Origin: Mustelus asterias
Taxonomy: Eukaryota
Direction: 5' to 3'
NCBI RefSeq assembly: GCF_964213995.1
Contig: NC_135823.1
Coordinates: 48,980,001 to 49,044,000, forward strand
Length of the DNA stretch: 64,000 bases
The notes below the pieces were generated by a model, which had not been told where the DNA came from, searched no databases, and worked only from the letters and a program-made list of their open reading frames with translations. Made by a program: the position numbers and the translations under genes. Below are positions 1 to 64,000 of the stretch, one piece after another; position 1 is the first letter of the stretch, and each line of letters starts with the position of its first letter.

Positions 1-93
1 TTTGAAATGTCTTTTAAATGAGCAGGTGAATTATGGGCATTGTCCCCATTAATGAGTCTAGGGTGCATAAGGATGAAGACACCTTCAGCACTT

Positions 94-414
94 GCACAGT
101 GGTTAGCACTGCTGCCGCACAGCGCCAGAGACCCAGGTTCAATTCTGGCCTTGAGTAACTGTTCGTGTGGTGTTTGCACATTCTCCCCATGTCCGTGTTC
201 TTCCACAGTCCAAAGATGTGCAGTTTAGGTGGACTGGCTATGCTAAATTGCCCCTTAGTGGCCCAAGATGTGTAGGTTAGGTGGATTAGCCATAGTGAAT
301 ACACAGGGTTATGGGGATAAGCTGGGAGGGATGGGTTGGGTAAGAGGTACTTTTGGAGAGTCAGTGCAGACTTGATGGGCCGAATGGCCTCTTCTGCACT
401 GTAGGGATTCTATG
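94..414 (+). mobile_element. tRNA-derived V-domain SINE (HE1-like)
   Basis: A-box-like GCACAGTGGTTAGCAC and B-box-like GGTTCAATTC, then the TGTGTGGxGTTTGCACATTCTCCCC core and a GCCTCTTCTGCACTGTAGGGATTCTATG tail; about 7 similar copies in the window. Confidence 0.8.
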
Positions 415-574
415 CTATGACTCTAGGGTCTTCTCTGCACACTGGACACTAAGTAGGCCGCAGGCCTCAGAATACCATAGTACAATGCAACAAATACACA
501 TTTTCATAAGAGTTGATTCATGTAGAATAATTTGTTGCATTTACCTCAACCACTTGGTTCCCAATTTGTTTGTT

Positions 575-1020
575 CAAAATCCAGGCTAACAGTCCCAGTG
601 CAGCACTCAGAGGGTGCTGAGGATCAGTGCTGAGGAAATGACGCACTGTCAAAGGTTCAGTGCTGAAGGAGTGCTGCACTGTCAGAAAGTCAGTGCTGAG
701 GGAATGCTGCACTGTTGGAGATGCTGTTTTTTGGATGATATGTAAACCGAGGCCCTGTCTGACCTCTCGGGTAGACATAAAAGACCCCATTTCATTATCC
801 TGAAGAGGAGGAGTTCTCTCCAGTGTCCTTACCAATATTTATCCATTGACATCATCATTAGAACAGGGTTATCGGCTCAGTATCATAATGTTGCTTGTGG
901 GAACTTGCTGTGTATAAATTGACTGCAGTACAAGGTCTACACTTCAAAAATACTTCATTGGCTGTAAATAATTTTGGAACATTCTGAGATCATGAAAGTT
1001 GCTATAGAAATGCAAATTTG
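575..1020 (+). mobile_element. Deu-domain SINE (SacSINE1/AmnSINE1-like) with internal ~33-bp tandem triplication
   Basis: GGATGAxATGTAAACCGAGGCCCTGTCTG...AAAGACCCCAT resembles the Deu domain; three TCAGTGCTGAGGGAATGCTGCACTGT units at about 624-718. Confidence 0.6.
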
Positions 1021-2016
1021 TGTTTATTTCTGACAAGCTGGATGTGTTGTATGATAGTCTGTCTGTGGTATCTGGTGGAACCAGGCAACTGAATGAAGCA
1101 GGTGTTGGGAATTCTAACACCAACCCAATCTAGCAACTGCCAAGTAGTTTCACAGAGAAGGAAAAGGGGAATATCTAAAAGCTGGAATTCCTAAAAGGAG
1201 AGAGTCCAAACTCACCTGGGCTGGTGAAGATGGCTGTATCTCAACTGGTCAAATGGGGCACACTGGATTCTGTTCAAAACATTTCAATTCTTTTGAAAAA
1301 TAAAAGATGTCCTTAAATGGTCAGAAAGATGGGATAAATCTGTGTGACAGCGCACGGAGCCAACAACTGCTACTGGCAGAGGGAGGCAATCGACCAGAGC
1401 TGGTGTCCAGTTACAAAGCCATTTCCATACTTAGTTCCTTTACACTAACCCAGAATACTCGGACATGAGCAACAGCAGAATTGCTAGATCAAATTAACCC
1501 AAGGGCGCACAAGGGTAACTCAAACAATCCCCTCCCCCCTTCACAAAAAAATTACATTTATATTTACTGCAGAGTAGTAGAAAAAACAGCCCTTTTTAAG
1601 TTCCATTCACTATGTTCAAGAACTACAGTCAACTTAATCTTTTCATTTTCCAATTTCACAAGCTCTCCCGTCACGCTTTTGCAGCCTGGCACCATTTGTT
1701 TAAGCCGAGGGATTGGATACATAAAAAAAAACTTCTAATTCCCAAACCCTTGAGCTCAGGCTGCAATATCAAGCCAAGTTTTAAAGATTTCAGCACCCAT
1801 CCCTTCTAAGTGTGTTTTTACAGAACCAGTTGCTTGCTGGCAAATACTTCCAGCTGCTGTTTTTCACTCTGCTGGTTAGCCTCTGGAGCCAGACTCATTG
1901 AAGTAAATTTTAAGGTTGCCAGTTTGCGGATACTATGACACTGAGCCACAATGCAAAAAAAAAGCGAGCTCGGGTAATACTGTCAATCTACCAACAAGTG
2001 AAAAAGAGGAACTTAC

Positions 2017-2074
2017 CTGCCGTCACAAAGACGAGCAGAGAGAGGAAGATAGTGAATGAGACCAGTCCCTTCAT
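2017..2074 (-). CDS. SRL: First coding exon (signal peptide) of probable sarcalumenin; the gene continues off the left edge of the window
   Basis: Minus strand reads aaaATG...MKGLVSFTIFLSLLVFVTA+G, a hydrophobic signal peptide, followed by a consensus donor CAG|GTAAGT (phase 1). TATA lies just upstream. Position downstream of TFAP4 on the same strand matches vertebrate SRL-TFAP4-GLIS2 synteny. Too short for the ORF track. Confidence 0.75.
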
Positions 2075-2104
2075 TTTGACTGTCAGGAGCAACCTGTCAG
2101 CGAG

Positions 2105-2240
2105 CAGTAATATATAGGGGAGAAGGTCGGAGGTCAGAGGGTGACCTTAAAAGGAGGAATCAAAGGTCAAGAGTCCAAGATGACAATTGCCATTCAGTGT
2201 GAAATCTGTGAACAGCATTGACCAACATCAGCTGTTGTTT
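2105..2240 (-). promoter_or_regulatory. SRL proximal promoter: TATA box plus nuclear-receptor half-site cluster and E-box
   Basis: TATATATT on minus (2116-2109); AGGTCG/AGGTCA half-sites at 2124, 2131 and 2164; TGACCTTAA at 2142-2150 (TTAAGGTCA, ERR consensus); CAGCTG at 2229-2234. Confidence 0.6.
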
Positions 2241-2886
2241 TATGTTCTTTGAAATGTGCACAAGGCAGCACTGGAAGGTTTGATTGTGAATGTTTATTAA
2301 AACTACCCTGCATATCCTTCAGCTTCAATTATTAGAACTCAGAAATTATACTTCCATCTGAGCACACAATGTGGTCCATCTTTGACTTTAACAGAGATGT
2401 TATTTTAAATACCTTTAAAACAATGAACAAGGGAACTTCCTCGGAATGAGCAACACGTTTGTGCAAAATCACAATTTCCACATAATTTTGCTTGTACGAA
2501 ATATTTTAATGTATTTTTGGAAAATTAAACATTTGTGACCTTGTCAGATTTTTAACTGCCTTTCAGTGTATCCTTTGTCCATCACTGTATTGTAAGCTCT
2601 AATCTGCAATACAGATCCGGAAGTACAGTCCCAGTCTGATTGCTCTCTGGGGTCACTGTCAGCTCTCTTCTCTCCTTTTGTCCGTCTTTCTCAGTCTTGT
2701 TCCAGCACTTGGTCTCTGTTTTTCTCATTCCATGTCTTCCACTGCTTCTATTTATTTCTTTCTCTCTAACTTCATATCTCTATCGAAGGTTCAGTGTGGT
2801 TTATATATGGAATAATGGTTATCCCCAGTTGCAGGTTGGAATCTAATTGAGGCGTGCGTGTGGGGTGCTGGGGTATATATAGCATT

Positions 2887-3544
2887 GATGTGGAGATGCC
2901 GGCGTTGGACTGGGGCAAACACAGTAAGAAGTCTCACAACACCAGGTTAAAGTCCAACAGGTTTATTTGGTATCAAGGCATGGTACATTGGGGAAACCAT
3001 GCAGACGCTACGACAACGGATGAATGAACCCCGCTCGACAATCACCAGGCAAGAGTGTTCTCTTCTTGTTGGGGAACACTTCAGCGGTCACGGGCATTCG
3101 GCCTCTGACCTTCGGGTAAGCGTTCTCCAAGGCGGCCTTCACGACAACGCAGAGTCGCTGAGCAGAGACTGATAGCCAAGTTCCGCACACATGAGGACGG
3201 CCTCAACCATGATCTTGGGTTCATGTCACACTATCTGTAACCCCCACGACTTGCCTGGGCTTGCAAAATCTCACTAACTGTCCTGGCTGGAGACAATACG
3301 CATCTCTTTAACCTGTGCTTAACCCTCTCTCCACTCACATTGTCTGTACCTTTAAGACTTGATTACCTGCAAAGACTCGCATTCCAACCATTATTTTGTA
3401 AATTGAGTTTGTGTCTTTATATGCCCTGTTTGTGAACAGAACTCCCACTCACCTGATGAAGGAGCAGCGCTCCGAAAGCTAGTGGCTTGTGCTACCAAAT
3501 AAACCTGTTGGACTTTAACCTGGTGTTGTGAGACTTCTTACTGT
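2887..3544 (+). mobile_element. Penelope-like element copy A (5'-truncated GIY-YIG end, pLTR and inverted terminal piece)
   Basis: From ~2976 it encodes AWYIGETMQTLRQRMNE.., matching ORF 28920-29801. 2887-2972 is the reverse complement of the element terminus. Flanks GTATATATAGCAT (2873-2885) and GTAAATATAGCAT (3543-3555) form a TSD with 1 mismatch. Confidence 0.9.
3449..3485 (+). ncRNA. Minimal type I hammerhead ribozyme motif in Penelope pLTR
   Basis: ucac-CUGAUGA-A-GGAGC(agc)GCUCC-GAAA-GC-UA-gugg: catalytic core, 5-bp stem II, stem I ucac/gugg and palindromic AGCU in place of stem III. Confidence 0.8.
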
Positions 3545-4921
3545 AAATATAGCATAACAGGCACCCAGAATTAAAGGAAAGAAACTCAAAGCACTGTGAT
3601 GAGTTCAATAGGAAAAAATATAGTTCTTTGGTGAGAAGTAAAGTTTGATTGCTGGTCTGTGCTGAGTTACCCAATCATAGCAATTAATAGGGTTCATGGC
3701 CCCTCCATTAGGGACAGGACAGGAAAATAAATCGGCCAGGATTGCCTCCCAGTCACATCAGGGAGGTGTGCAATGTTGAGTGAGGATTGGATGGGACTGG
3801 TGTGTGATGCTACCTACAGTGGAAGAGCCTATCAACAATCAAAAAATAAAGAATGGACATCCAACATCTATCATGCAGCATAAGTCAGGAAGAGGCAAAG
3901 TTGAAAAGAAAACTTGTATTAAATTTTGCAACATCTCAGTACATAATCACCCAGCCCCTCATGCCAGGACTGTTCCCAATGGCTGGGAGTGCAGTGTATA
4001 GGAGAGTACAATTGGGAGGGGTGTCAAAATTCATTCAAGGAAAAACTTGCCCATCTGTATTTTTTTTCCCCAAATGGGTTTCAGTGAATTTTCCAGTTAT
4101 TAGATTTGTATATTGTGGGAGCTTGATGACCTTTAATCCAGTCTTGCTGAGCATGTACATGTCACAGTATAAACTTCCTGCGTTCCTTTGACACCTTGTA
4201 ACTGGGCAGGCACTAGTTTTGACCGTGTGCTCTCTAACTGGCCAGGAATGGGGCGCCTCGGCTCCTGGTGCACACATGGCCCAAACATTCTTGTACAGCC
4301 TCGAGATTAATCTTCCTCTGCTGTTGCTGACATACAGGGAAGGGACTGTCTTTCCATCGAACAGGGACACCTGCTGCTGCTGCTGGAAATGGCAGATGTA
4401 TTTGCAGAGAGCAGTGGCAGAGGGGATTAGCACCACAGAAATAGCAGCGGATGCCATTATTCATCATACCCATGACACAGGATTGCCATTTTTAAAATCT
4501 AGCCCCCTCGGTGCTATTGGGCCAATCACATGCTGCCACAAGCAAGCAAAGGAGCCATGTGACCTGTTGGCCTGCCTCACCCCCTCCCCCATCAAAAAAG
4601 GAGGTTGTACTGATTCTGTTAACTAACAAATGGACTGGATTTTTTATTCCATGCATTTACTCTGTCAGATTTCTTTGGATCTTTTTCCTCTTCACTCCTC
4701 TGCTCCCAATCCTACTTAAAATTTAAAAGTTGCATTCTCCTATTCAATTGATCTCATCCATCAGCATCTTTGTAAACTCATCCAACTGGACAACCCTCCA
4801 GGATATCTGCTTTCTTCTAGCTGTGGGCTCTTAAGCTATTTGTGCCCGTGACTTCAGCTGACTAGGCACCAAGTTCTGGAATTCCCTTCCTAAAGATCTC
4901 TAACTCTCTTCCCCCACTTAA

Positions 4922-5277
4922 GGGGAGGCGATAGCCCAGTGGTATTATCGCTGGGCAATTAATCCAGAAACTCAGCTAATGTTCTGGGGACCCGGGTTCG
5001 CCACGGCAGATGATGGAATTTGAATTCAATTAAAAACAAAATCTGGAATTAAGAATCTGCTGATGACCACGAAACCATTGTCGATTGTCGGGAATAAACC
5101 CATCTGGTTCACTAATGACCTTTAGGGAAGGAAATCTGCCGTCCTTATCTGGTCTGGCCTACATGTGACTCCAGAGCCACAGCAACGTGGTTGACTCTCA
5201 ACTGCCCTTGGGCAACTAGGGATGGGCAATAAATGGTGGCCAGCCAGTAACACCCATGTCCCTCGAATGAATAAAAA
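4922..5277 (+). mobile_element. tRNA-headed SINE with a 3' tail shared with the 39.4-42.2 kb LINE
   Basis: TAGCCCAGTGG (A box) and GGGTTCG (B-box-like); its tail GGGCAACTAGGGATGGGCAATAAAT..CCCATGTCCC..GAATGAATAAAA matches 42156-42221. Confidence 0.75.
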
Positions 5278-5769
5278 ATGATTCACTTTTAAAACCTAAC
5301 TCTTGGTCACCTGCCTAATATCTCCTTAGGTGGCTCTGTGTCTAATTTTATCTATTAATGCTCATAGTAAGCACCATTCAACCTAGTACCACATTAAAAG
5401 TATTATTTTAATATAGGGGGTTGGTTTTATGCTGGGTATTAGGCAGTTGCCTACAGATTTGGACAACCACTATCTCTACTTTGCTTTTTAAAATCACAGA
5501 CAAACCTTAATCCTGTCCACATGGATGTAACTTTTGGCAAGGGTTGAGCAATAATTCAGGAGTAGAATCCCTGGTGCTAACCAAAGTAAAAATGAAGAGA
5601 TGTAAAACTGGTGACCAATTAATTATTTTCCACAAAAAGTCAAGACTACCCTAATGTCCTGAATTTGAGTGGTCTTCTGGTCAACATTAATCGGATGTTT
5701 ATCTGCACACATATGCTTAACACTTAGTCATAGAAAAACGCATGCACACAAAAAAAACGAATTGTTTTA

Positions 5770-6343
5770 AAAAAAACAAAGTACAAACTTTATTTCTTTC
5801 TTTGCAAGGCAGGTGCCTTTTTTCCCCACTTTCTTAACAAAATATAATAGTTTTTCCATGAACAAACCTCATCTCAACTTAAAAAACGGATACGGGAGAA
5901 ATGGAAGGAACTAACAAACCAACTACATGAAGAACAATGTTTAAAAAAATCACCTACATCAGTACAAGAAGCGGGGGGGGGGGCGGCAATTACAGAAGTG
6001 GGGTCCACAGTTCACACTGGGAGGAAGTGCCCCACTGGACTGAACAAATTGGTAAGTGCTTGAAACTCCCACCCCTCCCCAAAACGTAAAAAAATAAAAG
6101 AATGCTAAAATGTCCTTCAGCAACACTTGAGCTACGAATTCCAAGGTAGTCATGAGCGCAAGAAAGGATTTTGCAATCCCTTCTGGTATGGTCCAGATTT
6201 TTAATAGCCTCTCTCATTCCAGGCTGAGATGGTTTACAGTATTGGGAAGGTCGAAAAAGAGACCTCAACCTTTTTTTCCTTTCTCGGAATAAAAACATTG
6301 AGAACGATGTTTGGATCAATCCCGGCCTGGCACATCAGTAGTG
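5770..6343 (-). other. TFAP4: TFAP4 3' UTR with polyadenylation signal
   Basis: Non-repetitive sequence after the stop codon; AATAAA on minus at 5794-5789 followed by a U/GU-rich tract. Confidence 0.6.
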
Positions 6344-6520
6344 TCATGGAAGTACTCTCTCCATGGGCTCTTTCTCCTCGCCTGGCACCATAATTTCCGT
6401 CGCTTCACTCCTCTCCCTGTCTGATTCGGTGCCTGACCAAGCACGGTTAGGCTGGACAATGACCACTCGTCGCTGCTCCTCTTCCTGCTTCTCTTGTGTT
6501 CCTTCAATGTGCTGGATCGC
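6344..6520 (-). CDS. TFAP4: TFAP4 coding exon 7 (last)
   Basis: ttgcag|AIQHIEGTQEKQEEEQRRVVIVQP...ERVLP*; matches the AP-4 C-terminal motif AIQHIEGTQEKQ; 177 nt including the stop. Confidence 0.95.
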   Translation of the reverse strand, partial: AIQHIEGTQEKQEEEQRRVVIVQPNRAWSGTESDRERSEATEIMVPGEEKEPMERVLP

Positions 6521-6959
6521 CTGCAATTTAAATAGAAGAAACTCAGTGGTCATCAATCCATTGGGAGCAGGTGAAGAGAGGAGCACAGGGATGATTGTTT
6601 GATATGGAAAAAAATCTCAGTAAAGCTTCCCAGGTTGGCTGATTAGGAAACTACCACAAGAATCTTAGTGACCCACGGTTCAAATTGTGACTGTACCAAG
6701 TTAACCTGTCTTACTTGAGGTGCCACAGTTGGCATCAATGCCTGATCGTTCATTTCCCCAGCCCAGGGCAGGAATCTGCACTTGTGAAAACAGAAAATGC
6801 TGGAAATACTCAACAGGTCTGGCAGCATAAGTGGAAAGAGAAACAGAGTTAATATTTCAAGTTGAAGACTTTTCATCAAAACTGGGAAAATTTAAATAAG
6901 TATAGTAAACTGTGTTATCCGTGCTCTACCAACCAGAATTTTCTATTAACCAGAATTTC

Positions 6960-7186
6960 CATACACTCCTTACAGAACAGAAGGAGGCCATCGAGTCTCC
7001 GAAAGAACATCTTATCCCCACCCTATACCCGTAATCCCATGCTTTTACCATGGCTAATCCACCTAACCTACACATTTTTGGACTGTGGAAAGAAACCAGA
7101 GGACCCGGAGGAAACCCACCAAGCAGGGAGAACATGCAAACTCCACACAGTCAGCCAACGCTGGAATCAAACCAGGTCCCTGGCTC
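6960..7186 (-). mobile_element. HE1-like V-SINE copy
   Basis: Reverse complement of the TGTGTGGAGTTTGCA..GGGTTTCCTCCGGG core. Confidence 0.7.
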
Positions 7187-7499
7187 TGACGTTCTCCTAA
7201 CACAAATCATCACTTTACCAACCAAAGGTAATTACAAAGTGATACAGACCTCAAAGCTGTTTATTGTATTATTTTATGTTTTAATGCACTATTGAAGATT
7301 AGAAGCAAGAATACTATTCTTTATTTTCTGAGTACTTACATATTAGTTTGTGCTACATATCGTGTGTTTTATTCCATTAGTAAACTGAACTCTCCATTAG
7401 TCAGCATTTGAGTAACCAACACCACCCATGTATATAGGATTGGTGGTGCAAGACAAAAGGGAGTAATAATAGGACAAGAGAAGAAACATAAGATGCGGC

Positions 7500-8500
7500 T
7501 AGAGGAGATGTGAATGGCAGAATGATGAACAACTGCCATTTGAAAAAAAATAGAAAAATCAAAACCAGAAAAGAAAAAGGAAACAAAATGGAGACAGAGA
7601 TGACAATTTGGAATTGTTGGAACCCAATGTTGAGTCCAGAAGGCTATAAAGTCCCTAAAGAAAAGATGAGGTGCTTTTCCTCAAGCTTGCATTGATCTTC
7701 ATTGGAACACTGCAGAAGGCCAAGGGCAGAGGTCAGTATGGGAGCACGGTAGGGATAAATGGCAAGCCACAGGCAACTTACAGTCATCCTTGTGGACCGC
7801 AAAGCAGTCACCCAATCTGTATTTGATTTCCCCAATGGAGAGCTGATCACATTGTGAACAGCAAATACAGTAGACAAACTTTAAAGTAATATTTATAAAT
7901 TGCTGTTTCCCCTGAAAGGACTGTTTAGGGCCTTGGACAGCGAAGAGGGAGAAGGTAAAAGGGCAGGTGTTGGATCCATCTTCGCTCACAAGGGAAGGGA
8001 GTGACTGAGGAGCAGACCTTTCGGAATGCTGAAAGGGGAGGCCAAGATGTGTTTGATGGTAATGCTGAAGGTCGTAGAAAATGAGCCATTGAATATGGAT
8101 GCTGAATATGTACAGATGATGACAAGGGAAACCCTCTTATGCTTCTGGGAGGGAGGGTAAGGGGAGAGAACAGAAGTGTGGGAAATGGAGTATTCAGAGT
8201 CAAGGATCTTGTCAACTGCAGTGAGGGAGGTAGGGAAATCCTCAAAGAAAAAGGAACAAATATCAGAAGGGTTAGTGTAAGAGATTGTATCATCAGAATA
8301 GATGTAACAGAAATGGAGAAAGTGGGAGAATGGTAGAATCCTTACAGGAAACAGATTATCAGGCTGTGTAGTCAAATTAGTGGTGGGTTAATGAATATTG
8401 GTTGATAGCCTATCCCCAGAAATGGAGAAGGGAAGTGTCAGCCATGGACCATTCGAAGGCGAGAAAAGGGCAGAAACTGGAGGCAAAATTGGTAAAATTT
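7500..8500 (-). mobile_element. Old degenerate Penelope-like fragment (second family)
   Basis: Translation PFSHFLHFCYIYSDD resembles the PLE motif IPxSQxLRxxRICSD (compare IPYGQALRIHRICSD at ~28970); many stops and frameshifts; related terminal sequence at about 6785-6890. Confidence 0.5.
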
Positions 8501-8689
8501 TCTATTTGTAATGATTATTAAGAGAAACCCCCATTCCCAATTCAAAGAGTTTTCAGCCAAGAGAGACATAACAATCTCATATTGCTGGACTGGAGGAGAG
8601 AAAACCAGCAGGGCTCGCTCCCTCTCTGCACAAAGTTAGGAGGCATGGGAACTTATGTAAGTGAGAGCAGGATGTTACAAAAGGGAACA

Positions 8690-9000
8690 GAGAGAATAAA
8701 TAAGTGGCTAAACTACAGCATATGCAGTTCAGTGTAGGGAAGTGTAAGGTCTTTCAGTTTGGATCTGTGAAAGACAAGTCAGAATATTTCTTAATGATGG
8801 AAACAAGAAAGGTGTCTGAGTACACAAATCACCAAAAGTCAATTCACAGTTACACAAATCAGAAATGGCTAATGCAATGTTGGCCTTTATCTCAAAGAGA
8901 CTGAAATACAAAGGGGAAGAAATTATGCTTCAGTTGAATCATCTTGTTTAGACCCCATCTGGAGTGACTGCATTCAGTTCTGGGCACCACACCCGAAGAG
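8690..9000 (+). mobile_element. CR1 LINE RT fragment
   Basis: MQFSVGKCKV and a degenerate RPHLExCIQFWAP motif. Confidence 0.7.
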
Positions 9001-9216
9001 GAATGTCTTCTTTGAGGCAAAGATGACCATGTTCATCCTTTGGGGTTTTTGTAGGGTTCCAGTCGGTACATAGGTGGCTGCTGCGGCTGATCTGTGCCCA
9101 AAGAGTTCTGCTGAAAACAGGACAGGATACTGAAGCCGACTGAGTTTTGGATGAGTGGCTGGCTCATCGATTCCTCTCCTTGCGTTTCTCTCTACCTGTG
9201 ATTTGCACTTGAAGAA

Positions 9217-10060
9217 TGTGATGATACTGTGCCTTTAAGAAATGTATTTGGGTCATCTTTCTTGAGCAGGATCTGTTTTAGCGGTTTGTTTTATTTTCAG
9301 TGCCATTTTGTCTGCATCCAGCAGCCCTACTGTTACTGCAGTAGCATAGTTGTCCTGGTTGCTAGAATGTTTGCTTTAATCTGGCCTGATGCTGTTCTAT
9401 TATTTTACTGTTTTCCCCTGGGGTTTTGAAGAGTGGGGCTTCATTAGGTTGATTGACAAGTAAGGATATGTGACTGGATGGTGCTAGGCTTATACAGAAA
9501 AATCAATCCAGTTGCTGCTTGGAAGCTGCAAAGAAAAGTAGTTCTTTCTCTCTCCCAAGTCTGGAGACTGGGATCTGTCAGAGACTAGGTTTATTTCTCT
9601 GAAGTTCTGCTGTTTGAGGATTATATGCTTCTCTGGAAATTGATGTATGGGAGTCAAAGATAGGTATCTCTCCAGAGGGGTTAAAATGTTGGAAATGTAG
9701 CACCCATGTGAGCATATCTGTTTTGTGCTAATTCTGAAGAGTGATTTATATATTTGAGGATACTGCTTACAATGGAACTATAGAGATGGATAGCTGTTAG
9801 GAATTATACTTTGTCATGTCATTCTATGATGATGATGATTTCTATGATGATGTTTAAGTATTTTAATTGATAAAAGTTATGCTAATTCTTTTTGTTATAT
9901 TCTAACTTTCTTAAATAAAGTTTGTTTTAATAAAAGCTTTCTAGTGGGTCAATTGAATCGTACCTGGAGCAAAACATGTTATGCTCACCCTAATTCAAAA
10001 AAGTTGGGATCTAGGCTAACTTCATAATATTCCTTGGAGTTTCTGATCTGGTCCCTAACA
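9217..10060 (+). mobile_element. Solo LTR (Gypsy- or ERV-type)
   Basis: Starts TGTGA and ends TAACA; flanked by a 4-bp direct repeat AGAA (9213-9216 and 10061-10064); AATAAA at about 9914 and 9929; no internal ORF. Confidence 0.75.
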
Positions 10061-10974
10061 AGAAGGTCACACCAATTTGCATCAGGTGCAGTGATCCTGG
10101 CAAGCTTTTCCAAGGACTTTATGTTGATATCAAAACTCCTAAATGAAGCCTCCATTCAGCATGGCTTTGTAGCGCTTCCTTTCACTATCACGAGAATGCA
10201 CCCTAGACTCAACTATCCATTGAAGATTCACTTTGGTAAGCAGGTGTCAGGCATTATGGCTACATGACCAGCCCAATGTGAATCTGTTGTGACTGTCTCA
10301 AAAAGGTTTGGATGCTTGGTATGCCAGTTCAGGTGACCACCTCAAAGTTTGATATTTTGTCCTGCCATCTAATCCTCAGATGCTTCCAAGGCAGCTCAAT
10401 TGACAATGGTTGACTTTATTGGCATGGCGCTGGTACACAGTCCACTTCTCACATACATAGAACAGAGTGGGCAGGACTATTAAACTCTATAGACTTTGTT
10501 TGGTAGGCAGATTAAGTCCTCTTCATCCCCTGACTGATATTCAAAGTCTGCCAAAGGCTACACTTGCTTTAGCAATTCTTGGATGTCTCTTGTCATCAAT
10601 ATAGACATCCCGAGACGGTGTGCTGGTGAAATAAATGAACTTATTCACTGCTAATAGGTTCTGGTCATGAACTGAAATTCTGGGCTTGAGGGAGCAAGCT
10701 GGTACGGTACTTTTCGTTTCCATCATTCTGATCACAAGGCCACATTGGAGAACAATTCCAGCTCTGAAGCAGCAGCTAATGCAGTCATTGACAGACAGGA
10801 AACCACAAAGCATGTCTTTGGTGACCTCGGTCTTTGTCTGCAGTCAGCTCAGATTGAGCAGCAGTCTGTGCAATATCTTATTTTGATGCTAGGATCAGCA
10901 TCATGGAAGGGATCAGAAAGCATGGTGAGAAAAACGCCATGTTTTGGTGAAGAGGAGGAGTGCTAGCACAGCTA

Positions 10975-11390
10975 GCACAACAAAAGGTCGTGAATGTAGC
11001 CCAATCCATCACACAAACCAGCCTCCCATCCATTGACTCTGTCTACACTTCCCACTACCTCGGCAAAGCAGCCAGCATAATTAAGGATCCCACACACCCC
11101 GGGCATTCTCTCTTCTACCTTCTTCCGTCAGGAAAAAGATACAAAAGTCTGAGGTCACACACCAATCGACTCAAGAACAGCTTCTTCCCTGCTGCTGTCA
11201 AGACTTTTGAATGGACTTATCTTGCATTAAGTTGATCTTTCTCTACACCCTAGCTATGACTGTAACACTACATTCTGCACTCTCTCGTTTCCTTCTCTAT
11301 GAACGGTATGCTTTGTCTGTATAGCGCGCAAGAAACACTACTTTTCACTGTATGCTAATACATGTGACAATAATAAATCAAATCAAATCA
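10975..11390 (+). mobile_element. Rex1/Babar-type LINE 3' end
   Basis: DPTHPGHSLFYLLPSGKRYKSLRSHTNRLKNSFFPAAV C-terminus; AATAAA followed by an (AATCA)n tail. Confidence 0.75.
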
Positions 11391-11531
11391 GTTCTATTTA
11401 ACTCCATTAATTACTGAGAATGGGTCAGAAGAATCACCATCATCCAGGCTACACACGAGTATGTTGAACCATTGTGTTGAATTTTCCAGGGGAGCCAAAT
11501 TTCTCCATGAATTTCAAAAATGTTTGACTGT

Positions 11532-11845
11532 GGGCACAGCGGTTAGCTCTGCTGCCTCACAGCACCAGGGACCCGGGTTCGATTCCCAGCTTGGATCACT
11601 GTCTGTGTGGAGTTTGCACATTTTTCCCCGTGTCTGCGTGGGTTTCCTCCGGGTGCTCTGGTTTCCACCCACACTCCAAAAATGTGCAGATTAGGTGGAT
11701 TGGTCATGCTAAATTGCCTCTTAGTGTCAGGGGGACTAGCTATGGTAAATGCTTGGGATTATGGGGATAGAGCCTGGGTGGGTTTGTGGTCAGTGCAGGC
11801 TCGATAGGACAAATGTCCTCCTTCTGCACTGTAGGATCTGATTCT
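11532..11845 (+). mobile_element. HE1-like V-SINE copy
   Basis: GGCACAGCGGTTAGC..GGTTCGATTCC..TGTGTGGAGTTTGCAC core. Confidence 0.8.
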
Positions 11846-12394
11846 AAAGGTCTTGGTCAAACATGGTGTAGAGGTCCATGTTGTTCTTGGCAATTCTCCT
11901 GGAGTCATCTAACAGTAAACACCACATCAGTGGTTCCTCAACCATTTCTGAAACCATACTGATTCTCTGGCAGCAGATCCTGGTCGAGATGTTGCACTAA
12001 CTCATTCAAAAGAATTCTGGCAAAGATTTTGGAGGGAAGTGAGATTCCTCTGAGATGGTCACAAGATTAGCAAGTTCCTTTCTGCTTGTACAGCTTGACA
12101 TGGGATGTACCTTTGGACTCTTGTGAGATGGTTCCTTGCTGCGACATAGACTTAAAGAATTCAGTGAGATTCCTGATCAGGCATTGACCTCCTGCCTTGT
12201 AGGCCTCAGCTGGGACAACAACATCAACGCCTGGAGTTTTGCCACTGGATAGAGGTTTGATTTTGGTTGTTGTTTCTAATAGTGTGGGAGGATGATCAGG
12301 AGAGAAGTTGATGGCAACCTATGGCAACTTGTTTATTGTTTCTTCATGATGGGGTCGAAGGCCAAATGAGGATTTAGTTCAAGTAATTAGCTCA

Positions 12395-12698
12395 GGCGGC
12401 ATGGTGGCACAGTGGTTAGCACTGCAGTTTCACAGCACCAGGGTCCCAGGTTCAATTCCAGCCTCGGGTGACTGTGTGGAGTTTGCACATTCTCCTCGTG
12501 TCTGCGTGGGTTTCCACTGGGTGCTCCGGTTTCGTCCCATAGTCCGGGTTAGGTTGATTGAGCATGTTAAATTGACCCTAGTGTCAGGGGGATGAGCAGG
12601 GTAAATGAATAGTTACGGGAATAGGGCCCAGGTGGGATTGAGGTTGGTACAGACTCAATGGGCTGAATGGCCTCTTCTGTACTGTAGGGATTCTATGA
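12395..12698 (+). mobile_element. HE1-like V-SINE copy
   Basis: GGCGGCATGGTGGCACAGTGGTTAGC head and GTAGGGATTCTATG tail. Confidence 0.8.
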
Positions 12699-13327
12699 TA
12701 ATCTGCCCAATTTTGCAGAATTTAGGCTTTTTCTGTGAGCAGTGTTGACCCATTGGCACCAAGAATTGCTGATAAACTAGTAGATTGGGGCCTATGGAAG
12801 TAGAATCTAGAAGAAGAGATCTTGATGTTTAAGGTGAGATACGTTAGTCTTGAAGGGGTGCATTGCAAATCTGCCAAAACAACACTGAAGCTTGGAGGTT
12901 TAAAGAACAGTTTAGAAGGTTGAGGTGTGATCTGATTAAAGTGCAAGACAGTTAAAGAAAAACTTTTCCTCTGGTAGGGGAGCAGAACAAGGGGCATAAT
13001 CTTAAAATTAGAGCCAAGTCATGAGTGAAATCAAGAAGGACATTTTTAGAGAGTACTGGAAATCTGAAACCCTCCTCCAAATGGTTGAGAATGTTGGGGG
13101 TCAATTGGAGATTTCCAAGACTAAGATTGTTTTTTTGTTGTTGGATAAAGGGCTATGGATCAGAGGTGATTAAATGTTAAGTGCTAAGCTACAGATCGTC
13201 CATGATCTAACTAAATGGCAGAACAGGTCTAATGGGGTGAATGGCCTCTCCCTGTTCCTAAGTTCTTAAAATCTAGAGGGCTGCTGGAAGCCCTGGGGAG
13301 TTGTGGCCATCAGGGCAACAGCCTTAC

Positions 13328-13495
13328 CTGCACAATGGTGTCTAGGTTCTGTCTTGATGTAGTGGAGGGGCTATTGATGACTGAGGATGGTCCCATTGTT
13401 ACCACGGTGACTTGGTGTGAAGCCGGTGGGGGTGGAGTCTGCACTATGACAGTGGGATGGTGGGTTGACGCTGGGAAGACATGTGCTGGCAGGAG
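13328..13495 (-). CDS. TFAP4: TFAP4 coding exon 6
   Basis: tttag|LLPAHVFPASTHHPTVIVQTPPPPASHQVTVVTMGPSSVINSPSTTSRQNLDTIVQ|gtaagg; 168 nt; AP-4 motifs THHPTVIV and SRQNLDTIVQ. Absent from the ORF track and translated by hand. Confidence 0.95.
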
Positions 13496-13687
13496 CTAAA
13501 AGATAACCAGAGAGGGGAAAAGAAGAAGTTATTATAACAAGTTAACCTGTGTTGCTCACTAACTTCTTATAAGAGCCCACTGCTGACACTGGCTGAAGCC
13601 TCACACAATTGTGTTCTGATTCTAAGAGAGGCATAACGAATTGATGTTACTGCATGCAGTTTGAGCACTAGGGAGGCAAGTGCTGAC

Positions 13688-13831
13688 CTGTGTCATAAGA
13701 TGGGACTCGGGCTCATGCTGCTCCTCCTGTTGAAGGATCTTGGGCTGCTCCTGGTGCCGTTGCTGCAGCTGTACTTGTTGCGCAATAGCCTTTAGTTTTT
13801 CAGGGTAAATGTGGGCGTCCAGCGAGCGAAC
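13688..13831 (-). CDS. TFAP4: TFAP4 coding exon 5
   Basis: gtcag|VRSLDAHIYPEKLKAIAQQVQLQQ...HLMTQ|gtcagc; 144 nt. Confidence 0.95.
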
Positions 13832-14092
13832 CTGACAACAGATGCACCTCATCAGTTTCTGAGGGACAGTGGAGAGCTTTCCGGAGATCAAATTAAAATA
13901 GGCTCTGGAAAAAGCGTGGCCTCCGATCCACTGGGCTCCTGTTTCACATGCAATGCTGAGTCTAGCTGGAAGTACCTGCTGCATTACTATCCCTCCCCAC
14001 CACTCCTAACACAGCTCCTAGCTGCTCGACAATACTTTGCCCAGGTGACAACTGTGTGCCCAGTCAGTGTCTGTGTGCCATTTAGGAATACA

Positions 14093-14827
14093 ATAGTATA
14101 GTGACAATGTAGGAATCCAGAGGCCCAGAATAATGATCTTGTCACATGAATTGAAACCTCACCAAGGCAACTGGGGAATTTCTATTCAGTTCATTAGATA
14201 AATCTGGAACAAAAAGCTAGTATCAGTAGCAGTCACAATGTCACAATGAAACTACCAATTGTCGTAAAAACCCATCTAGTTCACTGACTTCCTTTTGAGG
14301 GAGGAAATCTGTCATCCTTATCTGGCCTACAAGTAACTCCAGTTCCACAGCAATAAGGTTGACTTTTAACTACCCTTTGAAATGGCCCAGTAAGTCACTC
14401 AGTTGTAATCAAGGCGGCAGTTCATAAAATCCCTACATTGCGGAAGGAGGACCATTCGGCCCATCGAGTCTGCACCAGCTCACCGACAGAGCACCTTAGC
14501 CTGACCCACCCCTTGCCCTAGCCCTGTAGCCTCACGCATTTACCCTGCTAATTCCCCAAACGTACACATTTTGGGACACTAAAGGGAGAATTTAGCATGG
14601 CTAATCCATCTAACTTGCACATCTGTGGACTGTGGGAGGAAACCCACGCTGCCACGAGGAGAAAGTGCAAACTCAACACAGACAGTCGCCCAAGGCTGGA
14701 ATCGAACCCACGTCCCTGGCACTGTCAGGCAGCAGTGCTAACCACTGTGCCACTGTGCTGCCCCTTCTCGTGAGCAAAAATCCTTGCACTGCCACTGGTG
14801 CCCATCTTCATGAATGAATGGAATAAA
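14093..14827 (+). mobile_element. LINE-tailed SINE split by a minus-strand HE1-like SINE (about 14426-14762)
   Basis: AAAACCCATCTAGTTCACT..GGAAATCTG core as at 4922-5277; the tail resumes after the inserted V-SINE. Confidence 0.65.
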
Positions 14828-15311
14828 AGGACTATTTTTTATTTATTCATGGGATATGGGCGTCATTGGCTAGGCTAACATTCATTACCCATCCCTAAGA
14901 GAAGGTGGCGATGAACTGCCTTCTTGAACAGTTGCAGTCATTAGGTGTAGGTACACCCATAGTGCTGTTAGGGAAGGAGATCCGGTATTTTGACCTAGCG
15001 ACAGGGAAGGAACGACGACATATTTCCAAGTCAGGGTGGTGAGAGGCTTGGAGGGGAACGTCCAGGTGGTGGCATCACAACCAAACTCCTCACCTAACAT
15101 CCACACACAGACAGATTCCAGAGTAGCTTCCCGGACAGCATTCAAGCACAGAGATCATGTTCCCTTTCTCCCTCATCCGAGTGCTAAAGGTTAGTGTGAT
15201 CAACTGACTCGGCCCCAAGATCAAATCTGGTTCCTTCGGGTGTGCGTGCCTTAGTACTGCACCTGGTGCTGTTTCCATCTGTGAACATGCATCAAAGCAA
15301 ACACCACCAAC

Positions 15312-15482
15312 CTGTTCCTCCAGCATCATCCTGACTGAACGCTCCTTGTCCAACTGCTGTCGCAATTCAATCATTTCCCGCTTTAGGTCATCCAGCTTCT
15401 CATCTTCCCAGACATCAGGGGAGCCAATCCCTTCATCTTTATCCTCTGCACGTCTCCGCTTGGGGGAGGAACCACTGTACTC
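15312..15482 (-). CDS. TFAP4: TFAP4 coding exon 4 (second leucine zipper)
   Basis: ttccag|EYSGSSPKRRRAEDKDEGIGSPDVWEDEKLDDLKREMIELRQQLDKERSVRMMLEEQ|gttggt; 171 nt. Confidence 0.97.
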
Positions 15483-16394
15483 CTGGAAGGCAAAGCTCCG
15501 TTAAACGCAATGACACCTAATCCAAGTGTAATCACAATGGGAGTACTATGCTATTGAATGCGCTGCATTTTAGATGATACGTTAGGCAACTTCTCCCTGT
15601 GGCTTAACCAATATTTATCCTCGATCAACATAACAGAAAACAAGTTATCTGGTCATGTATCTCACTGCTGTTTGTGAGAGATTGCTATGTTTAAATTGGC
15701 TACTGTATCTCTTCATACTCAGTCCTTAAATGCAATCATTGTTAAACACCCACATAGAATATAACTGCTCATCACATGTGCCTGACAACACCCCAGTCAA
15801 GATCAATTGATGTTTATTGCTTGGGGCTATTAAGGCATATGAAGCAAAGACAGAAAAATTGAGTTGGGGAATAAACCAGCCACAATCCAACTAAATGGTG
15901 GAGCAGGCTCAAGAGTTAATGGCCTCCTCCTGTTCCTCTGTAAAGCACTCACTACAAGGATCATTCACTACTCAAACAGGGACATTAAAGTTATGGTCAA
16001 CTATTATTGTTGTACCTGCCAATGTCAGAGGACTATTGATGTGGTAGCCAGTTAAGCAGTCCCACATTGATGGGGCATACCTGTTTTAAAAATGGCAATA
16101 GGTTGTACTATCCCCTCCTTTCCAGCTACTATCCTCTGCCCACCACCTGTTGTCCACAGAGGGCATGTGTCTTCCTTAAAAGAGGCTTCTTTGAAAAGTG
16201 CAATGTGCAGCTCACCACCAGCACCACGAGTTACAAGACCGTAACCAAACTGTACAGTCCCCACCTCAACCTAAACACTGTATTCGTTCAATCTGCCAAG
16301 GCTGCACCCAGCGATGTCCCAGGAAAACAGGCAGCTGCCACTGGCCATTGCACACACCATCCCTTACCCCACCAAGTCCAGGCACTCTGCCCAC

Positions 16395-16493
16395 CTGAAT
16401 AAAACGCTTCAACTGAGAGTTCTGTTGAAGTAGTCGGGTTTTCTCTTGCTCGAGTGAAAAGATATATTCTGCCGTTTGCTGCAAAATGGCTGC
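16395..16493 (-). CDS. TFAP4: TFAP4 coding exon 3 (helix 2 and first zipper)
   Basis: cacag|AAILQQTAEYIFSLEQEKTRLLQQNSQLKRFIQ|gtgggc; 99 nt. Confidence 0.97.
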
Positions 16494-17151
16494 CTGTGAG
16501 GAAGAGAAATAACAGGTGCATGAATTGGGCCTCTCCAATCAGGGTAATATTTAATCACTGAAACTAAATTATCTCCTTCAATTGGAGAAAAATGCAACAT
16601 GAGGGAAGCTGATTATTGGGACTTTCTCCAATTTTGCATTTGTTCAACAGATACAGTAACACTCCATCATTAGCATTGGAAGACTTTCCTCCATCACCCA
16701 ATTGGACGCATTTAATCTCTCACGCTGAAACAGATTGTCCAATTAAACATGATCAACAAATTAATGTCATGGCAAAGGAGTATTGCTTTCCAGTCCTTTT
16801 TTTGTTTCAGTAAGAGACACACAACAGCTATTCTCAATGTATGCGACAAACGATTGAAAGGGATTCGCAATGCCCCTTCTGGAGTGTTTGGAAAATGTCC
16901 CTTTTCAATGTTTGAATCACTGTATTTTTTTTCTGCATTTATATTTGATATAAAAGTGCTTGCAACTTAACTTGGTGTATTTGAATGATAAACTACTTCA
17001 AATTATCAAAAAGAAATAGTTAAAACAAGCCCTCTGCCCCTACCCCTTCCTATTCTAAGTGCTGTAACCCTCTCTCCGATTCGGAGTGGTTTTGTCTCAG
17101 CACCTCAGTCCCCTGCTGGAAACTGTACAAATGGATCAATTGGAGCCTGAC

Positions 17152-17317
17152 CTTGCTGAGTTTCTCGCCATCAGTGTGTGGTATCAGTGTTTTCAGGGAC
17201 TGGAACCCAGCGTTGATGCTTTGCATTCGGCGCCGCTCATTGCTGTTGGCAATTTCTCTCCGTATCCTCCTCTCCTGGTCTCTCTGAGACTCTTGGGTCA
17301 GTGGGATATTAGCCAAG
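17152..17317 (-). CDS. TFAP4: TFAP4 coding exon 2 (basic region and helix 1)
   Basis: ttccag|(S)LANIPLTQESQRDQERRIRREIANSNERRRMQSINAGFQSLKTLIPHTDGEKLSK|gtcagg; 166 nt; phase fits exon 1. Confidence 0.98.
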
Positions 17318-18169
17318 CTGGAATATAATATCAAGACAATCATAACTTTATCCCTCCCACTCACTTTCTAACAATTTCTCTTGCAGGACTTCACCTGAAT
17401 GACCATTATTCAATTGTAAAAACATTTTCGTGGTCTATTTGACTCCACTGGCATGGCCGTCATGTCCAATCCCATTCTCACCTGGTACCCATCTACTCAA
17501 CAGCTTCTATCAGGGGTCACTGGTATGTGACAGACTCCCCATTCCACAACACAAGAGACAATGAATCCAATGTGAGTGGCGTAATCTGCTGTACCAGAAA
17601 GCCTGCTGGTCTGAACCCTCTGCAGGCAATTAACACAGGTTCCCACTTCTTTTCACACTAAGTCTACCACACAAATACCTGCAAAATTTGATTACTGATC
17701 CAGTAATCAAAATGGAACCATACTGGCGAGTAAGATCCAGAGGTGTTAGATAGTTAAACAGACAGAACTTTGCCCACATTTTTGTATCTCCATTATTTTC
17801 TGTACCTACATCGATAATAAAAGTTGCCAGTCAGGTTGTAATGACTGCTTCCTGCCAATTGTGTTGTAGCACAAGGGAGTGCAGTTACAGTGAGACACGT
17901 TTTAGGTGTAGGTACCAGAAATGTAAAACAGGAATTTACAAAGGAAACTATCAACAGGAAGTACATACAGATGCAAAATTTCAATTATGTTGATTTTTTT
18001 AATGCAAAAGGAATGTTAAAAAAAAGCAAAATTGTTCATGCAGCCTGCATCAGAATTTCAACGATAAATTAACAAGTCGTTTTCAATTGCAGAACTTCTT
18101 AACTCAATAATTATTAAACATTTTCTCACTCCAGACAATTTCCTTAGCCTTTTCAGTGCGTGGACATGA

Positions 18170-19520
18170 AGTTGACTGAGTGACAGGATAGTGGTGAATG
18201 GTTGTTTTATAGACTGGAGAAACGAAGAATCAATATTAGGACCACTGCTTTTCTTGATCTATATTAATGACCTATTCAAAATTTACAGATGACACAAAAT
18301 TATATTGTGAACTGCCAGAATAGTCATAGACTTCAAGAAAGCATAGACAGGCTGCTGGCATGGGTGAACATGTGACTGATTAAATTTAACGCAGAGGAGT
18401 GAAGTAATACATTTTGATGGGAAGATGGAGGAGAGGGATTTTAAATTAAAGGGTACAATTTTAAAGGGCATGCAGCAGCAGAGGGACCTTGTGGTATATG
18501 TGGATAAATCATTGAAGATGGCAGGACAGGTTGAGAAAGCAGTTAAGGCGGCATTTGGGTTCCTGGGCTTTATAAATAGAGATAGAGGACGGGGTTTTCA
18601 ATGCAACCCACTGCGAAAGGAGATGGGTCAGCGGCGGGATCTTCTGGTCCCTCCATTTTCAATAGGGTTTCCCATTGAATGCACCCCCCGTTGCTGGGAA
18701 ACCCATGGCCGAGGCGTGCCGTCAGCAGGACCTTCTGGTCCGTCAGCATGGACGGCCAGAAAATCCCTGCGAAAGGGTACAAAAGCAACAAGTTACGAAT
18801 CTTTATAGAACACTGGTTCAGCCTCATTGTGTCCAGTTCTGGGCACCACTTCAGGAAGGATGTGAAAGCACTGGAGAGGGTGCAGAAACGTTTTATTAGA
18901 ATAGTCCTGGGGATGAGAGTCAACCACATTGCTGTGGGCTGGAGTCACATATAGGCTAGACTGCATAGGGATAGCAGATTTCCACCCCCCCTCCCCCCGC
19001 TTAAGGGTATTAGTAAATCAGATGGGTTTTACAACAATCTGATAGTTTCATGGTTATTATTAACGAGATTAACATTTTATTCCAGCTGCTCTGATGGAGC
19101 ATTATTCTGGACCCCTGAAATACGAGTCCAATAATATTATCACTGTTAGGGACAGGTTAGCTCAATTGGTTAGATGGCTACTGTGTAGTTCCAAATAACA
19201 TCAACAATGTGGTTTGATTCCTGTTCCAACTGAGGTAGACTTGGAGTCTCCTCCTCACTGAGAATGGAGGGTAATGACAAAATCTGTCAAGAAAAAGGCT
19301 CAGGATGAAGCTTCAGCAGACAATGAGTCAAGGGACCTGCTTTTGGGCAGAGCACACATCACTCACTCATTAACTATGGTATCATCGTCACCCTCAACCG
19401 CAAGGATAGATTGGAGAAACTGGTGCTGTTACTTTTTATAAGAGAAGAAGGTTTAGAGGAGACTTAATAGGGGCATTTAAAATCATAAGGGTCCAGACAG
19501 GGTGGAAAGGGAGAAACTAG
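18170..19520 (+). mobile_element. CR1 RT fragment with nested MITE-like and SINE inserts
   Basis: NLYRTLVQPHCVQFWAP and KDVKALERVQKRF motifs; GC-rich insert at about 18586-18770; minus-strand SINE at about 18910-19142. Confidence 0.65.
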
Positions 19521-20615
19521 TGAGGTGAGAGTGACTGCCTTTGACATCGGGACATCATTTGACTGAGTGTGGCATCTGGATCTTGAGCATAAGTGAAGCC
19601 AATGGGAATCGGGGAAAACTTAAGTGTTGTAGTCGTACCGAGCATGAAGGATGATAGTTGCGGTTTTTGAAGGTCTATTATCTCAGCCCCAAGACATTGT
19701 TGCAGGAATTCCTCAGGGAAGTGTCCTGGTTGCCACCATCTTTAGCTGTTTCATTCATGACCTTCCCTTCATCATAAGGTCAGAAGTGAAATGCTCACTG
19801 ATATATGCACAATGTTCAACACCATTCACGACTTCTCAGATATTGAAGCAGTCCATGACTATATGCAGCAGGACCTGGACAACTTTCAGGCTTGGGCTGA
19901 CAAGTAACATTCATGTTATACAAGCACCAGGCAATGACCATCTCCAACAAGAGAGAATCTAACCATCTCCCCTTGAAATTCAATGGTATTACTGTCACTA
20001 AATCTCCCATTATCAACATTGTACAGGTTACCATTGACCAGAAATGGAACTGGACCAGCCATTGCAATATTGTGATGCATGAACATGTCAGTGGTTGGGA
20101 ATTCTGCAACCAGTAACTTCCCCAAGCCTGCCCATCATCTGCAAGGCACAAGTCAGGAGCATGAAAGAATACTCTCCATTTGCCTGGATGGGTGCAGCTC
20201 CAACAACACTCAAGAAGCTCGACACCATCCATGACAAAGCAGCCCACTTGATTGACACCCCAAGTGCTACCTTCAACATTTAGTCCTTCCACCACTGATG
20301 CACAGTGGTAGCAGTGTGTACCATCTAATAACTTCTTCAACAGCACCTTCCAAACCCACAACCTCCAGCACTCAGAGGATAAGAGCAGCAGATACATGGG
20401 AACACCACCACCTGCAAGTTCTCCAATCTACACACAGCAGTGCTTTGGAACTAAATGACTATTCTTTCACTGTCACTGGGTGAAAATCCTGGAACTCCCC
20501 AACAGCAGTGTGGGTGCAGCGGTTCAAGCAAGTGGCTCACCACCACCTTCTCAAGAGCAATTAGGGATGGACAACAAATGTTGGCCTAGCCAGTGACATC
20601 CACCTCCCATGAAGT
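19520..20615 (+). mobile_element. CR1-group LINE 3' part (same family as 39.4-42.2 kb)
   Basis: GIPQGSVL..IFSCFIHDLP RT motif; YKAQVR-like region; tail TAGGGATGGACAACAAATG..CCCATGAA. Confidence 0.75.
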
Positions 20616-21789
20616 GGATATTTTTTTAAAACTTCCCATTGATGGAAGGATGGAGAAACAGAGAACATTGATTTGAGATGGTTGGCAATCTGAGGAAAAA
20701 CTTCTTTACACAGCAAATGATTAGAATCTGGAATGCAGTGCCTGAAGTCTAGCAGAGGCAGATTCAATCAAAGCTTTCAAAAAAGAGAACTGGATAATTA
20801 TTTGAAGAAATAAAACGTTCAGGGCTATAGGGCTAAAGTGCTGCACACTGGTACTGGCTGAGCAGCTCTCTCAAACACAATAGACCTAACGGCCGCCCTC
20901 TGTGCAATAACCATTCCATGATATGCAGCAAACAATGTGTGGGTATTGTCAAGTACTGTAAGAACATGTCAGCAATGAACAGAAGTGTCACCATTAATAA
21001 ACAGAGTGAAGATATATACGATAGAAAAAAATCTATATAAATAACTTCCATGGTGCCCATACTCAAGAGTTCAGTGAATACATCTCACCAGAATAGCTCC
21101 CTCCACACTATCCCATCAAACACTCCTGAGGCAGGTACAGAATCAAATAATCCTAGGTCTACTACAGCACGTCTTAAGTATAGCTCCTTTTTATAGTATA
21201 TTGTGGTGTGCATTTGATAACGCTTGTGAATTTATGGGGGGGGGGGGCTTAACGCATATATGAGGGGGGAGGATATAGAGGGGAAAAGAGAGAGATGGCT
21301 TATGAGAACTAGCATTGACCAATTGAGCCAAATAGCCTGTTGCTCTGTTGTGGATTCAGGATGATCAGGTATCAACGGTTGTGAGACCAAATGTGTGAAT
21401 GCTGGTCCCCAGATGAGATTACATCAGTAAATCCAGTAACCTGCATTGACTGTGAACAATCCGTTCCCAATATATTCAACAATGCGAACAGAAAATGTTG
21501 CAAATACATATATAGTATTTACATCACAGGACTGTTCAGCCCAACAGGTCCGTGCTCCACACACAGCTGATCTGGCAGCATCTGCGGTGACAGAAAGAGC
21601 TTCAGGTCGGTGACCTGATGAAAAGTCATTGACCTGAAACTACCTCAGTTTCTCTCTCCTCGGATACTCAGCAGGACTGGCAGTATTTCCGACATTATCT
21701 TGTTTTTATTTAAGATTTCCAACATCCATAGTATTTTGCTTCTGTCCTGGTAAAATCAAAGGTATTTTAAAAGGGACTCAATTTTAGAA

Positions 21790-23350
21790 TAATTTACATA
21801 GGCGTTGAGTGGAGGTCAGGTTGAGCTGGATGAATTTGGTTTTGGGGCAAGGGGGGGTAATCCTTTCTGCAGCGTAAAACTACAACTCCCAGAGTTCCGA
21901 GCAGCCAAGATGGACTACAGCTCCCACGCTGCCGCACGCCCGCTACCTCCAGCTGGGCTGCAGAGGAGCAGGCAGGCCCGAAGCTCTGCACGGCCCCAAC
22001 ACTAGCTGCAGATGGGGGGGGGGGAGGAGATGAGCTGATCAGTGCTTCGCATCGCCCCCGAAGAACCGACATGGGGGAAATCTTTCAGACATTTTGTTTT
22101 TAAAAATCCGACCCGATGGCCCGCAAATTACACCCGGAAAGTAACCACTGGACCCACGTGCGCCCCTGGGGCGAGGAGGAGGGGGGATTGTTTGGACTCC
22201 GATTGAGAGAGGAGAGTGAGAGATGGATCGGTGACCGGGAAGTGGGCGCATCAACACTCCCCCGCCCCCCCCCCCCCGCTACCTAGCTCGGGCAGCGTGG
22301 ATGCAGCGCTTCCCACGTGGGTGTGTTTGGAACCTCCGAATGTATCCATTCCGCTTTGGAACGTTGCCCTGGAGCCGCCGCGTTCCAAACCCCGAATCCA
22401 CGTGGAACCCTTCCTGCAGCCCCATCACTCAGCAACAACACCGCATCCCCCACCTCTCTGTCTCTCCTCCTCCTCCTGGGGCTCTGCAAGCTCCTCCATG
22501 CAGACAGCAGATGGAGCCTTGCTTGTTAGTAGCAAAAGAAAAATGATATATATATATTTCCATATTTATAAATGGGGAGAGAAAAGTACACACCTACAGA
22601 GACCTCCTATCACTTCTTTCTCACTCTTCCTGAATTCCTGGAATGACGGTACCTTTTGAGTCGGCACCACGAAATATTCCATGTCTTGCACCTGGAGAAA
22701 AGAATTGTCCAGAAATAATAATTGTGTTAAATAAAAGGCTGGCTGAGTGCAGGTTCTGTGTGTGTGTTTCCAGCTGATCGCTCTATCAGATGGTTGTAAA
22801 TGGCGGGAAACAGCTGGTGCTTTCGCAGCACCGCCGCCTCCTTCCGCCGGGACCGGGATTGCATGTAAACAAAGGACTATTCCCCCCGGTCCTCTCGCCA
22901 AGCTCCCGGACAGACTGCAGCCAGGTTACCGGTTCGCTTCTCAAAAAAGGGGCTTCGTCGCAAAGTGGGAAGAGGGGGCACACTTGGGGTGAAAGGGGAA
23001 AAGAGGAAATGGGCAATGATCAGTTAGAGAAGGGGGATGTTTCTGCATACGCCACTACGTGTGTGTGTGTGTGGGGTGAAGCGGCTCATCAGCTGACGGG
23101 CTGGCAAAAGCTGAGAGGAAAAGCAACAGCTTCTGTGACATTGGAGCAGCTGAGAACACAGAGAGGCGCAAATACAACCCCACCCGCCCACTTACTCCGA
23201 CTCTGCTTTAAAGAGACACATCCTTTTGCATATTTAAAGCAACATTCGGCGTTAAAAAGTACTGCGGAGAAAGCGTCGATCGTAGTAAGAGGGGAAGGAA
23301 CTGCTGGGGATTTCCGTGAAGTGCAACAAGCTGGAGGATCTCAATATTAA
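21790..23350. promoter_or_regulatory. TFAP4: TFAP4 CpG island (promoter, exon 1 and start of intron 1)
   Basis: Visibly CpG- and GC-rich against an AT-rich background; CACGTG x3, CAGCTG x5, E2F-like TGGCGGGAAA (22801-22810) and ACTACAnnTCCCA x2. Confidence 0.8.
22594..22682 (-). CDS. TFAP4: TFAP4 coding exon 1
   Basis: MEYFVVPTQKVPSFQEFRKSEKEVIGGLC+AG|gtgtgt; 89 nt. The seven exons sum to 1014 nt, or 337 aa plus stop. Confidence 0.97.
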
Positions 23351-24659
23351 AATACCATCTGGTTAATATTTTGTACCCCACTCTAATGTAGCACAGCAGA
23401 AAACAATGTCCTGAATGTTCTTTTTTTTCTCTGAAAGGGGTGGGATTTTGTTGTACCCAAACAGAGTAGGGTGACATTGTCTACCCACCACAAAGAAAGA
23501 ATTGCTGAAGGTATTTAAACACAGAATAGCCTGCCCGCCAATTCAGGTGGTCAGAAGTTCCATTCCCTTGTTTCCTGTCACTCAAGCATTTCACAGTCGG
23601 AAGTCAGTTGGGTTTTTTTTTGTAGCTTTGAAGATCCTCTCCTCCTTGTTCAGGCACTGGAACAAATGACCAGATATCCCCAGAACCAGCCCCCCCCCCC
23701 CCCCCCCCCCCAAAGCAACTGCACGTTTGGGAGTGATAGAAATCACCGTCATTCATACAGCAACTTTCTGATAGGATTGCAGATCTTTGTTACAACAAAA
23801 ACTTACATTTAAATAGTGCCTTTAACGTCCCCGAGGTGCTTTACAGAAATGTTGGAGGACAACATTTGACACAGAGATACTTAACGTGATATTAGGCCAG
23901 ATGACCAAAATTATTCTCAGAGGTAGCTTCCAAGGAGTGCCCGAAAGGAGGAAAGAGAGGACGGAATTCCAGAGTTTGAGACAGTCTGAGTGACGGTGCG
24001 ATGTGTGGTAGGAAGTGGAGTGAAATATAACAAGTTGCGAACAGTCCAGCTTCAGATGGAGTCAGCAGCTCGAGAACAGAGTTTGTGATGGAAACCAAAG
24101 ACAATGGTTTCTGTTTAATTGGAAGGATTTTTTGCTCCTCCTGTTCTGGATGTCTGACAGGTAGACAATTTTAAAACAGAGGAGGTCAGGAAGATATCTG
24201 GATATGGTCAGCATACTTATGGAAACTTGACACCATGATTTTGGATGGTGACACCAAGGGCAGCAGATGAATGAGCAAAAGGCACTGATGAGGACTATAC
24301 CGAGGGAACATTAGGGTGAGAATAGTTCCAGAGAAAGAGACAGGGCATTAAAGGTTGTGTAGAGAGTTTGATTTAGTGAATCAGTAACTGCCCGGATATC
24401 ACGATTAATTAAAAGCCGAAGGCTAATTAGCTAGAAATTTAAGTGTACACAGATTGGACAGGAAGGACTTTGGAGGGGCTGAAGGTACATGGATAGAGCT
24501 GAAAATTTTCAAGTTGTTCTTGCTATCCTTATTATCAAGCACCAATTTCTCAATAGCAGCTGTTAGGCTAACTGGTTGATAATTCCCCTGCTTCCCTCCC
24601 ACACCTTTGCTGAACAACTGAGCAACATGCACAATTTTCCAGTCTAAAGGAACAATACT

Positions 24660-24905
24660 CATGGTGGGAATACCACTACCTCCAAGCCAAACACCACTCT
24701 TAACTTGGAAATATATCACTATTTCTTTGCTACCACTAGGTCAAGAACCTGGAACTGCCACCCTAACAGCACTGTGGGTGTACCTAAACCAGATGGACTG
24801 CAGTGGTTCAAGAAGGCAGCTCACTGCCACCTTCTCAAGATTAGAGAGGGCAACAAATGCTGGTCTTGCCAGTGATGCCCCCATCCCATGAACAAATGAA
24901 AATCG
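24660..24905 (+). mobile_element. CR1-group LINE 3' end
   Basis: LTWKYI motif and GGGCAACAAATGCTGG..CCCATGAA tail as at 42000-42221. Confidence 0.65.
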
Positions 24906-25505
24906 AAAACCTAAGGGCAGAGAAGAACAAGGACACATAATAGGGGGTGGGGAGAGGGGGGTCTAAAGAGAAAAGTGGAGAAGGGATAAAGGAGGAAATA
25001 GTAGTGATGGGCTCGGGTTGAGAGCGCCTGCCAAAGTGTACACAAAAGGTGGCAAGGTTATAAATTAGATCAAGATAACTAAGATTGAAATACATGTAGG
25101 AGTAGAGAGGAGTTAAGACATAAGTAAAAATAACGATTTAAAATCACCTCTTCTTGATTGCTCTTCTCATCCCATGAAATAATGTTGCCAATTTCAGAGA
25201 AATCATGCCATGTTCAATCGCACTCCTTGTTTAGTCCTGTGGCAGCTTGTGGCTTCTTAACCCCTCTATTCTATTAGGCAGGAGATAAAAGCTGTTTTAA
25301 TTAATCTTCCAAATTCCTCCAACATTAGCTCGGATGATAGGAAACTGATATTTGAACACTTGGAAGAAGGTAGGGCCAAAGGCTGCAAATATGAGTTTGC
25401 TCAGGTTATTTTCTCTCTGTCATAAAGCTATGGGTTTAAACTCAGCACAGTAAGAAGTCTCACGACACCAGGTTAAAGTCCAACAGGTTTATTTGGTAGC
25501 AAATA

Positions 25506-25540
25506 CCATGAGCTTTCGGAGCTTGCTGCTCCTTCGTCAG
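25506..25540 (-). ncRNA. Hammerhead core lacking its native 5' stem I strand
   Basis: Minus strand CUGACGA-A-GGAGC(agcaa)GCUCC-GAAA-GC-UC-augg, preceded directly by ORF-derived GGAUGUC. Confidence 0.6.
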
Positions 25541-26332
25541 GACATCCTTTCCTGCAGCGTATCAGGTAGACAACGTTGGCCGAGTTGCAAGAGTATGTAC
25601 CGTGTACCTGGTAGATGGTGTTCTCACGTGAGATGATGGCATCCGTGTCGATGATCCAGCATGTCTTGCAGAGGTTGCTGTGGCAGGGTTGTGTGGTGTC
25701 ATGGTCACTGTTCTCCTGAAGGCTGGGTAGTTTGCTGCGGACAATGGTCTGTTTGAGGTTGCGTGGTTGTTTGAAGGCAAGAAGTGGGGGTGTGGGGATC
25801 TTGCAACTCGGCCAACGTTGTCTACCTGATACGCTGCAGGAAAGGATGTCCCGAGGCATGGTACATTGGGGAAACCATGCAGACGCTACGACAACGGATG
25901 AATGAATACCGCTCGACAATCACCAGGCAAGACTGTTCTCTTCCTGTGGGGGAGCACTTCAGCAGTCACGGACATTCAGCCTTGGATCTTCAGGTAAGCG
26001 TTCTCCAAGGTGGCCTTCACGACACACGACAGCGCAGAGTCGCTGAGCAGAAACTGATAGCCAAGTTCCGCACACATGAGGACGGCCTAAACCGGGATGT
26101 TGGATTTATGTCACATTATCAGTAACCCCCACAGCTTGCCCCTGGTCTTGCATAATCTCACCAGCTGTTCTGTCTGGAGACAATACACATCTCTTTAACC
26201 TGTGTTTAATGTTCCCTCCAACCACATTATCTGTACCTTTTAAGACCTGGCTGGCTGTAGAGATTTGCATTCTAATTAGTATTCTGTAACTTGAATTCTG
26301 TGTCTGTGCACTGTTGGAGAACAGAGACCACT

Positions 26333-26371
26333 CCATCTGACGAAGGAGCAGCAAGCTCCGAAAGCTTATGG
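26333..26371 (+). ncRNA. Minimal type I hammerhead ribozyme motif
   Basis: ccau-CUGACGA-A-GGAGC(agcaa)GCUCC-GAAA-GC-UU-augg; stem I ccau/augg covaries with cac/gug of the other copies. Confidence 0.82.
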
Positions 26372-26774
26372 TATTTGCTACCAAATAAACCTGTTGGACT
26401 TTAACCTGGTGTTGTGAGACTTCTTACTGTGCTTACCCCAGTCCAACGCCTGCATCTCCACATCACATTTAAACTCAGCACCAGGATTTAAATGTAGAAC
26501 CTAGATTGGGAGCCATTTGTGTTTTGATTTATCATTAAACTAAGATCCTATTTGCCTGTTCGTGTGGAACAACTCGGGAGTTCTCCTGACTCGTATTTAT
26601 CTCTGAGTCAACACCAAAAACAGAATATCTGGTCATTCATCTCATTGTTGTTGCAGGACCTTGCTCTATCCAAATTGGCTGCTGTGTTTCTGACATTACA
26701 ACAACAACTTCACAAAGATGTAATTAATTAGCTGTTGTAAACACATTAGGATGACCTGGGGACATGAACAGCAA

Positions 26775-27415
26775 ATAATTAGGAACACTAACAGAATATT
26801 TTAATTTATTGCAAGGGGAATTAAATTAAATTAAAAAAGTGGAGAGGTTGTACTTAAATTGTACTGGGCACTGATGAGACCACATTTGGAGTACTGTGTA
26901 CAGTATTGGTCATCTTATTTAAGAAAAGATGTAAATGCATTGGAAGCAGTTCAGAGAAGGTTTACCAATCTAATACCTGGAATGAGTGGGTTGTCTTATG
27001 AGAAAAGGTTAGGCAGGCTAGGCTTGTATCTGCAGGAGTTTAGAAGAGTAAGGGTGACTTAATTGAAACATATAAGATCCTGAGGGGTATTGGCAGGGTG
27101 GATGTGTAGAGGACGTTTCCTTTTGTGGAGAATCTACAACTCGGGGGTCACTGGTTAAAAATTAAACTGAGTTGAGGTGAATTTTTTCACTCAGGATTGT
27201 GAGTCTTTGGAACTCATCGTGAAAAGGTTTTGGAAGCAGAGTCTTTGAATATTTCTAAGACAGAGATGATAGATTCTTGGTAAGCATAGGAGTGATAGAA
27301 CATTATCAGGAGTCGGTGGAGTGCAGATTTGAGGTTACCATAAGATCAACCATAATCTTATTAAATGGTGGAGAGGCTCAAGGGGCTGAATGGCCTATTC
27401 CTGCTCCTTGTTCAT
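26775..27415 (+). mobile_element. CR1 LINE 3' end
   Basis: RPHLEYCVQYWSSYLRKDVNALEAVQRRFTNLIPGMSGLSYEKRL; GGCTGAATGGCCTATTCCTGCTCCT tail. Confidence 0.85.
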
Positions 27416-28967
27416 AGATAGAAGAAAACTATTGCAAATATGTAATTCATAATACATATGTTTTGGAAAATAACTTCTGGTTCAAGGAATTAAAGTTTCA
27501 ATTCTAGAAAATGGGGACATCTGAGAAAATCGTAAAACAAATCTGATGTAAAGGCAACTCAAACAAGTCTGGGCTTATTGCACTTAAAATGTAGCCTGTG
27601 TTTATCTTGCTAGGTCAACGCTAATTGTGAAAAACCTGAACAATGAATGATCATCTCTAAGTTTGTAATGGAGCCAATGAGTCTGGAGTGTGGTAAATTG
27701 CATCCATTCAAAATATAAATTATTCATATGGGTCACAGAATCAAAAAGTTGTGTTGAAGGTAAAAAATAATTGTTTGCAGTTTTGTTTGAATCATCCTGA
27801 AACATGTCATATTGCACAGACGTAGTGATTCAGAGTGGATCCTTTTTCACTTTGTGTTTACTGACAGAAGCAGGCATTTCAGTTCAGGTTTCATGAAGAG
27901 AAAGAAGCTGGAGGATTTGCTCTAGCTTGCAGCTAATTGAGGAAATCTACCGTGGTCCTCTCAGGGCCTTGTGGCAGAAAGCAGTCAATTTGAGTTGTTA
28001 GCTTGGAAAGAGCTGTACAGAAAGTATAGGAAAAGACTGGAATAAAACAATCTGTGTATTCCCAAAGCTAGAACAAGGAGCTGAGCCATGAAAAATGCTG
28101 GATGATTGCTTAGTTAAAAGATACTGGAAGGATCCCCATTAAATTGGAATTGCTGGAATGAGTTCTTCCTCATGTCCCCTCTGCACCTTCTGTCAATTAT
28201 CTTGAATCTATGTCCCCTGGTGCTAGAATTCTCCACCAAGAGAAACAATTTTATCCTATCCACTCTATCTCTTCCGCACATAATTTTGTACACCTCAATC
28301 AAATCACCCTTCAGTCTCCTATTCCAAGGAAAATAACCCCAAATATCCTATTTCTCCTTATAGCTTCACTTTTCAAACCCTGACAACATTCTTATAAACC
28401 CCCTCTGCACTCTCTGCAGAGCAATTAGGTCCTTCCTGTGATATGGTGACCAGAATTGCATACAATACTTGAGTTGTAGACTCACCAGTGTTTTATACAA
28501 TACAACAGTATATCCTTACTTTTATATTCTATACCTCTGCCAATGAAGGAGAGCATTCCAGATGCCTTCTTTACAACCTTGTCCACTTTAACTGCTGCCT
28601 TTAGGGACCTGTGTATATGCAAGATATCTCACTTTATCTACCCCTCTTAGTATATTCCCATTAATTGTGTACTCCTTATAATTGTTTGACCTCCCTAAAT
28701 GAATGACCTCACACTTCTCTGTGTTAAAATCCATCTGCCACTCTACCGCCCGCTCCACCAACCCATCTATATTGTTTCACAGATTATAGCTATCCTCTAC
28801 ACTATCCACTACTCAGCCAATCTTTGTGTCACCTACAAATTTCCTAATTGTGCCCCCCACATTCAAACCCAAATCATTAATATATAACACAAACAGCAAG
28901 GGTCCCAACACCAAGTCCTGTGGAACACCACTTGATGTGGAGATGCCGGCGTTGGACTGGGGTAAAC

Positions 28968-29801
28968 ATCCCCTACGGACAAGCCCTCCGTATACACAGG
29001 ATCTGCTCGGATGAGGAGGATCGCAACAGACACCTCCAGACGCTGAAAGATGCCCTCATAAGAACAGGATATGGCGCTCGACTCATTGATCAACAGTTCC
29101 AACGCGCCACGGCGAAAAACCGCACCAACCTCCTCAGAAGACAAACACGGGACACAGTGGACAGAGTACCCTTCGTTGTCCAGTACTTCCCCGGAGCGGA
29201 GAAGCTACGGCATCTCCTCCGGAGCCTTCAACATGTCATTGATGAAGACGAACATCTCGCCAAGGCCATCCCCACACCCCCACTTCTTGCCTTCAAACAA
29301 CCGCACAACCTCAAACAGACCATTGTCCGCAGCAAACTACCCAGCCTTCAGGAGAACAGTGACCATGACACCACACAACCCTGCCACAGCAACCTCTGCA
29401 AGACGTGCCAGATCATCGACACAGATGCCATCATCTCACGTGAGAACACCATCCACCAGGTACACGGTACATACTCTTGCAACTCGGCCAACGTTGTCTA
29501 CCTGATACGCTGCAAGAAAGGATGTCCCGAGGCATGGTACATTGGGGAAACGATGCAGACGCTGCGACAACGGATGAATGAACACCGCTCGACAATCACC
29601 AGGCAAGACTGTTCTCTTCCTGTTGGGGAGCACTTCAGCGGTCACGGTCATTCGGCCTCTGATATTCGGGTAAGCGTTCTCCAAGGCGGCCTTCGCGACA
29701 CACGACGGCGCAGAGTCGCTGAGCAGAAACTGATAGCCAAGTTCCGCACACACGAGGACGGCCTCAACCGGGACATTGGGTTCATGTCACACTATTTGTA
29801 A
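28968..29801 (+). pseudogene. 5'-truncated Penelope ORF: RT C-terminus, Cys-rich linker and GIY-YIG endonuclease
   Basis: Uninterrupted frame IPYGQALRIHRICSD..PCHSNLCKTC..NVVYLIRCKKGCPEAWYIGET..RMNEH..HF..H..GLN; no native start and no RT catalytic core. Confidence 0.88.
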
Positions 29802-29994
29802 CCCCCACAGAGTTTCACTGGCTGTCTTGTCTGGAGACAATACACATCTTTTTAGCCTGTCTTGATGCTCTCTCCACTCACGTTGTTTTGTTTCTTAAAG
29901 ACTTGATTAGTTGTAAGTATTCGCATTCCAACCATTATTCATGTAAATTGAGTTTGTGTCTTTATATGCTCTGTTTGTGAACAGAATTCCCACT

Positions 29995-30031
29995 CACCTG
30001 AAGAAGGGGCTTGCAGCTCCGAAAGCTTGTG
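29995..30031 (+). ncRNA. Minimal type I hammerhead ribozyme motif
   Basis: cac-CUGAAGA-A-GGGGC(uugca)GCUCC-GAAA-GC-UU-gug; stem II retained through a G-U pair. Confidence 0.8.
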
Positions 30032-30760
30032 TGGCTTTTGCTACCAAATAAACCTGTTGGACTTTAACCTGGTGTTGTTAAACTTCTTACTGTGAACACC
30101 ATTTGAAACAGCTTTGAATTTGCATGGGCATCCATCAATCATTACCCTTTGTTTCCTGTTACTAAGTCAACTTTCTATCCAGCTTGCCACATTACCCTGT
30201 ATCCCATGGGCTTTTATTTTTATGACCAATCTGCCATATGGGATCTTGTCAAACGCCTTGCTAAAATCCATGTACACAACATCCACTGCACTACCTTCAT
30301 CAACCCTTCTTGTCACTTCCTCAAAGAATTCAATCAAATTTGTGAGGAAAATCTTTGTTTGATCTTCCCCTGTATTCTAGACAACCAGGGTGGTCTAGAT
30401 TTGGCAGTAACACTTTTATTTTTGGAGGGGACATGTCTATGTTTTACATTTAGGATCTCGTTTTTTAGTGCTTCCCACTTGTTTTCCACTACTTTATCCT
30501 CTGGCAGTGCTGACCAGTCCACCTCAGCCAAATCCCTTCTCATTTCTGCAGAATTTGCCTTTCTCCGGTTCAAAACTTTTACTCCTGCTTTATCTCTGTC
30601 CTTTTCCATGGTAATGCTAAATCTAACTGAATTGAGATCACTATTCCCATTATGGTTGCCAACTGTCACTTCATCCACTTGCCCTTCTTCATCCCCTAAG
30701 TCTAGGCCTAGATTGTATCTCCTCTTGTTGGGTTTATCACTAATTGGTTGAAAATAGATT

Positions 30761-31080
30761 GGGGCAGCATGGTGGCACAGTGGTTAGCACTACTGCCTCA
30801 CAGCACCAGGAACCCGGGTTCAATTCCAGCTTGGATCACTGTCTGTGTGGAGTTTGCAGTTTTCCCCGTGTCTATGTGGGTTTCCTCTGGGTGCTCCGGT
30901 TTCCTCCCACAGTCTGAAAGATGCGCAGTTAGGTAGATTGGCCATGCTAAATTGCCCTTTAGTGTCAGGGAGACTAGCAGGGTAAATTTGTGGGGTTACG
31001 AGGATAGGGCTTGCATGGGATTGTTGTCGGTGTAGGCTCAGTGGGCTGAATGGCCTCCTTGTGCCCTGTAGGGATCCTAT
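30761..31080 (+). mobile_element. HE1-like V-SINE copy
   Basis: GGGCAGCATGGTGGCACAGTGGTTAGC head and V-domain core. Confidence 0.8.
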
Positions 31081-31122
31081 TTGAGGAAAAATGAATGAAC
31101 TCTCAGGGGTAAGGGGATTTTT

Positions 31123-31360
31123 TTTGTTCTTTCATGGGATGTGGTTGTTGCGGGCTGGGCCAGCATCTGTTGCCCATCCCTAATTTCCCTTGAACTGAGT
31201 GGCCATTTCAGAGGGCATTTTAAGTGTCAACCACATTGCTGAGGATCTGGAGTCACATGTAGACCAGACCAGTTGAGGATGACAGATTTCCTTCCCTAAA
31301 GGACATTAGTGAACCAGATGGGTTTTTACAACAATCAACAATGGTTTCATGGTCATCAGT
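31123..31360 (-). mobile_element. LINE-tailed SINE copy
   Basis: Reverse complement of the 4922-5277 body and tail. Confidence 0.7.
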
Positions 31361-33089
31361 AGTAAAAAGTAGAACTGAGATTATACCATAAATCGTTATA
31401 AGTGATATTTTGTTTAATTCTTTTTGTTATGCAATACAGTTTGTTTTTGTTTAACAACATTAAATCTTGTGGCAGAGTTCTGTTGGTTAATTGTAGGGTG
31501 TTTAGATTTTTTCTTTAAATATTAATGGTCCCTAACAGGATCATAACAAAGTCTGTTAATCTTTTCTCCCCAAATTTCCTTCAGCACACTTTCATAGAAT
31601 CTTGAAGCATTCGAAACCCATTTAGCTCATAGTGTCTGCATCCCATTCCCTTTTGAAAGTTATAATTGAATCTGCTTCTACCACCCTTTTTGGACAGTGA
31701 ATTCCAGATCACAATAACTTACAAAAACAAAACATTTCTCCTCATCTCTCCTCTGACTCTTTTGCCATTTATCTTATATCTGTGTCCTTGGGTTACTGAC
31801 CCTCCTGCCAGGACAAGCGGTTCTGTCACAAACAACAATCCGGACTTAAATAATAATTTTATATAGAAAAATGTTACACAGCACCTCACAAAGACATAAA
31901 GAAAGAATGAGCATCAAGTCAAGGGAGAGATCAAGACTGGTGATAAGATGGAAAAGCAAAGGAAGGGAATTCAAACAGCCATTTTAAGTGACTGTGTGCA
32001 CTCTTTTATTCATGGTTTAACTAAATGGTAAAATAGGTTTGAGGGACTAAATGGCCAGACCCTGTTTCTATGGTGCTTTCTTTCTGGTGCCTTAATGCTG
32101 ACATTTTGCTCCTAATTACTCACTGTTTCCTAATATACTTTTCACGCAATCAATATAATGTCTGTGTTAACATGATAGCCCAAATCACAGAACAGACTCA
32201 AAGACATTGAGAAATATGTCAAATATAAAGTCACAAAGCAACAGTTCTCAAAGAAGTCATATTCCCAGACCATTGTTGAAAATAAATCTCAGGCTTGCTT
32301 CATGCCTATAGCCCATGTCTACTAGGCCCAAACCAGACTCTCCTATGTGTGGTATTGGGGGTGAATTGATGCATTTGCATTGTTACTACATCAGAAGAAG
32401 CAACATATATATCCACTATAAAACTCAGCTTGGCTACTGGTCAGTAAGAGCAGGTCACATTGTGCTAATTAAGCCCTTTAAAGCATGATATTGGGTGATC
32501 TGCTGTCCCTCTGACGTCTCTTTCTCCCGCTGTCTCATTTTCTCCCATTCTGTTGCTCTCCTCTCTGTGAGTGGTGGAGGGAAAACTGTGAAGAGGAGGA
32601 GATGAAGACAAGTTACTAAAAGTGCAGAGATTTGGCTGGTGGGATCTTTGTTTGAAATAATCAGTTGGGACTGGAAACTGCATGAGACCACATGAATCTT
32701 GAATGCTTTGTTGTTAGCTGCACAAGTTCTCAAATAGCTAAAGGTAAAGAGTTATTCAAGCTGCAGTTTTTGTTCCTTCCTCTTGGTATCCCAGAGCACT
32801 ATCAGTGTGCTTAGCTCCCACCTTCCCTCTCTCTCTCTCTCTCCTCCTTTAAAACATTCCTTAAAACCTGCTCTTTTGACCAAGCTTTTGACCCCCTGTC
32901 CTAATATCTCTTCCTGTGGCTGTCAAATTTTGTTTGAAAACACTACTGTGAAAATTAAAGGTGCTATATAAATCAAGTTGTTACTGTATTAATGACCAAA
33001 TTAAATGGAGAGGCTGGAGGTTAATTCAAATTCTGAGCCTGGAAATCACTGTGAGTTTCAGCATTATCAGAGCATGATTCACTGTTCAC

Positions 33090-33106
33090 TGCACTAGATG
33101 GCGGTC
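33090..33106 (+). promoter_or_regulatory. Candidate CTCF site
   Basis: TGCACTAGATGGCGGT resembles the CCACYAGRKGGCRS core and keeps a CpG in unique sequence. Confidence 0.45.
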
Positions 33107-34639
33107 TAATCCATGAGCCAACAGCTCCACATGTGAAGAAACCATTCCTCAAAATAATTCCTACTTCCTCAGTTTGCACTTGTTTCATTCCAATCCTTTA
33201 TCCACCACAGAATTTGCACAGAATGATCTCTCAAGATCCACATCACAATGGCTCTCAAATCCTGAATTGCACCCTCTCATTAAACGTGCTTTCAATGAGA
33301 ATAATTTGAAGATTTGTCAGCTTCTCTTACAGCTCAATGATGTTGTCATTGTTACCTCTTTCTCTTAGTCCTTTACGCTTTATATGTTTGGGTGGCCAAT
33401 ATTAGTGCGGGTATAGTTTAACTGTGCTCCTAGTCTGTCAAGCTATTGCCATTGACAGTCCTGAGTTTATGAGGGTAAATTTTCCAGTTGCTTGCTGCCT
33501 TTGCAGAACCTTGCCCACCAGAGCTAGGAGTGCACAATTGGAAAAGTTGCCTTGCTGGTGAGTGCAAAAATTTCATTATCTTATGCACTACCCCATCGTA
33601 ACCTCAATTTTGCCATACAGTAAATCATAAAATCTTACAGCATAGAAAGAGGCCATTTGACTTATCGTGTAGGCCCAGGTTCCATTCATATTCTGTGCTG
33701 AGGTCACAGCTGGGGTAGCATTAGGGTGCTGCAATCTGTGCCCCTGCGTCAAAGAGATGAACGATTGCCAAATTTCATGTATGCTGAATCCGGGTGATGG
33801 TAGGATTTGGTGAGACTGTATAGTCCCCCACAGTTGGTTTAAGTTCCTATGAGTGAGATACAAGAAGATGCCAGTGTCTTGCAGTGTCTTGTGACACTAC
33901 TCCACCATGAGCTGTGGGGCAGGTGAATAAAGTATAAGTTGTTTTTCCTACCCATTTATTAGCTCTTAATTGCAGAGTAAAGGGAGAAACAAGATAATTC
34001 AGATTAGGTAAAATCCAATGGCCAAATGTAATGGCTCCTTCTGTTAACCACGGAACACTCTCCTGAATGAACTACAGTACGGAATCCGATCTTTGTACTT
34101 GGGATGAGCATGTGCTTGTTGACTGAGGAGCTTGTTAGAGCTTAGAGCTTGTACTACAGCAAAGGCTCTGACTTGTCAGTGACTGATACCCAGTACATAT
34201 CTCCAGGGACTTCCATCTTCAGAACTATAAATTGGTTATTTTTGCAAGATGTCTACCCTTGTTGTAGGAGACTGTCTATTTGGACTATCATTTCATCAAA
34301 TATATAAAAACAATTAAAAGAATAAGATGAATAAATAGATGGACAGGTCAGTGTAGATACACACACCAGGATTTGCACCACTTGTTGGGCATATCCTTGA
34401 AGGTTTGGTCATGTGACATTTAATCGCGTGAGTTCTGATCGTATAGTGTTACAGATCCCTAAGGTTAAAGACAACATTCCATTTGTCTGTTTGATTAGTG
34501 TGTGTACTCACTAGTTTTTAATGATTTGTATAGTTGGACATTTAAATTATTTTCCTCCTACCGTTCTTAGTCTGTCACCATTACAAAAGCATTCCAATCT
34601 GTCTTTCTTGGAACCACTATTGATGACGTGCGAATATAT

Positions 34640-37600
34640 GAGGAACAACATTCAGCCCCTCAAGCCTGCTCTGCCATTCAATAAGATCGTGGCTGATCTG
34701 ATTGTGGCCTCAACTCCATATTCTGCCTATCTGCAATAACCTCTGACTCCCTTGTTAGTCAAGAATCTATCTACCTCTGGCTTAAAAATATTCAATGATC
34801 CTGCCGTTCTTCAGGGACAAGAGTTCCAAAGAAGCTTATCTCTGTCTTAAATAGGAGACCCCTTATTTTTAAATGGTGTCCTTAGTTATAGTCTCTCACA
34901 AGAGGAAACATTCTTTCAATATTCATCCTGTCAAGTCCTCTCACAATCCTATGTGTTTCAGTAAGATCATCTCTTATTCACCTCCAATGGGTACAAGCCC
35001 AGCCTGTCCAATCTTTCCTCATAAGATAATCACCCCATCCCAGGTTTCAGTTGAGTGAACCTTCTCTGACCTGCTTCTAATGCATTTATATCCTTTCTTA
35101 AATAAGGAGACCAAAGCTGTACACAGTACTCCAGATGTAGTTTCACCGATGCTCTATGCAACACCCCTACTTTTATATTGTATTCCCCTTGTTGCAAGCA
35201 ACAAATTCCATTTGCCTTCCTAATCACTTGCTGCACCTGCACCTGCAGGCTAACTTTTTGTAATTCATGTACTAGGACACCCAGATGCTTCTGTATCTTG
35301 GAGTCCTGCAATCGAGCTCCATTTAAATAATGTGCTGCTTTCCTATCCTTCTTGCCAAAGTGGACAAGTTCACATTTTCTCACATTAGATTCCATCTGCT
35401 AATTATTTTGCCCACTCACTTAACCTATCTATCCCTTTGCAGATTCACTTTGTCCTCTTCACAACTTACTTTCCTACCAACTTCTGTGTCATCAGCAAAT
35501 TTAACAACCACACATTCAGTCCCTTCACAAAAACACAGAAATAGGAACAGAAGTAGACCATATGACCCACTGAGCCTGCTTCACCATTCAATACAATCAT
35601 GGTTGATCTTGGGTTTTAACTCTATTTCCTTGCCTCATCCCCATATTCCTTGAGAGACCAAAATTTTGTCTATCTGATCCTTAGATGCATCCAATAATGA
35701 AGCACCTAGAACCCTCTGAGATGCTAATTTTCCCTGTATCTTGTACAAGTACACTCAAGTCTCTTTAAACATCAACTCTTACAGGTTTCACACCTTTAAA
35801 AAAATATTCTGCTTATTCTTATGATCAAGGTGAATAACTTCACACATTCCTACCTTCTACTCCATCAGTCATCTTGGTGCCAACTCACCTAATCTGTCTA
35901 TGTCTCTTTGCAGCCTCCTTGTGTCCTCCCCACAGCTTACCTTCCCACCGAGCTTGGTATCATCAGCAAGCTCCCTGTCTCTTCATCTAAGTCATTTATA
36001 TAGATTGTAAATAGCTGAGGCCCCAGCACTGTTCCTTGCGGGATTCCACTATTCACTGCCTGCCAAAAAGCCCTGTTCATACCCATTCTCTGTCTTCTAT
36101 CCATTAGCCGATCCTCTATTATACACACCACCCCAACCTGATGAATGTATCACCTTCATCCAAGTCATTGATATAAATTGTTAGTTGAGGCCCCAGCATT
36201 GATCCCTGTGTCACAACTTGCCAACCCAAAAATGACCCATTTATGCCTACTCAGTTTCCTGTTAGCTAACCAATCCTCTATTCATGCTAATTTGTTACCC
36301 CCTAGACCATGTGTAGTAACTTTTGATGTGGCACCTTGTCAAATGCCTTCTGAAAATCTTGGTACAGCACATCCACCGATTTTCCCTTTATTCACATTGC
36401 TTGTTAATTCCTCAAATAACTCTAATAAATTAAGCAAACATTTCACAAAACTATGTTGACCCTGCCTGATTGAAATTTAATTTTCTAAGTACTCCACTAT
36501 AATCTCCTTAATAATGGATTCCAGCAATTTCCCTATGATAGATGTTGAACTAACTGGCCTGTAGTTTCCTGCTTTCTATCTCCCTCCTTTACTGGATCAG
36601 GGAGTCAGATTCCCTATTTTCCAATCTGATGGAACCTTTCCAGAATCTATGGAGTTTTATAAAATTAAAACCAATGCATCTACTATCTCAGCAGCCACTT
36701 GTTTTAAGATTCTAGGATGAGGTTCATCAGGACCTGGGACTTTTCAGCTTTTAGTTCTAATAATTTTCTCAGTACTCTTTCTATGGTGATTGTAATTGTT
36801 TTACGTTCTTTGCTCTGTTTCACCTTCTGATTCACAATTATTCCTGGGATGCTATTTGTATCCTCGACAAAATATTAGTTAAATTTATCAGCAATTTCCT
36901 TAATTTGTCATTATTATTTCCTCAGAATCACTCTCTAGAGGACCAACACTCACGTTACTTACATTTTTTTTCTTTTTAAATATCTGTAAAAACTCTTCTG
37001 TTTTAATATTTCTAGCTAGCTTTCTCTTATACTCTAATTACTTCCTCCTTATTAATCCTTTAGTAATTCTTTGTGTTCTTTGTATTCTGTCCAATCTTTT
37101 GATCTGCCACTCATCTTTGCAGAATTAAATGCTTTTTGTTTAAATCTGATATTATCTTTATCTTCATTAGTTAGCCACTGATGGTGCATCATTCCGTTGG
37201 AGTCTTTCTTTCACACTGGAATGTATCTTTTCTGAGTATTCTGCAATATTTATTTCAATGTCTGCTGCTGCATCTCTCATGACCTGTCCCTTAGCCTGAT
37301 TTCTCAGTTCACTTTAGCCAGCTCTGTCTTCATGCCCTCAAATATGCCCTTATTAAACTTTAAAACACTAGTCTTAGATCCACTCCTCTCTCCCTCAAAC
37401 TGCATGTGAAATTCAATCATATTATGATCATGGCTACCTAGGGGTGCCTTCACAATGATGCCATTAATTAATCCTATCTCATTGCACATTCCCAGATCTA
37501 GTATAACCTGCTCTCTGGTTGATGCTAAAATGTGCTGCTCTAGAATTGGTCCCGAAAACACTGTATAAATTCATCATCCATGAAGGGACTAAGACCTCAC

Positions 37601-39060
37601 CCTGTATAATTCTGTAAATAAAATATAAGTAGCGATATGCTCATTGTTGTCTCAAAATCTATATCTGTCTGTGTCCCTGAAAAAAGGAGTTATCTCGCAG
37701 TATCAGAGAAATCTACACCTTATTATCCTGAAGAGCCATTAATGATTCCACATGGGCTGCACAGATCAAATTCAAAGAGAGCTACACAAGGCATCTGCAT
37801 TTCATAACCCAGGCTGGCCAACTGGAGTGTACTCATCTGCTAAGACAAAGGACCCCACAACCTTCTTTTCAATTCTGAATGATTGGACATTTAACAATCT
37901 CAGGGACCCAGATGAGGGATACATGTCCTTTATCAAAGGCAGTGTGGAGAGATAGGAGTCATGTGACATGGCCTCTAGTGTGTGGAACCAGTAATATTGC
38001 CTTGAGGTACTGTAAAGTCTCAGTCTGCCATTTTACTATCTAGCAAGCAGCAACATAAATAGAGGTCTAGCCCAGGTTGGACACCTGGCCTCATCTACAC
38101 TGCTTTTACTGGAAATTCTGTGCCATCATATGCACAACTAATTCATCTTTTCTGGCCTACCTCATCATGTGAAGTCAATACCACCGGAAAAGTCAAGTAC
38201 ACAGCATTGGTTTTAAGCCTGCCGGCATCCATGAAGGAATACCTAATTGGACTTTGATTCTTGACTATGGAACCTACGTGAAATAATATTTCTTTTGTCT
38301 CTTCCTTGTAAATATTTATTTTTTCTATCCCTCTTTGTGCCCCATTCCCACGTTTTGAGTGTGTGCAAATAAATTAACTCTTTGAGTTCATCCTATCTCC
38401 AGTTTGCTGTGGGGTTATTATCAAAAAATTGGATCACACTGAAGCTGAAGGGTTGGGAAAGGCACCATTGCTTATAAAGGGGAAAACAAATCAAAACACC
38501 TTTCTATTCATGGATAGGTGGTGAGAGGAGAAATTAGTGCTTCGTAAATCAACCCCATCCTGTCTGTAACACTATCTTTGCTGAGCTGATTCAACCAATC
38601 TTTATGTAGATTAAAATCACCCATGATTATTGCCATACATTTCTCACGAGATTTCATTATTTCTTCCCATATGCCCTGTCCTACAGTGTGGTTACTGTTA
38701 GGGGACCTAGAACCCACTCCCACAAGTGACTTCATACCTTTACTGTTTCTACCTCTGCCCAAACTGATTCAACATCTTGATCACCCAAACAAAGCTTATC
38801 CCTCTCTATTCTACCCATGTCATCCTTGATTAACAGAGCTACCCCTCCACCTTTTCCTGACTTCTTGTCCTTCCAAAATGTCACATACCCTTGACTATTC
38901 AGATCACAGTATTTGTCGTCCTGCAGCCATATCTCTGTAATAGCTATCAGATCATGTATATTTATTTCTATTTCTGCTGTCAATTCATATGTTTTGTTAC
39001 AAATGCCAAATGCATTAGACACACAACCTTTAGTTCTGTCTTTTCACTATTTTTGTAACC
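34640..39060 (-). mobile_element. Degenerate CR1 LINE(s), EN to RT to 3' end, with nested CR1 pieces and an LTR-like insert
   Basis: HLEYCVQLWSPYLRKD, GIPQGTVLGPQLFTIYINDLD, LGSHDHNMIEF, IMGDFN and DLIAITEIWL motifs in minus-strand ORFs. Confidence 0.8.
37581..38571 (+). mobile_element. LTR-like insert (TG...CA) within CR1
   Basis: About 990 bp interrupting CR1 EN sequence; begins TGAAGG, ends TGTAACA, with AATAAA near 38368; no clear TSD. Confidence 0.45.
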
Positions 39061-39377
39061 TTTGTTGGAGGGCTGACCATTGCTGGGTCTAGATCCATGT
39101 ATTGCATTGCTTACAGTTTGGTGGCCTGAAAAAGTCATACGCAGGCTACCTGTAAGTCTTTATTGACTCTTAAAACTATTTGCAAATATACAGTAAAGGG
39201 TGCAAGCTAGGACCTGTCTCCATGCTCGCTGTGGCTCTGTCCAACTCTCAACTGACCTTGGGACAGGTCATGTGCTTCTTTCCTCACTTTGTGGGCAGTA
39301 CTGTACTCCCACATTAACCCTATTATGTTCCAGACCCTTTTACTACACATGGATATAGGGAGTCCTCTAGTCCTCCT

Positions 39378-42221
39378 TATTAACATCTGGGGGCTAGTGC
39401 CAAAATTGGGAGAGTTGTCTCACGGACTAGTCAAGCAACAGCCTGACATAGTCATTCTCACGGAATCATACCTTACAGATAACCCCCAGACACCACCATT
39501 ACCATCCCTGGATATGTCCTGTCTCACCAGCAGGACAGACCCAGCAGAGGTGGCGGCACAGTGGTATACAGTCAGGAGGGAGTTGCCCTGGAAGTCCTTA
39601 ACATCAACTCTGGACCCCATGAAGTCTCATGGCTTCAGGTTAAACGTGGGCAAGGAAACCTCTTACTGGTTACCACGTACCGTCCTCTTTTGGCTGATGA
39701 ATCAGTATTCCTCCATGTTGAGCAACACTTGGAGGAAGCACTGAGGGTGGCAAGGGCACAAAATGTACTCTGGATGCGGGATTTCAATGTCCATCACCAA
39801 GAATGGCTCAGTAGCAGCACTACTGATCGAGCTGGTCGGGTCCTAAAGGATATAACTGCTAGACTGGGTCTGCCGCAGGTGGTGAAGGAACCAACAAGAG
39901 GAAATAACATACTTGACCTCATCCTTACCAATCTGTCGGCTGCATATGCATCTGTCCATGACAATATTGGCAAGAGTGATCACCGCACAGTCCTTGTGGA
40001 GACAAAGTCCCGCCTTCACATTGAGAATAACCTCTATCGTGTTGTGTGGCACTATCACCATGTTAAATGGGACAGACTTCGAACCGATCTAGCAACTCAA
40101 GACTGGGCATCCATGAGGCGCTGTGGACCACCAACAGCAGCAGAATTGTACTCCAGCACAATCTGCAACCTCATGGCCCAGCATATCCCCCACTCAACCA
40201 TTACCATCAAGCCGGGGGATCAACCCTGGTTCAATGGAGAGTGTAGGAGGACAGGCCAGGAGCAGCACCAGGCATACCTAAAAATGAGGTGTCAACCTGG
40301 TGAAGCTACCAAACAGGACTACTTGCATGCCAAATGGAAAAAACAGCAAGTAATAGACAGAGCTAAGCGATCCCACAATCAACGGATCAGATCTAAGCTC
40401 TGCAATCCTTCCACATCCAGTCGAGAATGGTGGTGGGCAATTAAACAACTAACTGGAGGAGGAGGCTCCACAAATATCCCCATCCTCAATGATGGAGGAG
40501 CCCAGCACATCAGTGTAAAAGGTAAGGCTGAAACATTTGCAGCAATCTTCAGCCAGAGGTACCAAGTGGATGATCCATCTTGGCCTCCTCCAGTGGTCCC
40601 CAGCATCTCAGATGCCAGTTGCCAGCCAATTTGATTCACTCCATATGATATCAAGAAATGTTTGGAGACACTGGATATTGCAAAGACAATGGGCTCTGAT
40701 AACATTCCAGCAATAGTACTGAAGACTTGTGCTCCAGAACTTGCCGCTCCCCCAGCCAAGCTCTTTCTGTACAGTAACAACACTGGCATCCACCCAACAA
40801 TGTGGAAAATTGGCTAGGGGTATGTCCTGTACACAAAAAGCAGGACAAATCCAACCCGGCCAATTACCGCCTAATCAGTCTACTCTCAATCATCAGTAAA
40901 ATGATGGAAGGGGTAATCGACAGTGCTATCAAGCAGCACCTGCTCAGCAATAACCTGCTTAATGACGCCCAGTTTGGGTTTCATCAGGGTCACTCAGCTC
41001 CTGACCTCATTACAGCCTTGGTTCAAACATGGACAAAAGAGCTGAATTCCAGAGGCGAGAGTGACAGCACTTGATATCAAGGCCGCATTCGACTGATTGT
41101 GGCATCAAGGAGCCCTGGCGAAACTGGAATCAATGGGTATCAGGGGCAAACTCTCCACTGGTTGGAGTCATACCTGGTACATAGGAAGATGGTTGTGGTT
41201 GTGAAGGGTCAGTCATCTCAGCTCCACGACATCTCTGCAGGGTCTCTCAGGGTAGTGTCCTAGGCCCAACAATCTTCAGCTGCTTCATCAATGACCTTCC
41301 CTCCGTCATAAGGCCAGAAGTGGGGATGTTTGCCGATGATTGCACAATATTCAGCACCATTCGTGATTCTTCAGATACTGAAGCAGTCCATGTTCAAATG
41401 CAACAAGATCGGGACAATATCTAGGCTTGGGCTGACAAGGGGCAAGTAACATTCGTGCCACACAAATGTCAGGCAATTACCATCACCAATAAGAGACACT
41501 CTAACCACTGCTCCTTGACATTCAATGGTGTAACCATCACTGAATCCCCCACTGTCAACATCCTTGGGGTTACCATTGACCAGAAACTCAACTGGACTCA
41601 CCACATAAACACAGTGACTACAAGAGCAGGTCAGAGGCTAGGAATATTGTGGCGAGTAACTCACCTCCTGACTCCCCAAAGCCTTTCCACCACCTCCAAG
41701 GCACAAGTCAGGAATGTGATGGAATAATGCCCACTTGCCTGGATGGGTGCAACTCCAACAACACTCAAGAAGCTTGACACCATCCAGAACAAAGCAGCCC
41801 GCTTGATTGGCGCCACATCTACAAACATTCAATCCCTTCATCACCAACGCTCAGTCGCAGCAGTGTGTACTATCTAAGAGATGCACTGCAGCAATTCACC
41901 AAAGATCCATAGACAGCACCTTCTACACCCACGACCACTTCCATCTAGGACAAGGGCAGCAGATAAATGGGAACACCACCACCTGCAAGTTCCCCGCCAA
42001 GCCACTCACCATCCTGACTTGGAAATATATTGCCATTCCTTCACAGTCACTGGGTCAAAATCCTGGAATTCCCTCCCTAACAACAATGTGGGTCAACCCA
42101 CAGAACATGGACTGCAGCGATTCAAGAAGGCAGCTCACCACCACCACCTTCTCTAGGGCAACTAGGGATGGGCAATAAATGCTGGCCAGAAAGCGACGCC
42201 CATGTCCCATGAATGAATAAA
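39378..42221 (+). mobile_element. Nearly full ORF2 CR1/L2-group LINE (APE endonuclease and RT), frameshifted
   Basis: QQPDIVILTESYL, RDFNVHH, LDLILTN, SDH, NYRLISLLSIISKMME, DIKAAFD, QGSVLGP and MFADDC motifs; 3' tail ending GAATGAATAAAA. Confidence 0.9.
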
Positions 42222-43109
42222 ACAAAACTACACCCATGTAGTTAGCTTTTGCTGGTCATCATATATGACATCCATTTTGTAGTGGCTGGGGCCTTTGGAA
42301 CAGGAAAAAGAATTGCTGATTATTTTTCCTCCCTCCGCTCTCTGAAACCTCAGGACAGTAAGGCTATGTTCTGCTGGCCAAAACCAGTTAACTCAGCACA
42401 GGCTGGGGATTTTAACCTAGAGTCTTGTGTGTCTTCAGTGGGAAACAGGGCAGTGCATTCAGCTACAGAATCAGCTAGGCAATGCCATGTTCTAAGAAAT
42501 GAAAATTCCTGCTGATAGTTTCCAACATTAGTGAAATACATACAGGCTGTATAGAGAAAGCAGCTCTTCAGGGGCCTTAATCGTGGTCTGCCTTAGAGTT
42601 CCTATTCCTGGTCAGGTTTGACTTGTTTCCTGTGTTGTCATACATCAAAATGCATCCTCTTAGTTTGCAAAAGGTGTTATTATGTTGGCGTAGAAATAAG
42701 TACAGCCAGTTAAGATCTGTCTGTGAGGAATGCATTAAAACCTTCAAACTCCCTTTATTGCAGTATAGGAGATCGTGATTCTGTCACACCCAGGTATAAG
42801 GCTCATAAACATTTTACTACAAGACCTCAGTCACTGCTTGTAACTTCTAAACCATCTCTTAACCATTTAACTGTGCTACAGGTTAAACTATGGCTGAAAC
42901 TTTACAAAGCTATTCTGTGCTAAGTTTCCATTGTTTAGAGCTCTGTCTGTAACTAACCTCCACCATACTTTGCTACAGTGTTTCTCTCAATCAATACCTT
43001 TAAAACTTTCCTCAGAACTTGTTTGACGTCACTTTTGCTCCGAGCTCTCTGATGCTAAGAGTCTGCTCATTTTTTCCTCTGTGAATCTTTGTGGTCTCTT
43101 TGTTATGTT

Positions 43110-43890
43110 AAGCTGTGGCTCAGTAGGCAGCACTTTTACCTCTTAGTCATAATATGGATCAAAGTCCCAAACCTGAGACTTGAGCACAAAATCTAGGCCA
43201 GTAAGCCTGCTGCGATATTGAGGGATGCCATCACTTTGGAAGAAAAGCAAGACGGCAGATTGCTACCTGAATGGCTGTAAATTGGGAGAGGGGAATGTGC
43301 AGCGGGACCTGGGTATCCTTGTACACCAGTCACTGAAGATAACATGCAAGTGCAGCAAGCGGTAAAGAAGGCAAATGGCATGTTGGTCTTCATTGCAAGA
43401 GGTTTCAAGTACAGGAGCAGGGATGTGTTGTTGCAACTATACAGGGCCAATGCAATCAAAGGTTATGTGGAAAAAGCAGGATTAGGTTATTGAGTTGGAT
43501 GATCAGCCATGAGCTTAATGAATGGCGGAGCAGGCTCGAAGAGCCAAATGGCCTCCTCGTGCTTCTATCTTTCTATGTTTCTATGTTTTAATATTTCTAT
43601 CATTGGGATGAGACATTAGACTGAGACCCAGTCTGCCCTCTTAGGTGGAGATAGGATAGCCCATGATACTCTTTGTAGAGTTTTTCCCTGTTTCTTGGTT
43701 AATATTTATCCCTTAACCTACACTGCTAAAACAGATTATCTGATCATTTGTCTTGTGGTTGTCTGTGGAAGCTTGCTGTGCAAAAATTGGCTGCTGTGTT
43801 TCCTATATTCCAACAGTCACTGCACTCAAAAAATATTTAATTGGCTGTAAAGTACTTTCAGATCTCCTGAGATCGTGAAAGGCAGAAGTA
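43110..43890 (+). mobile_element. Deu-domain SINE interrupted by CR1 fragments (about 43235-43590)
   Basis: tRNA-like head TGGCTCAGTAGG; Deu-like body as at 575-1020; CR1 QQAVKKANGML inside. Confidence 0.55.
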
Positions 43891-44929
43891 TCTCTATTCC
43901 TTTCTTTGTTAAAAGTGCTTTATAAACACATGTTTTTTAGTAGTGTTTGGCATCTGTCACATGGGAGGAAGAATCAGATTTTAAGGACTTTCCTATGAAT
44001 GTGCAGTAATTTTATAATTACATTTTTTTCATGTTTCTTTTAACCAATTTTGTTAACTCCCTCAAACAGCCATTTTTGACATGCAGGCTGAGCCAGTGAG
44101 TGCCCAGGGGAGGAAGTAGATAAAAAGTATCATGCTTTGGGATTGTTAGACAAGATATTCTCCTTGGTTTCAATGTCATTAGTCACTCCCATAAGTGGTT
44201 CTCATATCTCCTAGGAGCCTGATGGCACCTTTATTGCTCAAAATTTAGAGAACTCTTATCAGTGTACTCTAACTTTTTAATGTCACATTTCACCATGTGA
44301 ACATCATAACTAAGCCCTGCCTTGACTTCATGTGTTGCTGACAATGCACACTTTACAGTGAGGATTGCTGCATGTGACAGGATGACAAGTTCCAACTGAC
44401 TTGTTTTCTAGCCCAGACGCACTGAGGTCATACTGCCTGCCTGTGATTGGTTAACTCACTACAGATCATTAAGGAGCCAGATCTGAATGATCCTAATTCC
44501 ACAATGGGCGGCTTCTTATCAAATAAGGCACTGAGTAAGCAGCGGGGTCTTCCTGCAATTATGACAACACCATAGCACTCATTGCCTGTGTCCCAGCAGA
44601 TGTAATGCTTACAACATGATCTGGTCGCTAGAAACCATGTGATGGCATTGCAATGGAGAATGTGGAGTGGGTTAATCTTGGACTTCAGTCTGCTAGAAAA
44701 TACCCCCAAATACCGCCATCTCTGATTCTGCGAGACTGCATCACATAACTTAGAAACACTGCCAACCTGCCATTGTTCATTGACACATCTGCCCTGTGGT
44801 GTCTCACTTTCCCACACCAATTGTAAAGCAAACAGAATTTTTGTTACCCAAATTGGATGATTCTTTGCGATCAGTTAAACATAATTTTCTCCCCTAATTT
44901 CCTATTAGTTCTTCAAAAATAAGAAAGGG

Positions 44930-45610
44930 ACATGGATTTTTGTAGTTCCTTTCAGAAAGTCAAAATACTCCACATGCTTTACAATTAATACCGTGTAGAT
45001 TGAAGGGTAGTCTCGTTTGCAATGTTGAAAATGCAGCAACCAATTTACATACAGCAAACTTCCCGAATCAGAAATATGCTAATGACCAGATCATCTGTTT
45101 CTGTGATGTTGGTTGAGAGATAAACATTGGTCAGAACAATGGGCAGAACTCCCCTATTCGACCATGGGATCCTTACATCTATCTTGGTTTGGGACGATCC
45201 TTTAAAACAGAGATGAGGAGGAATTTCTTCAGCCAGAGAGTGGTGAATCTGTGGAACTCTTGCCGCAGAAGTCTGTGGAACTCTTTGGCACAGAAGGCTG
45301 TGGAGGCCAGGTCATTGAGTGTCTTTAAGACAGAGATAGATAGGTTCTTGATTAATAAGAAGATCTGGGGTTATGGGGAAAAGGCAGGAGAATGGGGATG
45401 AGAGAAATATCAGCCATGATTGAATGGTGGAGCAGACTCGATGGGCTAAGAATTCTGCTCCTATGTCTTATGGTTTAATGTCTCATCCAAAGGATAGCAC
45501 TCTGTCGGCATTCCCTTAGTAGTGCACTGGGACTATCAGCCTAGTAACACAATCAGCTCTGTGGGGGGCGGGACATGAGAACTCACATGAGACTGATTGA
45601 AGAATGTGCT
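44930..45610 (-). mobile_element. Deu-domain SINE (minus) split by a CR1 3' end (plus, about 45189-45472)
   Basis: CR1 MRRNFFSQRVVNLWNS and GCTCCTATGTCTTATGGT tail; flanks match the Deu-SINE reverse complement. Confidence 0.55.
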
Positions 45611-45647
45611 ACCCACTGAGTCAAAGCTGACGCTAATGTAACTATTG

Positions 45648-46297
45648 AACAAAGAAACAAAGAACAAAGAAAAGTACAGCACAGGAACAGGTTCTTCGGC
45701 CCTCTAAGCCAGTGCCGATCATGATGCCTGAGCTAAACTAAAAAAACCTTTACTCAGTCCGTATCCCTCGACTTTCTCCCTATTCATGTACTTATCCAGA
45801 TGCCTCTTAAATGTTGCTAATGTGCCTCCTTCCATCACCTCCTCTGCTAGCGTGTTCCAGGCACCCACCACTCTCTGCGTGAAAAACTTCCCCACACATT
45901 TCCCTTAAACCTTCCCCCTCTCACATTGAACCCGTGTCCCCTTGTAATTGACACTTCCACCCGAGGAAAAAGTCTCTGACTATCTACACTGTCTATGCTT
46001 CTCAATTCTGTAGACCTCTAACAGGTCTCCCCTCAACCTCTGTCCTTCCAGTGAAAACAATCCTAGCTTATTCAACCTCTCCTCATAGTCAGCACCCTTG
46101 AGACCAGGCAACATCCTGGTGAACATTCTTTGCACTCTCTCCAAAGCTTCCACGTCCTTCTGATAGTGTGGTGACCAGAACAGCACGCAATACTCCAAAT
46201 GCGGCCTAACCAAGGTTTTATATAGCTGCAACATGATTTCCCAACTCTTGTACTCAATGCCCCAGCTGATGAAGGCAAGCATGCCATATAACTTCTT
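45648..46297 (-). mobile_element. CR1 LINE 3' end
   Basis: LQLYKTLVRPHLEYCVLFWSPHYQKDVEALERVQR; (GAACAAA)n-like microsatellite tail. Confidence 0.85.
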
Positions 46298-47449
46298 ATT
46301 GGTTGATAAATGAATCATTTGTACCCATGGAAGCTGCTGGTTTGTTTAAAACACAAAATTGGTTCACCTTCCGGGAAGGAAATCCTGCTACCCAACTGAA
46401 TGTAGCCTATATGTAACCTACTTGTGGGGACCCTGCGCAAAGGTTCATTTTGGGGACCCTACATTTTACTAGCCTAAAATGCTGAATAAAACCAGTGGAA
46501 ACTGGTGTCAATTCTGCTCACATACAATGCTAATTGGGCCTATTTGCATCAAGTGATATAAAAATAATTGCCAAATGATCAGGGGTTAGCTGTAACCATT
46601 CTGGAGGTGCCTTTTATGGGGTCTGCTCAGGGCCCTGACACAGGAACAGGAGGAGGCCATTCAGCCCCTCAAACATTTTCACTATTCAGTTAGATCAGGC
46701 CTGATCTGTACTTTAACTTCATTCACCTGCCCTTGATGCTCTTTACTCAACAAAAATCCATCAATCTCTCAAAAACTCTCAACTCTCCCTGGGCACTGTA
46801 ACCTTTTGGGGGGAAAGAGTTCCAGATTTCCATTACTCTTTGTGTGAAATAGTGATTCCTGAGCCCATCCTTGAAGAACCTGGCTCTGAATTTAAGATTA
46901 TTTCCCCCTTTTCTGAATTTTTCCCATTAGAGGAAATCGTTTATCTATGTCTAATTTAATCCCTTCATCATTTTAAACACCTCAATTAGATCACCCCTCA
47001 ACTTTACACACTCAAGGGGATACAATGTAAACTGTCCTCGCTATTCAACTCCTTAAGCCCCGACTAGCTTGAGGCAGTTGGCGCATCGTACTAAACACTC
47101 TGTAGCACCCCTAATGTCCCTGGGACGGTACGTTCTGCAAGTCACACTCAAACCCCGCATGAAAATATTAACACAGTTCGGAGAATTGCTTCTCCATAGC
47201 CTTGATTTCTAATGTATTCGATCTGATTGCTATTTGGCCATGCGCTAAATTATTTTGCACTAAATGAATAAAATATCAGTGCCTGAAACTTACAGCAAGT
47301 AGCTGTGAGGGGCAAACATATCTTGCTGTTACAGGTGGGACACTGACCCAGGTACAAGCAACAGAACACGCCTGAAAACTTAACCTGCCTCTGCTGGTTT
47401 CAGATGCTGACTGAGCCACTGCGCTTTCTGAAGGGAAAAAAAAATGCAG

Positions 47450-47973
47450 CTTTAAAAAGATCGCCGCCGCCGCCAGCCCCTTCAATGGTTGCTCGGAATT
47501 TCCAGTGTGCAACGTGAAATCAGGCGAACCATTTTCAAGTTGGAATAAAAGAAGGGGAGTGTAAAGCGGGCGGCGGTGTTTTAGAGGAGTGTTTTGATGA
47601 TGGTGTTGATGTTAGATTGGGAGCTGTTTGATGGTGAGGGAGGGTGTGGTGCTGCTTTAACGGGGAGGTGCAGAGTTTGCTCCGGGCATGCGCTCACCGG
47701 CTCGGATGGAGTTGAGGGGAAACGCGACGAGAAATCGGTGCAATTTCACCCGGAGAAACTGACAGCGGCTCCGAGCGGGGCTCAACCCCGGAGCCGCCCC
47801 GCTCCCGCTCCCCCTCCCGCCGGCCCCCGCCACAGATCAGCGCCCCCCCCCCCCCCATCCCAGCTGGAAAACTGGGATCGCCACCCGCTTTGGACTGGAA
47901 AGGATTCCAGATTGGGAGCGATCGGGAGGCTCGGGATCTGAATGACTGGCATCGAGAGGCAGCTCCGCCACAG
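47450..47973 (+). promoter_or_regulatory. CpG-island promoter and non-coding first exon of a divergent gene (GLIS2 by synteny, not confirmed)
   Basis: CpG-rich with GC boxes (CCGCCC near 47794) and a strong donor CAG|GTAAGA at 47973/47974. No GLIS2 coding sequence is present in the window. Confidence 0.55.
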
Positions 47974-47984
47974 GTAAGATCCCA

Positions 47985-50085
47985 ACCGATCGCCAGCGAT
48001 CCGCTCGACACAATGATCCACCCGACACAGCGATCCACTCTGGATGCAGTAATCCACACCATATGCAGTGACCCACTCGGGACACAATGATCAATTCCAT
48101 ATACAGCGATCCACTCCCGATACAGTATTCCACTAGACACAGCGATCCACTCCCGATACAGTAATCCATTAGACACAGCGATCCACTCCCGATACAGTAA
48201 TCCACTAGACACACCGATCCACTCCCGATGCAATAATCAACTCCATATACAGTGATCCACTGCCAACATAGCGACCCCTCCCTGGCACAGTAATCCACCC
48301 GACACAGTGATCCACTCCCGATGCAGTAATCCACTCCATATTCAGTGACCCACTCGGGACACAATGATCAATTCCATATACAGTGATCCACTCCCGATCC
48401 ACTGCCAACATAGCGACCCTTCCCCGACACAGTGATCCACTCCCGACAGAGCTAGCCACTCCACACAGTAATCCACTCCAGATGGTGATCCACTCTCTAC
48501 ACAGCTATCCACCCCACACAGTAATCCACTCCAGATAGTGATCCACTCTCTACACAGCTATCCACCCCACACAGTAATCCACTCCAGACATAATGATCCA
48601 CTCCCGATACAGTAATTAACTCCCTATATAGCAATGCACCCAGACACAGATCCACAACCGACACAGTGATCCACCCTCTATACAGTGACCCACTCCCGAC
48701 ACAGTGATCCACCCTCTATACAGTGACCCACTCCCGACACAGCGATCCATCCGACACAATGGTCCATTCTACACTGCGATCAACTCCCAGCATCATGATC
48801 CATCGACATAACGATTCACTGCTGACACAATGATCTACTTTCTATACAGTGATCCACGTCACACTGCGATCCACTCCGACACGGTTATCCACTCCCGACA
48901 CAATGATCCACTCTCAACACAGTGATTCACCCCACACTGCAATCAGCACCTACACAGCGATCCATTCCCAACATGACGGTCTACTGCACCACAGTGATCC
49001 ACTCCCAATATTTAGATCCGACCGCCACAGCGATCCACTCCCGACACAGAGATCCATCCCAGCATTGCGCCCCACCCGACACCCTATAGAGATCCACGCC
49101 CAACGTCGCGATTAACTCCCTACATAATGATCCACTCCAAGCTTTGTAATCCATCCAAACATTGCGACCCAATCCCGACACAGTAATCCACCCTAAACTG
49201 CGAGCCACCTCGAACACAGTGATATACTCCCTTCAAGGCGACACATTCGACACATTGATCCACTCCAAACACTGCAGCCACATCCTGAACATCGATCCAC
49301 TCTCAACATTGTGGCCCACCATGCAAGGATCCACTCCCTACACAGTGATCTACTCCCTGCCTCCCAATGTATTCAGTGATCTACTCCCTATGCTATTATT
49401 TACATCCTACATATTGATACAGGTCCAACATTACAATCCACCTCTACACCGCGATCCACTCGGTGTACAAGAATCTACTCCCTATACTGCGAGCCACTTC
49501 CAATGTTACAATATTACACCCCAAGGTCAAACTGTGACCCACTTCCTGTGTAACGCAAAGATCCACTTCCCACACCGTGATCCACTCGCTACTCAGTGAC
49601 CTACTTCCAGCATTCACATTGCGACCCACTCCCTACATGTTAAACAGTAAACCACACTCAACTTTCCATATGATCCACTCAATACACTGTGACTCACTCC
49701 CAGCATTACACTCTGATATACCCCGAGTATCACACTGGGATCCGCTTCTAGTTTTGCACAGTAATCAATTCCCAGCATCATGCTGCAATCTACACATAGT
49801 ATCTCACTGTAACCTACTTCCATTTCACACTGTGATCCATTTCCTGCGTTGCGCTGTAATGCCAGCATGACACTGTGATCTACTCACAATATCACACCAT
49901 AATCTACTCCTAGTATCACACAATGGTCCACTTCCAGCGTTGCACTGTAATCCATTCCCAGTATTACTCTGTGATCCTCTCCCAGTGTTACTCTGTGGTC
50001 TGCTCCCAGTGTTACTCTGTGACTCACTCCCAATATTATTCTGTGATCCTCTCCCAGTGTTCCTTACTCTGTGACCCACTCCCAG
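47985..50085 (+). repeat. Degenerate minisatellite, ~19-bp unit ACACAGTGATCCACTCCCG, about 2.1 kb
   Basis: Recurrent GATCCACTCCC every 17-21 nt; local higher-order units such as a 36-bp dimer x3 at about 48100-48215. Confidence 0.9.
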
Positions 50086-50699
50086 AATTTGCTAAGTATA
50101 TTTTTATATGTTGATAATTTCCTAGGCTTTGATTCATGGTGTTGAAGTTCAGTTCTCTAGTATTAATCTGCTGCAAATTCTGTGGGATTATCAATGGCTT
50201 GTCCTGTGGGGTATATGCATTTACTTCAGTGAAGCGTTTGACGATGTTGCATGATATTGTATTTTGCTGCCTGTTCTGATCCACTAACCCACGTGTGTGT
50301 TATTTTAGTCTCCATTGAACTTCATAATCTCCACCCCCCCCCCCCTGCCGTGTGCAGTGCCATAATCTGACCAGATAACTGGATAGTAATGAAGTAGGGT
50401 TTGAGTGTAGTGTGTATGGAGAGTAGGGATGATGAACACACTCCCATATAGTTTACAGCTAGCTCTCCAGTCCTGTGCCTCCCCCTTGCTCATTTGTCAG
50501 CTCAGCCATAATCTGTCAGCTGAAACACTACTTCTCACTCTACGTCCAATTCCATCTACATCCAACATTTACACATTTGCATTTTCCCTGCAAGAATTGT
50601 TGGAACAAGAACAGGATTCCCAGCTGATTGGATTTCTCCACCCCCACCCCCCCCACCTCCTAAGTTCCCTCCCTGCCTTTGTTTTCCCATCTTTCCTTG

Positions 50700-51125
50700 A
50701 GGTCCTCCATCCCTGAGTACCCACTGCCCACCCCCAAGTACCCCCTTCCTAAATTCCCCCACTCCCTGGGTTTCCCCTCTCCCTGAGATTCCCACTTCCC
50801 AAATTCCTCTTCTCTCTCCAAATTCTCCTCTCCCCGAGTTCCCCTTCTCCCTGAGGTTCCTCTCTCCCTGAGCTCCTCCTCTCCCTGAGGTCCCCCTCTC
50901 TCCGAGTTCCCCCTCTCCCAAAGGTCCCCCTTTCCCCGAGCTCCCCCTCTCTTCGAGCTCCCCCTCTCTCCAAGCTCCCCTTCTCCCTGAGGTTCCTCTC
51001 TCCCTGAGCTCCTCCTCAGAGGTCCCCCTCTCTCCGAGTTCCCCCTCTCTCTGTATTCTTTCTCTACCGGAGTTCGCTCTCTGCCTGAGTTTCCCCTTCT
51101 GCCTGAGTTTCCCCTTTTCCTGAGT
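50700..51125 (+). repeat. Pyrimidine-rich tandem repeat (~19-20 bp, CCTGAGTTCCCCCTCTCT-like)
   Basis: Repeated GAG(T/C/G)TCCCC(C)TCTCTCC units with strong strand asymmetry. Confidence 0.85.
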
Positions 51126-51464
51126 TCTGTAGTTTAGACATACTGAGGTAGTTGTAACAGCCAGGCTATGATTAGCAGTATAGAGAATCTGCTGGTCTGT
51201 TTGACTCAGTATCACACTGAGCAGTGCATCAGGAATAAATTAGTTAACAACCAAAATAAAGTTGGGCAGGCATTGGATGCACTTTTTTGTTGTCCTCAAA
51301 AAGTCCTTTTAGCTTTTGGACATTTTAAAAATGATTTTCATGCCGGTTAACTGGAGAACTTGTGATACACAGTCTGTGAAAACTGGTAACACCCAACAGG
51401 GGTGTCATAGCAGAGAGAGGAGTTATTGTGTGTGACTGAACAAGCTGGGGCTCTTCTCTCTCGA

Positions 51465-51850
51465 GTGGGTGACCTGATAAAAGCCTTCCAAATTATGTGG
51501 GGATTTGTTTTGCTGGATGGAGGAGGGATATTTCCACTTGTGGGGGGGAGTCTAAAACTAGGGCTCATCAATATAAGTAATAAATTCAGTCAGGAATTCA
51601 GAAGAAATTTCTTCACCCAGAGAGTGATGAAAATGTGAAACTCGCCACCACATGGAGTGGTTGAGGTGAATTATACAGATACTTTTAAGAAGCAGTTGAA
51701 GAAACACATGCAGGGAAAAGGAATAGAAGGATATGTTGCTCAGGTGAGATGAAGAGGGTTAGGAGGAGGCTTGTGTGGAGCATAAACACTGGCATGGACC
51801 AGTTGGGCTGAATGGCTAGTTTTATGCTGTAAATACTTTGTAATTCTATG
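51465..51850 (+). mobile_element. CR1 LINE 3' end
   Basis: GDLIKAFQIM..FRRNFFTQRV motif. Confidence 0.65.
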
Positions 51851-53634
51851 AAGATCTGCAATAGGTTGTTGGTGGGATATGTGAGTGAGGGCAAGTCCAG
51901 CATACTTCATATTGAATATGATTCTCACAACTGCCTGTACTTTGGCTTGTGTTAAATTAGCTTCCCATTGGCTGCTACTGCATCGCACCGAACATAAATT
52001 TCCCAGCCCCATACCCAGCACCTGCTGATCTCTGCAGAGCAGATACTGAGGCACTGAACATGGCCTCAACTTGGGGTTAGAACCATAAAACCCCTACTGT
52101 GCAGGAGGCCATTCAGCCATTCATCGAATCTGCACCAACTCAGAATCTTACCCAAGCCCACACCCTCGCTTGCCTGATCCCCGTAACCCCTAATTCCCCT
52201 AACCTACACAATTTGGGACACGAAGGGACATTTTAGCATGGCCAATCCACCTAACCTGTTCATCTTTGGATTGTAGGGGTTGTAGGGGACAGGGCAGGGA
52301 ACATTGAACCCAGGACTCTGCTTTGGTCTGCTATCCCTACGGCAAAGTGCGCATGTGTGAATAGGTCAAGCTTGACCATGATGCCTGTCTTGGTGAAACA
52401 TCTTAGCATCATTATTGACTCACTGTCAGTGACCACATAAGGAGTGACCATTTCTGTTGTGTCAAGGTCATGGAGATGGTGCAGAGGAGATTTACTAGAA
52501 CGGTATTAGGCAGTTAAAGTACTTGAGAATGGCCTGAGGTTGTGGACCCACTATAGAAATGCACATATTTCTTTCTATTTCCAAAGTATTTTACAGACAA
52601 TGAAGTACTTTTGAAATGTAATCACTGTTACAATGTGGGCAACACAGTAGCCAATCTGGGCCCAGCAAGATCCTACAACCTTTTAACAACTAGATGGTTT
52701 GGGGATGCTGGCTGAGGGGTGAATGTTGGCCAGGACACCGGGTGAACTCCTCTTCATGGAGTGGCTCACTTTCTGTATTAGTGGAGACTTGTTCAAATTT
52801 TGGGGTTTAATGTTGGGCGAGGGGAGAGGGGGGGGTGAGTTTTTTCATATGTGGTTGTGTTGTTGGCATCTGTGCTTATGTCAGGTTCAGTGAACCAGCA
52901 GTTCAACAATGAAGTGCAGTAGTAAAATGGTTAAAGCACATCTTTTCAATGAAGAGCACTGGCAAATGTACAAAGCTGCTCTATCCAGGCAGCCATAGTT
53001 TGCTGCATTCCTGGGGTGGGAGCCAGCAGGCCTGTGTCTACACACAGGAGCTGAAGGCAATGTTAACTGTGTACAGATTGCAACAATCCTGCAGCATGGA
53101 TTAGAGAAAAAACTTCCAACTATTTTGAAAAGCAAAATTACTGAGTGGACTACTAGTCAGAATTACTGCTCCTAATTATCAGTCTGTTAACTACTTCTTG
53201 AATATAGATGTTAAGTGGGTTATGTTTGTGATTCCTCCCACAGCCAAATAGTCAGTGGACCAATTGTCTGGACTGACCTACAGAAGATGGTTCCATGGTC
53301 AAGTGCAGATGGTCTTTGTGCCTATGGAGCCATGGCATGAGATGTCACTGTCAGAAAGGCTGGGGAGCAATAGTTATTTAAGGATGTAAAGACATTTTTT
53401 AAGGATGTGGGCAGAGATGAAATGATTGAATCAGGCTATCCCCTCCCCCCTCCCCCACGCCCCCACCCCTCACACACACACACACACACATCAAGGTGGT
53501 CTGTGTTAGTGGCAGTGGCTGGCATGGCTGATGATCATGATGTGGAGATGCCGGCGTTGGACTGGGGTAAACACAGTAAGAAGTTTAACAGCACCAGGTT
53601 AAAGTCCAACAGGTTTATTTGGTAGCAAAAGCCA

Positions 53635-53671
53635 CACAAGCTTTCGGAGCTGCAAGCCCCTTCTTCAGGTG
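53635..53671 (-). ncRNA. Minimal hammerhead motif (left arm)
   Basis: Reverse complement of cac-CUGAAGA-A-GGGGC(uugca)GCUCC-GAAA-GC-UU-gug. Confidence 0.78.
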
Positions 53672-54141
53672 AGTGGGAATTCTGTTCACAAACAGAGCAT
53701 ATAAAGACACAGACTCAATTTACATGAATAATGGTTGGAATGCGAATACTTACAACTAATCAAGTCTTTAAGAAACAAAACAATGTGAGTGGAGAGAGCA
53801 TCAAGACAGGCTAAAAAGATGTGTATTGTCTCCAGACAAGACAGCCAGCGAAACTCTGTGGGGGTTACAGATAGTGTGACATGAACCCAATATCCCGGTT
53901 GAGGCCGTCCTCAACCGGGATATTGGGTTCATGTCACACTATCTGTAACCCCCACAGAGTTTCACTGGCTGTCTTGTCTGGAGACAATACACATCTTTTT
54001 AGCCTGTCTTGATGCTCTCTCTACTCACATTGTTTTGTTTCTTAAAGACTTGATTAGTTGTAAGTATTCGCATTCCAACCATTATTCATGTAAATTGAGT
54101 CTGTGTCTTTATATGCTCTGTTTGTGAACAGAATTCCCACT

Positions 54142-54178
54142 CACCTGAAGAAGGGGCTTGCAGCTCCGAAAGCTTGTG
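54142..54178 (+). ncRNA. Minimal hammerhead motif (right arm)
   Basis: cac-CUGAAGA-A-GGGGC(uugca)GCUCC-GAAA-GC-UU-gug. Confidence 0.78.
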
Positions 54179-54379
54179 TGGCTTTTGCTACCAAATAAAC
54201 CTGTTGGACTTTAACCTGGTGTTGTTAAACTTCTTACTATGGCTGATGATCACAGATTACTCACTTGTAGAAAGTAAAATCTCCAAATTGAATACAGAAC
54301 ATTTCCCAAGCTATTGCTCACAGTGGATTGGAGGAGATGGCAGAAGCTACACAGGAAGTTGCCATTTGGTTGCTTGAAC

Positions 54380-56035
54380 CTTCTCTGCTATCGTATGATC
54401 CCTCAACTTTCTTTATCTGCCTTTACTCAATATCCTTGATACTGTTATCCAACAAAATCTGTCAAACTTTGTCTTGAAAAGTTCAATTGACCTAAAACCT
54501 TTTCAGGAGTGAATTCCAGATTTCCACCACCCCGTGCATGGTAAAAGTGCTTTCTGATTTAAGCCCTGAGTGACCTAGCTCTAATGTCAAAATCACACCT
54601 ACCTCCTTATTCTGGACTGTCTCGCAAAAGGAAATTGTTTTTTCTGTATCAGTATTATTGAATCATTTTCACATTTGAAACACTTGATGTAGATCACCCC
54701 TCAAACTTCTAAACTCAAGGGAATCCAAACTAAGATTGTACAACTGTCCTCATCATCTAAACCTTTAAATCTTGGTCACATTCTAGTGAATCTGCCCTTT
54801 ATCCTCTCCAGGGCCAATATATTATTCCTAAATTGAAGCATCCAGAAATGAAAGCAGTCATTCCCAGACTGATCAAAGAGTCTGTGTACTTGAGGGTCTG
54901 ACCAAGGTCCTGTATAACTAAAGCATCATCCTTCACATTCCCCATGACTATAAAGTATATAATGTGTGATAGTGAAGTGAACAGATAATGGTGTTTCTTG
55001 ATTTGCTCAGTGGTTCAGTGAGGATTTTAGGGGAGTATGCCAGGAACATAGGAGCACAGGACCTAGGAGCATGAGGAGGCCTTTCGGCCCTTCAAACCTG
55101 TTCTGCTATTCAAGATCATGGCTGATCTAATTGCAGCCTTAATTCCACTTTCCTGTCTGCCCCCCTTAACTCTCGATTCCTTTGTCTATCAAAAATCTAT
55201 CTAATCAACCTTGAATAATTTGGGCCAATCTCCACTGCTTTCTGGGTAACAGAAATCCACAGAATAACAATCCATTGAGAGAAAAAAATTCTCCTCATCT
55301 CTGTCGTAAAAGGGAGACCTTAAACTATGTCCTCTAGTTCCAAGTCTCCCCCACATGAGGAAACATCTCCACAGTATCCAGCCAATCAAATCCACTCATG
55401 ATCTTATATGTTTCAATAAGATCACCCCTCATTCTTCTAGACTCCAATTGGTATCTTCATAAGATAAACCAGGAATGATTGAAGTTATTTATTTACTTTT
55501 TCTTTCATGGGATGTGGATGTCACTGGCAAGGCCAGCATTTGTTGCTAATCCCTAATTGCCCCTGAACTGAGTGACTTGCTGGGCCATTTCAGAGGGGCA
55601 GTGATGAGTCAACCACATTTCTGTGGATCTGGAGTCACATGTAGGCCAGATGGCAGATTTCCTTCCTTAAATGGGAATTATTGAACCAAATGGGTTTTCA
55701 TGACAGTCAATGATAGTTTCATGGTTACCATTACTGACATTGGCTTTCAATTGTAGGATTTATTTATTAAATTTAAATTCCACTATATACCATGGTGGGA
55801 TCTGAACCTGAGTCCCCAGATCATTAGCCTAGGCCCTGGATTGCTAGTCCAGAGACATTACTACCATGCCACTATGCCAGCTGTGCACAGTGCTTCAGTC
55901 TCACCAAGGCCCTGTACAGCTGCAGTAAAACCTCCTTACTTTTATATTCCATACCCCTTGCAATAAACATTCTACTTGCTGTATCTGCATACTAACTTTT
56001 TGTGATTCATGTATTAGGGCACCCAAATCCCTAGG
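54380..56035 (-). mobile_element. Stacked degenerate CR1 3' fragments with a nested LINE-tailed SINE (about 55497-55875)
   Basis: Two CR1 reverse-complement 3' regions (AGATCACCCCTCA, GGAGGCCxTTCGGCCC) plus the SINE reverse complement. Confidence 0.55.
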
Positions 56036-56039
56036 TAGC

Positions 56040-58047
56040 AGTGCCAGGCATATCTAAAAATGAGGTGCCATCCTGGTGAGGTTACAAATGGGAATAGTTG
56101 AAAGTTGATGTGCAGAGGCAGCATATTGTTGGCAGAACTAAGAATCTCATCAGATCAGAGCAATCCTGCCTCATTCAATTGTGAATGATGGTGGACAATT
56201 AAACCACTAATCAGTGGAAGCTCCACAAAGAACTCCATGTTCAATGATAGGGGAGCCCAGCACGTTAATGAAAAAGACAAGGTTGAAGTATTACAATCTT
56301 CTTCACCCAGAAGTGTTCAGTGGAAGATCCATCTTGGTCTTCTCCTGAGATCCTCAGTGTTACAGATGCCAGTCTTCAGCAATTTTGGTTTACTTTCTGT
56401 GATATCAAGAAATTGCTGTATTCACTGGATGCAGCAAACACCTCAGGCCATGACAACATTCCTGCTGTAATACTGAAGACTGGTGCTCCAGACCTAGGGC
56501 AACACAAGCCAAACTGTTCCACTACAGCTACTACACAGGCGTCCTCCCAGCAATGTTGAAAATTATCCGGGTATGTTCTCTCCAGGGATTTCAGGACAAG
56601 CTCAATCTGGCCATTTCCTGTTCCATCAGTCAACTTTTGATCTTCAGCAAAGGAAGGTGTCATTGTCAGTGCTATCAAGCGGCACTAACACAGCATCAAC
56701 CTGCTGTCCAATGCACAGTTTGAGTTCCACCAGGGCCACACGGCTCCATACCTTACTACAGACTTGGTCCACACATGGACAAAAGAGCTAAATTCCGAGG
56801 TGAGACCCAGGCGAACGGTGTGTGGTGACTAGGGGATTTTCACATTAAATTAATTGCAGTGTTAATGTAAGCCGACTTGTGACACTAATAAATAAACTTT
56901 TAAAACTTTAAATTTTAACTTTAAGGATGAGGTGAGTGACCACCCTTGACATCAAGGCAGCATTGAACTCCTTTTGGCATCAAGGAGCCTGAACTGAAGT
57001 CAATGGGAATCAGGTGTCAACTCTCCAATGGTTGGAGTCCTACCTAGTACAAAGGAATATGGTTGTGGTTGTTGGAGGCCAATCGTCTCAGTCTCAGGAC
57101 GTTGCTGCAGGAGATCCTCAGGGTAGTGTCCTTCGCCCAACCAACTTTAGCTACTGCTTCATCAAGACCTTACTTTCGCCATAAAGTCAGAAGTTGGGGT
57201 GTTTGCAGGTGATTGCACAAGGTCCAATACCGTTCACAATGTGTCTGATATTCAAGCAGTCTGTGCTCACATGCAGCAAGCCTGAATTAAATTCAGACTT
57301 CGGAGTCCCAGGCAATTACCATCTCGAACAAGAGATAATCTAACCATCTCCCCATGATCTTCAATGACATTACCATTGCTGAATCCCCATTTTCAACATC
57401 CTAGAATCACCATTGATCAGAAACTTAGCTGAACCAGGCACATAAATACTGTGACTTCATAAGCTAATTAAAAGCTGTGAATTCCATGGACAGCAACTCA
57501 CCTCCCAATTCCCCAGAACCTGTTGATCATCTACAAGGAACAGGTCAGGAATGTGATGGAATATACTCCACTTGCCTGGATGACTGCAGCTTCAGCATCA
57601 TTCAACAAGCTCAAGGTCATCCAGGGCAAAGCAGCCGGCTTGATTGGTACTGCAGCCACCACCTTAAACAGTCACTCTCTCCACTACCAGTGCATGCTAG
57701 CAGCAGCAGTGTGTACCATCTACAAGATGCACTGCAGCAATTTGCCAAGACTCCTTCAACAATACTTCCCAAGACCCCTACTACCTATCAGGACATGGGC
57801 TGCAGAGATGTACGGGAACATGCCCACCTCCAACTTTCCCTTCAAGCCACTCACCATCCTGACTTGAAACTATATCACTGCTGCTGGATCAAAAACCTGT
57901 AACTCCCTCCCTATTCTGTATGTGCCTTACACCAGACTGACCGCAAGCAGTTCAAGAAAGCTGCTCACCTCCTCAAGGGTGATTAGGGGTGGGGAGTAAA
58001 TGCTGGCCTAGCCAGCGACACTCACACCCTGTGAATGAAAAGAAAAC
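56040..58047 (+). mobile_element. Older copy of the 39.4-42.2 kb LINE family
   Basis: GHDNIPAVILKTGAPDL, IYKEQVRNVMEYTPLAW and LTILT motifs with the shared tail; small nested insert at about 56805-56925. Confidence 0.75.
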
Positions 58048-59005
58048 ACAGCTGCTTTGCACCATGTCATTGGTCTTTGCACAATGGTCAAATGTAGCTG
58101 TGGCCTTGTCATTTTAACACAACAAGACCTGATTATTGTAAGTAGGAATGCTAAGGTCAGTTAGAGATGAATTGCTGCTTGACCAGACTGGGTCAAGTCT
58201 GCAGAATGGGAAATGGTTGAAGATTTCTGATACTAGTGTTGTCCGGTACATTAATTATTAGCCATTTGTGGCTGGTTGGAAATCCAGATGTGGAAATTTG
58301 CATTTCTGATCAGTAAATAATGAATGAGCAACGAACACCAGAATCTCAATCTTCATTCACACAGCGTATGCATGTGAACTTTAACCTTTCTGTGTGTTTG
58401 TTGGTAAAAAGGTGAGACAAAAAGCAGAGAGTGGAAGTATATTTGATTGTTGTGGCTGCTTTACTTCCTCGGTCACTGACTGGTGGCAGATGTTTGCTGA
58501 ATAAATGTTCACATGTGAGCAACTTTCCCTCCTTCGTGTGTGAGGGATTTTTTACAAAATTAATGCCTATGTTTAAAGTGATATCATTGCAGCAACACCT
58601 GGGGCCAGTCAGTGATTTCTATTGAACAACAAACATTTACATTGCATTTATCTTTTTTACACTTTTGATATTTTGAACTAAGTCTCAAAATTTGATACTT
58701 GCAGATCCCCCCACTGACATTGCTCATCAGATTGTGTGCTTATACACACGGGAGCATCATTTATTAATATGGAATGTATAATGTACTGTGCTGCTAAAGA
58801 GTTCATCTTTTAAGGCCACCAAGTACGATTGCTGTTAAGTAAGCGCTGTGCAACGCCAGTGTTAAAGGAGGAAAGAATTTATATAGCATCTTATACAAAG
58901 CTTCACATCAGAGGAATTGTTTTTTGAAAGGCATTCACTGTTATTATGTGGCCAATGTGTACACAGCAAGATCTCACAAAAGGCAAATGAAATGAATGGA
59001 TAGAG

Positions 59006-59925
59006 CAGGGTTTCCCAAACATTTCCAGCCATGGGACCCTTTTGACTTCCCAAGAGCATTGATGAAACTAATGAGAAACATTCTTATTGTGTTGGAGAGC
59101 CAAACCACAAAAAAGATTGTTTTCGCACAATACACACAAACATACAAAAACCTACTTTGTAGAACTTTTTTCTGTTTCTTATATGTATATGTTTATTATA
59201 ATTGTACTTAGGTCTTACCTTTTTGTCACTTTTAACAGGAGGGGTGTCCCTGCTCCTTTGGTTCAAATGAGAAGAGTGCAGCTGAAATGCTGGATTCTCA
59301 TGTTGGACTCATACACACACACACTCTCTCACTTCCCTTTCACACACACAAATTCACGTGCACAGACTCACAGTTACATATACTCACTCTCACCTCTGTC
59401 TCACACAACTCTTTCTCACACACACAAAAATCACCTCTCTCTCCCTTTCTATCACACACACATTCGTCTCACATACAGGGTCTCATCTCTCTCTCTCACA
59501 CACAACACTCATCTCTCACTCAGACATGCACACAAACACTCATCTCTCACTCAGACACGCACACAGTTACCTTTCTCCCTCTATCTCTCACACACTACAC
59601 TTACTACTCTCATATACACTCACACTCACTGTTTGCCCTCTCACACACAAATAAATAAGCGCACTCACCTCTCTCTCACACACACGCAAACCCTCAGCCC
59701 TTTTTCTCACATACCAGTGATTCCCATTCATCCTACACCCTGACCCTCACACCGTTTTCCCCCTTGGCACCCTCTCTGAGGCCCACTCACCTTCTCACTC
59801 CTTGTCTGAGGCCCCTGATTGGGCAAGCAGCTTCATAAAGTTTTTCAAATATTATAGATCAGCCTGGCCTGCCTCGAAACCCCTGCGAGTCTGGGGCTCC
59901 ATGGAACCTAGTTTGAGAACCCCTA
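59006..59925. mobile_element. hAT-like non-autonomous DNA element with internal CA/CT low-complexity tract
   Basis: Imperfect TIRs CAGGGTTTCCCAAAC and GTTTGAGAACCCCT; tract at about 59310-59690; TSD not clear. Confidence 0.5.
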
Positions 59926-60339
59926 GGACAAGAGCCATGGACTTCTCACAACCATCTGTGAGGGCAGTTGGGTTGGTGTTTTAATTTCCAGCTGTGTTTG
60001 ATGCTGTTCACACATGGCAGTACATTGATGAATTGACCTTCCAAGAGCAAGATTTTAAAAAGCACAATAATGACCAACGTACCCTTTTTGGAACGCACAG
60101 GCTATTCATTTAAGTTTGCAGTCCCTTTAATTCTTTTTGTGAGGCTGTGCCTTAATGGGGGCAACCTGTCCCAGCCCGCGCAGGGACTTTCAGGTTTCCC
60201 CACATCCAATGTGGCTGGAATTTTACTGGCACGCCCGCCTGATTCCGGGAGTGGGCAAGGCTCGGAGAACGGCATTCTCCATTGGCCTCGGGATCGTACA
60301 AACTTCGAGCGGACGTGCCAGTAAAATTCCGCCCTGTGT

Positions 60340-60590
60340 CTTTTATTTCAAAGAAGAGCAGGCAATCTTTCCCAAATGTCCTGGTCAAAATTTATCACTC
60401 AGTGAACATGTAAAAGCTGATCATCTGGTCATTATCATATTACTGTTTGTGGGAGCTTGCTGTGTGCAAATTGGCTGCTGTCTTTCCTACATTACAACAG
60501 TGAATGCACTTCAAAAAGTGCATTCTTAATTGGCCTTAAAGCGCTCTGCGTCATCCTGAGATTGTGAAAGTGCCACAGAAATATAAGTTT
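60340..60590 (+). mobile_element. Deu-domain SINE 3' half
   Basis: GAAGAGCAGG..TGTCCTGG..TTTGTGGGAGCTTGCTGTGTGCAAATTGGCTGC as at 575-1020. Confidence 0.6.
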
Positions 60591-61321
60591 TTATTTATTT
60601 TTTGGAGGTGAATCTTATGGGAAGTAGAGGCCGTCTTGTCAAAGTGAACTAGTCATCATTGTTGAACACAGACTAGCAGCCAAGGCCTTGAACAGGTACC
60701 CACTTCAAACCAGCTGTGACCAAGACTTTCTTTCCGTGTGTGTGAGATTTATTATATGGGTAGCCCAGCGTTGAACTGAGGCCCATTTCCGCTCCTGTTA
60801 ATTAAATCCTTTTGGATGTGGAAGGAGCTGTGTCCTGGAATGGGCCAATAAGTCGCTGTCTTGGAGGAGATGAAAGGGAGCCTCTGTTGGGAGGAGCCAC
60901 GCTGCCCAGCTGAACACATAGCCTGAACACATAGCAGTGCAAACCTCAGTGTTTATTCAGTGCCTTTTCCACAAGGCTAGACAAACCCAGCAGCACACTC
61001 ACATGTGCTGGTAAATTATTGTACGCACTCAGACTGGAGCAAGCGCCACATCTGAACTAAAGACTCTGCAAATAAAGGAATCCATTGCACAGAAGCAATG
61101 TTACTGGGCAGTGATAAAATGCAGAGTATGTTGGCTATTTAACAATCCATTCACATTTGGTAGAGTTTAGAATTGTCAGCAATATGGGTAGAAAGTCGAT
61201 GTGTTTATGTATTGCAAACTAAGATTACCAGCCCTCCAATTCATGTGTGCTCCAGATTTTGCCACGTTGTCTCTGTACTATTACGTTTTTTATCATCTTG
61301 CCTCATAACTGTTTATATAGT

Positions 61322-61605
61322 TATTCAGCCCCTCAAAGCTTTATATTGGAATAGGTGGAGGCCAGTCAACTCTTCGGACCTATTAGATAGGAACAGGAGG
61401 AGGCTATTCGGCCCCTCAAACCTGTTACATTGGAACAGGAGGAGGCCATTCAGCTCCTCAAGACTATTACATATGAACTGGAAAAGGCCATTCAACCCCT
61501 TGAGCCTATTTCCTAGGATTGGGTGGGGGGGGATACTATTCAGTCACTCAAGGCTGTTTCATAGGAACAGAAGGAGGCCATTCAACCCCCTCAGGCTTGT
61601 TCCCC
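61322..61605 (+). repeat. Tandem array of about seven ~42-bp units derived from a CR1 3' terminus (reverse complement)
   Basis: Unit GGAACAGGAGGAGGCCATTCAGCCCCTCAAxCCTGTTACATT; the same motif occurs singly at 46642-46672. Confidence 0.75.
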
Positions 61606-62289
61606 TTTGTTACATCATCATTGATATGTATTGCAGCTCCATCTATACTCCTTAGTTTTGAATTCCCTTAATAACCTTACCTAACAAAATTCCATCGATC
61701 TGAGGTTTGAAATTTTCAACTGACACCCTTTTCCCGCCAAGCTTCAACAGCCCTGTGGGGCGACAGTGTTCCAGATTTTAGTTCATCTCTTTGTTAAATC
61801 TAAGTCTGGACAGAAGGCAGGATAGGTGCAAGCCAGGAGATGATATATTACTGTCATCCCAGTGTGGGAAGGAACCATGCAGAACAGGAATATTGTAGTT
61901 TTGCTGAAAATTGCAGAAGTTATAAAATGCCCAGTTTTAGAATGGTACCGGTAATTCCTACACTGCAGTTTGTTGGGTTCCCAACCCACTCCCTTTACAG
62001 TGCCATGGAGAATGACCAGCGCTGGAAATGTGGGGGGTTGGGGGGGGAGGGGGCAAGACTTTTGGATCTGTACCATGGACACTGTTTTATTTTCCCACCT
62101 GACCCCGTTTAGTTCCAAACAAGACCATGAAAATCTGGCCCTTTCGCAGACTCAGCGTTAACTTTTTGAAACTATTCTGGCAGACAGTCCAGATTGTGCA
62201 AATATTTTTCATTTAATGATTATTAACCATTGAGAGAAGACAAAGCATGCACCTTATTTACAAAAGAATGTAAACTTTGCTTAGCGCCA

Positions 62290-62595
62290 TCATACATGTG
62301 TACCTGAGTGTATGTGTGTGTCTGCCCCTGTACATGTGCTGTATCCCTATGCATGTGTCTCTGTACCATTATGTTTGTTGGCGCCTGTCCCTATACATGT
62401 GTACCTTTTTGTGCATAATTGTATGTTTGTCGATGTTTGTCGCTTTACATCTGTGTGTATCAAAGAACATCTTGTTTGTTTGTTCCTTTAAGTGTGTGTG
62501 CCTCTGTGTGTGTCCTTCTGTGTATGTCTACATGGTAAGAAGTCTCACAACACCTGTCTACGTGCCTATTTACATATGGGTGTGTGTGTATGTCC
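62290..62595 (+). repeat. TG-rich low-complexity tract
   Basis: Interrupted (TG)n and TGTA repeats. Confidence 0.7.
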
Positions 62596-62753
62596 TTTAT
62601 CATTTTAGAGTGAAGTAGTCAGTATTGAGCAAACAGTAGAAGTGTAGGATTGGAACAGGGGATTGAGATGGGATAGGGCAAGGTTGTGTGGCATCTGTGT
62701 GTTGGGAGTAGAAAGAATCTTTGGCCTCCCACTCCAAAGCCGTCTTGTTGCAG

Positions 62754-63117
62754 GTCGGAGCAAGACCAGTTCAAAAAGGGCAAGACAGATCCCGAATCTG
62801 TTTACACACCTGGAGTCGTGTTTATTTTTTAAGAGTGTGATATCTCAGAACTGGAGCATTTCTGAGTGAGCTTGATTTGCTCCATGAGATGAGATATCAA
62901 AACTGATTCAGATAGATTTCTGCTCACACTTGAAGCACAGTTTGAGGAGCTCTCCTGAAAGGTTTACACCATCCAGCTGTAGTGGGAACTGCAGGACCCT
63001 GTGCCCCAGTTCAAGCAAGAGGCCAGGTAGTTAGTGATTCAGCCGTTCATTGCTGCAAGGCACCGGCAGCTGAATTCCTGAGTGTCTGGGACTGGTTGGA
63101 TCACTGCCATTTACAAG
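62754..63117 (+). other. Candidate 5' UTR exon of the divergent gene
   Basis: Acceptor tcttgttgcag| at 62753 and donor AAG|GTAAGC at 63117/63118 in non-repetitive sequence; no recognisable protein. Confidence 0.3.
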
Positions 63118-63669
63118 GTAAGCAGGAGAGATCTGTAGCCATTACATTTTCTCTCCTGCTTCTTAGTTTCGACATGTCTCTTGGGGATGTGAGCTTAATT
63201 TCCAGCCACTTTGTCGCTTATTTTTACAGTTTTTTAATTAATTGTTTTCTTTCATCCCTGACCCCCTTCCCATCTTGTGGAAAATTTCTGTGCTTCTCTT
63301 GCACAATATTTCTCCGGGGAAGAGAGAGGTGGCTGGCGAGGGGGGTGGGGTGGGGGGGCTGCTGGCTATAGCTGAGTGAGGCTGGGCCCTGACTGTGTGG
63401 AAACAGAACTTCCTGTTTGCCAGTTCCCAGTTTAGAAACTGAAAGAATCCACCATTCATGGATCACTGTCCAGCCTCCCCTCTCAGCAGACAGGCTGCCT
63501 GCGATCCCAGAGCTCCTTTGTCTCTCCTCATACTTGTAAAAGGCATTTATTTATAATTTTTAATTCCACTCCCACTCCACCCCCTCTGCCACTGTTTGCT
63601 GGGGTTGCCAACCCCCCAGCATTATCCTGGGCTCTTCCGATACTACCGAAAAAGCAAGAAGACTCACAT

Positions 63670-63950
63670 TTATATAGCATGTTTCACGAGCACTGGACAT
63701 TGCAAAGCTCTTGTACAATCAGTGAAGTATTGTTTAAAGTGTAGTCACTGTTGTAATGTAGGAAACATAGCAGCAAATTTGCACACAGAAAGATCCCACA
63801 AGCAGCAATGTGATAATGATATTGATGTTTGGAACATAAATTTTGGAAAGACATCAGGTTAACTCCCTTCCCTTCTTCAAAATGGTACCATGGTACCTTT
63901 TATATCCACCTGAGCAGGCAGATGGGGCCTTGCTTTAATGTTGGATCTGT
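63670..63950 (-). mobile_element. Deu-domain SINE copy
   Basis: Reverse complement of the Deu-SINE body (GCAGCAAATTTGCACACAGxAAGATCCCACAA). Confidence 0.6.
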
Positions 63951-64000
63951 TGTGAAGTTGAGTTTGTGAAGTTGGAATTTGATGTTGGTAAAGATGTAAA

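What the first reader, a model, noticed from the sequence alone, without database searches (positions are those of the whole stretch)
2887..54238. Penelope pLTRs carry minimal hammerhead ribozymes with compensatory changes between subfamilies
Seen: six motifs (3449, 25506 minus, 26333, 29995, 53635 minus, 54142) keep CUGANGA and GAAA invariant while N7 (U/C/A), loop II and the cleavage base (A/U/C) vary. Stem I covaries (cac/gug versus ccau/augg) and stem II tolerates a G-U pair, even though the surrounding pLTRs differ. All have an extra A after A9 and the palindrome AGCU instead of a stem III hairpin. Known: minimal type I hammerheads occur in Penelope-like elements and are proposed to cleave as dimers; an extra A at this position is tolerated in a viroid hammerhead. 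Inference: these were selected, catalytically competent ribozymes processing the RNA of a recently active shark family.
Basis: partly seen in the sequence, partly recalled or inferred. Interest (0 to 1): 0.7.

Follow-up and report, generated by a model that had tools for sequence, protein, structure and literature searches.

The report
Shark Penelope hammerheads at transcript start
These are real copies of the tiny "hammerhead" self-cutting RNA motif already known from Penelope-type jumping genes, lying here in four broken insertions of a very abundant family; genome-wide insertion ends suggest the motif is likely the first 40 letters of the element's capped RNA and likely stayed uncut in most RNAs that were copied.

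Summary
All six motifs are present and the predicted cut positions are right. They lie in four truncated insertions and represent three sequence types; the copy at 25506 has lost half of stem I. The host is a Neptune-type Penelope-like element with at least 142,000 end-pieces in this genome. The motif matches the published minimal PLE hammerhead (Cervera and De la Peña 2014).

Selection acted on master lineages. No shared change falls in 14 core columns, against 64 of 188 upstream pLTR columns, and stem pairs covary. The 38 nt downstream are equally invariant, and individual copies decay.

The TATA-less subfamily shows only 326 there. Most copies read through the cut site. Ends at the cut are only about 1.8-fold above their neighbours and are not the highest bin. 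Catalysis was not tested.

The scan noted the motif, the start-site footprint and a cut-site footprint before, in this and other genomes. Verdict: new member of a known kind; interest 0.33.

The parts
2886..3544 (+). Insertion A: inverted arm (tail plus pLTR 3' end, 2886-2976, minus) joined to a 5'-truncated copy (endonuclease remnant plus pLTR, 2976-3544); 9-nt target-site duplication 2877-2885 / 3547-3555
3418..3423 (+). TATA-like box, 29 nt before the inferred transcript start at 3447 (A type)
   Evidence: sequence; TATA in 13 of 16 A-type copies; start inferred
3449..3485 (+). Minimal hammerhead, A type: stem I 3449-3452 / 3482-3485, core 3453-3459, extra A 3460, stem II 3461-3465 / 3469-3473, GAAA 3474-3477, AGCU palindrome 3477-3480, predicted cut after A3481
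25444..26466 (+). Insertion B: inverted pLTR end (25444-25540), inverted ORF piece (25537-25799), forward endonuclease remnant plus pLTR plus tail (25799-26466); about 14-nt target-site duplication
25506..25540 (-). Truncated hammerhead, B type: core and stem II intact, 5' strand of stem I missing; cannot fold as the motif
26333..26371 (+). Minimal hammerhead, B type (CCAU/AUGG stem I; no TATA box upstream); predicted cut after U26367
28933..30094 (+). Insertion C: inverted 36-nt tail (28933-28968), open frame remnant 28968-29801 with CX4CXXC linker and GIY-YIG endonuclease, pLTR 29802-30094; about 13-nt target-site duplication
29963..29968 (+). TATA-like box, 29 nt before the inferred transcript start at 29992 (C type)
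   Evidence: sequence; TATA in 106 of 108 C-type copies
29995..30031 (+). Minimal hammerhead, C type (youngest; G.U pair in stem II); predicted cut after U30028
30041..30078 (+). 38-nt segment 3' of the hammerhead with no shared change between lineages; likely a separate cis element near the reverse-transcription start sites
   Evidence: role inferred from PMC11167929
53538..54239 (.). Insertion D: near-perfect palindrome of two C-type pLTRs joined 5' end to 5' end, tail on the left arm; 13-nt target-site duplication
53635..53671 (-). Minimal hammerhead, C type, left arm of insertion D; predicted cut at 53638
54142..54178 (+). Minimal hammerhead, C type, right arm of insertion D; predicted cut after 54175

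Best explanation
The motifs are the known minimal hammerhead of Penelope-like element pLTRs, carried here by truncated insertions of a Neptune-type family; in active master elements it likely forms the first 40 or so nucleotides of a capped transcript and likely cuts only slowly or with help, so most copied RNAs were likely uncut. Shown: motif anatomy, host element, core invariance and pair-keeping changes across lineages, a pile-up of 5' ends with an extra G 29 nt after a TATA box, and read-through of the cut site in most copies. Inferred: transcription starts at that A. The element's protein primes internally near the tail and copies back across the hammerhead; on a 5' pLTR it runs off the cap and leaves stubs, and on an internal pLTR it continues into the ORF. 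Cleavage needs a second AGCU (dimer) or the element's protein, as published for other PLEs. It would remove the capped 35-37-nt leader and cut tandem transcripts into units, acting as a late switch rather than a required step for insertion. The four window insertions are by-products with no sign of selection of their own.
For: Host: RVT_1 in a full 892-aa ORF, GIY-YIG, CHSNLCKTC linker and DKG, tail, inverted arms and duplications. Selection: 0 of 14 core columns with lineage-shared changes against 64 of 188 upstream non-coding columns, P=0.004; 11-nt core alone P=0.012. Shared changes sit at N7, loop II and stem positions. In 27 chosen variants three pairs change on both sides; 93% of cells pair, against 28-49% for slid partners. 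H17 is U, A or C in all 242 core-bearing copies, never G. Start site: 5,477 ends at the A against 209 four nt upstream. All 60 inspected were true junctions; G precedes in 27 of 37 with no adjacent inverted arm, 29% expected, P=5e-8. TATA is present in C 106/108, D 5/5 and A 13/16, absent in B 0/68, and B has only 326 such ends. Read-through: 38,865 exact B-type copies; 4 of 94 ORF-start matches continue upstream through a whole pLTR into the previous ORF. PMC11167929 reports a protein-assisted PLE hammerhead that was not needed for insertion in vitro.
Against: No cleavage was measured. The 38 nt downstream are as invariant as the core (0 of 38), so excess conservation is not unique to the ribozyme. 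Lineages are few and related, so the shuffle control overstates significance (pairs with two-sided change: 60 of 500 shuffles reach the observed 3). The absence of G17 rests on a handful of independent changes. One lineage variant breaks the outer pair of stem II (3 of 27 rows). Neither the monomer nor the double-hammerhead fold is the minimum-energy state for types A and C, and z-scores are near 0. The start-site pile-up is mostly from the older D type (about 70% of 60 by eye). The extra G could be untemplated addition unrelated to a cap. Rfam found no hammerhead.
Confidence: 0.72

Rival explanations
1. Cut-and-circle route: paired hammerheads excise a unit-length RNA that is ligated into a circle. 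Long genomic copies are reverse transcribed round the circle, which restores the cut site and looks like read-through.
For: Proposed in PMC4209133. Copies running from tail through hammerhead into the ORF are the rule. The two full-ORF copies begin inside the 5' hammerhead region. B-type ends at the cut are about 1.8-fold above both neighbouring bins.
Against: Read-through is equally explained by uncut tandem transcripts. Stubs with an extra G at the start site must come from linear, uncut RNA. The ends of long ORF-start copies are scattered (-221 to +50), not at the cut. PMC11167929 found no RNA reads ending at the cut in anole.
Confidence: 0.25
2. The motif is kept as a folded protein-binding or promoter element at the transcript start, and cutting is vestigial.
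For: It overlaps the inferred start site. The next 38 nt are equally invariant. Monomer and dimer folds are not favoured. PMC8557442 reports that clades without hammerheads proliferate well.
Against: Invariance follows the catalytic positions while N7 and H17 vary, and G17 is absent. Type B lost the TATA box and the start-site footprint yet kept the core with a compensated stem I pair.
Confidence: 0.15
3. The apparent conservation and covariation come from recent common descent of a few master copies, with no selection on the motif.
For: The family is young and the lineages few; related sequences beat the shuffle control without structure (caveat).
Against: The same lineages changed 64 of 188 upstream columns but 0 of 14 core columns. 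Three two-sided changes fall on predicted pairs, with 0 or 1 in slid controls.
Confidence: 0.04

Closest known systems
Minimal hammerheads (min-HHR) of metazoan PLE pLTRs, Cervera and De la Peña 2014 (PMC4209133; parts 1-2 of 4 read)
   Same: Type I topology, no helix III, one extra nucleotide between 9 and 10.1, G10.1-C11.1, palindromic 15.2-16.2, short helix I, families with compensatory changes, mostly single motifs in truncated copies, pairs on opposite strands 100-700 bp apart.
   Different: Sharks are not named in the parts read (supplements not opened). Copy number is far higher here (at least 142,000 end-pieces against 4,000-9,000 motifs in coelacanth and Xenopus). Stem II is 5-6 bp. 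The paper says nothing on transcript starts.
PAc (Poseidon) hammerhead of the green anole, Frangieh et al. 2024 (PMC11167929; parts 1-2 of 4 read)
   Same: Hammerhead just 5' of the tail and the internal reverse-transcription start sites; uncut RNA is the main template; protein-assisted cleavage shown there.
   Different: In PAc the ORF starts in stem II and the cut lies 26 nt into the ORF. Here the ATG lies about 100 nt 3' of the cut, straight after the tail, so the motif is non-coding.
Neptune/Nematis endonuclease-positive PLEs (PMC8557442; passages read)
   Same: RT, CX2-5CxxC linker and C-terminal GIY-YIG; 5' truncation, inverted 5' arms, partial tandems, 30-40-bp tail.
   Different: Neptune versus Nematis was not resolved by a tree; no microsatellite targeting is evident at the four window insertions.
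Drosophila virilis Penelope promoter (PMC2377424; passages read)
   Same: Transcription starts inside the pLTR, upstream of the ORF.
   Different: That promoter is internal and TATA-less. Here the inferred start follows a TATA box at -29 in types A, C and D.
Non-LTR retrozymes (bioRxiv 10.64898/2026.07.22.740005; part 1 of 5 and passages read)
   Same: PLE-related type I hammerheads; one chondrichthyan genome was sampled.
   Different: Retrozymes are head-to-tail tandem repeats. These are dispersed single or inverted pieces of an autonomous element.

Membership tests
PLE minimal type I hammerhead | Core CUGANGA ... GAAA ... UH | tested here: met
   All six window motifs; 0 shared changes in 11 core columns across 111 copies
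PLE minimal type I hammerhead | Extra nucleotide between A9 and 10.1; G10.1-C11.1 pair | tested here: met
   A in 240 of 242 core-bearing copies; G-C in 27 of 27 variants
PLE minimal type I hammerhead | Palindromic 15.2-16.2 in place of helix III | tested here: met
   AGCU in all six; no shared change
PLE minimal type I hammerhead | Helix I closing the ends (type I) and helix II, supported by covariation | tested here: met
   Five of six motifs have helix I; three two-sided changes. Not met for the copy at 25506.
PLE minimal type I hammerhead | Located in the pLTR of a PLE | tested here: met
   About 200 nt after the ORF stop and about 65 nt before the tail
PLE minimal type I hammerhead | Self-cleavage at H17 as a dimer or with protein | not testable with these tools
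   No assay; the genomic end footprint is inconclusive
Rfam hammerhead families | Match to a curated covariance model | tested here: not met
   No hammerhead match to E=10; expected for a motif without helix III (inference)
Endonuclease-positive PLE, Neptune/Nematis type | Single ORF with RT and C-terminal GIY-YIG | tested here: met
   892 aa, RVT_1 E=4e-9; GIY-YIG at the curated cut-off; YIDD, DKG
Endonuclease-positive PLE, Neptune/Nematis type | CX2-5CxxC linker before the endonuclease | tested here: met
   CHSNLCKTC at residue 754
Endonuclease-positive PLE, Neptune/Nematis type | Placement in the Neptune clade on an RT tree | not tested
   No reference sequences fetched
Non-LTR retrozyme | Head-to-tail tandem non-coding units, each with a hammerhead | tested here: not met
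   Window copies are single or inverted and three of four insertions keep clear ORF remnants

The most novel reading that the evidence does not exclude
The PLE hammerhead is a self-decapping switch. It is the first 35-37 nt of a TATA-driven capped mRNA, and the genome records both states of the RNA: thousands of cap run-off stubs from uncut RNA, and a small excess of ends at the cut from cleaved RNA. A natural TATA-less subfamily (type B) lost the cap footprint but kept the ribozyme, which gives a built-in control.
Probability: 0.3. Interest if true: 0.62.

Novelty: new member of a known kind. Interest (0 to 1): 0.33.

Why it matters
The motif itself is published, so a shark example adds little. 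What the PLE hammerhead does is still open (PMC8557442 calls it unclear; PMC11167929 found it dispensable for insertion in vitro). A family with over 140,000 copies lets insertion ends act as a fossil record of the template RNA. They point to a capped start at the ribozyme's first bases and to mostly uncut templates. That gives exact coordinates for 5' RACE and cleavage assays, and a TATA-less subfamily as a control.

Tried and rejected
Rfam scan: no hammerhead hit. DNA search of the own genome returned nothing because common words are skipped. Folding of five motif regions: z between -1.0 and +0.3; stem II always forms, but the full motif is near the minimum only for type B. The double-hammerhead fold scores 11-20 kcal/mol worse than the cofold minimum, so energy gives no support for the dimer. 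First end-mapping script chose references by reach and misplaced short copies near the cut; it was replaced. Cut-site pile-up: suggestive in the sample (11 of 408 at 0/-1, some of them alignment artefacts) but not a unique peak genome-wide, so it is not claimed as shown. The MAFFT alignment of long copies mis-registered H17 and stem I, so those columns were not used; one search was used instead. Sequencing runs: no RNA holder listed. The four runs laid were contigs, which cannot show ends, strand or expression. Lünse et al. (PMC5785218) was not held and is known only through a review passage. Four paper searches ran. None listed a paper on shark PLE hammerheads or on cap-derived G in PLE insertions; subscription journals and supplements were not covered.
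Full report
1. Observation. A regex scan and direct reading find the six motifs, with CUGANGA starting at 3453, 25540(-), 26337, 29998, 53668(-) and 54145. Each has an extra A, a 5-6-bp stem II, GAAA, GCU and then A, U or C. The bare pattern gives 11 matches against 2.46 +/- 1.50 by chance; the other five lack the AGCU that follows GAAA in the family copies. Rfam reports no hammerhead. Self-comparison shows four insertions, each with a target-site duplication. The motif at 25506 lacks the 5' strand of stem I. The two motifs near 53.6-54.2 kb are arms of one palindrome, and the three C-type copies differ at 6-8 of 341 nt. The window thus holds three types (A, B, C), too few to show covariation alone.

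2. Host element. The frame at 28968-29801 hits GIY-YIG. Its relatives in the genome number 97,617 candidates, the 140 scored ones at 98-100% identity. Two fetched copies hold an intact 892-codon ORF starting straight after a tail of about 35 nt, with RVT_1, YIDD, DKG and a CX4CXXC linker. By PMC8557442 (passages) that linker marks Neptune or Nematis. A 33-mer just 3' of the motif has 142,429 exact matches. 'Shark' was not tested.

3. Selection. I collected 411 copies in 211 loci using only the 53 nt downstream of the motif as anchor. The loci were chosen near known hits, and 50 by similarity to the C-type protein, so type C is over-represented. Of 126 long copies, 111 were kept after dropping 15 same-locus repeats. 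On a tree built without the motif, changes shared by three or more copies fall in 0 of 14 core columns (11 catalytic, the extra A, G15.2 and C16.2) and in 64 of 188 upstream non-coding columns (P=0.004; 11 nt alone P=0.012; shared-to-tip ratio P=0.028). Tip changes do hit the core (14 in 14 columns; G12>A five times, at a CpG), so copies decay after insertion. Against specificity, the 38 nt downstream also show 0 shared changes.

For pair counts I aligned 27 of 126 distinct variants: three window types, 14 seen in two or more loci, and 10 rarer ones. Ten variants seen in two or more loci were left out as single-change forms; two of those break a pair. Result: two-sided changes at 2.1-1.1 (C-G/U-A), 10.3-11.3 (A-U/G.U/G-C) and 10.4-11.4 (G-C/A-U); 93% of cells paired against 28-49% for slid partners. 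The fourth stem I pair is broken in 12 of 27 and the outer stem II pair in 3 of 27. H17 is never G in 242 core-bearing copies, but this rests on few independent changes.

4. Do insertion ends record cleavage? For type B I counted genome-wide the matches with two non-element letters just before a given position. Raw counts: -4/-5 359, -2/-3 522, 0/-1 (the cut) 901, +1/+2 484, +3/+4 1,332. Thirty loci per bin were read: 29, 27, 28, 17 and 29 were true junctions. Corrected for letter retention: 658, 836, 1,497, 836 and 2,291, against 38,865 copies that read exactly through. The cut bin is 1.8-fold above both neighbours but below +3/+4. About a quarter of the 100 listed cut-bin matches (counted by eye) are explained by microhomology with the inverted arm, and the +3/+4 bin has a similar class and also admits other types. 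I rate this as a weak hint, less firm than notes e1-9129149 and e1-9938807 put it. Long ORF-start copies begin at scattered positions, and 4 of 94 ORF-start matches run upstream through a whole pLTR into the previous ORF.

5. The stronger footprint is upstream. My sample showed ends clustering at -47 to -30 (note). The extra-G test was prompted by earlier notes. Genome-wide, 5,477 copies of types A, C and D start at the A 2-3 nt before stem I, against 209 four nt upstream (about 16-fold after correction). The first 60 listed were fetched: all are junctions and 48 have G before the A. Leaving out 23 where an adjacent inverted arm could template the G, 27 of 37 have G (29% expected, P=5e-8), and 13 of 17 with no inverted arm. 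An extra G is a reported mark of reverse transcription across the cap (PMC4038843, passages, citing L1 and AMV work). The A lies 29 nt after a TATA box found in C 106/108, D 5/5 and A 13/16, and in 0/68 B and 0/12 A2 copies. Type B has only 326 ends there, a background level. So the motif is likely the first 40 or so nt of a capped transcript; in type C the cut follows nt 37 and the ATG is at nt 137.

6. Mechanism. Shown: anatomy, lineage-level conservation, end distributions. Inferred: TATA-driven start at the A; internal priming near the tail, as shown for the anole element (PMC11167929, parts 1-2); run-off at the cap giving stubs; read-through of an internal, uncut or re-ligated hammerhead giving long copies; pairing of two cDNAs giving the inverted arms. 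Cleavage is probably slow and dependent on a dimer or protein: PMC4209133 found no monomer and low dimer activity, and PMC11167929 found protein dependence. My folding gives no energetic support for the active fold in A and C. If it cuts, it would remove the cap and release unit RNAs. Type B kept the core after losing the TATA box, which argues that the motif is not just promoter sequence.

7. Comparison and novelty. This is a new member of a known kind. The start-site footprint was not found in print in four searches (supplements and subscription journals not seen), but the scan had noted it in other genomes, and 1,136 notes in at least 37 genomes hold the same search words. The TATA-less control subfamily is the part added here. 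Interest 0.33; novel case probability 0.3, interest 0.62 if true.

Noticed in passing
window 13622-17300, minus strand: Exons of a bHLH-leucine-zipper gene (frames near 17241, 16445, 15090-15500, 13622-14005). It looks like TFAP4 (name recalled, not from a call). Insertions B-D lie 5' of these exons, A lies 3'.
   Followed up: partly
window 30041-30078 and equivalents: A 38-nt non-coding segment after the hammerhead is invariant across all lineages, more significantly than the core; a candidate protein-binding or priming element.
   Followed up: partly
L121-L210: Many small fragments extend 92-94 nt (others 40-75 nt) into the ORF start and stop, suggesting further internal reverse-transcription start sites beyond the tail.
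   Followed up: no
window 29990-30034: In type C a GU insertion allows an alternative 6-bp stem I with a 2-nt bulge (CCA-CU-CAC with GUGUGG), closer to a canonical stem I; not tested.
   Followed up: no
L178, L125, L132, L142: Partial tandem copies with an internal hammerhead between two ORFs; candidates for transcribable master arrangements.
   Followed up: partly
runs X1, X2, X3, X7 laid on window 29600-30095: Contigs from other coded organisms hold related elements. Listed differences in the motif fall at N7, 10.3 and loop II, plus G12>A in 7 contigs of X3 (table cut).
   Followed up: no
window 47990-50060, 50740-51115, 61354-61603: Degenerate minisatellite arrays with units of about 17-19/24, 17 and 42 nt.
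   Followed up: no
window 94-188, 11534, 12407, 14646, 30775; 19758-20427, 39256-42178, 56300-57902: Dispersed tRNA-like SINE heads and LINE remnants with an APE-type endonuclease frame at 39483-40634 (family labels recalled).
   Followed up: no

What the first reader, a model, noticed from the sequence alone, without database searches (positions are those of the whole stretch)
53538..54238. Near-perfect 330-bp-arm Penelope palindrome with a hammerhead on each strand
Seen: two arms with about 3 transition mismatches by eye around a 4-nt loop, a 14-bp TSD and almost no coding sequence. The turn is at GAGG-ccgt-CCTC, a mini-hairpin native to the element (GAGGACGGCCTC near the ORF end). Inference: cDNA snapped back on this hairpin and copied itself, creating a MITE-like retro-product. 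Inside the presumed intron it would form long dsRNA (ADAR or Dicer substrate, possibly silencing its own family) that sequesters the ribozyme, and a cruciform-prone DNA site.
Basis: partly seen in the sequence, partly recalled or inferred. Interest (0 to 1): 0.7.

Follow-up and report, generated by a model that had tools for sequence, protein, structure and literature searches.

The report
Routine head-to-head Penelope retroelement insertion
This 700-base mirror-image stretch is an ordinary truncated insertion of a very abundant Penelope-type jumping gene, which leaves such palindromes all over this genome; it was likely built from two DNA copies started at the two cut ends of the target and joined head to head, and the small hairpin at its centre is not a preferred turning point.

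Summary
It is not special. The subfamily's 3' end has 51,959 exact matches, and 14 of 48 sampled two-armed insertions are symmetric within 5 nt (permutation mean 1.9). The GAGG-ccgt-CCTC hairpin is no hotspot: 68 palindromes turn in its zone against 157 and 112 in control zones, and a loop-less GGCC joint 4 nt away is as common (7 vs 5). Arms end at two fixed sites, and the tail arm is often the shorter (22 vs 9). One snapped-back cDNA cannot give that; two primings on one template can. A fold-back step in this copy cannot be excluded. Same-turn copies belong to different subfamilies, so this is not a MITE. The site lies between two divergent genes (likely TFAP4 and GLIS2), in no coding-region intron found; transcription is untested. 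Inverted units with tails, opposite-strand hammerheads, self-priming and siRNA from inverted copies are all published, and this scan noted two-primer readings in other genomes.

The parts
53524..53537 (+). Left target-site duplication, 14 bp
53538..53574 (-). 37-nt Penelope 'tail' (3' extension beyond the inner end site), on this arm only
   Evidence: defined in PMC11167929 and PMC8557442
53575..53904 (-). Left arm: 3' end of the element in reverse orientation; native element sequence continues through the loop to 53912
53632..53677 (-). Minimal hammerhead motif of the left arm
53901..53912 (.). Joint: GAGG-CCGT-CCTC, readable as a 4-bp stem with a 4-nt loop or as a 4-bp microhomology between two strands
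53909..54238 (+). Right arm: tailless 3' end of the element, ending at the inner end site
53910..53948 (+). Last 12 codons and stop of the RT-GIY-YIG ORF
54136..54181 (+). Minimal hammerhead motif of the right arm (core CUGAAGA...GAAA, 6-bp helix II, palindromic AGCU helix III, predicted cleavage triplet CUU)
54239..54252 (+). Right target-site duplication, 14 bp

Best explanation
This is a doubly 5'-truncated, head-to-head insertion of an endonuclease-bearing Penelope/Poseidon retroelement, likely made by two primed DNA copies of one template that were joined at a 4-bp self-complementary site. Shown: two arms of the element's 3' end, a tail on one arm, a 14-bp TSD, arms from one template lineage, and many sibling palindromes turning at other positions. 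Inferred: the element protein nicked both target strands 14 nt apart. One 3'-OH primed reverse transcription at the outer start site (tail arm), the other at the inner site 37 nt upstream (tailless arm), probably on the same RNA. Both stopped near one place, perhaps the RNA's broken 5' end. The CCTC end of one cDNA annealed to GAGG of the other, and each templated the other's second strand. The copy is most likely an inert, non-autonomous remnant. The two hammerheads are a by-product of the symmetry.
For: Two fixed ends: of 76 one-tailed two-armed insertions, 67 tailless arms stop within 0-4 nt of the inner site and 70 tail arms carry 36-38 of 38 tail letters. This matches the two RT start sites that bound the tail in vitro, with cleavage and extension of both strands (PMC11167929, parts 1-2 of 4 read). 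In 48 unbiased insertions the tailless arm is longer by >10 nt in 22 and the tail arm in 9 (binomial p=0.029), as expected if the tail-primed RT trails on the same RNA. Arms agree at 407 of 435 common-polymorphism cells, against 45% discordance for random pairs. Turn zones: 68 at the hairpin, 157 and 112 in controls. The loop-less GGCC joint occurs at 7 places and the hairpin joint with the same flanks at 5; a loop-less joint suits annealing between two strands better than a stem-loop. TSDs of 10-15 bp in 63 of 76.
Against: Symmetric joints are in strong excess (14 of 48 within 5 nt; permutation mean 1.9, max 8 in 10,000). Local fold-back predicts this directly, whereas my model needs the extra assumption of a shared stop point. 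In this copy the loop belongs to the tail arm, the orientation that a tail-first fold-back predicts, and the cDNA end can form the hairpin (-3.2 kcal/mol, z -0.5). Other sampled joints also have stem-loop form (L101, L117). The sequence of one locus cannot separate the two routes. Zone counts are not normalised for anchor conservation. Arm concordance could also come from gene conversion after insertion.
Confidence: 0.58

Rival explanations
1. Two primers plus fold-back: both target ends prime, but one cDNA snaps back on a local hairpin and copies itself until it meets the short cDNA from the other end.
For: Explains the symmetry excess, the one-template arms, both loop orientations and the two fixed ends. 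Self-priming at palindromic junctions was proposed for PLEs in PMC3846280 (passages).
Against: The native hairpin is not enriched as a turn. Loop-less palindromic joints are as frequent. 31 of 48 insertions are asymmetric by >10 nt.
Confidence: 0.3
2. One reading: one tail-first cDNA folded at GAGG/CCTC and copied itself.
For: The loop orientation and the 8-nt longer tail arm in this copy fit; the hairpin can form.
Against: It needs the copy to stop exactly at the family-wide inner end site and not run through the tail. It cannot produce the 22 of 48 insertions with a longer tailless arm, nor the 4 of 6 same-turn copies whose loop is on the tailless arm.
Confidence: 0.07
3. A self-propagating MITE-like palindromic unit.
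For: Six full copies share the same turn among 26 matches of the 18-mer.
Against: They differ in subfamily markers and indels (78-98% identity to this copy), TSD lengths vary, and the nearest relatives of this arm turn elsewhere or are asymmetric (L156, L070).
Confidence: 0.03
4. Assembly fold-back artefact.
For: No record spans the whole palindrome; only short-read contigs were available.
Against: The arms differ at 3 sites, the tail is one-sided and the TSD is exact. The right junction lies in contigs of three samples (X1, X3, X8; X1 may be the assembled sample). The same architecture recurs genome-wide.
Confidence: 0.02

Closest known systems
EN+ Penelope/Poseidon PLE insertion with an inverted 5'-truncated copy and one-sided 30-40-bp tail (PMC8557442 passages; Pen2a_Av in PMC3846280 passages)
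   Same: Head-to-head inverted unit, tail on one side, TSD, palindrome at the inverted junction, C-terminal GIY-YIG domain in the parent ORF.
   Different: Here both arms are cut to about 330 bp and are symmetric, so nearly no ORF remains; the host is a vertebrate with a very high copy number.
Anolis Poseidon PAc (PMC11167929, parts 1-2 of 4 read)
   Same: Two end sites bounding a tail; hammerhead just upstream of them in the terminal repeat.
   Different: The parts read give no account of how inverted arms are joined; activity of this family was not tested.
Dual minimal hammerheads on opposite strands, 100-700 bp apart (PMC4209133, part 1 of 4 and passages)
   Same: Minimal type-I motif without a stable helix III, one per strand, about 460 bp apart.
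   Different: Reported there in Schistosoma; helix II is 6 bp here; cleavage was not tested here.
Inverted Penelope copies as siRNA sources in transgenic Drosophila (PMC3681739 passages)
   Same: A long inverted repeat that could give dsRNA.
   Different: No evidence that this locus is transcribed.
L1 twin priming (recalled, from no call)
   Same: Both target nicks prime cDNA; the strands are joined by microhomology; an inversion results.
   Different: L1 arms cover non-overlapping parts of the RNA; here both arms cover the same 3' end.

Membership tests
EN+ Penelope/Poseidon PLE | Parent ORF with RT followed by C-terminal GIY-YIG endonuclease | tested here: met
   Sibling copy 28971-29798 gives Pfam GIY-YIG (E 1.4e-4, at cut-off). 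Locus L100 has a 915-aa open frame with a YIDD motif upstream of the same domain.
EN+ Penelope/Poseidon PLE | 30-40-bp tail on one end | tested here: met
   37 nt at 53538-53574; 70 of 76 siblings carry 36-38 of 38 letters.
EN+ Penelope/Poseidon PLE | Inverted 5'-truncated copy and variable TSD | tested here: met
   63 of 96 sampled subfamily ends have an inverted arm upstream; TSD 10-15 bp in 63 of 76.
EN+ Penelope/Poseidon PLE | Placement in the Penelope/Poseidon clade by RT phylogeny | not tested
   Assigned from domain order and structure only.
Minimal hammerhead ribozyme (PLE type I) | Core CUGANGA...GAAA and NUH triplet | tested here: met
   179 distinct family copies matched the core pattern (selected by it); N varies (A 123, C 35, T 18, G 3); the letters after GAAAGC are TT, TA or TC in 175 of 179.
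Minimal hammerhead ribozyme (PLE type I) | Helix II kept through sequence change | tested here: met
   All 15 commonest variants keep a 5-6-bp stem, with G-C/A-U, G-U/A-U and U-A/A-U swaps; helix II forms in the folds. Rfam found no hammerhead.
Minimal hammerhead ribozyme (PLE type I) | Self-cleavage | not testable with these tools
   Single minimal motifs showed no cleavage in PMC4209133; the PAc motif needed protein (PMC11167929).
MITE | Spreads as a unit, with homogeneous copies and fixed TSD length | tested here: not met
   Same-turn copies are of different subfamilies; TSDs vary.
Intronic hairpin RNA (ADAR/Dicer substrate) | Lies in a transcription unit | tested here: inconclusive
   About 31 kb upstream of one start codon and 37 kb upstream of a divergent one; non-coding 5' exons are not excluded.
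Intronic hairpin RNA (ADAR/Dicer substrate) | Small RNAs or A-to-I edits map to it | not testable with these tools
   No raw RNA reads of this organism were served.

The most novel reading that the evidence does not exclude
The thousands of two-armed copies in this genome record the unresolved Penelope integration cycle. Two reverse transcriptases primed from opposite target nicks copy the same RNA from two start sites 37 nt apart, the tail-primed one trailing and usually ending shorter. They often run off at the same RNA end and prime each other's second strand at short self-complementary words. This would explain tail, inversion, symmetry excess and arm identity with no fold-back.
Probability: 0.5. 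Interest if true: 0.45.

Novelty: new member of a known kind. Interest (0 to 1): 0.17.

Why it matters
The family statistics have some value. How PLEs make inverted structures is stated as open in PMC8557442, and the arm-length asymmetry, two fixed ends and joint words give predictions that the existing in vitro Poseidon system could test. The genome-wide load of long inverted repeats could matter for dsRNA biology in this animal, but nothing here shows it.

Tried and rejected
Rfam scan: no hammerhead; one chance miRNA hit at the turn (E 0.18). A first junction pattern (16-mer, 133 hits) mostly caught native copies with one changed base or single truncated arms (30 loci read), so it was not used for counts. 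Hairpin hotspot: rejected by control zones. MITE lineage: rejected. Two different source RNAs: looked for clustered arm discordance; 28 cells were spread over 20 insertions, 5 of them being the loop itself; one insertion (L157) differs by a 16-nt indel between arms. ADAR signature among variants shared by both arms: 1 A>G of 9 shared private variants, no signal. Sequencing runs: no RNA holder listed; only contigs could be laid, none spans the palindrome, and the central joint and left junction were not seen in a bridging record. The 88 letters that continue the organism B contig were not printed, so the empty site is inferred. A PDB look-up of the bHLH exon failed on frame, and the Atlas gave only 'HLH', so gene names rest on recall. 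Rows dropped: 7 of 87 candidate two-armed units with <90% element coverage, and 4 with no tail or two tails, before the tail counts. Literature searches for twin priming in Penelope and for shark Penelope palindromes listed nothing specific; the library lacks most subscription papers, so I do not claim the model is unpublished. No supplements were read.

Full report
Observation. The arms are 53575-53904 and 53909-54238, 330 bp each, with three transition mismatches around a CCGT loop. A 14-bp duplication flanks the unit at 53524-53537 and 54239-54252. The left arm has 37 extra bases (53538-53574) with no partner. Three more copies of the family lie in the window (2886-3544, 25446-26465, 28933-30094), and each starts with an inverted piece of the 3' end. 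The copy at 28.9 kb encodes the end of an RT and a GIY-YIG domain, so the parent is an endonuclease-bearing Penelope-like element. The palindrome keeps only the last 12 codons. The 3.68-Gb host looks like a shark from its repeats; that is my recall, not a tool result.

Hammerheads. Each arm has CUGAAGA, a 6-bp helix II, GAAA, a palindromic AGCU and a CUU triplet. Among 179 distinct copies picked by the core pattern, the 15 commonest helix II variants all keep a 5-6-bp stem through base changes. Rfam did not detect it. This is the minimal PLE hammerhead of PMC4209133 (part 1 of 4 and passages read), which already reports dual motifs 100-700 bp apart on opposite strands and found no cleavage by a single motif. 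One motif per strand follows automatically from the symmetry.

How common. A 24-mer at the subfamily's 3' end has 26,097 + 25,862 exact matches. I took loci around the first 100 listed matches (first 5 Mb of C1). Of 96 distinct ends recovered, 63 have an inverted arm upstream, 1 an inverted tail only, 31 nothing and 1 ran off the locus. Among 48 one-tailed two-armed insertions not selected for their joint (these loci, the flanks of the window and the window's other copies), 14 are symmetric within 5 nt and 17 within 10 nt; permuting arm lengths gives means of 1.9 and 3.2, maxima 8 and 10 in 10,000. Scaling up suggests several thousand near-symmetric palindromes; this is an extrapolation from one region. 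Most are shorter than this one, but one in the sample has 661-bp arms (L101).

Is the hairpin special? The exact 30-mer turn occurs at 4 places. A looser 18-mer gives 26 matches, of which 6, this copy included, are palindromes turning there. With equal pattern design (15-mer, 10-40 N, reverse complement), 68 palindromes turn in the hairpin zone, 157 in a zone nearer the 3' end and 112 in a zone further 5' (not normalised for anchor conservation). Of the 50 of 68 places listed, 2 have the exact turn; the rest use other short self-complementary words or carry small locally templated inserts (read by eye). A loop-less joint at GGCC, 4 nt away, occurs at 7 places (one on a small contig may be a duplicate), against 5 for the hairpin joint with the same flanks. 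So joints are scattered and favour microhomologies in general.

Mechanism. Three family-level facts need two priming events. First, arms end at two fixed sites: of 76 one-tailed insertions (selected and unselected), 67 tailless arms stop within 0-4 nt of the inner site and 70 tail arms carry 36-38 of 38 letters. PMC11167929 (parts 1-2 of 4 read) shows that a Poseidon protein cleaves and extends both strands and starts RT at two sites that bound the tail. Second, the tailless arm is longer by more than 10 nt in 22 of 48 and the tail arm in 9 (p=0.029). A single cDNA that folds back can neither give its copy a tail it lacks nor a copy longer than itself. Third, in 4 of the 6 same-turn copies the loop belongs to the tailless arm. 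Both arms come from one template lineage: 407 of 435 common-polymorphism cells agree, against 45% discordance in random pairs, and the discordant cells are scattered. I therefore infer two RTs on one RNA, the tail-primed one trailing, with the two cDNA ends annealed at CCTC/GAGG. Against this, the strong symmetry excess is what local fold-back predicts, this copy's loop sits on the tail arm, and the hairpin can form weakly (-3.2 kcal/mol, z -0.5). A two-primer route with a fold-back step stays a live rival.

Not a MITE. Same-turn copies differ in subfamily markers and indels (78-98% identity to this arm), and this arm's closest relatives (99%) turn elsewhere or are asymmetric. TSDs are 10-15 bp in 63 of 76 and were not found in 9 (the finder allowed offsets and 1-2 mismatches).

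Reality and age. Contigs from three samples of organism A carry the right junction (X1 54215-54900 with no differences, X3, X8); X1 may be the assembled sample, and no record spans the palindrome. A contig of organism B aligns from exactly 54239, skips the element bases offered at 54230-54238 and goes on for 88 unprinted letters: likely an empty site. Its flanks differ by 7 of 530 and 11 of 635 letters, more than the 0.9% between the arms, which fits an insertion after that split. The arm divergence is typical (median 0.8% in 32 subfamily insertions). The palindrome has lasted long enough to gather three unshared changes, which gives no sign of unusual instability.

Context and dsRNA. A bHLH exon lies at 17.1-17.3 kb on the minus strand and its first coding exon starts near 22,682. 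A zinc-finger gene starts on the plus strand about 27 kb beyond the window's end. From recall these are TFAP4 and GLIS2. The palindrome lies between their divergent start codons, in no coding-region intron that I found; 5' non-coding exons are not excluded, and my exon scan covered only the 150 longest of 305 candidate frames. If transcribed, the RNA would form a 330-bp duplex (-646 kcal/mol) that buries the hammerhead. siRNAs matching inverted Penelope copies are already reported in Drosophila (PMC3681739, passages). Expression could not be tested.

Known versus new. PMC8557442 (passages) describes an inverted 5'-truncated copy and a one-sided 30-40-bp tail as usual for PLEs and calls the mechanism open. 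Earlier unchecked notes of this scan reached two-primer readings in other genomes; my reading was recorded before I saw them, and they are not independent support. Verdict: real, ordinary, a new member of a known kind; interest 0.17.

Noticed in passing
window 16.4-22.7 kb (-): Coding exons of a bHLH gene, by recall TFAP4: start near 22682, bHLH exon near 17150-17320, next exon near 16495.
   Followed up: partly
L145:7227 (+) and L146:6100-7050 (+): Start and C2H2 zinc-finger exons of a divergent gene, by recall GLIS2; the order matches the human locus as I recall it.
   Followed up: partly
window 47990-50060: Degenerate 17/19/24-bp tandem array with raised CpG content (o/e about 0.7), followed by a 17-bp C-rich array at 50742-51115.
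   Followed up: no
window 28933-30094: Family copy made of an inverted tail only plus a tailless sense body, the arrangement expected if the tail-primed cDNA stopped at the second primer site; 1 of 96 sampled ends is of this kind.
   Followed up: partly
matches listed: Many joints carry short locally templated duplications, a pattern I recall for polymerase-theta end joining or repeated RT template jumps.
   Followed up: no
L157 / L162 (G000:C3:95.09 Mb): The arms differ by a 16-nt indel of the kind that separates subfamilies, though otherwise nearly identical: a candidate two-template event or a slip.
   Followed up: partly
L090:928-1200: Six tandem copies of a ~46-nt element segment at the joint between arms.
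   Followed up: no
L100:1207-3954: 915-codon open frame (RT plus GIY-YIG) in a family copy, indicating a young family; used only as a coordinate reference.
   Followed up: partly
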